A DNA stretch of 32,000 nucleotides. It comes from Candidatus Tremblayella phenacoccinincola. GTDB lineage: Bacteria; Pseudomonadota; Gammaproteobacteria; Burkholderiales; Burkholderiaceae. Shown here one piece after another: positions 1 to 32,000 of the stretch. How positions within the stretch are numbered: the first letter of the stretch is position 1; every line of letters begins with the position of its first letter. The notes below the pieces were generated by a model. The model worked only from the letters and a program-made list of their open reading frames with translations. It was not told the DNA's origin and did no database searches. The position numbers were made by a program, and so were the translations under genes. Where the stretch lies: assembly GCF_009805595.3 (NCBI RefSeq), contig NZ_VMQO03000001.1, forward strand, positions 55,911-87,910, written 5' to 3'.

Positions 1-920
1 ACCTTGTTAAGATTCTATCAGGAGTTTTTAACAACAAAACAACTGGCAGTCCTATAACATTGGTAATCGAAAACACTGACTGCAGGAGCAATGATTACTT
101 CAACCTTAAAGAAACATTCAGACCAGGCCACGCGGACTATACATATGCACAGAAATATAGAAATAGAGACTATAGAGGCGGTGGAAGAGCGTCGGCTAGA
201 GTAACAGCTGCTGTTGTTGCAGGCGGTGCTGTTTCTAAGAAGTGGCTAAGGCTTAAACATGGTTCTCAGGTTAAAGGATATCTCAGTGAGTTGAAGGAAA
301 TAAAAATACCTTTTATCCATTGGACATACGTTAATAACAACTGCTTTTTTAGTCCTAACATTAGCATCATAAATACCTTGACCAAACAACTGCGTCTTCT
401 GATCAAAGCTGGTAACTCTGTAGGCTCCCGTCTAGCTTTAATAATGACCAAGATACCAATTGGAATAGGGGAGCCGCTTTTTAATAAGTTAGATGCTAGC
501 ATAGCATGTGGTTTAATGAGTCTTAATGCCGTTAAGGACGTAGAAATAGGTTCAGGTTACCTGAGTTCATCAAAAACTGGTTTAGATCTAAACGACGCTT
601 TAACTCCAGATGGTTTTTTAAGTAATCATTCAGGCGGCATATTAGGAGGAATTTCAACAGGAAGTGATGTAATAGTTTTCATAGCTATAAAACCAACGTC
701 TAGCATTTCCTTGTTCAAACGATCTGTAAGTGACAGCAATAGGCCAACATATGTAAGAACTAAAGGAAGGCATGATCCATGTATTGGAATAAGAGCAGTT
801 CCAGTCGCAGAGGCAATTGTGTCCGTAATTATCATGGACTTTATACTACAAACCCATTTTAGTGAAGATTACCAAAATAGCAACTGTCACCTTGTGCATC
901 CAAAGGCCTATTTGTACTAA
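1..920 (+). CDS. aroC: chorismate synthase (5' end outside window; codon phase starts at nt 3)
   Basis: Frame 3 is open from the window edge (LVKILSGVFNNKTTGSPITLVIEN) into the listed ORF 60-920. Motifs FRPGHADYTY, RDYRGGGRASAR and KGRHDPC are typical of AroC. Confidence 0.9.
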   Translation, partial: LVKILSGVFNNKTTGSPITLVIENTDCRSNDYFNLKETFRPGHADYTYAQKYRNRDYRGGGRASARVTAAVVAGGAVSKKWLRLKHGSQVKGYLSELKEIKIPFIHWTYVNNNCFFSPNISIINTLTKQLRLLIKAGNSVGSRLALIMTKIPIGIGEPLFNKLDASIACGLMSLNAVKDVEIGSGYLSSSKTGLDLNDALTPDGFLSNHSGGILGGISTGSDVIVFIAIKPTSSISLFKRSVSDSNRPTYVRTKGRHDPCIGIRAVPVAEAIVSVIIMDFILQTHFSEDYQNSNCHLVHPKAYLY

Positions 921-985
921 CTCTCACAACTCATATCAAAGAATGTTAAGGTCACTCTAACTAACTTTTAAATAGAGGGGGCAGC

Positions 986-1558
986 ATAAACATAACCATA
1001 AACATAACCATAAGCATAACTTCAACTAAACGAATTAATGGTGAAGCCTCAAACCCCAAAGTAAGAATAATTGGACTAAACAAAGAACTATTAGGAACTA
1101 TGAATTTAGAAGAAGCCTTAAGCATATCCAAAAGCTTAAAAACAGATCTTATTGAGACATCACCTAACAGCTTTCCTCCAGCTTGCTGCCTAATGGATCA
1201 CGGTAAGTTCAAATATAGATCTTCAAAGAAAAAACAAAAAGATAAGGCTAAGCAAAAGACCATGCAAACAAAAGAAGTTAAACTTACTCCTAATATTGGC
1301 AAGAAGGACTACAGAATTAAAATGCGTCAGTTAGTCAGTTTCTTAGAGAAAGGAAACAAAGTTAAGGTCATTGTTAAATTCAAAGGACGAGAGATATGCT
1401 TTAAAAACATGGGCTTTGAGATTCTCAAAGAAGTCCAAACCGATCTTTCAGGCCTCTGTACAGTTGAACACTCTAAAAGAAAGGAAGACAAATGCATATC
1501 AATGTTCCTAACAACATTAAAACAAAGAAAGCCTAAACAACAAAAGTGGAATGCATAA
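986..1558 (+). CDS. infC: translation initiation factor IF-3, non-canonical (AUA/AUU) start
   Basis: Listed ORF 1100-1558 matches the IF3 linker and C-domain (DLIETSPNSFPPACCLMDHGKFKY, KFKGRE). The same frame is open upstream to TAA 962-964. It encodes the conserved N-domain (KRINGEASNPKVRIIG, compare E. coli NRINGEIRAQEVRLTG). There is no ATG/GTG/TTG before 1100. ATA at 986 follows GAGGGGG (975-981). The exact start is uncertain (986-1034). Confidence 0.82.
   Translation: MNITINITISITSTKRINGEASNPKVRIIGLNKELLGTMNLEEALSISKSLKTDLIETSPNSFPPACCLMDHGKFKYRSSKKKQKDKAKQKTMQTKEVKLTPNIGKKDYRIKMRQLVSFLEKGNKVKVIVKFKGREICFKNMGFEILKEVQTDLSGLCTVEHSKRKEDKCISMFLTTLKQRKPKQQKWNA
996..1052 (+). repeat. repeat A copy 1 (57 bp, identical to 29613-29669, direct)
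   Basis: Read by eye: ccataaacataaccataagcataacttcaactaaacgaattaatggtgaagcctcaa occurs at both sites. It overlaps the infC 5' coding end. Confidence 0.9.
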
Positions 1559-1751
1559 AACGAAACCCAAACCCAACAGAAGCGCAGCCAAACGCTTCAA
1601 GTGTAATAAAACCGGATGTATAAAGAAACGTAAGGCTTTTAGAAACCATTTGTTAACCAAGAAGCGATCTAAGAACAAAAGGAGATTACACCAGGGCTCC
1701 TATGTTCATATATCAGACTCCGAAAGGATTAGACGCATGTTGTGGCAATAA
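1551..1751 (+). CDS. rpmI: 50S ribosomal protein L35
   Basis: 66-aa basic ORF (SAAKRFK...HLLTKK..K.KRRL) placed between infC and rplT. It overlaps the infC end by 8 nt. Confidence 0.9.
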   Translation: MHKTKPKPNRSAAKRFKCNKTGCIKKRKAFRNHLLTKKRSKNKRRLHQGSYVHISDSERIRRMLWQ

Positions 1752-2122
1752 TGGAGGCTACTTTGACCAGAGTAAAAAGAGGGGTAACTTCCCGTAGTAG
1801 ACACAAGAGACTTGTTAGGTTAGCTAAAGGATTTAGGAGTAGGAGAAAGAATGTATATCGAGTTGCTAAACAGGCAGTAATGAAGTCTCAGCAATATTCA
1901 TACATTGATCGCAAAAAGAGGAAAAGAAGCTTTAGGTCTTTGTGGATTATGCATATCAATATAGCAAGCCGTAAATATGGTATAAACTACAGTACGCTAA
2001 TGAAGCAACTAAGACTCAACGGAATTGAAGTTAACAGAAAACATCTTTCAGGTCTTATCGAATACGACAGTAGCATATTTAAAGGGATAGTTGGAAGCGT
2101 TTTTAACTCAGTTAGGCTTTAG
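1751..2122 (+). CDS. rplT: 50S ribosomal protein L20
   Basis: TRVKRGVTSRSRHKRLVRLAKGF...YRVAKQAVMKSQQYSYIDRKKRKRSFRSLWI matches L20. ATG at 1751 overlaps the rpmI TAA (TAATG). The listed ORF start 1742 is a GTG extension. Confidence 0.9.
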   Translation: MEATLTRVKRGVTSRSRHKRLVRLAKGFRSRRKNVYRVAKQAVMKSQQYSYIDRKKRKRSFRSLWIMHINIASRKYGINYSTLMKQLRLNGIEVNRKHLSGLIEYDSSIFKGIVGSVFNSVRL

Positions 2123-2150
2123 AATCCTTTTAAGCGAGAGCTAGTAGTAT

Positions 2151-2567
2151 TTGTATTATATATATTGCTTAGCATTCCAAATAATACCTGGTATAACAAC
2201 AGCAATAGGTTCTACCATAGGAATACCATTAACTCATAGAAACTACTCTAATAATATAGCTTTTACAACAGGGTCTATATCCTATAAAAACAAACCTAAC
2301 TGGAATCTAGAACTAAATAAAAAGCAAACAATAATAATGTATATGTATGCAAGTAATATAACTAAGCTAAAAGAAAAGCTATTAAAAAGTAGCTTCTCAA
2401 ATAAAACTCCAATAGCAATAATTACATCAAGCACTAATAAAAACCAAAAGATAATAATAAGCAACATAAAAAGCATAGAAAGCTTATCAAATAATAATAC
2501 AACACCCTCTATATTGATAATAGGAAATATAATAAAGCTATATAGAGATATTACTACATTCAATTAA
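2151..2567 (+). pseudogene. cysG: C-terminal about 135 codons of siroheme synthase / uroporphyrinogen-III C-methyltransferase; N-terminal part absent
   Basis: IIPGITTAIGSTIGIPLTHRNYSNNIAFTTG...TIIMYM...PIAIITSST..NQKII...TPSILIIGNIIKL aligns with the last third of E. coli CysG (VVPGITAASG..GIPLTHRDYAQSV..TGH...LVFYMG...PALIIVGRVVAL). The ORF begins at a TTG directly after a stop, 30 nt past the rplT stop. The SAM-binding N-terminal half is missing. Confidence 0.65.
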
Positions 2568-2650
2568 TAAGAGCATAAGTCCCTTCTAAACCTATAACAA
2601 TCCCCCCCCCCTTCTCTAACAGCTAACACCTAAAAAGGAAAAGAGCTAGA

Positions 2651-2755
2651 ATGTCTTTATGGGACGGCCGCTTCAAAGAAAAGCTAAACATAATGTTTGA
2701 ATACTTTAACAACTCCTTAAAAACCGATTATAGGTTCATAACGAAATATAGCTAA
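2651..2755 (+). pseudogene. argH: 34-codon N-terminal stub of argininosuccinate lyase
   Basis: My translation is MSLWDGRFKEKLNIMFEYFNNSLKTDYRFITKYS*. Compare the ArgH N-terminus M.LWGGRF......F..FN.SL.FDYRL. It is too short for the ORF track and is cut off before the tRNA genes. Confidence 0.6.
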
Positions 2756-2786
2756 CCATAAGTCTATTGCATTATAATTAGGAAAG

Positions 2787-2860
2787 CAGGGATAGAGAGT
2801 CTCGAACTCCCAACAGCTGGTTTTGGAGACCAGTACTCTGCCAAGTTGAGTTATATCCCT
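2787..2860 (-). tRNA. trpT: tRNA-Trp (anticodon CCA)
   Basis: The reverse complement AGGGATATAACTCAACTTGGCAGAGTACTGGTCTCCAAAACCAGCTGTTGGGAGTTCGAGACTCTCTATCCCTG folds as a 74-nt cloverleaf. The anticodon loop is CTCCAAA. It is close to E. coli tRNA-Trp. Confidence 0.9.
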
Positions 2861-2862
2861 TG

Positions 2863-2936
2863 CGGTGCGGGCGAGTTTCGAACTCGCCACCTTCGGCGTG
2901 ACAAACCGATATTCTAACCAACTGAACTACCGCACC
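2863..2936 (-). tRNA. aspT: tRNA-Asp (anticodon GUC)
   Basis: The reverse complement GGTGCGGTAGTTCAGTTGGTTAGAATATCGGTTTGTCACGCCGAAGGTGGCGAGTTCGAAACTCGCCCGCACCG folds as a cloverleaf with anticodon loop TTGTCAC. Confidence 0.9.
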
Positions 2937-3212
2937 TATAGACTTAAGCAGTTTCTTACTCTAGTCAAAGGACTAGTTTATAAACCGAATTAAGCAGAAT
3001 CTATTATGTGGTTCTAACTGGTATTATATTGTTGTTAAGAAGAATGCTTTTTCTAGAAGGCTGGTTGGATTCTAGAATGGTTAGCAGGACAAGCTATTAC
3101 CAGTTCTAGGAAAGGCTACTCCTCCTACCAACCACCCACATATACAATACTACCCCCACATAGCTAAACCTCTTGTAGTTCCTTAAAGAAAAACTAATCT
3201 AATAAACCCATA

Positions 3213-4631
3213 ATGCCTATGAAAATAATAACTCGCTTTGCCCCAAGTCCTACTGGATATGTTCACATTGGGGGAATAAGAACTGCCTTATATTCCTGGC
3301 TATATACTCGTAGTAAAAAAGGAAAGCTTATTTTAAGAATAGAAGATACTGACTCTTCACGTTCAAATTCCAAATACATTGACTCAATAGCTGCTGTAAT
3401 GAAATGGTTAAGTTTAGATTGGGATGAAGGTCCATACATACAAACAAAAAGACTAAACAGATATAATGAATATGTCTCTAAATTGATAAATGCTAACTTA
3501 GCTTACAAATGCTACTGTACAAAAGAAAGACTAGAAAGTCTACGTAAGTCTCAATTAGCTCAAGGAATAAAACCAAAATATGATGGCCATTGTCGTAATA
3601 AATATGTATACTATAATGACTCAAAAGAATATGTTATAAGGTTTAAAAACCCAATAAATGGAACTACCTCTTTTTATGATAATATACGCGGTTCTATTTC
3701 TTTTAGAAACGAAGAGTTAGATGATCTTATAATAAAACGAACTAATGGCCTACCTACATATAACCTATGCGTGGTAGTAGATGACTTAGACATGGAGATA
3801 ACACACATAGTTAGAGGAGAAGAACATATTAACAATACGCCCCGTCAAATAAACATACTAAAAGCCCTTAACTCACCGATTCCAATATATACGCATGTGC
3901 CAATAATATTAGGTAATTCTGGGAAAAAGCTATCTAAAAGGGAACAAGCTACAAACGTATTAGAATACAAACATAATGGGTTTTTACCAGAAGCAATAAT
4001 AAATTATATTGTTAAGCTAGGATGGACATACGGCAATAAAGAACTAATTAACATTAACGAACTAAAAGCTATATTCAATACTAAGTCCATTAGAAAGTCT
4101 GCAAGTAAGTTTGACTATGAAAAGCTACTATGGGTAAATCAACAATATATTAAAAACACTTCAGATAAGTATATTATCGAATATCTATATGTAAGCTTGA
4201 ACAAAAGCAAATACAAACCTAATATTAAATATGGTTCTATACTAAAAAGCCTAATAAGACTATATAAAACTAGATGTAATACATTAAACCTAATAACAGA
4301 AAGCTTCTACCAATTCTATATAGATTCTAGTAGTTCTAATGAAACCTATATAAACTATATAGAAGCTGCTTCTGTTTTAGATATCGTAGAAGCCATATAT
4401 AAAGAAATATCAATAACAAAAAGCTGGTCCATAAATATGATAACTGAAATAATACAAAAGATATCAATAAGCCTAAATATAGCTGTCTGTAATATAGCTA
4501 TGCTATTAAGAATAGGCTTATTAGGAAAAGCTGTATCACCAGGAATAACTCAAGTCATAAACATATTTAATAAAGAGTCTCTACTAAAACGTATAAAAAA
4601 GGTAATTACAATGCTTAAATATAACTATTGA
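3213..4631 (+). CDS. gltX: glutamyl-tRNA synthetase
   Basis: RFAPSPTGYVHIGGIRTALYSW (HIGH region), KLSKR (KMSKS-like), and a Cys cluster YKCYCTKERL...GHCRNK as in E. coli GltX. Confidence 0.92.
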   Translation: MPMKIITRFAPSPTGYVHIGGIRTALYSWLYTRSKKGKLILRIEDTDSSRSNSKYIDSIAAVMKWLSLDWDEGPYIQTKRLNRYNEYVSKLINANLAYKCYCTKERLESLRKSQLAQGIKPKYDGHCRNKYVYYNDSKEYVIRFKNPINGTTSFYDNIRGSISFRNEELDDLIIKRTNGLPTYNLCVVVDDLDMEITHIVRGEEHINNTPRQINILKALNSPIPIYTHVPIILGNSGKKLSKREQATNVLEYKHNGFLPEAIINYIVKLGWTYGNKELININELKAIFNTKSIRKSASKFDYEKLLWVNQQYIKNTSDKYIIEYLYVSLNKSKYKPNIKYGSILKSLIRLYKTRCNTLNLITESFYQFYIDSSSSNETYINYIEAASVLDIVEAIYKEISITKSWSINMITEIIQKISISLNIAVCNIAMLLRIGLLGKAVSPGITQVINIFNKESLLKRIKKVITMLKYNY

Positions 4632-4795
4632 AACAGTTGTTAGCTATTAACTTCTTTCAGACATAATAGGGGTTTCAACTAGAACTATAACATAATTACA
4701 TACTATAACAAAATAGATTAGAAACAGCTAGTCAAAAGCAGGTAACAGATAAACCCCAAACGCCAATACATATGAAAGTGTTAATATACATATGC

Positions 4796-4837
4796 TTCTC
4801 TCTTCTCTATTCTCTATTCTCTATTCTCTATTCTCTT
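4796..4837. repeat. 7-bp microsatellite (ttctcta), about 6 units with degenerate ends
   Basis: Read directly at 4796-4837 in the convergent gltX/ileS spacer. Confidence 0.85.
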
Positions 4838-4984
4838 TAGCAGATGTCAAACCAGTAACAATGTTAAATAGAGCTCGAGCTCCTACTACATGGTACCCCA
4901 ATAGAATCCTAGAAAGGTTTCGCTGGAGACGCTAGCCTATCAAGAGAGACCATTTATTCCCCTCCCCCCACAATATATTAACTA

Positions 4985-7903
4985 CTAAATAAGCATACGC
5001 ACTTCTCCAGTACCAATAATATTAGAGACACACCTATCACATATCTTAGAACCTGTAGTATAATGCCAACACCTAGAACATCTTATTCCACTAGCTTTCT
5101 TAATAGAGACTTTTAAATACTCAAAAAGGTTACTTTGTATTGCTGTTACGTCAGCTTCATTATAACTTAATATTTCTACTTCAGAAACCAACATCAAAAA
5201 AGATAACTCATTTCCTAACTTCAGTAACTTGAAAGCTAACCCATCGTCTACATACAGAACCCCACATACTTCTAAAGAACTACCAATAAACCCCCGTAAT
5301 CGCTCTAACTCAATAGCTTTGTTAACTTCACTTCGAACTTGCATCATCATATACCAATAAGCCTTATCCATATTTAAGCTAGCAAAAGATAAGGAGTTGT
5401 ACCACTCTTCAGCATACACATATTTAGCTCTTTCCCCAGACAAATAACCCCATATCTCATTAGCAGTAAAAGAAACTATAGGAGAAACCCAAAGAACCAT
5501 TGCTTCTAAAATATGATATAAAGTGGACTGACAGCTTCTTTGTGCAATACTTTTAACATTCGATGTGTAATTACGATCTTTAACAACATCTAAATAAAAA
5601 GATCCTAACTCTACTGAACAAAACTGCATAATTCGTTTAATAACAATATGAAACTGATATCTATTAAAAGCATCTATAATATCTTTTTGAAGAACATATG
5701 AACAGCTTATTATCCATTTATCCAAAGCTAACATACTTTTAAAAGAGATACTATTGTGGTTTGGATGAAACCCATTTAGATTAGCTAATAAAAACCTAAT
5801 AGTATTTCGAATACGTCGATAGATATCAGAAGAGCGTTTAATAGTTTCTTCAGAAAACTGAATCTCTTTAGTAAAATCATTTAAAGCTACCCAAATACGA
5901 AATACATCAGCTCCATAGGTTTCAATTAGATTCAATGGGTTAATAACATTTCCAATAGACTTAGACATTTTAAACCCATCAACATCTACAACAAAACCAT
6001 GCGTTAATATTTCTCGATATGGTAATTCTTCATTTATTATATTAGATAATATTAAAAGAGCCATAAACCAACCTCGATATTGATCAGAACCCTCTAAACA
6101 TAAGTCAGGCTTTTTAATATCAAACTTGATACTTAACATTCCAAGCATATAAAAGTAAGCAGTTCCAGATTCAAACCATACGTCTAATATAGAACTGCAT
6201 TTGCTATATTGTTTTATAGTTGGAAGTGGAAGTATGTTATTTCCTAAAAGCCTATCAAGATTATACCAAGCTTCAATACCATATAGATCAACTAAGTTAG
6301 CTGCTTTTTCTAATAGTTCAGAAGTACGAGGATGAACCTCATTTGTTTTAATATGCGTATATAAAGAGATAGGAACTCCCCAAATACGCTGTCTAGAAAT
6401 ACACCAATCTGGTCGGTTTATTATCATAGCTTCCATTCGTTCTTGACCCCATTTAGGAAACCAAATAATGTTTTTAATACTATGCATATTTCTTTTTACT
6501 AAGTTAATACTATTTGTCTTAATAAACCATTGAGGGGTAGTTCGATATATCACAGCCTTTTTATGACGCCAACAATAAGGATAATCATGTGTTATAGTTT
6601 CTAAATATAATAAGGAATTACTATATACTAATAAAGCAATTATATTATTATTAGCATTAGGTTTAGAACTAGGCTTAGACTTAGCATTAGGTTTAGCTTC
6701 ACATATAGATAAACCATGTAATATATAGCAGCTATCTATTAAGCAATTATCTATTAAATAACTGCCTTGCTCACTAATTAGGTTTAGAATATTAAACCTA
6801 TATCTTTTTCCTATATAATAGTCTTCTAAACCATGAGCAGACGCGATATGAACTAAACCTGTGCCAACAGTAGTTGTTACGTGTTCACTAAGAACAACTG
6901 GAACATAAAAGCTTTTGATTGGATGATAAGTTCTTATAGATTCTAAATGCTTACCTTTTACATTACTTATTAATTCCCAACTAACTATGTTCATCTTTTT
7001 CATGATACTAATTACTAAACAAGAAGCTAGTATATAATATCTATTTTCAGCTTTGATTAACTGATAGTCAATATTAGGACTAACAGCAATTGCTTGATTA
7101 GCTGGTATGCTCCAAATAGTGGTTGTCCAAACTATTAACGAAATAGACACATGGTTATGTTTAGAGTATTTAGAGTTAGGTTTTTGTTTAGGCTTATATA
7201 AACCAAATATAGAACCTATCTTTTTTGTATCTATAACCCTAAATAAAAAATAAACAGAAATATCTAAATGACTACAATATTCTATTTCAGCCTCTGCTAA
7301 GGATGACTGACAGCTAAAGCACCAATAAACTGGTTTATTATCTCTATACATATATTCTTTATTAGCTATTTTACTTAGAGTGCGAATAGCATTAGATTTT
7401 ACAGCATTATTCATAGTTAAATACGGGCTTTCCCAGTCACAGATAATACCTAAACGTATAAAGGATTCTTTTTGAATAAACACTTGTTTTGATGCGTACT
7501 TTATACAATAAACATAAAAGCTGATAGTATTATAGTTTATGTTTAGCTTATATAATATGTTTTCAAGTTTTAATTCTATAGGTAAACCATGACAGTCCCA
7601 CCCTGGTATAAATATGCAGTTATACCCCATTAACTCTTTTGATTTAATAATAAAGTCTTTCAAGGTTTTATTAACAGCGTGTCCAATATGTATTTGGCCA
7701 TTTGCGTAAGGGGGTCCATCATGTATATAATAAACCTTTTTATGTCTTTTAGAATAACGAATAGCTTTATATATATTATCATTATACCAACGGCTAATCA
7801 TTTTAGGTTCAACATCAACTAAACAAGCCCGCATCGGAAACCTAGTAGTTGGTAAGTTTAAGTTAAGAGTATTTATATAGTTGTTCATAATACTTACAAA
7901 CAT
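4985..7903 (-). CDS. ileS: isoleucyl-tRNA synthetase
   Basis: PPYANGQIHIGHAVNK (HIGH), FKMSKSIGN (KMSKS), and a C-terminal zinc knuckle CSRCWHY...CDRC. N-terminal NTLNLNLPTTRFPMRA compares with E. coli STLNLPETGFPMRG. The start could also be the second ATG at 7888. Confidence 0.95.
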   Translation of the reverse strand: MFVSIMNNYINTLNLNLPTTRFPMRACLVDVEPKMISRWYNDNIYKAIRYSKRHKKVYYIHDGPPYANGQIHIGHAVNKTLKDFIIKSKELMGYNCIFIPGWDCHGLPIELKLENILYKLNINYNTISFYVYCIKYASKQVFIQKESFIRLGIICDWESPYLTMNNAVKSNAIRTLSKIANKEYMYRDNKPVYWCFSCQSSLAEAEIEYCSHLDISVYFLFRVIDTKKIGSIFGLYKPKQKPNSKYSKHNHVSISLIVWTTTIWSIPANQAIAVSPNIDYQLIKAENRYYILASCLVISIMKKMNIVSWELISNVKGKHLESIRTYHPIKSFYVPVVLSEHVTTTVGTGLVHIASAHGLEDYYIGKRYRFNILNLISEQGSYLIDNCLIDSCYILHGLSICEAKPNAKSKPSSKPNANNNIIALLVYSNSLLYLETITHDYPYCWRHKKAVIYRTTPQWFIKTNSINLVKRNMHSIKNIIWFPKWGQERMEAMIINRPDWCISRQRIWGVPISLYTHIKTNEVHPRTSELLEKAANLVDLYGIEAWYNLDRLLGNNILPLPTIKQYSKCSSILDVWFESGTAYFYMLGMLSIKFDIKKPDLCLEGSDQYRGWFMALLILSNIINEELPYREILTHGFVVDVDGFKMSKSIGNVINPLNLIETYGADVFRIWVALNDFTKEIQFSEETIKRSSDIYRRIRNTIRFLLANLNGFHPNHNSISFKSMLALDKWIISCSYVLQKDIIDAFNRYQFHIVIKRIMQFCSVELGSFYLDVVKDRNYTSNVKSIAQRSCQSTLYHILEAMVLWVSPIVSFTANEIWGYLSGERAKYVYAEEWYNSLSFASLNMDKAYWYMMMQVRSEVNKAIELERLRGFIGSSLEVCGVLYVDDGLAFKLLKLGNELSFLMLVSEVEILSYNEADVTAIQSNLFEYLKVSIKKASGIRCSRCWHYTTGSKICDRCVSNIIGTGEVRMLI

Positions 7904-8001
7904 AATAATATATGGTTTTATTAAATAACAAATAACATAACAAGCACCCCCTATTGCAGTTTCTAAGAACTATAACATAAACTAACCCAAAAAGGAGCTC
8001 T

Positions 8002-8265
8002 ATGTTGGTAACTACTAAAACAACAAATAAAAGAATAACTAAAACAAAAAGACAACACTTAAATAATATCCGTAGAAAAGCTACACTGCGTATTTTAATA
8101 AAAAAGATTAAAGCTGCTGTTCTAATAGGAAATATAAAAGAAGCACAAGATACTTATGTTGTAACCCAGTCTATTATTGATAGACAAACCAATAAAGGCT
8201 TAGTTCATAAAAATAAAGCTGCTCGATGCAAAACAAGGTTAACTAAAAAGATTAACTTAATATAA
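8002..8265 (+). CDS. rpsT: 30S ribosomal protein S20
   Basis: ...IDRQTNKGLVHKNKAARCKTRLTKKIN matches the S20 C-terminus. AAGGAG lies upstream of the ATG. The gene is divergent from ileS. Confidence 0.9.
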   Translation: MLVTTKTTNKRITKTKRQHLNNIRRKATLRILIKKIKAAVLIGNIKEAQDTYVVTQSIIDRQTNKGLVHKNKAARCKTRLTKKINLI

Positions 8266-8268
8266 CCT

Positions 8269-9234
8269 ATGTTAACGCAGTCTATAAAAGAAATGTATAG
8301 CATATACAAAAGCAGTTCAAAAACAATAGGAAATACTCCTATAATATATCTAAATAATATAGGGGATAAAACCATATTAGCTAAAATAGAATCAAAAAAC
8401 CCTAGCTTCAGTATAAAGTGCCGAATTGGAATGAATATGCTTTTAGAACTAAAACAAAATAATATTCTTAAAAGCCCTATCAAAATAATGGAACCAACTA
8501 GCGGTAATACTGGAATTGCTTTAGCCTATATAGCTGCTGTATACAACTATGACTTAGTTCTAATAATGCCTGAAACAATGAGCATAGAGAGACAAAAGCT
8601 ATTAAAGTCATTAGGTGTTAAATTAATATTAACAGCTGGCATAAAAGGAATGAAAGGCACTATAAATAAAACTAAAAAGCTTATTAAAAAACACCCAAAA
8701 AGATATTTGATATTAGATCAGTTTAATAATCCAGCTAACTTTAAAACACATGAAACAACAACAGGCTTTGAAATATGGAAAAGCACTAAGGGAAAAATAG
8801 ATATCATTATTTCTGGAGTAGGAACTGGAGGCACAATAACCGGAATAAGTCGCTATTTTAAAAAGCTAAAAGGAAAGGCTATTTCTATTGTAGCTGTAGA
8901 ACCATTAGAATCTCCAATAATAAGTCAAACAATAACATATAAACAAGTTAAACCTAACCAACACGAAATACAAGGAATAGGTGCTGGGTTTTATCCAAAT
9001 AATCTAGACATCCATTATATAAATAAAGTAATTAAAGTATCAGGTAAACAAGCTATATTTAACACCCGTTTATTAATTAGTAAAGAAGGAATAATCTCTG
9101 GTATTTCATCAGGGGCTGTAACAGCAGCCGCAATAATAATACATGATAAACAAACCATAAAAAGAAAAGCTATTATTATATTACCATCTTCTGGAGAAAG
9201 ATATATGAGTACAAAGCTTTTTAATAACTACTAA
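8269..9234 (+). CDS. cysK: cysteine synthase A (O-acetylserine sulfhydrylase)
   Basis: GNTPIIYLN, NPSFSIKCRIG (PLP lysine), EPTSGNTGIALA and GVGTGGTITG are hallmark CysK motifs. Confidence 0.9.
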   Translation: MLTQSIKEMYSIYKSSSKTIGNTPIIYLNNIGDKTILAKIESKNPSFSIKCRIGMNMLLELKQNNILKSPIKIMEPTSGNTGIALAYIAAVYNYDLVLIMPETMSIERQKLLKSLGVKLILTAGIKGMKGTINKTKKLIKKHPKRYLILDQFNNPANFKTHETTTGFEIWKSTKGKIDIIISGVGTGGTITGISRYFKKLKGKAISIVAVEPLESPIISQTITYKQVKPNQHEIQGIGAGFYPNNLDIHYINKVIKVSGKQAIFNTRLLISKEGIISGISSGAVTAAAIIIHDKQTIKRKAIIILPSSGERYMSTKLFNNY

Positions 9235-10235
9235 TATAAAACAATAGAAACTAATAAAGACTTAATAGTATACAATCTATTTTCAGCCTGTCCAAATACT
9301 AAGCTATAAAAAGAATAAAATGCTTCATTAGTTACCTCCATTCCATATATAAAGCTATATGTATTTTGGATATGTTTGCCTATAATAGTTTTATTATCAT
9401 GAAAAGCAGGTAAGCAATGTAAGAACTTAACGTTAATGTTTTTAGTCCTTAATAAAAGCAATATATTAACTTGATAGTTACGTATATAAAATACTCTTCT
9501 TTTCCATAACCTTTTACTTTCACCCATAGAAACCCAAACATCAGTATATATGAAGTTAATGCTATTAATTCCTACTCTAGAATCTTCTGTAAGTAAAACA
9601 TTACCTCCAGCTTTTTGGGAAAGTAACTGGCACTTGCATATAAAAGACTTCAGGGGCCAAATAGTTCTCAAAGATAATAAATATATAGTTAACCCAGTTA
9701 ATAATGAAGCTTCTAATAAAGAGCTACATATATTATTACGAACATCACCTACATATACGAGTCTAACTTTACTATAGATATAATAGTTATAATATTCTTT
9801 TATAGTTAATAAGTCTGCTAATAATTGTGTTGGGTGAAAGCTATCAGTTAACCCATTTAAAACAGGAACTATAGAATGCTTAGCTAATACTTTAATAGCT
9901 TTATGTTTATGACCTCGATATTCAATAGCATCATATATACGACTAAGAAAACAAGCAGAGTCTTTTATCGATTCTTTATGTCCTATTTGATTTCCAAAAG
10001 GACCTAAATAAGTAATATTAGCACCATAATCAAAAGAAGCTACTTCAAAAGAACATCGAGTACGAGTAGAATCTTTTTCAAATATTAAAACAACCTTTTT
10101 ATCATAGAGATGCTTTTCTCTTTTTACTATGGTTTTATCTTTTTTAAAATAACAAGATAACCTTAATAAATAAGTTAACTCTAAAAAAGATAAGTCACTT
10201 AGCTTTAATAAACAGCTATCTTTTAAACTAAACAT
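9231..10235 (-). CDS. argF: ornithine carbamoyltransferase
   Basis: LIFEKDSTRTRCSFEVA, HPTQLLADL, DVWVSMGE and FLHCLPAFHD match. It is collinear with my memory of E. coli ArgI. The likely start is the ATG at 10235 (MFSLKD...). The listed ORF start 10256 is an upstream extension through the poly-G tract. Confidence 0.9.
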   Translation of the reverse strand: MFSLKDSCLLKLSDLSFLELTYLLRLSCYFKKDKTIVKREKHLYDKKVVLIFEKDSTRTRCSFEVASFDYGANITYLGPFGNQIGHKESIKDSACFLSRIYDAIEYRGHKHKAIKVLAKHSIVPVLNGLTDSFHPTQLLADLLTIKEYYNYYIYSKVRLVYVGDVRNNICSSLLEASLLTGLTIYLLSLRTIWPLKSFICKCQLLSQKAGGNVLLTEDSRVGINSINFIYTDVWVSMGESKRLWKRRVFYIRNYQVNILLLLRTKNINVKFLHCLPAFHDNKTIIGKHIQNTYSFIYGMEVTNEAFYSFYSLVFGQAENRLYTIKSLLVSIVLY

Positions 10236-10304
10236 GGTTTCCCCCCCCTCCCCCAAAAAGAATAGTTTATTTAGCAGCTAATATATATGTTGGAATAATG
10301 GTTT

Positions 10305-11027
10305 ATGGCAGGTCATAGCAAATGGTCTAACACCAAACATCGAAAAGCTATAAAAGATATCAAAAAAGGAAAAAGGTTTACAAAGTTAATAAAAGAGCTT
10401 GCTAATGAAGTTTCTAATGGTTCTAATGGAATTTCCATAAACAATAATCAAAGAATAAAAACAATAGTAAACAAAGCAGTATCAAATAATATACCAAAAA
10501 AAACAATAGCTAAAACTATAATACGTAATACTAATATCTATAATGAAAAGCTACTAAAGAACCTAAAAGCCTCAGTCTATGAAAACTATGGTCCAGGAAA
10601 AGTTGTAATAATAATATGCTCTTACAATAATAATGAAAAAGCTACTAAAGAACCTAAACCATATAATAAAAGCTATGCTGAAAACTATGCAGGAGATCTT
10701 TTAGCTACTACCTATAATTATCTGTATAAAGGAATAATAGCATTACCCTTAAAACCTATTCATGAAGTAATACCCATAGCAATAGAATCTAAAGCTGAAG
10801 ATATTATAATATATAAAACCCATATAGGATTCTATACTAACTTAAAGCTATTTAATAAAACAAAAGAATATATAAAAGCTAAAAAGATTAGCATATTAGA
10901 ATCAAATATAATAATAACACCCTTAGCTAACATAAGAATAAATAAAGAAGATAAGTCCAAGTTGGTATTTCTTATTAAGAACATTATAAAAGCCCAATAT
11001 AGAGTAATTCATAATGCTAAGTTCTAG
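10305..11027 (+). CDS. yebC: YebC/PmpR-family protein
   Basis: The MAGHSKWSNTKHRKAIKDIKKGKRFTKLIKEL N-terminus is diagnostic of the YebC family. Confidence 0.85.
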   Translation: MAGHSKWSNTKHRKAIKDIKKGKRFTKLIKELANEVSNGSNGISINNNQRIKTIVNKAVSNNIPKKTIAKTIIRNTNIYNEKLLKNLKASVYENYGPGKVVIIICSYNNNEKATKEPKPYNKSYAENYAGDLLATTYNYLYKGIIALPLKPIHEVIPIAIESKAEDIIIYKTHIGFYTNLKLFNKTKEYIKAKKISILESNIIITPLANIRINKEDKSKLVFLIKNIIKAQYRVIHNAKF

Positions 11028-11074
11028 CTAAGCTGTCCATATCCATAAACCTAACCTAAAAGGAGATAACCTAA

Positions 11075-11602
11075 ATGAATGCTAAAGACCTTAAAGAGGA
11101 AGTATCTAAAGCTAAACCAACAACTAATGAAGAAGAAAAGATAAGGAAGTTAGAAGAGGAGCTAAACAACATAAAAGCCCAAGAAAAAGATAATATGCTG
11201 CGTATAAAAGCGGAGTTGGAAAATGTTAGAAAGCGTACTAAAAAAGATATTGAAAAAGCACATAAGCTTGCTCTAGAAGCCTTTACTGCTGACTTACTAC
11301 CAGCTCTTGATAACTTAGAACGAGCCCTAGCTACTATAGATAGGTCTAATCAAGAGCTAAAAGCAACTATGGAAGGCATAGAGTTAACATTAAAAGCATT
11401 ATTAGATATCACTCAAAGGTTTGGTATAAATGTAATTGATGAAGCAAATGTAGCTTTTAATCCAAATATACATCAAGCAATGTGTGTATTAGATTCAGCT
11501 GAAAGCATGTCTAATAAGGTTATTACAGTACTTCAAAAAGGGTATACTCTAAACGGAAAGCTAATACGTCCGGCAATGGTAACTGTATCTAAAGGAAAAT
11601 AG
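11075..11602 (+). CDS. grpE: nucleotide exchange factor GrpE
   Basis: RIKAELENVRKRTKKDIEKAHKLALE...MEGIELTLK...NPNIHQAM...LQKGYTLNGKLIRPAMVTVSK is close to E. coli GrpE. AAAGGAGA sits 8 nt upstream of the start. Confidence 0.92.
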   Translation: MNAKDLKEEVSKAKPTTNEEEKIRKLEEELNNIKAQEKDNMLRIKAELENVRKRTKKDIEKAHKLALEAFTADLLPALDNLERALATIDRSNQELKATMEGIELTLKALLDITQRFGINVIDEANVAFNPNIHQAMCVLDSAESMSNKVITVLQKGYTLNGKLIRPAMVTVSKGK

Positions 11603-11637
11603 ATGTCTGGTTCTTCTGCTATATTAATCTCTATTAA

Positions 11638-13389
<1,752 letters not shown>

Positions 13390-13422
13390 TTGGGGGGGGG
13401 AGGGGAGGAGCTGTTAGTTTAA

Positions 13423-13505
13423 GATGAGGTGTCCGAGTGGTTTAAGGAGTATGTTTGGAAGACATATATACGTATGTATCGAGGGTTCGAATCCCTCTCT
13501 CATCG
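13423..13505 (+). tRNA. tRNA-Ser (anticodon GGA), long variable arm
   Basis: GATGAGGTGTCCGAGTGGTTTAAGGAGTATGTTTGGAAGACATATATACGTATGTATCGAGGGTTCGAATCCCTCTCTCATCG. Acceptor GATGAGG/TCTCATC, anticodon loop TTGGAAG, variable stem ATAC/GTAT, T-arm GAGGG-TTCGAAT-CCCTC. Confidence 0.85.
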
Positions 13506-13508
13506 GAT

Positions 13509-13531
13509 GCATCCGTAGCTCAGTTGGTTAG
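13509..13531 (+). pseudogene. 5' fragment (acceptor plus D-arm) of a tRNA-Arg(ACG)-like gene
   Basis: GCATCCGTAGCTCAGTTGGTTAG matches the first ~23 nt of E. coli argV-type tRNA (GCATCCGTAGCTCAGCTGGATAG). I could find no anticodon arm, T-arm or 3' acceptor downstream. Confidence 0.45.
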
Positions 13532-13636
13532 GTAGGATTGGTAGCTTCATCTTTCACTAATCATGAACATCTATATTGGGGGGGAACTACGCATTAACCG
13601 CTATGTATTCGTATGGGCTTCTCAGGTTTATAATAA

Positions 13637-14620
13637 ATGAGCTATAAGATCCCCTTAAACAAAACATTCCATCTGCCACATGCACATCCACACGGCATAG
13701 CAACAATAATGAACCACAACCTCAAGCTTCTTTTAGTTAAAGAAGTCCAGGAAAACCAAAGGATAGAAAGCTTTCTATCTTCAACACTAGGCGTCAGAAC
13801 TGCTAGAAGTTGGACGCATAAGAACCTGAGAACAGGTAGAGTAGGAATTAACAATAACAAAGTTAAAGTAGGCCATCGTATCAAAGCTGGAGACTGCATA
13901 GCTATTCAACAACCTAACTTAAACCTAAATAATACCTTAACAAACGAAACGCACCAACTGTGTATTATATTTGAGGACGAGTTCATAATAGCTGTTGAAA
14001 AAGATAACAATATTCCAGTGCATAAAGGAAAAACCTGCGCAGTCGTTAGTTTAATAGATTCGATACAGAAGAACAATAACAACAGTTCCATAAAGCTAGC
14101 ACATAGAATAGATCAACGTACGTCAGGCACAGTGATATTAGCAAAAACTAAACCAGCGTTGCTTAGCCTTCAAAGGCAGTTCGTAAAAAGCCAGGTGTTC
14201 AAGAAATACTATGCTAGTGTTGCAGGTTCCTGGTCTGATAAATGGACACAGATACAAGATATTAGAGCGCCCTTAACAAAAGAGCTAGACTCGTATACCA
14301 AGAAGGTTTTAGTCCATCGTTCAGGTTTTCCAGCGCATTCAATAATTCAATGCCTGAAAGTATGGAGAAGATACGCTTTACTTATCGTAAACCTAGAAAC
14401 AGGACGTACTCATCAAATTAGAATTCATTGTAGTCATTTGGGGTTTCCAGTTCTTGGAGATATTCGGTATGGTCGCCAACCTTTCTCAAGAACCAGGCTA
14501 ATGTTACATTCCACTGTTCTTTCGTTTAAACACCCAATATTAGGTTCAAGACTAAAGCTTCTTTCACCACCTCCTTTAAATTACACATTGTTTTTAAGAA
14601 CCCTAAACCTAAGGAATTAG
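13637..14620 (+). CDS. rluC: 23S rRNA pseudouridine synthase, RluA family (RluC-like)
   Basis: An S4-like N-terminus (QRIESFLSS...RTGRVGINNNKVKVGHRIKAGD), the catalytic region HRIDQRTSGTVILAK, and GRTHQIRIHCSHLGFPVLGDIRYG. The start may be an internal Met. Confidence 0.78.
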   Translation: MSYKIPLNKTFHLPHAHPHGIATIMNHNLKLLLVKEVQENQRIESFLSSTLGVRTARSWTHKNLRTGRVGINNNKVKVGHRIKAGDCIAIQQPNLNLNNTLTNETHQLCIIFEDEFIIAVEKDNNIPVHKGKTCAVVSLIDSIQKNNNNSSIKLAHRIDQRTSGTVILAKTKPALLSLQRQFVKSQVFKKYYASVAGSWSDKWTQIQDIRAPLTKELDSYTKKVLVHRSGFPAHSIIQCLKVWRRYALLIVNLETGRTHQIRIHCSHLGFPVLGDIRYGRQPFSRTRLMLHSTVLSFKHPILGSRLKLLSPPPLNYTLFLRTLNLRN

Positions 14621-14622
14621 CT

Positions 14623-14772
14623 ATGGCCGTACAAAAGAAAAAGAAGTCTCCATCTAAAAGAAATATGAAACGGCTTCAAAAGAAATGTAAACACCCCACA
14701 GTTTCTACTGCCAATAACTCCAAGACTCACTTACGTCACTACAGCTCCTCAGGTCTCTACAGATACAAATAG
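14623..14772 (+). CDS. rpmF: 50S ribosomal protein L32
   Basis: My translation is MAVQKKKKSPSKRNMKRLQKKCKHPTVSTANNSKTHLRHYSSSGLYRYK*. Compare E. coli MAVQQNKPTRSKRGMRRSH...HLRHH..DGYYRG. It is below the ORF-track size cut-off. Confidence 0.85.
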   Translation: MAVQKKKKSPSKRNMKRLQKKCKHPTVSTANNSKTHLRHYSSSGLYRYK

Positions 14773-14871
14773 CACTAGCATAAACTACTCCTAAAGCTGT
14801 GCATTTAACAAAAAGCGAACCGAGGTCATCCAACCTTTTCTCATCTTTTAACCTTAACATAGAGCATAGAG

Positions 14872-15888
14872 ATGTACAACGGATTCCTTAAAAGTACTAC
14901 CATCATTATAGAACATAATCATTCAACGTTCTGCTTTCCTTCAATGTACAAGCTTGGTAAAACATACGGAACTCTCATTAACTTCCTACCTTCCTTTCTA
15001 CAAGTGTCTTTAGTTTCAATACTAACCCTAAGCATTGGAAAAAGCCTCAACAACAAACACATCAGCCACTTAATACGATGGTTTCCTCTTTCTAGGAAAT
15101 ATACAAAGATCCCATTCGTTCACTCTAAAGTAACTATTCAAGATCTGTCTGGAGTTCCGTTATCTGCTTTCATTACTAATGCTACAACAAAAGTAAAACA
15201 ACTAAATGAAGTTAACATTCTTAGTAGGTCACATTCCTTATACTCAAGCTCTAATCCTAAAACTAACCATAAGTCTGTATCTATTCTATCTTGGAATATT
15301 AGACCCGAACATACAACAAAACACTCACGCAACAAAAAGCTTAATAACATACAGCTACTCTGTTCAGATTCAGAAATCGGTTCTAACGGATGTTCTACCA
15401 ATAACAATGGCATAGGCTTCAGTAGTTGGAGAACAAACAGCTTAGGTTCAGAAGCTAGTATGTTCATGTTAGAACAACCAACCAACCAACTAACCAACTC
15501 CAACCCTCACTTCACAGGCTACGTCGGAATGGAATTAGTTGGTAAAACCCAAAGTAACAGCTCATCAGTAGAACTAGCGTTAACAATTGCTGAGTCTTTA
15601 AGGAAAGCTAATCCATCTGGAAACATAGTAGAGCTCATTGGTAAAGAATCACATTGGTTAACACTCCAAGATAGGTTTATTGCCTCAGGATTAGTGTTGG
15701 AATATGGGACTTTATTTGGGGTTTTTGCCTTCAACAACAAAGCGTTTAACTACATACTGAACGCTGGTAAAGATAAAGATGAACCACTAGCACTAGCAAA
15801 GATTCTAAAAGCTCAGAGGTTATTTGGAGTTCCTGAAAGAAATGGCATACTATGTAGCAACCCTTTAACCGTAAATCTAAGCTGGTAA
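14872..15888 (+). pseudogene. acnA: N-terminal ~340 codons of aconitate hydratase A; degenerate, lacks the Fe-S ligand domains
   Basis: It is collinear with AcnA residues ~20-365. VTIQDLSGVPLSAF aligns with VLMQDFTGVPAVVDL. GSEASMFMLEQP aligns with GIEAEAAMLGQP. YVGMELVGK...VELALTIAESLRKANPSGNIVELIG aligns with [47 protein letters not shown] aligns with EYGATCGFFPID. AKILKAQRLF aligns with EKYAKAQGMW. DSHTTM is degraded to DSEIGS. The ORF stops where it collides with the trpG 3' end. Confidence 0.7.
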
Positions 15889-16467
15889 GAGCTTTTGATG
15901 TACACCAAAGACAAAGCTTCTCACCAACTGTTCTCCATGTTGCGAATATATGGATTCTGGGTGAAACTGCATGCCTTCTATTGGTAGCACTTTGTGTTTT
16001 ATTCCCATTATTTCTCCAGTTGGGGTCCATGCTGTAATAACTAAGGAGTCAGGTACAGAGCTTTTATCTATAACAAGTGAGTGATATCTAATAGCGTAGA
16101 AACCCTGGGTCACATTACTAAATATTCCTTTATTGCTGTGGTATATTTTACTAAGCTTCCCGTGCATTATGTTCTTGGATTTTAATACTACGCTACCAAA
16201 AGAAACTCCTATTAGCTGATGTCCTAAACAGATTCCCAAAAGTGGAATAACAGTATGTAACTGATTGAAAAGCTTCTTAACTGTTCTGAGATTTGATGGA
16301 GAACCTGGGCCTGGAGAAAAGCAAACGACAGTAGGATTCATTGCTAATAAGTCTCTGAAAGAAACCTCATTATTCCTAACCACACTGACAGCTTCTCCTA
16401 TTCTTCTGAAACAGGAAACCAAATTGAATGTAAATGAGTCTTGGTTATCTATCACTACTATCGTCAT
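15877..16467 (-). CDS. trpG: anthranilate synthase component II (glutamine amidotransferase), stand-alone
   Basis: VVIDNQDSFTFNL, SPGPG, GICLGHQ (catalytic Cys) and QFHPES. There is an ATGA start/stop overlap with trpE. Confidence 0.92.
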   Translation of the reverse strand: MTIVVIDNQDSFTFNLVSCFRRIGEAVSVVRNNEVSFRDLLAMNPTVVCFSPGPGSPSNLRTVKKLFNQLHTVIPLLGICLGHQLIGVSFGSVVLKSKNIMHGKLSKIYHSNKGIFSNVTQGFYAIRYHSLVIDKSSVPDSLVITAWTPTGEIMGIKHKVLPIEGMQFHPESIYSQHGEQLVRSFVFGVHQKLLPA

Positions 16468-17936
16468 ATATGGATAGTGCTTCCCCCTGCTATTTTATTA
16501 ATACAGCTTAGAATAGCAACCACTTTGTTTTCAGTTTCCTTAACTTCACCCACTGGCTTTGAATGAAATACTATTCCAGCCGCAGATTGTAGATAGGTTC
16601 GCTGTTTGTGGATAAGGCTTGTTCTTATGGTTATAGCAGTTTCGATGTCATTGGTTGAAATGTATCCGATTGTCCCTCCATAAAAGCTTCGCTTCATTGG
16701 TTCGAGCTTATCAATTATATCCATAGCTTTTAGTTTTGGGGTTCCTGTGACAGTACCAGCAGGAAAAGCAATCTTTAGTATATCCATGGTTGAGTTACGG
16801 TTTATCTTGCTTTTAACGGTGCTAACGATATGTTGAACGTGCGAGTATTTCTCAATGCTCATTAGATTAAAACAATATACGGAGTCATAAGTAGAAGCTA
16901 TGCCTAATTCGTTCCTTGCTAAATCAACCAGCATTACATGCTCAGCTATTTCTTTTAGATCACTTCTTAGCATAGCTTCAAACCTTAAGTCTTCGTTAAC
17001 AGTCCTTCCTCTAGGTCGGGTTCCGGCTATAGGTTTGATAATTGTAAGGTAACCTTGTCTTTGAGTTGTTTGTTTAATCTGTATTTCAGGGGAGATACCT
17101 AGTACATCGAAGAAGCCATATCTTAACAAGAACATATACGGCGAAGGGTTAATTGCCTTCAAGCTCTTGAAGAACTGTAAGACATCAAACCTGGCTTGTT
17201 TAACAAACCTTCTGCTAACTTGTACTTGCATTAGTTTACCTTTATGTATGTATGTAACAGCCTTTGTTACTAAACCTAAATACTTCGTACGTACAAGGGT
17301 AGTGAAACCTTTCTTGGCTATACGCTTAAGAAATATTAGAGTTCTTGATGGTGTTACATATATTATTTTAACGACACACCTCAGCTTCCTAAGGTTTAAA
17401 AAGTACTGACTAGAAAATAGACCACAGTTGCTTTTCAGTTGTATTGATGTTTGATAAGTTAATACAAGAGCTTTTGTTAAATACATCATTACATCAGGCA
17501 CACCGATTGAATCTTTTTTATTAAATAGGTCTGTACGCTTCCTAAAATATCTAAACAGGTCGTATCCAAAGTAACCAAAGCATCCAAAGTCAGATACAAA
17601 ATGGCCGTGTTTAGTACTTTTGATATTGGTGTTAATAAGGTTGTTTTTCAGAAATGCATGAGGTTCTCCAAAAGACTTTCTAACGAGCTTATTAAGGAAA
17701 TAAAGACTGTTTGTGGTTTCACGGTGTTCAATTGTTACCCTGTTGAAAACTCCAATGAATGAACGGGCGTGTTTAACTTCAAATATATAGCTATTGGCAT
17801 CACTAAAAGAAATGCTGGTTCTACAATAGGTTTTTAGTAAACTCATGCTATATCCTGTTACAATTCCTAACATCGGGATGCAATAATGACCCGCTGTTAC
17901 AGCCTTTTCTCTATCTACTACGAAATAGTTCAACAT
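16464..17936 (-). CDS. trpE: anthranilate synthase component I
   Basis: [36 protein letters not shown] and the [16 protein letters not shown]...SFYGGTIGY chorismate-binding signature. Confidence 0.92.
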
Positions 17937-18037
17937 TTGTTAAGATATTAGGTTAACATACTTCCTATCTGTAGCATAGCTAATAAAACTCCGTCTTTTA
18001 TTGGTTGTTCTTCTATAGGTATTCTCAGTCTAAGCAA

Positions 18038-18102
18038 GCCAGTAGTAAAAGCCAGTAGTAAAAGCCAGTAGTAAAAGCCAGTAGTAAAAGCCAGTAGTAA
18101 CA
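18038..18102. repeat. 13-bp tandem array, 5 units (gccagtagtaaaa x4 plus gccagtagtaaca)
   Basis: Read directly. It lies in the divergent trpE/thrB spacer. Confidence 0.95.
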
Positions 18103-18230
18103 TACTCTCCTATTCTTTAACACTATGGTTGTCTACATATTAACAACAATAACCCCGGAAAGGGAGGTTGGTGCAATGATAAATACCTGGGAAAACCCTA
18201 AGGAAAGCTTCAAGGTTTGTTAATGCCTAT

Positions 18231-19229
18231 ATGACAGTCTTTACTAGAGTGCCAAATGCTGTATTAACAGGCTGGTCTAATAAATATATGCTGGGTGCAT
18301 TGGAGAAGCTAACAGAAACTAAACTCGGAACTGAGAACAGCAACTTCTTTTTAACAACCGTACTGCGGAACCTAATTGTTACAATCTTTGAGAATGTGGA
18401 GAACCATGAACTACCTTTTTACTTGTGCTTTATGTATTTCTTGTCAGTTAACGGTGTCCCCGCTCCCATATTGAATAGCAATGTAGAAGAAATACCAGTT
18501 GTTCAGTGGAATGGTAAGCCAGTAGCAATAACTTTAAAGCTCATTGGAATTACTCAAGAAGAACCGGGGAACCCACATATGCTAGAAACAGGAAGAGCAT
18601 TAGCAACTTTGCACCACATTAGTAAAAAGCATACATTCTTCAATGCTCGAGCTTACAGTATTAGCTGGGTTAAAGATAAGATCTCCAGTTATGCATGCAT
18701 TGTTCCCTTTGGTAAAAGATATGTGTTTGAGTATAGGGCTTCAATGCAGTTGTTTTACTTCTTAGCGGTTGGCTATAAAAGGTTGGATGATGGAGCTTGT
18801 CATGGAGATCTATTTAAAGATAATGTGACCTTTGAACAGCTGTTTCATATGCATAGTCAGAGGCTAAGCGGATGTTTTGATTTCTATTTCTCAGGACAAG
18901 AAAAGCTGTTGGTTGATGTAGCCATAGCTTTAAACACTTGGTGTACATGTAGTAATGGAATTCTAAATGTGTACGATACTGTAAAGTTAATGCACTCATA
19001 CCAAGTTATTAAACCTCTGAAGCTCAGAGAAAAAAAGAAGCTGTTGGTTACGTTAGAAGTGATGGCCTTTAGGTTTTGGCTTTCAAGGGTTGGAGGCTTC
19101 TATAGGAAAAAGATAACAGATGCAATGAACCCATACGATCCTGACTGCTTTAGGTTTAGGTTTAGGTTAACAGCTAGAGAATTGTATTTGAAGTGTTATG
19201 GGAGTGTTTACCAAGATGGTTCATCATAG
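18231..19229 (+). CDS. thrB: homoserine kinase, type II (aminoglycoside-phosphotransferase/kinase fold)
   Basis: MTVFTRV...LGTENSNFFL, HGDLFKDNV and FRFWLSR match the Pseudomonas/betaproteobacterial ThrB type, not the GHMP-type enteric ThrB. Confidence 0.85.
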   Translation: MTVFTRVPNAVLTGWSNKYMLGALEKLTETKLGTENSNFFLTTVLRNLIVTIFENVENHELPFYLCFMYFLSVNGVPAPILNSNVEEIPVVQWNGKPVAITLKLIGITQEEPGNPHMLETGRALATLHHISKKHTFFNARAYSISWVKDKISSYACIVPFGKRYVFEYRASMQLFYFLAVGYKRLDDGACHGDLFKDNVTFEQLFHMHSQRLSGCFDFYFSGQEKLLVDVAIALNTWCTCSNGILNVYDTVKLMHSYQVIKPLKLREKKKLLVTLEVMAFRFWLSRVGGFYRKKITDAMNPYDPDCFRFRFRLTARELYLKCYGSVYQDGSS

Positions 19230-19240
19230 TATTGATGGCT

Positions 19241-19285
19241 TTTAGTGCTTTTAGTGCTTTTAGTGCTTTTAGTGCTTTTAGGTCT
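19241..19285. repeat. 9-bp tandem array, 5 units (tttagtgct x4 plus tttaggtct)
   Basis: Read directly, starting 12 nt after the thrB stop. Confidence 0.95.
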
Positions 19286-19435
19286 TTGGAGGGGGAATAG
19301 AAGTAGCTAATGGGTTCTACTCCAACTTCAACTGCTTTTCCTTAGCCTATAGAGACATAATAGACTATAGATACAATTCCAATATAGAATGCCTTTTCAA
19401 ACTACAATGAACTGCTGTTAGTGCTAAAACCTGTC

Positions 19436-19497
19436 TGTATACGAGAGGGGAGAGAGAAGCTCTTTAATAGCTATAGCTGTTAACTCTCTCCTCTCCT
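19436..19497 (+). repeat. repeat B copy 1 (at least 62 bp, identical to 31939-32000, direct); GA-arm/CT-arm hairpin
   Basis: tgtatacgagaggggagagagaagctctttaatagctatagctgttaactctctcctctcct occurs at both sites. 19443-19454 pairs with 19484-19495 (12 bp, one G:T). The loop contains the palindrome agctatagct (19469-19478). Confidence 0.9.
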
Positions 19498-20931
19498 ACC
19501 TTCTCCTAATAAACCAACCTTTAGAACCATAACTTGTTTAACGTGTGCAACACAAGGAAACATGAACCTCAACCTTCGAACACGCCTTTGTGTTAAGAAA
19601 CTGTATCGACTACCAATCATAGTTCGAAGTGAGTCTTTTAGCTTTAAAGCCTGGGCTGTCTCCAGAATAACCTTAACTTCCCTTATGGACTTGCTATGCT
19701 TTAACAGCAGGACAGTCTTTGCGCCATTGGCAGAATGGGTATCAAGCAGTAGTCCGCATCTTTTGAATAGATATTGAACTATCATTTGCCGTTCTGAACC
19801 AAACGTACTTTCAGCTGAAATGCCTAACCTCTTTATGGATCTGTAGCTAATGTACCTAAGTAACCTTACTAACCCAAAGTGATGTAATTGTTGAAATACT
19901 TTGAACACTATGTTTGAATTCCTATTTAAAACCTCTAAGAGTAAGCGTTCAAGGTTTGAAGCTTTTGATATGTCCATGCTTGGAGTGTTAGTAGCTAGCA
20001 GGCTGCTAGCATTTCTTACTTGGTAAGAACCAGCTTTGAAAAACTCTTCCAGTACGTTATTCTCGTTTGTCGCAATAATGATTCTTCTTATTGGTAAACC
20101 CATAGTTCTTGAAATGAAACCTGCAAAAGCATTTCCAAAGTTTCCAGATGGAATAAGATATGTTGTGTACTCTTTTGGAGCAATGGTTACTCGATAGTAA
20201 GAAATGAAATAATACGCAGTTTGGAAAAGCAAGCGAGCCCAATTTATAGAGTTGGCTGTTCCGTTGTTACTTCGCTCCCTACATAACAAGCGTTTAACAA
20301 TATCCTGACAGCAATCAAACTTACCGTTGATGCATATGTTAAATGCTTTCTTCGATAGGTGGCTGTACATCTGTTCTGCTTGATATTCGGAAATGCCTTT
20401 AAGTGGTGAGAAAACGAAAAGCCTTGAACGCTTGCAAAACTGAAAAGCTGTGCACGCCGAACTACCAGTGTCTCCAGAGGTGGCGCTAATAATGTTAACG
20501 TTGCTGTTACTACTGCCAACCATAAACTCAAAGAACGCACACAATAACTGCATGGCAATATCTTTGAATGAGAGAGAAGAACCATTAGATAACCGAAGTA
20601 TGTATATTGGAACGTTAGAGATTGGTGCAACCCCGACTGGACAAGAAGCTGAATGTCTGTTGTAGTAGCTTAAGGGAAACCTTTCGTTGTATACGGTCCT
20701 TACTAGCTTTCTTATAACTGAATACGGTACGTCACTGATGAACCATCTAAATATTCTAAAAGCCAACTCTTGGTATGTAAAGAACCTCCATAGACGCTCT
20801 TCAATATGCAAGCTTGAGTAAGAGGTTGGCACATATAAACCACCATCGCTAGCCAATCCCTTTAACAATACATTTAAGAAAGAACGTAACCTTTCTTCTT
20901 TGTTGGAACCTCTCGTCGAATGATATAGCAT
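19480..20931 (-). CDS. thrC: threonine synthase
   Basis: MLYHSTRGS...FLNVLLKGLASDGGLYVP matches the ThrC N-terminus, with PLP region SFKDIAMQ and SGDTGSS. I place the start at the ATG at 20931. The listed 20979 start is a TTG extension overlapping hom. The last ~6 codons and the stop lie in repeat B. Confidence 0.9.
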   Translation of the reverse strand: MLYHSTRGSNKEERLRSFLNVLLKGLASDGGLYVPTSYSSLHIEERLWRFFTYQELAFRIFRWFISDVPYSVIRKLVRTVYNERFPLSYYNRHSASCPVGVAPISNVPIYILRLSNGSSLSFKDIAMQLLCAFFEFMVGSSNSNVNIISATSGDTGSSACTAFQFCKRSRLFVFSPLKGISEYQAEQMYSHLSKKAFNICINGKFDCCQDIVKRLLCRERSNNGTANSINWARLLFQTAYYFISYYRVTIAPKEYTTYLIPSGNFGNAFAGFISRTMGLPIRRIIIATNENNVLEEFFKAGSYQVRNASSLLATNTPSMDISKASNLERLLLEVLNRNSNIVFKVFQQLHHFGLVRLLRYISYRSIKRLGISAESTFGSERQMIVQYLFKRCGLLLDTHSANGAKTVLLLKHSKSIREVKVILETAQALKLKDSLRTMIGSRYSFLTQRRVRRLRFMFPCVAHVKQVMVLKVGLLGEGRRGES

Positions 20932-20932
20932 T

Positions 20933-22153
20933 CTATAATAGTGTTCTATAGTTTGTGATGTAACCTCTGAAAGAGACAACAGTACGTTTGAAGTTTCTTT
21001 CGAAAACGTTTTTCAAGACCATAATAACTTCTAAACGTTTATACACTCCAAAAGCACTAAAAGATATTAAGTTAAGCTTTCTCTTTAAAAGAATGTTCAG
21101 AGTTTCTTTGCATTCTTGGAATGATGTATTTAAAGTACGAACATAGAAACCGTTTCTTGAAGTTGAAATGGATCTGTATGGGAGAGTTAAGATTCTTGTT
21201 GGATAAGAGGAATTCCCGTTCCCATAGCGAATAGATTCAACGTCTGAAATGATAGCTGAAGCTGTTGGCTTTGTGCCAGCTCCTTTACCAAATAACCACA
21301 ACTTACCAACACAGTCTCCAGCCACAAGTATAACATTAGTTGTGTCCTCAGAGATCCAGAAAGGCCAGCTAAGTGAAACAAAGCCTGGGAATGTGGCACA
21401 CAGAGCCTTCTTTATGGTTAAAACAACAGACATCAGTTTAAAGTTTAAGCCTAGTCTTTTACCATATGCAATATCCTGAAGGTTTACGTTTCTTATGCCT
21501 TCAGTATATATGTAACGAATAGTTACGGTTGTTCTTAAAGAAATGTAATATAGAATTCCTGTTTTCTGTGTCGAGTCTATCCCATCAATATCGCATACAT
21601 TGTCTGACTCAGCATAGCCTCTTTGAGATGCATCCAATAAAGCTCTTTTTAAAGAAACACCCAACCTATGCATTTGCGCTAAAGTCCAGTTGGAAGTGCC
21701 ATTCAAAACACCTGCCACATAGCTAATCATGTTTCCAACAAGCCCTTTCTCAAGAACACTTAGGATTGGAATGCCTCCTGCCACTGATGCTTCAAGCAAT
21801 ATGTTATTGTAGGTGTGTCTTAGTTCAAAGTTGTAACAGGCAATTAACGTTTTATTGGCTGTTACTAAAAACCTTTTTTTGTTTAAAGAATTGAACAATA
21901 TATATCGAGCAACACATGAACCTCCAACAGCTTCAACCAGTACATACATTCGGGGTTCATTTAGTGGAATCTTTTGCGTTGAGTTAACATTGATCTTTGT
22001 AGCTTTAGTTATTCTTCTGGTTAATATAACGGCTATTCTAAGATCTAAACCTAACCTGTTTCTGATTATGACACTATTCTTGTACATAGTTGACATAACT
22101 CCCCTCCCAACCGTTCCTAGTCCAAACAAGCATATGCAAGAAACCTTAGTCAT
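20933..22153 (-). CDS. hom: homoserine dehydrogenase (monofunctional)
   Basis: VSCICLFGLGTVGRGV (NAD fold) and NGTSNW. It is followed, after a 1-nt gap, by thrC. The ATG at 22153 is preferred over the TTG at 22162. Confidence 0.88.
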   Translation of the reverse strand: MTKVSCICLFGLGTVGRGVMSTMYKNSVIIRNRLGLDLRIAVILTRRITKATKINVNSTQKIPLNEPRMYVLVEAVGGSCVARYILFNSLNKKRFLVTANKTLIACYNFELRHTYNNILLEASVAGGIPILSVLEKGLVGNMISYVAGVLNGTSNWTLAQMHRLGVSLKRALLDASQRGYAESDNVCDIDGIDSTQKTGILYYISLRTTVTIRYIYTEGIRNVNLQDIAYGKRLGLNFKLMSVVLTIKKALCATFPGFVSLSWPFWISEDTTNVILVAGDCVGKLWLFGKGAGTKPTASAIISDVESIRYGNGNSSYPTRILTLPYRSISTSRNGFYVRTLNTSFQECKETLNILLKRKLNLISFSAFGVYKRLEVIMVLKNVFERNFKRTVVSFRGYITNYRTLL

Positions 22154-22339
22154 GTTCCTCAATGTCTAACTAGACGAATGTGCGGTTGTTATTGAATCTG
22201 TGGTTAAATAATGAATTCAATAGTGATCTCAGCCACAGCTAAACTATTGGGGTTTGTTCGAGATAACCCGTTCTACTTCTTTTGTCTTCTATACATTCCA
22301 TATTATCCCGGCTTTTGTGGATTCTCTTCTAACTGGTTG

Positions 22340-22753
22340 CTATGGTTGTCTAAGAATCTTGATGCATACATTGACTGCAACGTGGTTAGTTATTGTTATT
22401 TTAACGAAGTGTTCACCTAGTCTCCTAAATACGGTAGGCATGTAGAGTTGATCTCTCCAAACGTAAACATTAAACTTCCTTAATAGAAAAAGAACGTCAG
22501 TTTCTTTAACGGACTCAAACAGTTCACCATTATCTTTAGCTGTTCTCATATAAAGTAAGTAAGATGGAAATCTGTAGGGTTGGTCAATAAGAAACATGTG
22601 GTCGATATCTTTATTCGGACTTATTACTTGTATATTGAAAGGTGTTGTATATTTGTGAGGTAACAGAAGGTTTCTAGCATAACCGTTTTTAACGTACACA
22701 ACGGCTCCTATGACTCCAAGATTTCTTAGGTTTTCTAGTAGGATTACTTTCAT
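22340..22753 (-). CDS. rplI: 50S ribosomal protein L9
   Basis: [32 protein letters not shown] matches the L9 N-domain. ATGA overlap with rpsR. Confidence 0.88.
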
Positions 22754-23037
22754 TGGTTTCTATTCGGTTCTTTGTTTATTAAATGCAAGCTGGTGTAGGG
22801 AAGTAATGAAAGAAACCTTGCTCGTTTGATTGCAGTACTTAACTGCCTTTGGAACCGAGTCTCAGTACCTGTTAGTCTTGAAGGAGTGATTTTACCGAAG
22901 CTAGTGACGAAAGCTCTTAGAGTTTTAATGTCTTTGTAGTCTATATGTTTGAATTTGGAACAGGTGAAGTAGCAAGCTTTCTTCTTTAATGTTACCCCGT
23001 TCTTAACATTGGTTGTGGGTTTAGGTTGCTTTTTCAT
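22750..23037 (-). CDS. rpsR: 30S ribosomal protein S18
   Basis: [48 protein letters not shown]. Confidence 0.9.
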
Positions 23038-23387
23038 TCTTTTTGCTCTTGTGAAAGGTTATCGTTTTCTATGGACTTTATAAACGCTGACTTGCAGGTT
23101 GGTTTGTATTTACGCTTCACAATAAGATACCTTAATAACATACGACAATGTTTGAGTTTAGTGGTTAGCTTAGCTAAAGAATCACAAGAGCATTCGATGT
23201 TCATACAGTAAAAATAAGCTGTGGAGTTGTTTTTAATGGCATAAGAAAGGTTTTGTTTGCCCCAACATTCATACCGATGCACCAAACCACCTACAGAAAG
23301 AACAGTTCCACTCAACTCTCTGAAAAAAGAAACCGACTCCTTATTGTTTACTGCGTCCATTAGATATACTATTTCGTAATGACTCAC
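23034..23387 (-). CDS. rpsF: 30S ribosomal protein S6
   Basis: [10 protein letters not shown]...[16 protein letters not shown] compares with E. coli MRHYEIVFMV...IHRLEDWGRRQLAYPI. Confidence 0.9.
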
Positions 23388-23596
23388 TTTGATATACGCT
23401 CTTCCAGTTGTTAATTGAGGTTTAGATATTGATGGGGGGCTTTTTAAGGGGAACCTACTATAGCATAACCGAACGTTCTGCTTTTAGCTTTGAATCATTT
23501 TGGTTTATAACAGCTTTAATTGGTTCCCCTCCCATACAAACCCAACGATGTTCCTAGCTAATATTCTTTACCAACTATTCCTAACTGAGTTCTTCA

Positions 23597-24670
23597 TTAG
23601 AAACCCAACGTTAGCTTTATAGGATCTTCTAAAGATTCTTTAACTGTTCTTAAGAAAGAAACAGCATCTTTGCCATCTATCAATCTGTGGTCGTAGGATA
23701 ATGCTAAATATATCATAGGTTTAACTTCTACTTTATCGAACAAAACAATGGGACGCTGCTCAATTGAATGAATTCCTAATATTGAAGATTGAGGTGGGTT
23801 TATTACTGGTGTTGATAACAAAGATCCAAATATGCCTCCGTTAGAAACTGTGAACGTGCCTCCACTTAGCTCTTCAATAGTAATCCTGTTGTGCATTGCT
23901 TTTGTCATAAAGTTAGAGATATTCTTTTCAATTGTATGTATGCTCATTCTTTCAGCGTTTCTTAGAGTTGGAACAATTAACCCAAGTGGGGAATTTATAG
24001 CTATACCGATATCTTGAAACTCATGATACACTATAGAATCGTCTTTGACTGAAGCATTCAGGATAGGATATTTCTTCAGTGCAATTGAGGAAGCTTTTAC
24101 GAAAAAGCTGGTTAAACCTAACTTAACGCCATGCTTTTTGGTAAACTCAACCTTGTACTTTTCTCGAAGCTTAATGACTGAACTCATATTTACTTCATTG
24201 AAAGTGGTAAGAGTTACACTTGCTTTTTGAGCTCGAAGTAACCGTTGGATTAAGCTCTTTCGTAATACAGACAAAGCTACGTATCTTTCTATTCTGTGGT
24301 TTCTTGTCTGATTGCAAAAGGAAGTATGAGTTGCTTTTGTATTTAAGCTAAGGTTGTTTGTATTTCTCAGTCTTTCGGTAGTTCGCATATAGGTGTCAGA
24401 AGAGGTTGGTTTAGCAGAAAAGCTTTTAGTTTCTATTACTGCCAGAGTTTGACCACTGTGCACTACTTCTTTTTCAGGAACCTTAATTATCTTAATCAGT
24501 CCATTAACTTCAGAAGGAACATCTAAAACAACTTTGTCTGTCTCCAACTCAAGCAGGCTATCTCCCTTCTTAACATATTGTCCTTCATGCTTTCTCCATT
24601 TTAGAACAACAGCTTCTGATACAGACTCTGCAAACTGTGGAGCTTTAACTTCAATCTCGGTAGTATCCAT
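23597..24670 (-). CDS. sucB: 2-oxoglutarate dehydrogenase E2 (dihydrolipoyl succinyltransferase)
   Basis: A single lipoyl domain ([15 protein letters not shown]) and catalytic SYDHRLIDG. Confidence 0.92.
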
Positions 24671-27212
24671 ATTTATCCCTCTTTAACCGAATGTTGAAAG
24701 CATTGCTAGTAACGAAGTGACTTTGAAACCTGAACTCAACATCAAATCCTAATGCGGTTGAAGCAGAGCTTTGAACACCACAATAAACAACTCTATTCTT
24801 AACCACGTAGCGAATATATGGTTCAATGAAATACCATATTCCCTGATTCTTAGGTTCATCTTGTACACTCAAAACCTCACAGATTGATATGTATTGTTTT
24901 GGTATACAATGCTTAGGAAATGGATACAGCTGCTCCAGCCTGATAATAGAGATCCTGTTAATACTAAACCTGTGTTGATAGGCTGCTAGTTGGAAATAGA
25001 TCTTCCCTGAACATAACAGCAGTCTCCTTAAGTGTTCATACCTTACATTGTACTTCTCCTCCACAATAGTCTTCCTAAACCTATTAGCTGTGAAGTCAGA
25101 GATGGTAGACCAAGAAGCCTTAAGTCTAAGTAAGGACTTAGGGGTTAATATTGTTAATGGTCTTTTAACTTTCCTTGACGTCTGTTCAAGAATGACATGA
25201 AATAGCTGCGCAGAAGTGGTAGGATGTACAACCGTAATATTATTGCTTGAGCATAGTTGCAAAAGCCTCTCAAGTCTTGCAGATGAGTGCTCTGAACCCT
25301 GACCTTCCTGACCATGCGGAAGATATAACACTATGTTTGAACTCTGACCCCACTTAGAACCACCAGAAGCAATAAACTGATCAAGCAGGACCTGCGCACA
25401 GTTGATAAAATCTCCGAACTGCGCTTCCCAGATCACCATCGCATAAGACTTAACCAATGAATAACCGTACTCAAAACCTAGAACTGAGCCTTCGGACAGT
25501 GGAGTATTTATAATATGTATTCTACCTTGAAGTGACGATATGTTTTGTAAAGGAGTATAAGCTGGAATACCTTGAAAACTCTGATTATAAACTACTGCAT
25601 TTCTGTGCATAAAGGTTCCTCTTGAAACATCTTGGCCTGATAACCTTATTGGAATTCCTTTGTTTAAGACTAAAGCATAAGCTAAATGTTCACTGGAATT
25701 CCAGTCTAGAGAAGCGCTTGTTTCTATTACCAGGTGTCTGTTTAAGAAGCTACGTTTTAAGAGTGGATGGAGACTAAACAATTGAGGAAGCCTAACTAAC
25801 TTACCTAGCAACCATTTAAGTTCTTCTGTTAAAGCTATACAATTGCTGTTAACTCTGATGCTTTTGAAGATATGTATTTTTCTTATGCGTGGTTGCACTG
25901 GCTTTTGGGTTTCTAAAGAGACTAGGTAATGCTTTCTTACTTTTAAAAAGGTTTCGGTTGTGGCTGGTTCCTCGTTTGATATGAACTGTAGGTAAGTCAG
26001 GTTGATGGGCTTGTGTGCTTTTATAGAACTGTACATAAGAGGTTGTGTTATTTCTGGAGTGTCTTGTTCATTGTGACCCAACCTCCTAAATGCAATGATA
26101 TCTAAGACTACGCTTTTTAGAAACTTCATTCTAAACATTAGCGCAAGCTTTGAAATAAGAACCACAGAGTCTGGGTTGTTTCCATTCACATGAAATACCG
26201 GCGCTCCTATTGTTTTGAGATGTTCGGTGCAAAAGGTAGTAGAACGAGTTTCTTTAGGTTGAGCCGTAAATCCTATTTGATTGTTAATGACTATATGAAT
26301 TGACCCATATGTTCTGTATTGTTTAATGCCTGAAAAGTTTATAGCTTCGGACACAACTCCTTGTCCTGTTATTGCCGCATCTCCATGTATCTGAATTGGA
26401 AGGACATATTCATTCTTTTTCTTAGGTGTGTTTATAGTATTTAGTTTAGCTTTTGAGATGCCTTCAACTATTGGGTTAACTGATTCTAGGTGTGAAGGGT
26501 TATAGACCATTGTTAGCTTTAAACTATTCTTATGGACCATACGGGACACACAGCCAAAGTGATATTTAACATCAAAGCTTTGAATATAGTCTTCTTTGTG
26601 TTGAAGCGAATGTACAAAGAATCTGTTTGTTGCTTCGTGATATAGGTTAATTAATATGTTAAGTCTTCCCCGATGTGCCATACCAACTACGATATCTGTA
26701 ATCTTCGACTTGGACGCAAGGCTTATTAGGGAGCTTAATAGGACAACAACAACCTCGGAGCCTTCAATAGAAAACCTCTTCTGACCTACATACGTCTTAG
26801 CAAGGAGATTCTCCAGTTCATATGCTTTCGTTAGAATAAATAAGATACTTTTCTTTACGTCTAGGTTCAAGCTTAATCTATTCAGTACGGGTCTTTCTAA
26901 AGTGCGGTGTATCCACAAGCGTTTAATGCTATTTATATGAGAAACTTCAGGATATATTCCATGGCAATAAGAGCTTCTCAGAAAACCTAAAGCTAACACA
27001 TTTGGAAACAAGTCTTTGCTGTTTAATGGTTCTAAGTTCCTAAGTGTGTTATTGAAGCCTCTGTACAGCTCTATTGTTCTGTTAGCGTTATACATTTTGG
27101 AAACGTCTGAGAAATAGATATTCCAACAGCCAGAGAGCGAATGTGGGTTATTAGTATATTTACGATACAGTAACTCAATGTATTTTATATTTTCAATGGA
27201 AGAGTCGGTCAT
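24651..27212 (-). CDS. sucA: 2-oxoglutarate dehydrogenase E1
   Basis: [46 protein letters not shown] and WEAQFGDF. Its 3' end overlaps the sucB start by 20 nt. Confidence 0.92.
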
Positions 27213-27290
27213 TAAGTTAAGCTGGGTTTATTAGATGCGTATGGTTGAAACGTGAACTTGCGATACAAGCTCGCATAGGCTTATGAGTCT

Positions 27291-27620
27291 TTAATGGGGG
27301 GGGGGAGTTGTTTTAACAAGCTCTTCGGTTGGTATAAAAGTGAGCTTTGGGGTATCTTTTAGGTTTACTCTTGCATACAGTGTTCTACATATTGTTTTGG
27401 AATAAAGAGCTAGTATTCTTGCTACGTTGCTTTTATTACCAAATAAACTAGAGAAGCTAACAATAAGTCTTTTACGGTCTTTGGATAAGATTATTCTCTG
27501 TGCAGTTATAATATTGTCCCTTAATTCTTCGGTGTGTGTTAGGATATTTAATAACTCGTACTTTAGCCTGCTAATGCTTCTTTTGTAAGAGTGAGCCCTC
27601 TTTTTATGTTCAAATGTCAT
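27291..27620 (-). CDS. rbfA: ribosome-binding factor A
   Basis: It sits immediately after infB. The RbfA-like pattern is present (R..R....L..EL..IL......D...........S.D...A.V.....TP.L.F). The C-terminus runs into a C10 tract (TTPPPH*). Confidence 0.82.
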   Translation of the reverse strand: MTFEHKKRAHSYKRSISRLKYELLNILTHTEELRDNIITAQRIILSKDRKRLIVSFSSLFGNKSNVARILALYSKTICRTLYARVNLKDTPKLTFIPTEELVKTTPPPH

Positions 27621-27631
27621 CAGAAACTAAG

Positions 27632-29149
27632 CTAAAAGAAAACCTCAAGCATGTCACCAACATATAGTTCTTGTAGGGTTTTTAGCACTACCAAAACTCC
27701 GCACTCAGAACCCCTCTTAACTTCTTCTACTGGAGTTTTAAAAAGTTTTAAAGTACGAACCTCGCATATTCCAACTTCCTTACCGTTTCTTGAAACTATG
27801 GTGCTTTTCGATCTTTTCAAAACACCAGCTTCTACTATGCAACCTAAAATTGCTTCGTTGCCTGAAACATTAAAGACTCGCTTAACTGTTGCTTTTGCTT
27901 GTGGTTTGTCCCTGCTTTCAGGCTTTGATTGAAAACCAACAGACCGTAAGTCTTCTGCTAGCTCATACACAGTTCGAAAGCTTTTAATAATAACTTTGCG
28001 TTCTTTGGATAGCTTTAGGATTCTGGAATTAGGTTTTATTCCTAATGTGATGATAACTGCTCCAGATATGGCAGCCATCCCTATGTCACTTTCGTACACT
28101 AAACCTACGCTTTTGTGGATCACTTTTGCTGGTATGTTGTTTGGTATGTTGTTAATGGTATTAACAGCAGCTTCAATCATTCCATAAGTCCTTGACTTAA
28201 CGATGTAGCGAAAGCTGTTATTGTCAGTGGTTCTTAACATATCGAACATGGTTTTTATGTTAACACACTCAGGCTCTTCAGGTTTATTATTCAATATGCA
28301 TTTGCGCTGTGTTGCAAGGTCTTTGGCAGCTTGTTCTGTTGGCACTACTATGAACTTAGCACCTGGTTTAGACGGAGTAGGTAAGCCGTAAATGTTAGCC
28401 GGTGTAGCTAGTGACACTCTTTCTATACGTTTGTTATGTTCATCGTATGCTAGTCTAACTCTACCGTAGTCACTGTTAAGTAAAACTATGTCTCCGAGGT
28501 TAAGAGAACCAGCCTGAACTAATATAGTTGTGCATATGCCCATAGTTGGAGTTACTACTGAATTAATAACTGTTCCTCTTGCTGGTATATTAACTAGTGT
28601 CTTTAGCTTATGTGAAAGCTTTGTTCTTTTGGCTTCTACATGGATTGAAGTCATCAGGTTTGGCACACCTATTCCCTTCTTGGCTGATAAATACACCAAC
28701 TTCGAGCCATCAGCGTTTAGTTTAGACTTGCTGTCAAGGCTTGAGAATATGTTTTTAACATTGGGTCTTTTGTCTATCTTATTAATTCCTAATACAACTG
28801 GTTTTCCAATAGCTTTAACGTTGGTTAATATCTTTTTGCATTCTTCAGTAACACCATCATCTATCGCAATTAGAATAACTACAATATCTGCTAGTTTTAC
28901 CCCATAGTTTCTAGTCAGTTCAAATGTTACGTGGCCTGGAGTATCAACAAATATTAGTTTTCCAATTGGAGGTGTGATGGAGCTGTATGCGAAGATATCT
29001 TGTGTTATTCCTCCAGCTTCGTAGTTAGAAGAATCAGCATTCCTTATACGTTCTATAAGTGTAGTCTTTCCATGATCTACGTGACCTACAATAGCAACAA
29101 CCAAGGCTCTTTTACCTATTCTGTTTATGCTTTCGTTTATGTTCTCCAT
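27632..29149 (-). CDS. infB: translation initiation factor IF-2, minimal form (G domain to C2 only)
   Basis: VVAIVGHVDHGKTTLIERIR, GGITQDI, VDTPGH and NKIDK. At 505 aa the long N-terminal region of enteric IF2 is absent. Confidence 0.92.
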   Translation of the reverse strand: MENINESINRIGKRALVVAIVGHVDHGKTTLIERIRNADSSNYEAGGITQDIFAYSSITPPIGKLIFVDTPGHVTFELTRNYGVKLADIVVILIAIDDGVTEECKKILTNVKAIGKPVVLGINKIDKRPNVKNIFSSLDSKSKLNADGSKLVYLSAKKGIGVPNLMTSIHVEAKRTKLSHKLKTLVNIPARGTVINSVVTPTMGICTTILVQAGSLNLGDIVLLNSDYGRVRLAYDEHNKRIERVSLATPANIYGLPTPSKPGAKFIVVPTEQAAKDLATQRKCILNNKPEEPECVNIKTMFDMLRTTDNNSFRYIVKSRTYGMIEAAVNTINNIPNNIPAKVIHKSVGLVYESDIGMAAISGAVIITLGIKPNSRILKLSKERKVIIKSFRTVYELAEDLRSVGFQSKPESRDKPQAKATVKRVFNVSGNEAILGCIVEAGVLKRSKSTIVSRNGKEVGICEVRTLKLFKTPVEEVKRGSECGVLVVLKTLQELYVGDMLEVFF

Positions 29150-29288
29150 TAGCTTGAGTAGGTTTCTTAAAATGACAGGTGTTAAGAACTATATTAGTAA
29201 ATGCTCAGCTTCTTAAGAGACAATATGCAAGCTGTTTGAGGGTTCTGCCAAGATGTGGAGAGGGTGTGTGTGAAGAGGAGGAGGAGCT

Positions 29289-29310
29289 GGAAGGTAAAGC
29301 TAGGAAGGGG
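29289..29310. repeat. inverted-repeat core, left arm (ggaaggtaaagctaggaagggg)
   Basis: 21/22 match to the reverse complement of 29812-29833. It is embedded in a C-poor GA/GT-rich tract, about 29240-29520. Confidence 0.7.
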
Positions 29311-29612
29311 TTTGAGAGGAGGAAGAGTGTTTAGGTTTGTCTCTGTGTTGATGAAGAAGAAGGTTGATGATGGTGGAAGAGAAGGAGGGTGTGAGGGAGT
29401 TGGAAATAAATGTGTGTGAAAGACTGGGAGTGTGTGAGAGAAGAGGAGAATGAGAGAGGAGAATGGTAGGAGAAGAAGATGGGTATAGAAGATGGGTATA
29501 GAAGAAGAGAGATATAATAGGAAGCTCTTTCCCCAACAGGTGGTATGTCCATGCCTATAGCTGCACGCATTAGAACCTAGAACTACCAGGTATTTCATAG
29601 TGAAGACAACAG

Positions 29613-29669
29613 CCATAAACATAACCATAAGCATAACTTCAACTAAACGAATTAATGGTGAAGCCTCAA
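29613..29669 (+). repeat. repeat A copy 2 (57 bp, a duplicate of the infC 5' coding end, no gene attached)
   Basis: 57/57 identity to 996-1052. It has 2 rather than 3 copies of the 12-bp unit. It diverges immediately after ...gaagcctcaa. Confidence 0.9.
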
Positions 29670-29811
29670 TCAAAACCTTCCCCTTCTCTCCCTCCCCCCA
29701 AAACCTATAACAAGTCCTTCCTTTCCTTTCCTTTCCTTTCTACCTCTTTACTACTCTTCCTTTTCCCCCCAGGCTTCCCCCTCAACACATCCAATACATT
29801 TTACCTTCTTT

Positions 29812-29833
29812 CCCCTTCCTACCTTTACCTTCC
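29812..29833. repeat. inverted-repeat core, right arm (ccccttcctacctttaccttcc)
   Basis: Reverse complement ggaaggtaaaggtaggaagggg, compared with 29289-29310. It is embedded in a G-poor CT-rich tract, about 29670-29850. Confidence 0.7.
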
Positions 29834-29971
29834 CCCCCAATAGCACCACCAAATACCTTCAACACAACCCTGCGTTAAAAGTATAAACTAATATCAATAA
29901 CCCTCAGCTTTTCCCACAAAGCCAACCAATGTACAACCTCTTAGTTCGTTAACTCAGCTGGTAGACCCACT

Positions 29972-31147
29972 ATGAAACCAACCTTTAAGCTTAGACTACC
30001 GGTGTATCTGGATTATAACTCTACTACGCCAGCTGATTCTAGAGTGGTGGACAAAATGCTACCATTCCTCAGACACAAGTTTGGCAACCCAGCCTCACGT
30101 TCACATATCTTAGGCTGGGAGGCTGAAGCTGCTGTAGAAAAAGCTAGAGAGTTCGTTGCTAGTTTAATCAAAGCTTCCAGTAAAGAAATTGTATGGACCT
30201 CAGGTGCAACTGAATCTAATAACTTAGCAATTAAAACCATCGCTCTTTCAAACCTTAACAAAGGAAGACATGTTATTACTCTAAAAACTGAACACAAAGC
30301 CGTCCTTGACACCTGTAGATACTTGGAATCAAAAGGCTTCATTGTTTCCTATTTAGCAGTTAACAACAATGGTTTGTTAGACCTAAACCTACTGAACAAA
30401 TGCATACAGCCTGATACCATCCTTGTAGTCATAATGTATGTTAACCATGAAATAGGGGTAATTCAGAATATAGAAAGCATAAGTAGCTTATGTTCAAGCT
30501 ATGGAATTCCGCTTCATGTTGATGCAGCGCAAGCAGTTGGTAAAGTATCAATAAATACCTCCAAGACTCAGATCAACACCATGTCTTTAACATCTCACAA
30601 AGCCTATGGACCCAAAGGAGTAGGGGCTTTGTATGTTAACAAGGCTAATGTATTTAAGATTGAACCTCAGATGCATGGTGGTGGTCAAGAGAAAGGCGTA
30701 CGTTCTGGAACTCTTCCAACACATCAAATAGTAGGAATGGGTGAAGCGTATCGGTTGATATACAACGAAGGCTTATCAGAGTTTAAGACCACAAAGCAGC
30801 TAAATGTTCATTTGGTTAAGGAATTAGTATCTATTGTTCAAGTAAACGTTAACGGAAGTTTAACATCTCGAATTCCACACAATATCAACATTAACATAAA
30901 GTATGTAGAAGGAGAAGCATTGATGATGTCGATGAAGAATGTTTGTGTTTCTTCAGGCTCTGCATGTACTTCTTCAGCTTTACAACCCTCATACATATTG
31001 CAAGCGATAGGCTGTATTCAAAACGTCCACAACTCTATTAGGTTCTCTCTAGGACGTTTCACTTTAGCTTCTGAGGTTGAATATGTGTCACAGGCTGTTA
31101 TAGAAAAGATTAAAAGATTAAGACAGCTTTCACCACTTTGGAGTTAA
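29972..31147 (+). CDS. iscS: cysteine desulfurase IscS
   Basis: LPVYLDYNSTTP, FGNPASRSH, TSGATESNNLAIK, SHKAYGPKG (PLP Lys) and SSGSACTS (active Cys). Confidence 0.93.
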   Translation: MKPTFKLRLPVYLDYNSTTPADSRVVDKMLPFLRHKFGNPASRSHILGWEAEAAVEKAREFVASLIKASSKEIVWTSGATESNNLAIKTIALSNLNKGRHVITLKTEHKAVLDTCRYLESKGFIVSYLAVNNNGLLDLNLLNKCIQPDTILVVIMYVNHEIGVIQNIESISSLCSSYGIPLHVDAAQAVGKVSINTSKTQINTMSLTSHKAYGPKGVGALYVNKANVFKIEPQMHGGGQEKGVRSGTLPTHQIVGMGEAYRLIYNEGLSEFKTTKQLNVHLVKELVSIVQVNVNGSLTSRIPHNININIKYVEGEALMMSMKNVCVSSGSACTSSALQPSYILQAIGCIQNVHNSIRFSLGRFTLASEVEYVSQAVIEKIKRLRQLSPLWS

Positions 31148-31148
31148 A

Positions 31149-31547
31149 ATGCTGTATAGTAAAAAGGTTTTACGTTATTATCACAGCAACAAAAATGTAG
31201 GCTCTTTCCCAGAAGGTGAAAACAACATTGGCACTGGGGTGGTTGGTTCGCCTTCATGTGGAGATGTTTTGAAGTTACAGCTAAAGATTGAGAATGGAGT
31301 TATTGTTGGTGCAAAATATAAAACTTACGGCTGTGGTTCAGCTATTGCTTCAAGTGCCTTGGTCGCTGAGTTAGTACAAGGAAAAACCCTAGAGCAAGCA
31401 ATGGCCATCAAGAATATAGAGATAATTAATGAATTGGGTCTACCCCCAATTAAAACACATTGTTCGGTTTTGGCAGAGAATGCAATTAAGACAGCCATTA
31501 CAAACTTCTATACAACAAACCCTAAAGATAAACCTAAAGCTAATTAA
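31149..31547 (+). CDS. iscU: Fe-S cluster scaffold IscU
   Basis: GSPSCGDVLKLQ, YKTYGCGSAIASS and PPIKTHCSVLAE. Confidence 0.93.
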   Translation: MLYSKKVLRYYHSNKNVGSFPEGENNIGTGVVGSPSCGDVLKLQLKIENGVIVGAKYKTYGCGSAIASSALVAELVQGKTLEQAMAIKNIEIINELGLPPIKTHCSVLAENAIKTAITNFYTTNPKDKPKAN

Positions 31548-31553
31548 GAAATA

Positions 31554-31877
31554 ATGTCACTACATTTTACAATGGAAGTAAGCCAATATGTTCGTTGTTT
31601 TATTAAGCCCTGGCAATACATAAGGATTAGGGTTTTTAAAGCTGGTTGTAATGGATTGTCTTATGAATTCAAAGCTGAGTCCAGAACCAGAAGGGAAGAC
31701 CTAGTATTTTGTATAGATGGTGTTAGGATTCTGTTAAACCAAGACAGCCTCCCATGTTTCAAAGCTCTTAAGGTAACTGTTAGAAACGTTAGTCTTGGAA
31801 TACGGATAGTGTTTGTGAATCCAAAAGCTACTTCAATATGTGGTTGTGGTAAGTCTTTAAGTATTAGTAGAAGCTAG
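31554..31877 (+). CDS. iscA: A-type Fe-S carrier (IscA/HesB family)
   Basis: AGCNGLSYEF and the C-terminal CGCGKS motif, positioned after iscU. Confidence 0.85.
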   Translation: MSLHFTMEVSQYVRCFIKPWQYIRIRVFKAGCNGLSYEFKAESRTRREDLVFCIDGVRILLNQDSLPCFKALKVTVRNVSLGIRIVFVNPKATSICGCGKSLSISRS

Positions 31878-31938
31878 CTGTTAAAGGTTAGTTGAGTAGT
31901 TTATTAGGGTTTTATTATTATTATTTGGATGATATGTG

Positions 31939-32000
31939 TGTATACGAGAGGGGAGAGAGAAGCTCTTTAATAGCTATAGCTGTTAACTCTCTCCTCTCCT
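31939..32000 (+). repeat. repeat B copy 2 (runs into window edge)
   Basis: 62/62 identity to 19436-19497, starting 61 nt after the iscA stop. Confidence 0.9.

Follow-up and report, generated by a model that had tools for sequence, protein, structure and literature searches.

The question raised by this locus is why the 5' coding end of infC, the gene of initiation factor IF3, is found a second time, unchanged, in the spacer between infB and iscS. The stretch of DNA analysed here (the window, 32,000 nucleotides) most likely belongs to Candidatus Tremblaya phenacola strain PSOL, from the cotton mealybug Phenacoccus solenopsis. The IscS protein encoded in the window is 100% identical to the Candidatus Tremblaya phenacola protein KAH0998365.1 / WP_159128901.1, and it shares 87% identity with the IscS of strain PPER. 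The published PSOL genome (221.1 kb, seven contigs, 34.8% GC) is a beta/gamma-proteobacterial chimera, and its assembly was left unclosed owing to the repetitive flanks of the contigs (PMC11014885). The G+C content of the window ranges from 27 to 42% per kb. The loci were compared with those of PPER (contigs L001 and L003), the SRR22050797 strain (contig L002) and strain Y (SRR24008595 / SRR17390676; contigs L083 and L084). The identities of the InfB and SucA proteins gave the topology (PSOL,(PPER,Y)).

The gene order in the window is aroC, infC, rpmI, rplT, a methylase fragment, tRNA-Trp and tRNA-Asp, followed by gltX, ileS, rpsT, a PALP enzyme, an OTCase-family gene, yebC, grpE, ligA and tRNA-Ser. 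Next come a pseudouridine synthase, an aconitase fragment, trpG, trpE, an APH-family kinase, thrC and hom; and then rplI, rpsR, rpsF, sucB, sucA, rbfA, infB on the minus strand, a spacer of 822 bp, and iscS, iscU and iscA on the plus strand. Some of these genes seem to be incomplete. The ORF at 2151-2567 (+) matches only positions 110-211 of the 212 positions of the Pfam profile TP_methylase, and the ORF at 14872-15888 (+) only positions 120-272 of the 463 of Aconitase; both are probably truncated or decaying genes. A short ORF of 34 codons at 2651-2755 (+; MSLWDGRFKEKLNIMFEYFNNSLKTDYRF...) aligns with the N-terminal 30 residues of argininosuccinate lyase (NCBIfam NF008964, E = 8.6e-6), and appears to be an argH remnant in the rplT-tRNA spacer. 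Tandem arrays were also found in the intergenic regions at 18036-18100 (13 nt x5), 19238-19281 (9 nt x4.9) and 4796-4836 (7 nt x5.9, 97%).

The two copies, at 996-1052 (copy 1) and 29613-29669 (copy 2), are identical at 57 of 57 nucleotides. Both lie on the plus strand, that is, in direct orientation, with a start-to-start distance of 28,617 bp. The similarity ends sharply on the left (A at 995, G at 29612) and on the right (A at 1053, T at 29670); a CAGC of 4 nt precedes both copies if an offset of 11 nt is allowed, which is not significant. In a self-BLAST of the window the pair scored E = 4.8e-23, far beyond chance. The perfect identity and the abrupt borders described in the sequence-only reading were confirmed. 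Its translations (...INITINITISITSTKRINGEASNPKV... for copy 1 and ...TAINITISITSTKRINGEASIKTFPFSPSPQNL* for copy 2) were correct as well. The only other dispersed repeat of comparable strength in this search was the pair 19432-19497 / 31935-32000. The remainder of the 822-bp spacer gave no match above noise within the window; the idea that further parts of the spacer were copied from elsewhere in the window was therefore rejected, since the 57-mer was the only significant match.

Copy 1 lies in infC (986-1558, +). The RINGE motif is located inside the repeat and the Pfam domains IF3_N and IF3_C follow downstream, in line with the previous assignment of this copy to the 5' coding end of the gene. 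Copy 1 would comprise codons ~4-22 if translation starts at the ATA at 986, and encodes ..TINITISITSTKRINGEAS. Its left border falls within a tandem array at 985-1020 (+), which can be written as (CATAAV)6 or as three copies of the 12-nt unit CATAAACATAAC, and which codes for an Ile-Asn/Thr/Ser repeat at the N-terminus of IF3. Copy 2 holds 2.1 of these units.

The first ATG of infC is at 1100, where the match to Pfam IF3_N enters at profile position 23, which indicates that the start is located further upstream. The frame is open from 965, and zero ATG, GTG or TTG codons occur before RINGE. An SD-like GAGGGGG, then CAGC and then ATA are found at 975-988 (+), outside the repeat, and are kept as GGAGGCAGCATA in PPER and the SRR22050797 strain. 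The string A(G)GAGGRGGCAGC-ATA is common to PSOL, PPER (L003) and the SRR22050797 strain (L002); and the frame from ATA to (K/N)RIN(G/E) is open in 3/3 strains, passing through a variable stretch rich in Ile, Asn, Thr and Ser. The conserved SD-like sequence with its ATA, together with the open frame in the three strains, makes ATA 986 the best candidate, and a likely one, for a non-canonical infC start. It lies 4 nt past the SD-like GAGGGGG and 10 nt upstream of the repeat. The sequence-only reading had held that the repeat must contain the non-canonical start: it was right that no ATG, GTG or TTG lies between the upstream stop and RINGE, whereas the best candidate falls outside the repeat and only the annotated ATT at 1034 falls inside. 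That ATT is implied by the public PSOL annotation (P0121, 174 aa, beginning with MNGEAS). The annotation of PPER and the gene call on the SRR22050797 Logan contig (P0123) start IF3 at an internal ATG, so that the N-terminal domain is truncated. The called IF3 proteins of PPER (P0122) and of the SRR22050797 strain (P0123) also continue past the site where the PSOL frame stops and reach into the rpmI region (...KVECIKRNPN...), which suggests a lost stop or a different infC-rpmI overlap.

Copy 2 lies in the spacer (29150-29971) between the divergent genes infB (27632-29149, -; a short form of IF2 with 505 aa) and iscS (29972-31147, +). It is separated from the infB start by 464 nt and from the iscS start by 302 nt, and is antisense to infB. 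The earlier statement that copy 2 is attached to no gene was thus upheld, and no protein family was matched. The orthologous spacer is 822 bp in PSOL, 310 bp in PPER (L001) and ~170 bp in strain Y (L083, L084), and the PSOL spacer aligns with those of its relatives only in the outer ~90 bp on the infB side and ~70 bp on the iscS side. The middle ~660 bp has no detectable homologue in PPER or strain Y. A homology of the mid-spacer of PSOL with that of PPER or strain Y was rejected, as the alignment scores were no higher than those of shuffles. In strain Y (L084 1-272, minus strand), the 5' end of iscS has in-frame stops before the conserved SKEVVW..SGA; this gene may be a pseudogene, which fits with the missing close IscS match from strain Y.

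The novel part of the spacer includes two low-complexity blocks with short tandem arrays, both specific to PSOL and with no homology to PPER or strain Y. One (29255-29520, +) is C-poor and purine-rich; the other (29670-29860, +) is G-poor and pyrimidine-rich and begins at the base directly after copy 2. Strand composition thus switches within the spacer: C is scarce up to ~29520 and G is scarce beyond 29670, so that upstream of both infB and iscS the sense strand is rich in pyrimidines. Tandem arrays in the spacer are at 29474-29505 (13 nt x2.5) and 29718-29740 (5 nt x4.6), and the spacer arrays were scored as perfect or 97% matching. An inverted repeat of 22 nt (21/22 complementary), with its left arm at 29289-29310 (+) and its right arm at 29812-29833 (-), brackets the PSOL-only segment. 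An ungapped match of 22 nt was reached in 0/200 block-preserving shuffles, but p is ~0.04 on the gapped score, and no inverted homology was found beyond the 22-nt arms. The GA-rich and CT-rich blocks were rejected as the two sides of a long hairpin or inverted duplication that would hold copy 2 in its loop, because shuffled sequence folds just as well (z = +1.33) and the inverted homology does not continue past the arms.

The searches for a function of the repeat were negative. Rfam at the gathering threshold found three tRNAs only over the window, and nothing at E<=1 over 29100-30000; copy 2 does not correspond to a known cis-regulatory RNA in Rfam, such as the leaders of ribosomal proteins or initiation factors. 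No promoter-like or terminator-like sites were detected in either copy, and no stable fold was predicted for the 57-mer with or without its flanks (z-scores from -1.25 to +0.39). The frame through copy 2 and an antisense ORF of 159 aa had no match to a protein family. The readings of the repeat as a promoter, terminator, known RNA or structured element, and of the ORFs crossing copy 2 as coding, were dropped for want of any such signal.

The direction of the duplication could be read from the relatives. Copy 1 is orthologous to the infC 5' ends of PPER (L003 8795-8855) and the SRR22050797 strain (L002 565), which have the same SD-like sequence and ATA, an open frame, and TCAACTAAMCGRATTAATG...RING at the same place. 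These alignments show that the infC copy is the ancestral one, whichever start applies, and that the original was copied from infC to the spacer. In the infB-iscS spacers of PPER and strain Y the 57-mer is absent; copy 2 is a gain of PSOL alone after the split from PPER. Within the 57 nt, infC of PPER differs from infC of PSOL at 7 positions, and copy 2 has the PSOL base at 7/7. The recent duplication proposed earlier is supported relative to the PPER split, since copy 2 is absent in both relatives and carries the PSOL-specific bases.

The perfect identity had also been taken to imply either a recent duplication or an ongoing homogenisation. The first part of this claim stood; the second is unneeded. 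The divergence between PSOL and PPER at four-fold sites is K = 0.25 (468 sites). The probability of 0 differences is at least 0.1 if the copy dates from the last ~25% of the PSOL branch, and drops to 0.03 or less if its age is at least ~50% of that branch, where both estimates vary with the constraint assumed for copy 1. With K ~0.25, zero differences are unremarkable and need only a duplication that falls roughly within the most recent quarter to half of the PSOL branch; gene conversion or homogenisation is not required for the identity.

The best explanation, to which we assign a probability of roughly 0.6, treats copy 2 as an ectopic duplicate of the infC 5' end that has no function, is confined to one lineage and most likely arose by templated insertion. 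Templated (or 'filler DNA') insertions and microhomology-mediated template switching are errors of double-strand break repair and replication restart, and template switching usually leaves microhomology at the junctions. At the infC start, the slippage-prone (CATAAV)n tract might have served as a substitute template for an intermediate of replication or repair, which would have copied 57 nt from it before going back. The acceptor would have been the infB-iscS spacer, then expanding with low-complexity DNA rich in tandem repeats. The exact donor is present (the infC 5' end, ancestral in three strains), and PPER and strain Y lack the insert in their spacers. Like other templated insertions, copy 2 is a short exact copy of a distant donor with abrupt borders in non-essential target DNA, and the donor is a slippage-prone tandem repeat. 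The context of instability was also counted in favour, including the perfect tandem arrays in several spacers, the second dispersed repeat specific to PSOL, and the pseudogene fragments; the PSOL assembly being stuck at seven contigs through repetitive flanks (PMC11014885) supports the same context.

Some points count against the templated insertion. Unlike in typical cases, the junction microhomology in PSOL is unconvincing, being limited to TCAA|TCAA at the right with nothing convincing at the left; because of this weak microhomology, the template switch, like the neutrality of copy 2, is something that we infer. An empty site for comparison is absent, as the ~660 bp around copy 2 are themselves novel. 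Finally, a random ectopic insertion does not predict the infC-5'-like block that PPER has in the same spacer.

The second dispersed repeat, 19432-19497 / 31935-32000, is a direct repeat of 66 nt with 65/66 identity, and its second copy runs off the end of the window. Its GA-rich and CT-rich arms pair across a loop into a hairpin (RNAfold, about -27 kcal/mol). This repeat is absent from the loci of PPER, the SRR22050797 strain and strain Y, and is therefore specific to PSOL among these. It overlaps the last 6 codons of thrC, where the PSOL protein ends with ...GEGRRGES* and the PPER protein with ...LLGC*. The pair brackets the block from thrC to iscA, which is a separate contig of 12,272 bp in PPER, and is interleaved with the 57-nt pair.

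A crossover between the direct copies of the 57-mer could possibly excise a circle of 28.6 kb that carries infC through infB, as the sequence-only reading had proposed. The two copies might then be an active recombination pair as in Candidatus Portiera aleyrodidarum BT, with conversion keeping them identical and crossover swapping the master chromosome and the 28.6-kb circle in a polyploid symbiont. This reading is possible though rather unlikely. The copies are direct and perfectly identical, the 66-nt pair is interleaved with them, the spacers are rich in tandem repeats, and the assemblies of PSOL and PPER break at repeats; the PPER contig MKGN01000015 is the same block as that enclosed by the second pair. 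Alternative structures arise in Portiera from identical direct repeats of 349 and 172 bp, and an identical pair of 56 bp in prfA/prfB is kept by conversion (PMC3673631). However, the PSOL repeat is short (57 bp) and its copies are far apart (28.6 kb), the window is without recombination genes, and Tremblaya PAVE encodes none (PMC4479817). Age alone explains the zero differences; and copy 2 is absent from PPER and strain Y, so that there is no identity maintained by conversion across lineages, nor a long history that would require it.

PSOL resembles Portiera BT (Sloan & Moran 2013, PMC3673631; Santos-Garcia et al. 2020, PMC7821994) in its tiny genome of an obligate insect symbiont, in its atypically large spacers filled with short tandem repeats, and in its few perfectly identical direct repeats, one of which overlaps the coding sequence of a translation factor. 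The identical pair of Portiera TV (56 bp) has nearly the length of the PSOL repeat. The recombinant junctions of Portiera were demonstrated by read pairs, PCR and Southern blots; for the PSOL pair such junctions are hypothetical. The prfA/prfB repeat of Portiera is shared by true paralogs, and gene conversion has kept it in several host genera; whereas copy 2 of PSOL is a stray gene fragment in junk DNA of one lineage only. Candidatus Tremblaya princeps (Lopez-Madrigal et al. 2015, PMC4479817), from the same genus, also has identical paralogous stretches in a tiny genome. Its duplications are kb-scale, include the rRNA operon and are ancient (PMC4479817), but the PSOL repeat is 57 nt and young; and they were homogenised with recombination functions attributed to the nested gamma-symbiont (PMC4479817), whereas the PSOL pair needs no homogenisation.

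The block in the PPER spacer (L001 9744-9781, minus strand) is an insertion of 30 nt, (CATAAV)5, which lies on the strand of infB and precedes the infB start by ~55 nt. Its substructure is 12-12-6-6, the same as that of the infC tract. It matches infC of PSOL at 37/40 positions and infC of PPER with a blastn E of 4e-5. The corresponding site is empty in PSOL (29195-29215) and in strain Y (L084 375-400), which indicates a separate gain specific to PPER. At one of its junctions, the block and the donor have a 5-nt GCATA microhomology in common. It lies in frame in a mini-uORF, which reads MMCIY* in strain Y and MSINISININISIY* in PPER. In the ~55 kb examined of both genomes, CATAAV tracts of at least 3 units are confined to two places, the 5' end of infC and the infB-iscS spacer. 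The PSOL copy and the PPER block were rejected as positional homologues related by a local inversion, since PSOL has both flanks of the PPER block side by side and in the same orientation.

If insertion were random, one would not expect a single spacer to have received sequence from a single donor twice, in independent events. An in-situ microsatellite origin of the PPER block is possible. A bolder and unlikely interpretation is that the (CATAAV)n tract of infC is a recurrent donor to the infB-iscS spacer, with separate events in PSOL (57 nt, direct) and PPER (30 nt, opposite strand, in frame in the uORF), and that the 57-nt pair and the interleaved 66-nt pair drive a multipartite PSOL genome. 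If the recurrent donor were true, it would point to a sequence-directed hotspot of template switching or to a functional coupling of the two initiation-factor loci.

It is quite unlikely that copy 2 is the cargo or remnant of a larger insert, either a MITE-like or palindromic element of ~545 bp bounded by the inverted repeat, or a segmental duplication of the infC region that was mostly deleted. The inverted repeat (21/22) does bracket the novel segment, and the 66-nt repeat shares the layout of a GA-rich arm, AAGCTCTTT, a loop and a CT-rich arm. The flanks of the arms do not match, however, so that there is no target-site duplication, and neither the arms nor the segment has a second copy in the 32-kb window; the two marks of a transposable element or MITE, a target-site duplication and multiple copies, are thus both lacking within it. 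The inverted repeat itself is marginal on the gapped score, its homology stops at 22 nt, and the stability of the fold does not exceed that of shuffled sequence. Zero residual similarity to the infC flanks was found outside the 57 nt.

The infC-5'-like sequence might instead be a functional cis-element of both initiation-factor loci, such as a leader or uORF rich in Ile codons or a binding site for protein or RNA. The restriction of the CATAAV tracts of at least 3 units to the infC 5' end and the infB-iscS spacer in the sequences examined of both PSOL and PPER, and the in-frame position of the PPER block in the mini-uORF upstream of infB, would agree with such a role. Nevertheless, the position, orientation and extent of the sequence are unlike between PSOL and PPER; it is absent in strain Y, and the site used in PPER is without it in PSOL. 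The PSOL copy is antisense to infB and 300 nt from iscS, and no Rfam, promoter or structure signal was obtained, which makes this reading very improbable. An artefact of assembly or polishing, in which copy 2 or its junctions would not be in the real genome, is hardly credible either: the PSOL genome is unclosed and its contigs end in repeats, but errors of a long-read consensus do not produce an exact ectopic copy of 57 nt, and the synteny of the infC 5' end in PPER and the SRR22050797 strain shows that the junctions of copy 1 are genuine, so that the existence of two copies implies those of copy 2 too.

The ectopic duplication of the infC 5' end is a further example of a known phenomenon, the short identical dispersed repeats in the unstable genome of an insect symbiont. 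Copy 2 alone is of little weight, as a probably neutral scar of 57 nt, and its value is that of a marker. The PPER parallel is the only part of the finding that might hide something new. For infC itself, the repeat points to a likely AUA start, unlike the public annotations of PSOL (ATT) and PPER (internal ATG). The pair also offers two concrete junctions that bear on whether a multipartite or recombining genome lies behind the unclosed assembly of seven contigs. Taken with the array-rich spacers and the other repeat specific to PSOL, the 57-mer shows that the chimeric PSOL genome still gains DNA and makes ectopic copies, like that of Portiera BT.

Follow-up and report, generated by a model that had tools for sequence, protein, structure and literature searches.

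Do two pairs of short direct repeats that interleave along a symbiont chromosome turn it into isomeric or multipartite forms, or are they the scars of earlier rearrangements? The stretch of 32,000 nucleotides analysed here (the window) raises this question, and an earlier note made from its letters had proposed the former. Gene order is frozen in most ancient insect symbionts; the chimeric Tremblaya phenacola clade, which goes back to a fusion of two bacterial genomes, is among the few exceptions. We favour, with a probability of roughly 60%, a reading in which both repeats, denoted A and B, are short dispersed footprints of rearrangements that may also act as weak recombination substrates today.

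Origin of the window

Judged by its proteins, the window comes from the chimeric beta/gamma genome carried by Candidatus Tremblaya phenacola of the cotton mealybug, and the strain is probably PSOL, from Phenacoccus solenopsis. IscS matches an NCBI T. phenacola protein along its whole length at 100% identity, and nine more proteins of the window are exact NCBI T. phenacola entries; all ten come from a single 87,910-bp contig. These identities bear out the connection to Tremblaya that the earlier note had drawn. Outside Tremblaya, IscS is closest to Betaproteobacteria (55–60%) and ArgF to Enterobacterales and Sodalis (51–55%); a locus search of the genome collection with IscS returned only free-living Betaproteobacteria. 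Beta-type IscS and gamma-type ArgF share one contig, and GC content shows a corresponding step (27–30% versus 36–42%).

All ORFs of at least 100 aa in the window are housekeeping or biosynthetic genes or low-complexity artefacts. The only repair gene is ligA (in 32 kb of a genome of ∼221 kb), and the window holds no recombination gene, transposase or integrase ORF. For comparison we used the sister strain PPER, a member of the same chimeric beta/gamma clade whose genes are 84–87% identical and collinear in blocks, as well as contigs of a third strain and of a second, PSOL-like strain.

Two interleaved pairs of direct repeats

996–1052, + strand: repeat A1, 57 nt, identical to A2 at 57/57 positions; translation-start region of infC (native copy by strain comparison)
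19432–19497, + strand: repeat B1, 65/66 identical to B2 (98%); hairpin-forming junction sequence between convergent thrB and thrC
29613–29669, + strand: repeat A2, 57 nt, 100% identical to A1; copy of the infC stub in the infB–iscS spacer
31935–32000, + strand: repeat B2, lying after iscA and incomplete at the window end
19498–31934, no strand: 12.5-kb block bounded by B, with thrC, hom, rplI, rpsR, rpsF, sucB, sucA, rbfA, infB, (A2), iscS, iscU and iscA

Both pairs are direct, with spacings of 28,617 nt (A1–A2) and 12,503 nt (B1–B2). The earlier note had described two pairs in the same orientation and in the order A1 < B1 < A2 < B2, and the coordinates of all four copies agree with both statements. 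Its starting points for B, 19436 and 31939, are those of an exact 62-nt match; the 66-nt repeat, at 65/66 identity, begins at 19432 and 31935 instead. B is at least 66 nt long, since B2 runs off the window end, and homology with PPER brackets B1 within 19413–19503, which limits B to at most ∼72 nt from its left edge.

Chance is no explanation for these repeats, as the longest exact repeat of the real window (62 nt) compares with a mean of 15.5 nt and a maximum of 19 nt in 30 dinucleotide-preserving shuffles. The only other exact repeats of at least 20 nt in the window are tandem arrays and a 22-nt pair inside yebC. The interleaving by itself would be statistically unremarkable, because two randomly placed pairs should interleave one time in three. 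Shuffle-controlled local alignments detected no similarity between the flanks of A1 and A2 or between those of B1 and B2, so the edges of both repeats are sharp.

A and B alike are near-identical direct repeats kilobases apart on one molecule, the layout looked for in repeats of the recombining type. The topology deduced for their recombination is correct: exchange between A1 and A2 would release a 28.6-kb circle carrying B1, and a B1 × B2 exchange after that would join the molecules again, the 18.4-kb and 2.3-kb segments having traded places.

Repeat A and the start of infC

1034–1558, + strand: infC (IF3), its 5′ end inside A1
985–1020, + strand: CATAAC/CATAAACATAAC microsatellite, forming the left part of A1, with one 12-nt unit more than the A2 copy
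29249–29526, no strand: G-rich, almost C-free arm left of A2, 278 nt, GC skew +0.76 to +1.0, absent in PPER
29659–29873, no strand: C-rich, almost G-free arm right of A2, 215 nt, GC skew −0.8 to −1.0

A1 consists of a 38-nt leader, an ATT start at 1034–1036 and the first six infC codons; the first 25 nt of the repeat are hexamer microsatellite of the CATAAC type. Read onwards into the infC ORF, the frame of A1 yields KRINGEAS..., the N-terminus of IF3, and the start of PPER InfC (WP_236859553.1) maps to window position 1034. This PPER protein has 196 aa in RefSeq and 174 aa in the GenBank version. The PPER orthologue of A1 is 87.7% identical, an A-like sequence also occurs in the third strain, and the window, PPER and the third strain have the aroC–infC adjacency in common. 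Since both the adjacency and an A-like sequence recur in the two other strains, and repeat A is absent from the homologous infB–iscS spacer of PPER, A1 is by this comparison the native copy and A2 the derived one.

The spacer that received A2 measures 823 bp in the window versus 310 bp in PPER. Its G-rich and C-rich arms are joined by a 22-nt inverted repeat (95% identical, 29289–29310 and 29812–29833). Gene stubs and low-complexity arms had been reported at the repeats, and both are there: A is a 5′ stub of infC, and A2 stands between the two arms. At the PSOL/PPER divergence (∼84–87% identity), 57 bases would remain unchanged with a chance of roughly 1e-4. The 57/57 match of A1 and A2 thus implies that the copy is far younger than the strain split, or has been homogenised; A2 is probably a young copy of A1 specific to the PSOL lineage.

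Three further ideas about A2 and its spacer were rejected. A MAFFT alignment had hinted at a longer, older duplication upstream of A2, but shuffle-controlled local alignments show no similarity. Beyond the one 22-nt inverted repeat, the spacer does not form a giant hairpin or cruciform, its fold energy being that of shuffles (z = 0.02). Nor does it look like a replication origin: DnaA boxes are no more frequent than chance predicts, and the spacer contains none.

Repeat B and the thrC–iscA block

The thrC–iscA block corresponds to one whole PPER contig, MKGN01000015.1 (contig 15; 12,272 bp), at 84–87% nucleotide identity, and this contig is collinear with the window from 19504 to 31894. From gltX as far as 19412 the window is collinear with PPER contig 12, which beyond this point carries tRNA-Met and tRNA-Leu in place of thrC. 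Collinearity with PPER accordingly ends 20 nt before B1 and is picked up again 7 nt after it. By comparison of the two strains, B1 sits on a PSOL/PPER synteny break and B marks a rearrangement breakpoint. Two ends of PPER contigs fall at the sites of B1 and B2; these ends lack B, and they may reflect assembly limits rather than biology. A terminal overlap, as a sign of circularity, was absent in 12,207 of the 12,272 nt of contig 15.

The idea that the repeats are active or fossil breakpoints fits some of the four sites. B1 coincides with an inter-strain breakpoint, B2 is compatible with one, and the interval between them equals a single PPER contig, whereas A1 (aroC–infC) and A2 (infB–iscS) lie in conserved adjacencies; at A2 there is no PSOL/PPER synteny break, as infB and iscS are neighbours in PPER too.

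The final codons of thrC and its stop lie within B1, and the C-terminus of ThrC reads ...LLGEGRRGES-stop in the window versus ...LLGC-stop in PPER. Folded as DNA, B1 reaches −12.6 kcal/mol (z = −3.3), a stability that 0 of 200 shuffles equalled. The arms of the repeat form an inverted repeat, and a AGCTATAGCT palindrome lies within B.

Proposed history of the repeats

The footprint reading, which we prefer, would run as follows. Related strains of the chimeric genome differ by rearrangements whose breakpoints would fall in expanded, microsatellite-rich spacers. A2 has two probable origins. It may have been copied in as templated 'filler' during the repair of a break, or the 28.6-kb segment may have been duplicated in tandem and the second copy then deleted except for its initial 57 nt. 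B is a hairpin-forming junction sequence of ∼66–72 nt, placed at both ends of the 12.5-kb block and taking the place of the native thrC stop at B1. In the present genome A and B would provide weak homology for rare exchange, and such exchange would yield circles or isomers at low stoichiometry, if at all.

Repeat-linked reshuffling has already been published for the sister strain PPER, and there is precedent in Portiera as well. Breakpoints tied to short repeats are targets of PCR size, here the hairpin B that caps the 12.5-kb block and the fresh copy of the infC start. With such targets one can ask whether reshuffling is ongoing, how it is managed with few repair genes, and whether the genome drifts towards an organelle-like multipartite state. 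Should the repeats be inert, they would be scars of a known instability.

Alternative explanations

The strongest competitor is active isomerisation, that is, frequent A × A and B × B exchange in a polyploid symbiont, which would maintain a master form, circles of 28.6 kb and 12.5 kb and a re-fused isomer. We regard it as possible, if rather unlikely. It would suit the direct and interleaved arrangement of pairs that are 98–100% identical, and an identity within pairs above the background divergence fits concerted evolution or ongoing gene conversion. The block bounded by B is a free-standing contig in PPER, with B1 at the synteny break. For PPER itself, the summary that its authors give of their work reports genome organisations that coexist, with numerous repeated sequences favouring them (Gil et al. 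2018, ISME J 12:124; PMC6463088). The PSOL assembly resisted closure, in part owing to repeats at contig flanks (PMC11014885), and Portiera BT shows exchange despite a minimal recombination gene set (PMC3673631). Against frequent exchange stand the shortness of the repeats (57 nt and ∼66–72 nt, with 25 nt of A being microsatellite), the presence of all four copies on one contig in a single order, the conserved gene order at A2 and a window devoid of recombination genes; moreover, the apparent Portiera circle is equally consistent with tandem copy-number variation (PMC3673631).

More doubtful is a scheme in which the thrC–iscA block is a module that excises and re-integrates via B. PSOL would then be multipartite, and PPER contig 12 (thrB–tRNA-Met/Leu) would be the B-excised form. 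A and B would be kept identical by gene conversion with almost no recombination genes, and the arms around A2 would mark a breakage hot spot, prone to secondary structure, where templated filler is taken up.

It is improbable that the repeats are functional cis-elements under selection, with B as a regulatory or terminator hairpin after thrC/thrB and iscA and A2 as a re-used infC initiation cassette. The stable hairpin of B would fit such a role, as would the leader and the IF3-type ATT start contained in A. However, no intrinsic terminator (hairpin plus T-run) was found at B1, and the same positions in PPER do without B. A2 opens a frame of just 19 codons and lies 300 nt upstream of iscS, and an Rfam scan of the window gave three tRNAs only, with no match at the repeats.

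An assembly artefact is less probable again. Collapsed-repeat threading or mis-polishing would then have produced a copy of A or of B, or else the thrB–B1–thrC join. Such an error would explain why the thrB–thrC junction is unlike that of PPER, and none of the independent short-read Logan contigs, which break at 19342, 19488, 29085/29910 and 31979, reads through A2, B1 or B2. These contigs come from the PSOL-like strain; as they break off within or close to B1 and B2 and leave out the A2 spacer, they speak neither for nor against the junctions. Yet every copy has unique flanks on both sides within one contig, and the Logan strain independently carries B after iscA (its contig ends 45 nt into B2) and the right end of B next to thrC. 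Repeats of 57–66 nt are also trivial for long reads, and earlier scaffolds of the PSOL symbiont were derived from PacBio data (PMC11014885). If the source contig has the same origin, long reads would have spanned all four repeat copies in one order.

A small mobile element (MITE- or REP-like) or a pair of attachment sites for a site-specific recombinase is hardly credible: B does have inverted-repeat arms and a palindrome, but it occurs twice in 32 kb and nowhere in ∼37 kb of PPER sequence or in the other strain contigs, the window shows neither the multiple copies, the target-site duplications nor the transposase of IS, MITE or REP elements, nor a recombinase gene beside repeated core sites as in att-site cassettes, and there were 0 exact matches to B in metagenome contigs and 0 to A in the genome collection (species representatives, the source genome not among them).

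Comparison with known systems

PPER resembles the window most closely, as set out above. It differs in that the PPER contigs examined carry no A2 copy, no B sequence and neither the G-rich nor the C-rich arm, and in having tRNA-Met and tRNA-Leu after thrB where the window has B1 and thrC.

In plant mitochondria, the large repeats with high-frequency recombination commonly span kilobases. The recombination machinery of these organelles is nuclear-encoded, which is a further difference from the symbiont. The resemblance lies in the logic: interleaved pairs permit re-fusion in a new order, and short repeats and gene stubs are found at breakpoints. Direct repeats interconvert one large circle and smaller ones, as the work of Palmer and Shields (1984) is cited in PMC3673631.

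Portiera aleyrodidarum BT, a whitefly symbiont, likewise lives in obligate association with its insect host, and its genome has inflated spacers rich in microsatellites as well as identical direct repeats (Sloan and Moran 2013, PMC3673631). It has undergone many lineage-specific rearrangements, and a logic of master circle and subcircles was proposed for it (PMC3673631). Its active repeats, however, measure 349 bp and 172 bp, those of the window being 3–6 times shorter, and its alternative structures were demonstrated by PCR, Southern blots and read-pair conflicts (PMC3673631). Even in Portiera, circles and tandem copy-number variation explained one case equally well (PMC3673631).

Hodgkinia of cicadas also has a tiny symbiont genome split into several molecules per host, an analogy raised by the PPER authors (PMC6463088). 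Its circles belong to separate cell lineages whose gene losses complement each other, and they do not arise by repeat-mediated interconversion (PMC6463088); nothing in the window suggests lineage splitting.

A further synteny break and tandem arrays

2706–2722, no strand: another inter-strain synteny break, where PPER contig 8 ends; no repeat in the window at this site

Tandem arrays begin at 985, 4796, 18036, 19238, 29474 and 29718 of the window, which thus combines inflated spacers with short tandem repeats. At 2706–2722 the third strain runs into argH, and the window has tRNA-Trp/Asp and gltX.

Interleaved direct repeats in the window

The whole-window repeat scan returned two direct-repeat pairs, the only long dispersed repeats within the 32 kb:

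996–1052 and 29613–29669, direct: repeat A (copies A1 and A2), 57 nt, 100% identical
19432–19497 and 31935–32000, direct: repeat B (copies B1 and B2), 66 nt, 65/66 identical

B2 is cut off by the window boundary, and 66 nt is the visible length of B. Its exact 62-nt core begins at 19436 and 31939, the coordinates that an earlier note had assigned to B; the order A1 < B1 < A2 < B2 and the direct orientation described there are also correct. When the window was shuffled 30 times with dinucleotides preserved, the longest exact repeat averaged 15.5 nt and never exceeded 19 nt, which excludes a chance origin of A and B. Interleaving per se carries little evidential weight, since two random pairs would interleave one-third of the time. 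Shuffle-controlled alignments found no similarity in the flanks of A or B past the repeat ends, thus the edges are sharp. Extended homology hinted at by a MAFFT alignment was rejected by the same controls.

Repeat copy B1 lies at a synteny break

The window strain is most likely that of Phenacoccus solenopsis (PSOL), given 84–87% identity to PPER, a sister strain of 'Candidatus Tremblaya phenacola', and a GC content matching the 34.8% reported for PSOL. Between the gltX 3′ end and the spacer after thrB, PPER contig 12 (14,706 bp) and the window are collinear. The contig's homology ends at 19412, 20 nt left of B1, and beyond the thrB spacer it runs into tRNA-Met and tRNA-Leu; thrC is not there. 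PPER contig 15 (12,272 bp), collinear with 19504 to 31894, consists of exactly thrC through iscA, its homology beginning 7 nt past the visible end of B1 and stopping 41 nt short of B2. ThrC ends in LLGC-stop in PPER versus LLGEGRRGES-stop in the window, where the extra codons and the stop come from the right arm of B1. Judged by these collinearity limits and the altered ThrC end, B1 is junction sequence precisely at a PSOL/PPER break trimmed to the last thrC codon. The 12.5-kb block bounded by B (thrC to iscA) behaves like a unit in both strains.

B forms a hairpin with arms GAGAGGGGAGAGAG ... CTCTCTCCTCTC and the inner palindrome AGCTATAGCT (DNA fold −12.6 kcal/mol, z = −3.3); there is neither a T-run nor a terminator-like site call at B. 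The sequence was not found in the PPER contigs compared. Another PSOL-like strain (Logan SRR13503347, 97.7–98.7% identical) has B after iscA and the right end of B next to thrC. Its short-read contigs break off within the repeats or close to them, and none crosses A2, B1 or B2.

Repeat A as a copy of the infC start region

In the infC frame A1 encodes ...KRINGEAS, the IF3 N-terminus; the start called by the ORF finder is an internal ATG at 1100, downstream of this reading. The start of the 196-aa PPER InfC (WP_236859553.1; 8837 in the contig 8 locus L084) corresponds to an ATT at window 1034. By this mapping A comprises a 38-nt leader, of which the first 25 nt are a CATAAC-type microsatellite, the ATT start and six infC codons. 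The order aroC-infC-rpmI-rplT-cysG-stub is common to the window and PPER contig 8, which carries an A-like sequence (87.7% identical, ordinary orthologous divergence), as does a third lineage (Logan assembly). A1 is thus the native copy. The infB-iscS spacer, the site of A2, measures 823 bp in the window versus 310 bp in PPER, where it holds no copy of A. Because the chance of 57 unchanged bases at PSOL/PPER divergence is about 1e-4, A2 is either much younger than the split or homogenised.

In PPER the infB-iscS spacer has a (TTATGC/TTATGT)n array (9743–9778 in the contig 15 locus L081), which in reverse complement matches the CATAAC microsatellite on the left side of A (window 983–1018; 36 nt, 94%). 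In both strains the aroC-infC and infB-iscS spacers are thus linked by one simple repeat, in opposite orientation in PPER; this may be convergence.

A2 lies at the switch point between two strand-asymmetric arms:

29249–29526: G-rich, almost C-free arm, 278 nt, left of A2
29659–29873: C-rich, almost G-free arm, 215 nt, right of A2

Their spacer separates infB from iscS, which are divergent, and both arms are missing from its PPER homologue. A single 22-nt inverted repeat is the only link between them. A specific hairpin was rejected because the whole spacer folds like its shuffles (z = 0.02), and a replication origin because the DnaA boxes do not cluster. An ARAGORN tmRNA call close to the left terminus of PPER contig 8 (L084 343–633) adjoins G-rich and C-rich low-complexity patches resembling those around A2.

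Past rearrangement versus active isomerisation

The earlier note had proposed that exchange at A would release a circle carrying B1, which a later exchange at B would re-fuse in a new order, and the repeat coordinates bear this topology out. A × A exchange would yield a 28,617-bp circle (infC to infB, with B1 aboard), B × B exchange a 12,503-bp circle (thrC to iscA), and A followed by B would swap the 18.4-kb A1–B1 and 2.3-kb A2–B2 segments. Every gene would remain intact in any recombinant, because the infC start is part of A and the thrC stop part of B, and both are retained.

We consider A2 and B to be footprints of past rearrangements (confidence roughly 0.6), and perhaps also weak substrates for rare exchange. 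Their source would be either templated filler inserted during break repair or the remnant ends of segmental duplications.

The general mechanism of the main alternative, active isomerisation at both pairs, is well known from Portiera and plant mitochondria. Repeat-associated alternative organisation is already published for PPER, and a passage by its genome authors describes coexisting organisations favoured by many repeats (PMC6463088). In Portiera BT, direct repeats of 349 and 172 bp support alternative structures by PCR, blots and read pairs, and its authors caution that what looks like a subcircle could be tandem copy-number variation (PMC3673631). For the window we regard active isomerisation as rather unlikely: one contig passes through the four copies in a single order, A2 marks no breakpoint between strains, and A and B are several-fold shorter than the repeats proven active in Portiera. 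Three readings are poorly supported: selected cis-elements are improbable, an assembly artefact is more so, and least probable of all is a mobile element or an att site.

Judged against the literature other than the primary PPER paper, what is new is a specific hairpin repeat placed at a PSOL/PPER breakpoint and at the ends of a block the size of a contig, the recognition that A is the infC initiation region freshly copied, and the strand-asymmetric arms around A2.

Chimeric genome context

The window holds tightly packed housekeeping and amino-acid biosynthesis genes (GC 27–42%). IscS matches, at 100% identity, an NCBI 'Candidatus Tremblaya phenacola' protein encoded on an 87,910-bp contig, with the PPER orthologue second (87%), and nine further proteins are exact T. 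phenacola entries of that contig (range KAH0998330 to KAH0998367). Outside Tremblaya, IscS has its nearest relatives in Betaproteobacteria and ArgF in Enterobacterales and Sodalis, in agreement with a low-GC stretch at 4–11 kb. The architecture is the chimeric beta/gamma type published for PPER and PSOL (PMC5664097; PMC11014885). According to the PSOL paper, scaffolds had previously been derived from PacBio data, and a hybrid assembly in seven contigs resisted closure, partly owing to repeats flanking contigs (PMC11014885).

GC is 27–30% at 4000–11000, with the gamma-type ArgF, versus 36–42% at 13000–32000, with the beta-type IscS. Each of the four repeat copies falls in a higher-GC part (33–42% in a 1-kb profile), and IscS, the one repeat-adjoining gene checked for origin, is beta-type; the repeats are thus probably away from beta/gamma seams.

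Wider instability and gene remnants

Another synteny break lies at 2706–2722, where PPER contig 8 terminates and argH follows in the third lineage (Logan SRR17390676), versus tRNA-Trp/Asp and gltX in the window; the window has no repeat at this break. Spacers carry mini- and microsatellites, including perfect minisatellites:

18036–18100: 13 nt × 5, spacer
19238–19281: 9 nt × 4.9, spacer after thrB
4796–4836: 7 nt × 5.9, spacer

These breaks, satellite spacers and gene fragments are the same syndrome as in Portiera BT. The 9-nt array is shorter in the Logan PSOL-like strain (contig L086). Spacers of PPER contig 15 contain 25–28-nt fragments matching ileS (96%; E = 8e-5, 2e-6), thus the sister strain, too, has short repeats of gene fragments in its spacers. 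The pairs, with L082 the contig 12 locus, and the gene remnants are:

L082 12380–12404 / L081 2935–2959: ileS-matching pair
L082 13876–13903 / L081 12003–12030: ileS-matching pair
Window 2151–2567; L084 9896–10297; L087 (third lineage) 6233–6463: cysG/uroporphyrinogen methyltransferase C-terminal stub
Window 14872–15888; L082 3736–4743: acnA (aconitase) fragment, about 335 aa
Window 10305–11027; L082 8499–8963: yebC

The cysG stub covers profile positions 324–449 of 450 and is kept in three T. phenacola lineages, which is odd for a dead fragment. The acnA fragment, retained in PSOL and PPER, spans only profile positions about 190–366 of 893. Both the window and the Logan PSOL-like strain have an intact yebC (240 aa); its reduction in PPER to two short ORFs (56 and 43 aa) suggests lineage-specific gene decay.

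Follow-up and report, generated by a model that had tools for sequence, protein, structure and literature searches.

Why does a short palindromic sequence occur in two identical copies, one at each border of a block of core genes, in the genome of an obligate insect symbiont, and does it act at the ends of transcripts or at the junctions of the genome itself? Where obligate insect symbionts have genomes of about 200 kb, these are normally static and lack repeats. The beta/gamma chimeric strains of Tremblaya phenacola are a rare exception to this stasis, and their genomes have resisted closure. An abstract by Gil et al. from 2018 is said to report the failure to assemble the genome of strain PPER, the same point that is made in a review from the same group. 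According to that review, closure of the PPER genome failed even with Nanopore reads (PMC6463088). The genome of strain PSOL amounts to 221.1 kb in seven contigs with 34.8% GC, and its closure was prevented by repeats at the contig flanks (PMC11014885). In these publications, the repeats of PPER and PSOL are described as blocking closure and as supporting coexisting genome arrangements (Gil et al. 2018 via PMC6463088; PMC11014885).

The DNA analysed here, referred to as the window, is a stretch of 32,000 nucleotides that probably derives from Ca. Tremblaya phenacola strain PSOL (Phenacoccus solenopsis). A sequence-only reading of the window had drawn attention to a perfect direct repeat, repeat B, and had interpreted it as a portable hairpin at gene ends. 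Here, the extent, fold and position of this repeat are described, and the explanations for its two copies are weighed against each other.

Gene content of the window

In the right half of the window, trpG and trpE on the minus strand are followed by a thrB-type homoserine kinase gene on the plus strand and by the first copy of repeat B. Beyond it lie thrC, hom, rplI, rpsR, rpsF, sucB, sucA, rbfA and infB, all on the minus strand, a spacer of 822 nt, and then iscS, iscU and iscA on the plus strand, 61 nt and the second copy of repeat B. The two direct copies bracket a block of approximately 12.5 kb, of which thrC (threonine synthase; 19480-20979, minus strand) is the first gene and iscA (31554-31877, plus strand) the last.

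The GC content per kb varies between 27% and 42% and is mostly 29-39%, with a step from ~27-34% over roughly 2-13 kb to ~35-42% past 13 kb. This step may reflect the gamma- and beta-derived parts of the chimeric genome. The GC values, the mixture of beta and gamma genes and the published account of PSOL jointly make this strain the probable source of the window. Furthermore, the window contains an apparent gene fragment at 2151-2567, which is a C-terminal piece of a TP_methylase (rsmI-like), and an apparent fragment at 14872-15888, an open reading frame that is matched only over part of the aconitase (leuC-like) domain and that overlaps the end of trpG.

Identity, extent and number of the copies

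The two copies of repeat B (19436-19497 and 31939-32000) are in direct orientation, 12,503 bp apart, and identical at 62 of 62 positions. Extension by four nucleotides to the left adds one mismatch (19432-19497 against 31935-32000, 65/66), and the flanks left of 19432 and 31935 are unrelated to each other. A search of the window with a 61-nt pattern of the repeat, allowing up to three mismatches, returned these two sites only, while none were expected from 100 shuffles, which rules out a chance origin of the pair. The perfect identity that had been read from the letters is confirmed by these results, as is the truncation of the second copy, since it reaches position 32000 and has its right border outside the window. 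The distance of 61 nt between iscA and the second copy is likewise correct, with iscA ending at 31877 and the perfect copy beginning at 31939.

The first copy is taken here as 19432-19503, with identity to the second over 19432-19497; positions 19498-19503 form the rest of a PSOL-specific sequence that precedes the restart of homology to PPER thrC at 19504. The second copy covers 31935-32000 and starts 57-61 nt past the iscA stop codon, depending on whether the imperfect left extension is counted. The repeat begins with TGTCTGTATAC and contains stop codons in five of its six frames. Within the 32 kb window the copy number is two, and searches with blastn-short and with up to three mismatches in the window, in PPER contigs 12 and 15 and in the outgroup PAVE yielded only chance-level matches of at most 12 nt in addition. 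No counterpart of the repeat is present in the 24 kb of PPER and the 21 kb of PAVE that were compared. Exact matches were also absent from genome and metagenome contig collections, which do not include the source-strain contig. Judged from these comparisons, repeat B is most likely a lineage-specific, short, dispersed palindromic repeat with a unit of about 63-72 bp.

Fold of repeat B

The outer stem of repeat B is formed by a GA arm, GAGAGGGGAGAG (19443-19454), that pairs with a CT arm, CTCTCTCCTCTC (19484-19495), over 12 bp including one G:T pair. The GA arm is in itself a perfect 12-nt mirror repeat, and the CT arm, read on the minus strand, contributes codons to the thrC tail. Between its arms the outer stem leaves 29 nt, and it consists of GA and CT rather than being GC-rich. 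These 29 nt had been described as a loop containing a palindrome. The palindrome AGCTATAGCT (19469-19478) is indeed there, but the loop is not unstructured, as it holds a second stem of 8 bp in which TTAATAGC (19464-19471) pairs with GCTGTTAA (19476-19483) around a TATA loop. The inner-stem segment (19464-19483) also includes the thrC stop codon, which reads TTA on the plus strand at 19480-19482. Due to this inner stem and to the ability of GTA/TAC (19437-39/19497-99) to close the outer stem, the palindromic unit can be placed at approximately 19437-19499.

The predicted RNA fold of 19432-19503 has a minimum free energy of -27.3 kcal/mol on the plus strand (z -3.2, with none of 200 shuffles as good) and of -23.4 kcal/mol on the minus strand (z -2.1). 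Folding with DNA parameters gives z values of -2.9 and -1.8. Only one fold was more stable than those of the two copies in a scan of all 70-nt windows on both strands (n=12,774; mean -8.6, sd 3.9 kcal/mol), in which the copies take ranks two and three. The pairing of the arms proposed before is thus borne out. The most stable 70-nt fold of the whole window lies elsewhere, at 3071-3140 on the minus strand in the spacer between tRNA-Asp and gltX (-30.4 kcal/mol), and has no match in Rfam.

Position at gene ends

Both copies of repeat B are located at the 3' ends of genes, and copy 1 lies between the convergent genes thrB (plus strand) and thrC (minus strand). Together with stop codons in five of six frames and with a fold that is stable on either strand and belongs to the three most stable of the 12,774 windows, this placement would suit a functional RNA hairpin at gene ends. 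Such a hairpin would be either a terminator lacking a U-tract or a REP-like element that stabilises the 3' ends of the thrC, thrB and iscA transcripts, and its usefulness would be the reason for its duplication. The remaining evidence makes such a function distinctly unlikely. A T/U tract is missing on both strands: the sequence that follows the stem is CTTCTCCTAATAAACC on the plus strand and AGACAGGTTTTAGC on the minus strand, with no U-run 3' of the stem in either. This agrees with the statement in the sequence-only reading that repeat B is not a canonical intrinsic terminator, and a scan for terminators detected no terminator-like site at the repeat. Such sites are not enriched over 13000-32000 in general, where seven were found compared to 11.2 expected from shuffles. 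At the Rfam gathering threshold, the window contains three tRNAs only and no match at repeat B.

Furthermore, the sequences that follow thrC, iscA and thrB in PPER do not fold with unusual stability (z +0.7, -0.6 and -0.6, respectively), so no conserved requirement for a hairpin at these gene ends is visible, and the repeat itself is without a counterpart in the 24 kb of PPER or the 21 kb of PAVE. A gene-end function is also not easily reconciled with the occurrence of only two copies in the window, nor with a perfect identity over at least 62 nt, which exceeds what the function of a hairpin would need. The notion of a portable bidirectional gene-end hairpin, with which the repeat was first described, is therefore not supported by the PPER folds and the terminator counts.

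The thrC terminus

The last seven codons and the stop codon of thrC lie inside copy 1. The encoded protein is 100% identical to Ca. Tremblaya phenacola protein WP_159128904.1 / KAH0998351.1 and 85% identical to the PPER enzyme, and the two differ at the C-terminus: after a common ...LLG, the PPER protein ends in LLGC*, whereas that of the window ends in LLGEGRRGES*, with TAA at 19480-19482. At the DNA level, the 3' end of the gene reads TTA TTA GGA TGT TAG in PPER and TTA TTA GGA GAA GGT AGG AGA GGA GAG AGT TAA in PSOL. Among 13 aligned threonine synthases, the EGRRGES tail was found in PSOL alone. Relative to PPER, the 18 nt that encode EGRRGE (19486-19503, minus strand) form a PSOL-specific in-frame extension.

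Two readings of this terminus can be put forward. It is possible that repeat B replaced the last thrC codon together with the stop codon. Alternatively, 19486-19503 may be an in-frame GA insertion of 18 nt, with the stop codon and the loop representing the ancestral flank of thrC. The loop and stop of the repeat resemble the PPER thrC flank weakly, as 70 of 5000 shuffles equal the resemblance, a count that is uncorrected for the choice of offset. The claim that the repeat supplies the thrC stop can be kept in part: the element does carry the PSOL-specific tail and the stop codon, but "supplying" is uncertain, as the stop may belong to the ancestral flank. Under either reading, the alignments place the tail past the conserved end of the enzyme and mark it as lineage-specific. 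In this respect, thrC shows that the C-terminus of a protein can be rewritten by recombination or insertion at the end of its gene and that this need not do any evident harm.

Gene order in PPER and PAVE

The 12,272-bp contig 15 of PPER (MKGN01000015.1) contains the block from iscA to thrC and no other genes, and ends 306 nt beyond iscA and 225 nt beyond thrC. In blastn comparisons it shows collinear homology to the window from 19504 to 31882 only, at 85-87% in the long segments, while its flanks outside the block are unrelated to the window. The module thrC-hom-rplI-rpsR-rpsF-sucB-sucA-rbfA-infB / iscS-iscU-iscA (19504-31882, 12.4 kb) is thus collinear in both strains. On the other side of the repeat, collinearity between PPER contig 12 (L004) and the window begins at ileS and extends over trpE and thrB up to position 19412. 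The last part of this homology is a post-thrB spacer segment, 19358-19412, which is 91% identical over 55 nt to 11064-11117 of contig 12 and directly to the right of which collinearity breaks. The identity of this segment is higher than that of the surrounding spacer and also than that of the long coding-region alignments (85-87%). In PPER, thrB is followed by tRNA-Met(CAU) and tRNA-Leu(GAG) on the minus strand (11186-11374 of contig 12) in place of thrC.

Since homology to PPER stops at 19412 and restarts within thrC at 19504, the break in collinearity between PSOL and PPER is confined to 19413-19503, an interval that consists of 19 unique nucleotides and the first copy of repeat B. In PPER, contigs end at both borders of the bracketed block. 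For repeats at these positions in PPER, the contig breaks are indirect evidence only, and in the sequence examined, no terminal repeat is shared by the two ends of contig 15 or by contigs 12 and 15, and contig 15 ends without overlap. In the outgroup PAVE, a beta-only genome, thrC is followed by the convergent rpmE and by argH, a third arrangement. Because PAVE has rpmE at this position, the junction downstream of thrC differs in all three genomes (PSOL, PPER and PAVE). Neither the location of copy 1 on the synteny break nor the bracketing of a block that is separate in PPER was part of the sequence-only reading. Taken together, the position of copy 1 on a synteny breakpoint and the separate state of the block in PPER point to recombination rather than to transcription.

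Other repeats and tracts of the window

Among the spacers of the window, the only other long dispersed repeat is repeat A, a perfect direct repeat of 57 nt (996-1052 and 29613-29669) that is interleaved with repeat B in the order A1-B1-A2-B2. The first copy of repeat A contains a CATAAC/CATAAA microsatellite and the beginning of infC, with its annotated ATT start (1034) and first six codons, and the second copy lies in the infB-iscS spacer, which is expanded specifically in PSOL.

Repeat A, which copies a gene end (the infC start), lends some weight to the thought that the second copy of repeat B belongs to a longer duplication, segmental or tandem, of the thrC 3' end or of the whole block, of which the window shows just the edge and which continues beyond 32000. 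The truncation of copy 2 at the end of the window would be in line with this, and so would the weak resemblance of loop and stop to the PPER thrC flank (70/5000 shuffles as good); in that case copy 1 would be the original, from which the thrC end was copied to the site of copy 2. A related concern is that the pair is an artefact of a repeat-rich hybrid assembly, given that the assembly is fragmented at repeats. We consider these explanations rather unlikely. The palindrome closes at 19437/19499 and the PSOL-specific sequence ends at 19503, so a self-contained and nearly complete unit is the simpler account compared to a longer duplication, and the independent breaks between PPER contigs at both borders of the block suggest a real biological feature rather than an artefact.

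In the window block, GA/CT tracts account for 28 bases per kb, compared to 2.4 in PPER contig 15. PSOL-specific tandem arrays that are missing from PPER also occur in spacers, for example a perfect array of five copies of the 9-mer GCTTTTAGT at 19229-19287, directly 3' of thrB. Other perfect arrays consist of five copies of a 13-mer upstream of thrB (18036-18100) and of the 7-mer TTCTCTA between gltX and ileS (4795-4838). The divergent infB/iscS spacer (29150-29971) measures 822 nt compared to 310 nt in PPER and is composed of a purine-rich half (~29240-29520) followed by a pyrimidine-rich half (~29676-29838), an order by which both 5' leaders are pyrimidine-rich on the sense strand. This GA-rich/CT-rich spacer was considered as a larger version of the repeat B hairpin and rejected, as its fold is no better than that of shuffles (z 0.02).

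Although the genome is AT-rich, tracts resembling G- or C-homopolymers are found at or near gene ends (13392-13410, 27296-27307, 2601-2617, 4957-4969 and 10238-10254), examples being G9AG4AGGAG after ligA and a G10 that encodes the PPP tail of rbfA (minus strand). Furthermore, the 14-mer ATCTAATAAACCCA occurs at 3197-3210 and, inverted, at 27223-27236, in both cases just upstream of a start codon on the sense strand (gltX and sucA, respectively).

Possible role of repeat B in recombination

Repeat B consists of identical direct copies with a palindromic fold, the first of which sits at a break in gene order, and the module between them is separate in PPER, where the element is absent from the 24 kb compared. 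It shares with recombinogenic dispersed repeats the presence of at least two identical copies of tens of bp at separate loci and the coincidence with a rearrangement breakpoint and with contig ends in PPER. As in att-type systems, identical direct repeats flank a block that is missing from that site in the relative PPER. Due to its identity, direct orientation, location at the breakpoint, bracketing of the module and absence in relatives, repeat B fits the class of recombining repeats. Other features of the window agree with this: repeat A is likewise perfect, overlaps a gene end and is interleaved with repeat B, tandem arrays missing from PPER have been acquired in PSOL spacers, and GA/CT tracts are more frequent in the block than in PPER contig 15. 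We infer, with confidence and doubt about evenly balanced, that repeat B is a junction repeat which marks where the thrC-iscA module recombines in a recombination-prone chimeric genome, and which probably also mediates this recombination.

An insertion without any such recombination would be the alternative if repeat B were a non-autonomous mobile palindromic element, of the MITE, REP or RPE-like type, that has inserted at the 3' end of thrC and downstream of iscA. The compact imperfect palindrome with sharp borders (left at 19432-19436, right at or before 19503), its PSOL-specific insertion relative to PPER and its overlap with a coding end, as in Rickettsia palindromic elements, are features of this kind. 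We nevertheless hold this origin to be very unlikely: no transposase or RAYT gene is found among the open reading frames of the window, the inverted repeats are internal (19443-54 / 19484-95) instead of terminal, only two copies are present in 32 kb, and exact matches are absent from the genome and metagenome collections. Furthermore, transposition leaves the position on the synteny break and the bracketing of the module unexplained.

If repeat B is a junction repeat, its copies would have arisen by recombination or template-switch repair at the site, or would be kept identical through these processes. In such a process, a circular module could have been integrated or excised in the Campbell manner, or one border could have been copied to the other. 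The direct copies may still recombine, in which case the module would be looped out as a 12.5-kb circle or re-integrated, and such events would add to the coexisting genome arrangements reported for the lineage. The palindrome and the polypurine/polypyrimidine mirror tract are plausibly fragile via fork stalling or via cruciform or H-DNA formation, and this fragility would explain why a junction formed at repeat B. The six or seven non-conserved residues added to the thrC product would then be a tolerated side effect and have no function.

A more far-reaching version holds that the thrC-iscA block is a mobile module that is repeatedly integrated and released by recombination at repeat B, its free form being a 12.5-kb subgenomic circle on which the palindrome would lie between the convergent iscA and thrC and serve both as the recombination site and as a shared gene-end hairpin. 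This version is speculative and probably does not hold; if true, it would provide a defined, sequence-level module junction for the multipartite dynamics that are suspected in chimeric Tremblaya phenacola. The junction reading and its rivals are not mutually exclusive, as a junction between convergent genes could also affect the 3' ends of RNAs.

Comparison with known systems

Like a Rho-independent terminator, repeat B forms a stable stem-loop directly after a stop codon and between convergent genes, but it lacks a U-tract on either strand, and its 12-bp GA/CT stem encloses a large interior that is itself structured. It also resembles the REP/BIME elements of Enterobacteria, which are short imperfect palindromes at the 3' ends of genes that can fold in RNA. 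REP/BIME elements are extragenic and occur in hundreds of copies, whereas two copies of repeat B are visible in the 32 kb of the window, one of which covers the last seven thrC codons. In addition, REP/BIME elements have a GTAG head and an associated RAYT (TnpA_REP), while repeat B starts with a different sequence, is about twice as long as is usual for them, and is not accompanied by such an open reading frame in the window.

The attL/attR repeats of integrated elements are similar in that a discrete block, separate in a relative, lies between identical direct repeats, and one border in PPER adjoins tRNA genes. Unlike in these systems, no integrase is found in the window, the block consists of core housekeeping genes and repeat B does not lie within a tRNA gene.

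Parallels are also seen with the recombining repeats of Portiera and of plant mitochondria. Repeats in direct, inverted and tandem arrangement occur in the unstable Portiera genomes of Aleurolobini whiteflies (Sloan and Moran 2013; PMC7821994). Like PSOL, Portiera has the tiny genome of an obligate symbiont, in which spacers are enlarged, microsatellite or tandem arrays and dispersed repeats are present, and gene order is rearranged compared with sister strains. Portiera is a different bacterium, and for repeat B recombination is a prediction from the sequence.

The closest counterparts are the repeats of T. phenacola PPER and PSOL, which belong to the same lineage and are, like repeat B, identical repeats in spacers that are found at contig breaks or sites of gene-order change and that bracket modules. 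A counterpart of repeat B itself is missing from the 24 kb of PPER compared, and PMC6463088 and PMC11014885 mention neither this particular element nor its palindromic GA/CT structure or overlap with thrC. Repeats that fragment and rearrange the genomes of T. phenacola are thus known, and repeat B is a small addition to a reported phenomenon; new are the palindromic element itself, its mapping to a breakpoint and the rewriting of the thrC terminus. A repeat that is tied to a breakpoint and to both borders of a module offers a concrete target, which could show whether the genomes of these strains are made up of subgenomic molecules that recombine with each other, and how such junctions form.

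Follow-up and report, generated by a model that had tools for sequence, protein, structure and literature searches.

The closest precedent for the locus described here is Portiera aleyrodidarum (Bemisia tabaci, Aleurolobini). In the Portiera of Bemisia tabaci, expanded intergenic spacers containing microsatellites are tied to replication infidelity (PMC7821994). Within the genus studied here, duplications have been described as well: Tremblaya phenacola PAVE carries an identical 386-bp inverted duplication, and T. princeps contains a duplicated rRNA region (PMC4479817). The genome of T. phenacola PSOL, the symbiont of Phenacoccus solenopsis, was assembled as 221.1 kb in seven contigs with a G + C content of 34.8%, and repetitive sequences were found at the contig flanks (PMC11014885).

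The sequence analysed here is a stretch of 32 kb (32,000 nucleotides), referred to as the window. Its gene complement is highly reduced and comprises aroC, infC, rpmI and rplT (positions 60-2122), thrB, thrC, hom, sucB, sucA, rbfA and infB, and iscS, iscU and iscA. The products of infB, iscS and infC (IF3) matched GenBank entries for Candidatus Tremblaya phenacola (KAH0998330, KAH0998365; locus tag FKM95) with 100% identity. At 35.3%, the G + C content of the window agrees with the 34.8% of PSOL, which is the probable strain. Exact-protein look-ups with infB, iscS, iscU, iscA, rbfA and P0001 showed no independent copies of the locus on record.

The divergent genes infB and iscS are separated by 822 bp (29150-29971, Table 1). 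The initial annotation, made from the sequence alone, had described about 820 bp without a credible gene at this position, and this was borne out. A Pfam search with the six ORFs of the spacer gave nothing below E = 0.1; the sole match listed was noise (E = 0.16, 12 bits versus a cut-off of 23.8 bits), and all six ORFs were of low complexity. The description of the surrounding genome as tightly packed was only partly correct, since the window is 87.8% genic and has eight further spacers of 177-365 bp. Even so, the infB-iscS spacer is more than twice as long as the next-largest spacer of the window.

The locus resembles Portiera in several respects: a tiny obligate insect-symbiont genome, lineage-specific enlargement of a spacer, perfect short tandem repeats, ectopic duplicates and a rearranged gene order. 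As in Portiera, compact versions of the T. phenacola junction are present in relatives. For Portiera, a link to loss of dnaQ and to structural polymorphism was shown (PMC7821994). Paired, mirrored C-free and G-free arms, which are present here, are not known as a feature of Portiera spacers. The locus shares with the duplications of PAVE and T. princeps the genus, inverted repeats in a very small genome and places of perfect identity (here repeats A and B). Those duplications, however, contain recognisable genes and are identical throughout, whereas the inverted repeats of the spacer comprise 50-60 gapped nucleotides and the remainder is of low complexity. The perfect identity of repeat A and of repeat B suggests recent copying or conversion.

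Table 1. Features of the infB-iscS spacer and related repeats (positions in the window)
Feature	Position	Strand	Remarks
Repeat A1	996-1052	plus	source copy in functional infC; hexamer repeat and N-terminus conserved in PPER and third lineage
Repeat B, two copies	19432-19497 and 31935-32000		
infB	27632-29149	minus	left neighbour of the spacer
infB-proximal block	29150-29215	minus	conserved in window, PPER and third lineage; promoter-like match
Linker, unconserved	29216-29260	none	between infB-proximal block and left inverted repeat; no alignable counterpart in PPER or third lineage
C-poor G/A/T arm (purine arm)	29250-29526	plus	G ~44%, C ~2%; short direct and tandem repeats
Left inverted repeat	29261-29310	plus	outer end of purine-rich arm; contains core 29289-29310
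Tandem array (TRF)	29412-29448		purine arm; 18 nt x 2.1
Tandem array (TRF)	29474-29505		purine arm; 13 nt x 2.5, 100% identical
Central segment	29527-29612	none	ordinary composition
Repeat A2	29613-29669	plus	exact 57-nt copy of infC codons 4-22; left edge in (CATAAC)n hexamer repeat
62-aa ORF, hypothetical protein FKM95_000086 (KAH0998364.1)	29655-29843	plus	GenBank annotation, exact look-up
G-poor C/T/A arm (pyrimidine arm)	29661-29873	plus	(TTCCT)4.6 at 29718-29740; pyrimidine runs of 24 and 27 nt
Tandem array TTCCT (TRF)	29718-29740		pyrimidine arm; x 4.6, 100% identical
Right inverted repeat	29812-29871	minus	outer end of pyrimidine-rich arm; contains core 29812-29833
iscS-proximal block (iscS leader)	29906-29971	plus	conserved with PPER, partly with third lineage
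iscS	29972-31147	plus	right neighbour of the spacer

The composition of the spacer is strongly asymmetric. On the plus strand the left arm is free of C in three runs (29301-29340, 29344-29423 and 29425-29524) and the right arm is free of G in three others (29664-29713, 29715-29771 and 29774-29842). The GC skew, calculated over 100 nt, rises to +0.96 and then falls to -0.88, confirming the purine-rich, C-poor arm and the pyrimidine-rich, G-poor arm noted before. No tract of comparable length to the arms was found elsewhere in the 32 kb. When read in the sense of the gene that it faces, each arm is devoid of G. The gene leaders of the window have the same polarity in a milder form (upstream GC skew -0.13 versus +0.04 for coding sequence), and the polarity of both arms could be due to mutation or selection acting in one direction, for which a neutral model gives no explanation.

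Homology between the arms was assessed by setting the purine arm against the reverse-complemented pyrimidine arm, using dinucleotide-preserving shuffles of each arm as controls. The inverted core reported initially, in which 21 of the 22 positions of 29289-29310 agree with the reverse complement of 29812-29833, is present and exceeds chance: depending on the scoring scheme, it was reached by 13 of 500 or by none of 300 shuffles. None of 1000 shuffles equalled the outer 108 nt of the arms, which were examined post hoc, and outside the core the flank gave a significant result by itself (8/1000). The alignment of 29261-29310 to the reverse complement of 29812-29871 consists of 44 matching positions, 4 mismatches and 14 gap columns; gaps interrupt the inverted repeats, and where bases are aligned their identity is only ~90%. 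The sequence of this outer repeat is AGGGTKGTGTKGAAG, and TGTGTTGA is common to both arms. The flank inside the core was not significant (296/1000 shuffles), nor were lenient local alignments of the whole arms (193/300 and 56/300). The k-mers common to both arms were not significant either (p ~0.09-0.2) and dropped to expectation when the core was masked. It is only in the outer 50-60 nt of each arm that the inverted homology is significant. The proposal that the arms are diverged copies of an inverted duplication therefore holds for their outer ends, which beat the shuffled controls, and is not supported for the rest of the arms, which stayed at chance. A third copy of the 22-nt core was absent from the window, and no second occurrence of the core or the outer repeat was found in the 32-kb window or in six related loci. 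Neither the 22-nt core nor relatives of infB turned up in scans of metagenomes.

Inside the arms, direct repetition is the dominant feature. Repeated 7-, 8- and 10-mers exceeded the dinucleotide shuffles within each arm (0/500 in every case), and Tandem Repeats Finder (TRF) recovered the 13-nt and 5-nt micro-repeats pointed out in the initial annotation, both with 100% identity. With its TRF arrays, its k-mer excess and its 57-nt copy of infC, the spacer is built of repeats in the manner of Portiera. Since further spacers of the window also contain perfect tandem arrays (18036-18100 and 19238-19281, with another array at 4796-4836 of 97% identity), slippage is active across the genome. The density of tandem arrays in the window is about twice that in the PPER loci.

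The spacer had been compared to a giant hairpin, prone to cruciform extrusion and related to the hairpin of repeat B. The predicted fold of 29226-29870 contained 139 arm-arm pairs at -187 kcal/mol; arm-wise shuffles, however, folded to -192.7 +/- 7.8 kcal/mol with 139.8 pairs. Because the shuffles match both the fold energy and the number of pairs, the predicted pairing of the arms is a matter of composition only, which argues against a specific hairpin. Extrusion of a cruciform from duplex DNA is unlikely with gapped arms ~500 bp apart. Concerning repeat B, GAAGCTCTTT is indeed located at the end of the purine arm (29521-29530), but this string and CCTACCTT, both shared by the spacer and repeat B, are expected at chance (p = 0.21 and p = 0.29, respectively). 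Composition suffices to explain them, and the proposed kinship is not supported; one of the four comparisons between an arm and repeat B gave p = 0.009.

The suggestion that the region is prone to H-DNA holds, as a predicted potential, for short sub-tracts. As in known H-DNA mirror repeats, pyrimidine stretches of 24-27 nt and a mirror repeat, (CCTTT)n, are situated between divergent promoters, a setting in which negative supercoiling would promote a triplex. The mirror repeat, at 29718-29740, has arms of 10 nt consisting of pure pyrimidine and conforms to the H-DNA motif. Unlike H-DNA repeats, the arms of the spacer are C-free or G-free and only ~77% purine or pyrimidine overall, not homopurine or homopyrimidine, and it is only the short tracts, the runs of 24 and 27 nt and the mirror repeat, that are predicted to be capable of forming a triplex. 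No G-quadruplex motifs were found in the spacer.

Between the arms lies a fragment of infC, as had been recognised at the outset. This repeat A2 is identical to A1 over all 57 nt, has the same orientation and is located 28.6 kb away; its reading frame is shown by translation. At its left edge A2 begins within the hexamer array, which is shorter by one 12-nt unit than at A1, and at its right edge it ends after GCCTCAA. An alignment by MAFFT had hinted that the homology reaches into the flanks, but shuffle tests showed that the flanks of A1 and A2 are unrelated, and this extension was rejected. In all three lineages compared (see below), the 5' end of infC consists of a Shine-Dalgarno-like sequence GAGGRGG followed by an ATA-rich hexamer repeat (CATAAC/CATAAG). 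The hexamers encode repeats of the type I-N-I-T, preceding the conserved motif KRINGE...VR. By analogy with the known autoregulation of infC, the true start codon is probably the non-canonical ATA at 986. A1 thus covers codons 4-22 of a functional gene, and A2 is the secondary copy. The infC genes of the PPER and third lineages differ from A2 at many positions; because A2 is nevertheless identical to A1 of its own lineage, the patch is recent.

Comparison of the region upstream of infB with that of relatives showed which parts of the spacer are shared. Contig 15 of T. phenacola PPER (L001), with an infB that is 74% identical, has the order iscA-iscU-iscS / infB-rbfA-sucA and a spacer of ~310 bp. 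In a third lineage, represented by two Logan assemblies (L002 and L003), infB is 72% identical, the spacer is ~175 bp and iscS looks degraded. As in Portiera, the spacer of the window is thus enlarged (822 bp versus ~310 and ~175 bp), with a polarity that is not strictly fixed by the comparison, since the two compact spacers belong to sister lineages (infB 84% identical to each other) and the window lineage is the outgroup (72-74%). For the same reason, gain of the interior in the window lineage and its loss in the common ancestor of the relatives would be equally parsimonious. Judged from the alignments, the perfect repeats and A2 are the only parts that are demonstrably recent.

A three-way alignment showed conservation of only ~65 nt on the infB side and ~65-85 nt on the iscS side, and these two gene-proximal blocks are probably the working parts of the intergenic region. 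The interior of ~690 nt, including both arms, has no counterpart in PPER or the third lineage, while the interiors of those two are homologous to each other (0/500 shuffles). We also considered whether the central segment might be a relic of the ancestral spacer. This was rejected, as it has no significant similarity to the spacers of PPER or the third lineage, nor to sequences elsewhere in the window or the loci.

The block next to infB contains the minus-strand sigma70-like site predicted in the initial annotation (TTAAGA-17-TATAGT, 29216-29188), and is probably the infB promoter with its 5' leader. The block next to iscS carries a motif that resembles a tRNA D-arm. As regards a possible junction of beta- and gamma-derived DNA at the spacer, the iscS gene is clearly of the betaproteobacterial type.

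In a distant Tremblaya-like genome (L007; 41-44% protein identity, 45.5% G + C), pheS, pheT, a rimP remnant, infB and rbfA are contiguous without gaps. In the window, PPER and the third lineage, by contrast, a divergent iscS adjoins infB. Since the rimP remnant and infB are contiguous in the distant genome, the iscS/infB junction is an old rearrangement breakpoint, common to the three chimeric-type lineages. Such a breakpoint explains why rimP and nusA are absent upstream of infB, and supports the earlier idea of a rearrangement junction in the evolutionary sense.

Taking these results together, and with moderate confidence, we regard the spacer as non-coding, lineage-specific filler that has grown by slippage and template switching at an old breakpoint in a T. 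phenacola genome, probably that of strain PSOL. In a first step a short purine-rich seed would have been copied in inverted orientation, probably by template switching; its remains would be the outer inverted repeats of 50-60 nt. Each copy may then have grown inwards independently through slippage and local tandem duplication. The composition of the seed, C-free on the left and G-free on the right, would have been kept because slippage only re-copies motifs that already exist. Finally, the 57-nt patch from the 5' end of infC may have been added recently, through ectopic copying or gene conversion or through template switching, anchored in the (CATAAC)n microsatellite. Useless DNA is usually deleted in reduced symbiont genomes. 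The G + C content of the spacer (42-50%) is higher than that of its flanks and of the window on average (35.3%), and a GC-rich interior of ~690 nt is somewhat unexpected and left unexplained by a neutral account.

Imperfect inverted repeats at the edges of a lineage-specific interior are also what a decayed non-autonomous mobile element would leave, either MITE-like or the remnant of an IS from the gammaproteobacterial partner, inserted in an ancestral spacer of ~200 bp and with the 50-60-nt repeats as its termini. Chimeric T. phenacola lineages do carry Sodalis-allied DNA (PMC5664097). When 29261-29871 (~610 bp) is removed, ~210 bp is left, a length intermediate between those of the relatives (175 and 310 bp). 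Like MITE and REP-type elements, the interior is a non-coding intergenic insert bounded by inverted repeats. Unlike such elements, it lacks a target-site duplication (the flanks ...GATGTGGAG and GCGTTAAAA... are unrelated), it is present as a single copy in 32 kb without a family consensus, and its interior consists of local microsatellites. Moreover, no second core or outer repeat was present in the window or the six related loci, no ORF resembled a transposase, and the reconstructed empty site aligned no better with the relatives across the junction. Active mobile DNA is normally absent from tiny symbiont genomes, which also counts against such an element. We consider an origin by insertion unlikely.

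An active module of recombination or non-B-DNA, in which the inverted repeats flip the centre, A1 and A2 loop out a circle and the tracts form break-prone H-DNA, is improbable to a similar degree. Several features fit it: A1 and A2 are perfect over 57 nt and directly oriented, the inverted repeats flank the centre, in PPER the (CATAAN)n repeat is oriented the other way with respect to infB, and the spacer contains mirror repeats as well as pyrimidine runs of 24-27 nt. In addition, the PSOL and PPER assemblies are broken at repeats, and the copies of repeat B bound a block equal to PPER contig 15. However, the inverted repeats are gapped and imperfect, and all recombination genes are reported missing in T. 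phenacola PAVE (PMC4479817). The hexamer array of PPER, (CATAAN)5 upstream of infB and in the opposite orientation, looks, in comparison with the third lineage, like GCATATAC expanded in situ, and was not accepted as evidence of inversion. In its most far-reaching form, the locus would be a live module of a multipartite or isomerising genome, in which the inverted repeats flip the centre, so that the copy of the infC leader comes to lie upstream of either iscS or infB, and sub-genomic circles arise through A1/A2 and repeat B. Such a module would account for the failure of the PSOL and PPER assemblies to close, but its probability is lower again.

A functional role of the arms is equally doubtful. 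Transcription outwards from the centre could provide long, G-free, CU-rich and unstructured leaders (for instance for S1-dependent initiation independent of a Shine-Dalgarno sequence), or the arms could act as RNA. The G-free sense strand of both arms with respect to the adjacent gene agrees with this, as do the leaders of the genome, which are mildly G-depleted and mostly without a Shine-Dalgarno sequence, and the retention of S1 in relatives. On the other hand, the conserved promoter-like block adjoins infB and is downstream of the arm, the relatives do without arms, and no promoter-like site was found in the centre. Searches of the spacer revealed no tRNA or tmRNA, and with the Rfam limit relaxed to E = 10 no family was recognised, matches being obtained only at E > 3. 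The centre folded no better than shuffles (z-scores +0.51 and -1.54). With Pfam, Rfam, tRNA, DnaA and the structure of the centre all negative, and a hairpin energy equal to that of shuffles, the spacer gave no sign of function.

An assembly artefact, i.e. a consensus of chimeric or fold-back reads in a low-complexity region, is very unlikely. The published assembly is fragmented with repeats at its contig flanks, and the exact-protein look-ups found no independent assembly of the strain. The flanks are syntenic with two relatives, though, so the join is genuine; fold-back reads give near-perfect palindromes, whereas the arms are unrelated outside 50-60 nt; and the GenBank annotation of the same contig has an ORF inside an arm.

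The least credible reading is that of a replication origin or terminus, as suggested initially from the skew switch: the gene strand does switch (19480-29149 all minus, 29972 onward plus) and the GC skew changes sign sharply, but G-rich followed by C-rich is the sign of a terminus while divergent genes suggest an origin, the switch is purely local and fades in the flanking genes without an extremum of the cumulative skew at the spacer within the 32-kb window, the DnaA box TTATCCACA is absent from 29150-29971 with up to 1 mismatch, the G + C content exceeds that of the flanks without an AT-rich unwinding element, and the relatives have no arms.

If the spacer is indeed filler produced by replication errors, it would be a compact example of non-coding growth in a 221-kb symbiont genome despite deletion bias. 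Repeats A and B are candidate causes of the fragmentation of T. phenacola assemblies. The site would be of wider interest only if inversion or excision were active there.

A practical consequence concerns the 62-aa ORF annotated in GenBank as FKM95_000086. It lies wholly in the G-free arm, encodes a low-complexity sequence of P, S, L and F, and has no Pfam match and no homologue. Because a G-free strand permits only TAA stop codons, this annotated gene is most likely spurious.

A 150-aa RimP remnant that abuts infB is retained in a distant Tremblaya-like genome (L007; ENA metagenome, 45.5% GC, 41-44% protein identity). The genes aroC-thrS-infC-rplT-pheST-rimP'-infB-rbfA form an uninterrupted run there, and it is plausible that this order is the ancestral arrangement, joining the infC and infB neighbourhoods. 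The IF2 encoded in the window is without its entire N-terminal region; the match to TIGR00487 starts at model position 81 and scores below the model cut-off. The shortened IF2 is common to the related T. phenacola PPER and its sister, the third lineage.

The start codon of infC is apparently a non-canonical ATA (window position 986), which is preceded by a Shine-Dalgarno-like GAGGGGG. The gene opens with an in-frame hexamer repeat, (ATA-ACC/AAC)n, encoding INITINITISIT and kept across three lineages. In the GenBank annotation infC begins at the ATG at 1100 (152 aa), a model that probably cuts off part of the IF3 N-terminus.

Coordinates of the features described (L002 and L003, third lineage; L004, PPER contig 8)
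Feature	Location	Remarks
infC 5' region	window 965-1100; L004 8780-8890; L005 4950-5050	non-canonical start and hexamer repeat
GA/GT-rich tract and pyrimidine tract	L004 1-240 and 343-633	PPER contig 8
RimP remnant and infB neighbourhood	L007 5548-7497	distant Tremblaya-like genome
infB (IF2)	window 27632-29149	505 aa
Repeat B, two copies	window 19432-19497 (B1) and 31935-32000 (B2)	direct orientation, 66 nt each
iscS 5' part with deletion	L003 1-265; L002 1-210	third lineage
D-arm-like motif GTTAACTCAGCTGGTAGACCC	window 29945-29968	directly 5' of iscS start codon
Tandem array, 13 nt x5	window 18036-18100	intergenic spacer
Tandem array, 9 nt x4.9	window 19238-19281	intergenic spacer
Tandem array, 7 nt x5.9	window 4796-4836	intergenic spacer
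Near-homopolymer G or C tracts	window 13392-13410, 10238-10254, 2601-2617	gene boundaries

The two copies of repeat B, a hairpin with a GA arm and a CT arm, are 98% identical and lie 12.5 kb apart. The block they enclose (thrC...infB, iscSUA) is exactly the entire PPER contig 15 (12,272 bp), and the pair may represent recombination repeats or the reason for contig breaks. B1 is located between the convergent genes thrB and thrC, a placement like that of a bidirectional terminator.

Within that block, the motif before iscS looks like a tRNA D-arm (TAGCTCAGCTGGTAGAGC), and its conservation extends to PPER and the third lineage. Neither ARAGORN nor Rfam gave a call at this site, which could be regulatory or what remains of a tRNA. 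Compared with PPER, iscS of the third lineage (runs SRR17390676 and SRR24008595) has lost approximately 100 nt from its 5' part, and each of the two contigs stops within the gene; decay of iscS may be under way in this lineage.

PPER contig 8 starts with a GA/GT-rich, C-poor tract of approximately 110 nt, followed some 90 nt on by a (CCCTCCT)3 pyrimidine tract, the pair adjoining a tmRNA gene. These tracts resemble, on a smaller scale, the C-poor and G-poor arms of the infB-iscS spacer, and this style of arm pair may be common to several T. phenacola lineages.

Perfect or near-perfect tandem arrays in spacers other than infB-iscS indicate that replication slippage is active genome-wide. Near-homopolymer G or C tracts (e.g. 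GGGGGGGGGAGGGGAGGAG) were also observed at gene borders in this genome of 35% GC; the tract at window 2574-2633 has a counterpart by position in PPER (L004 10279-10356).
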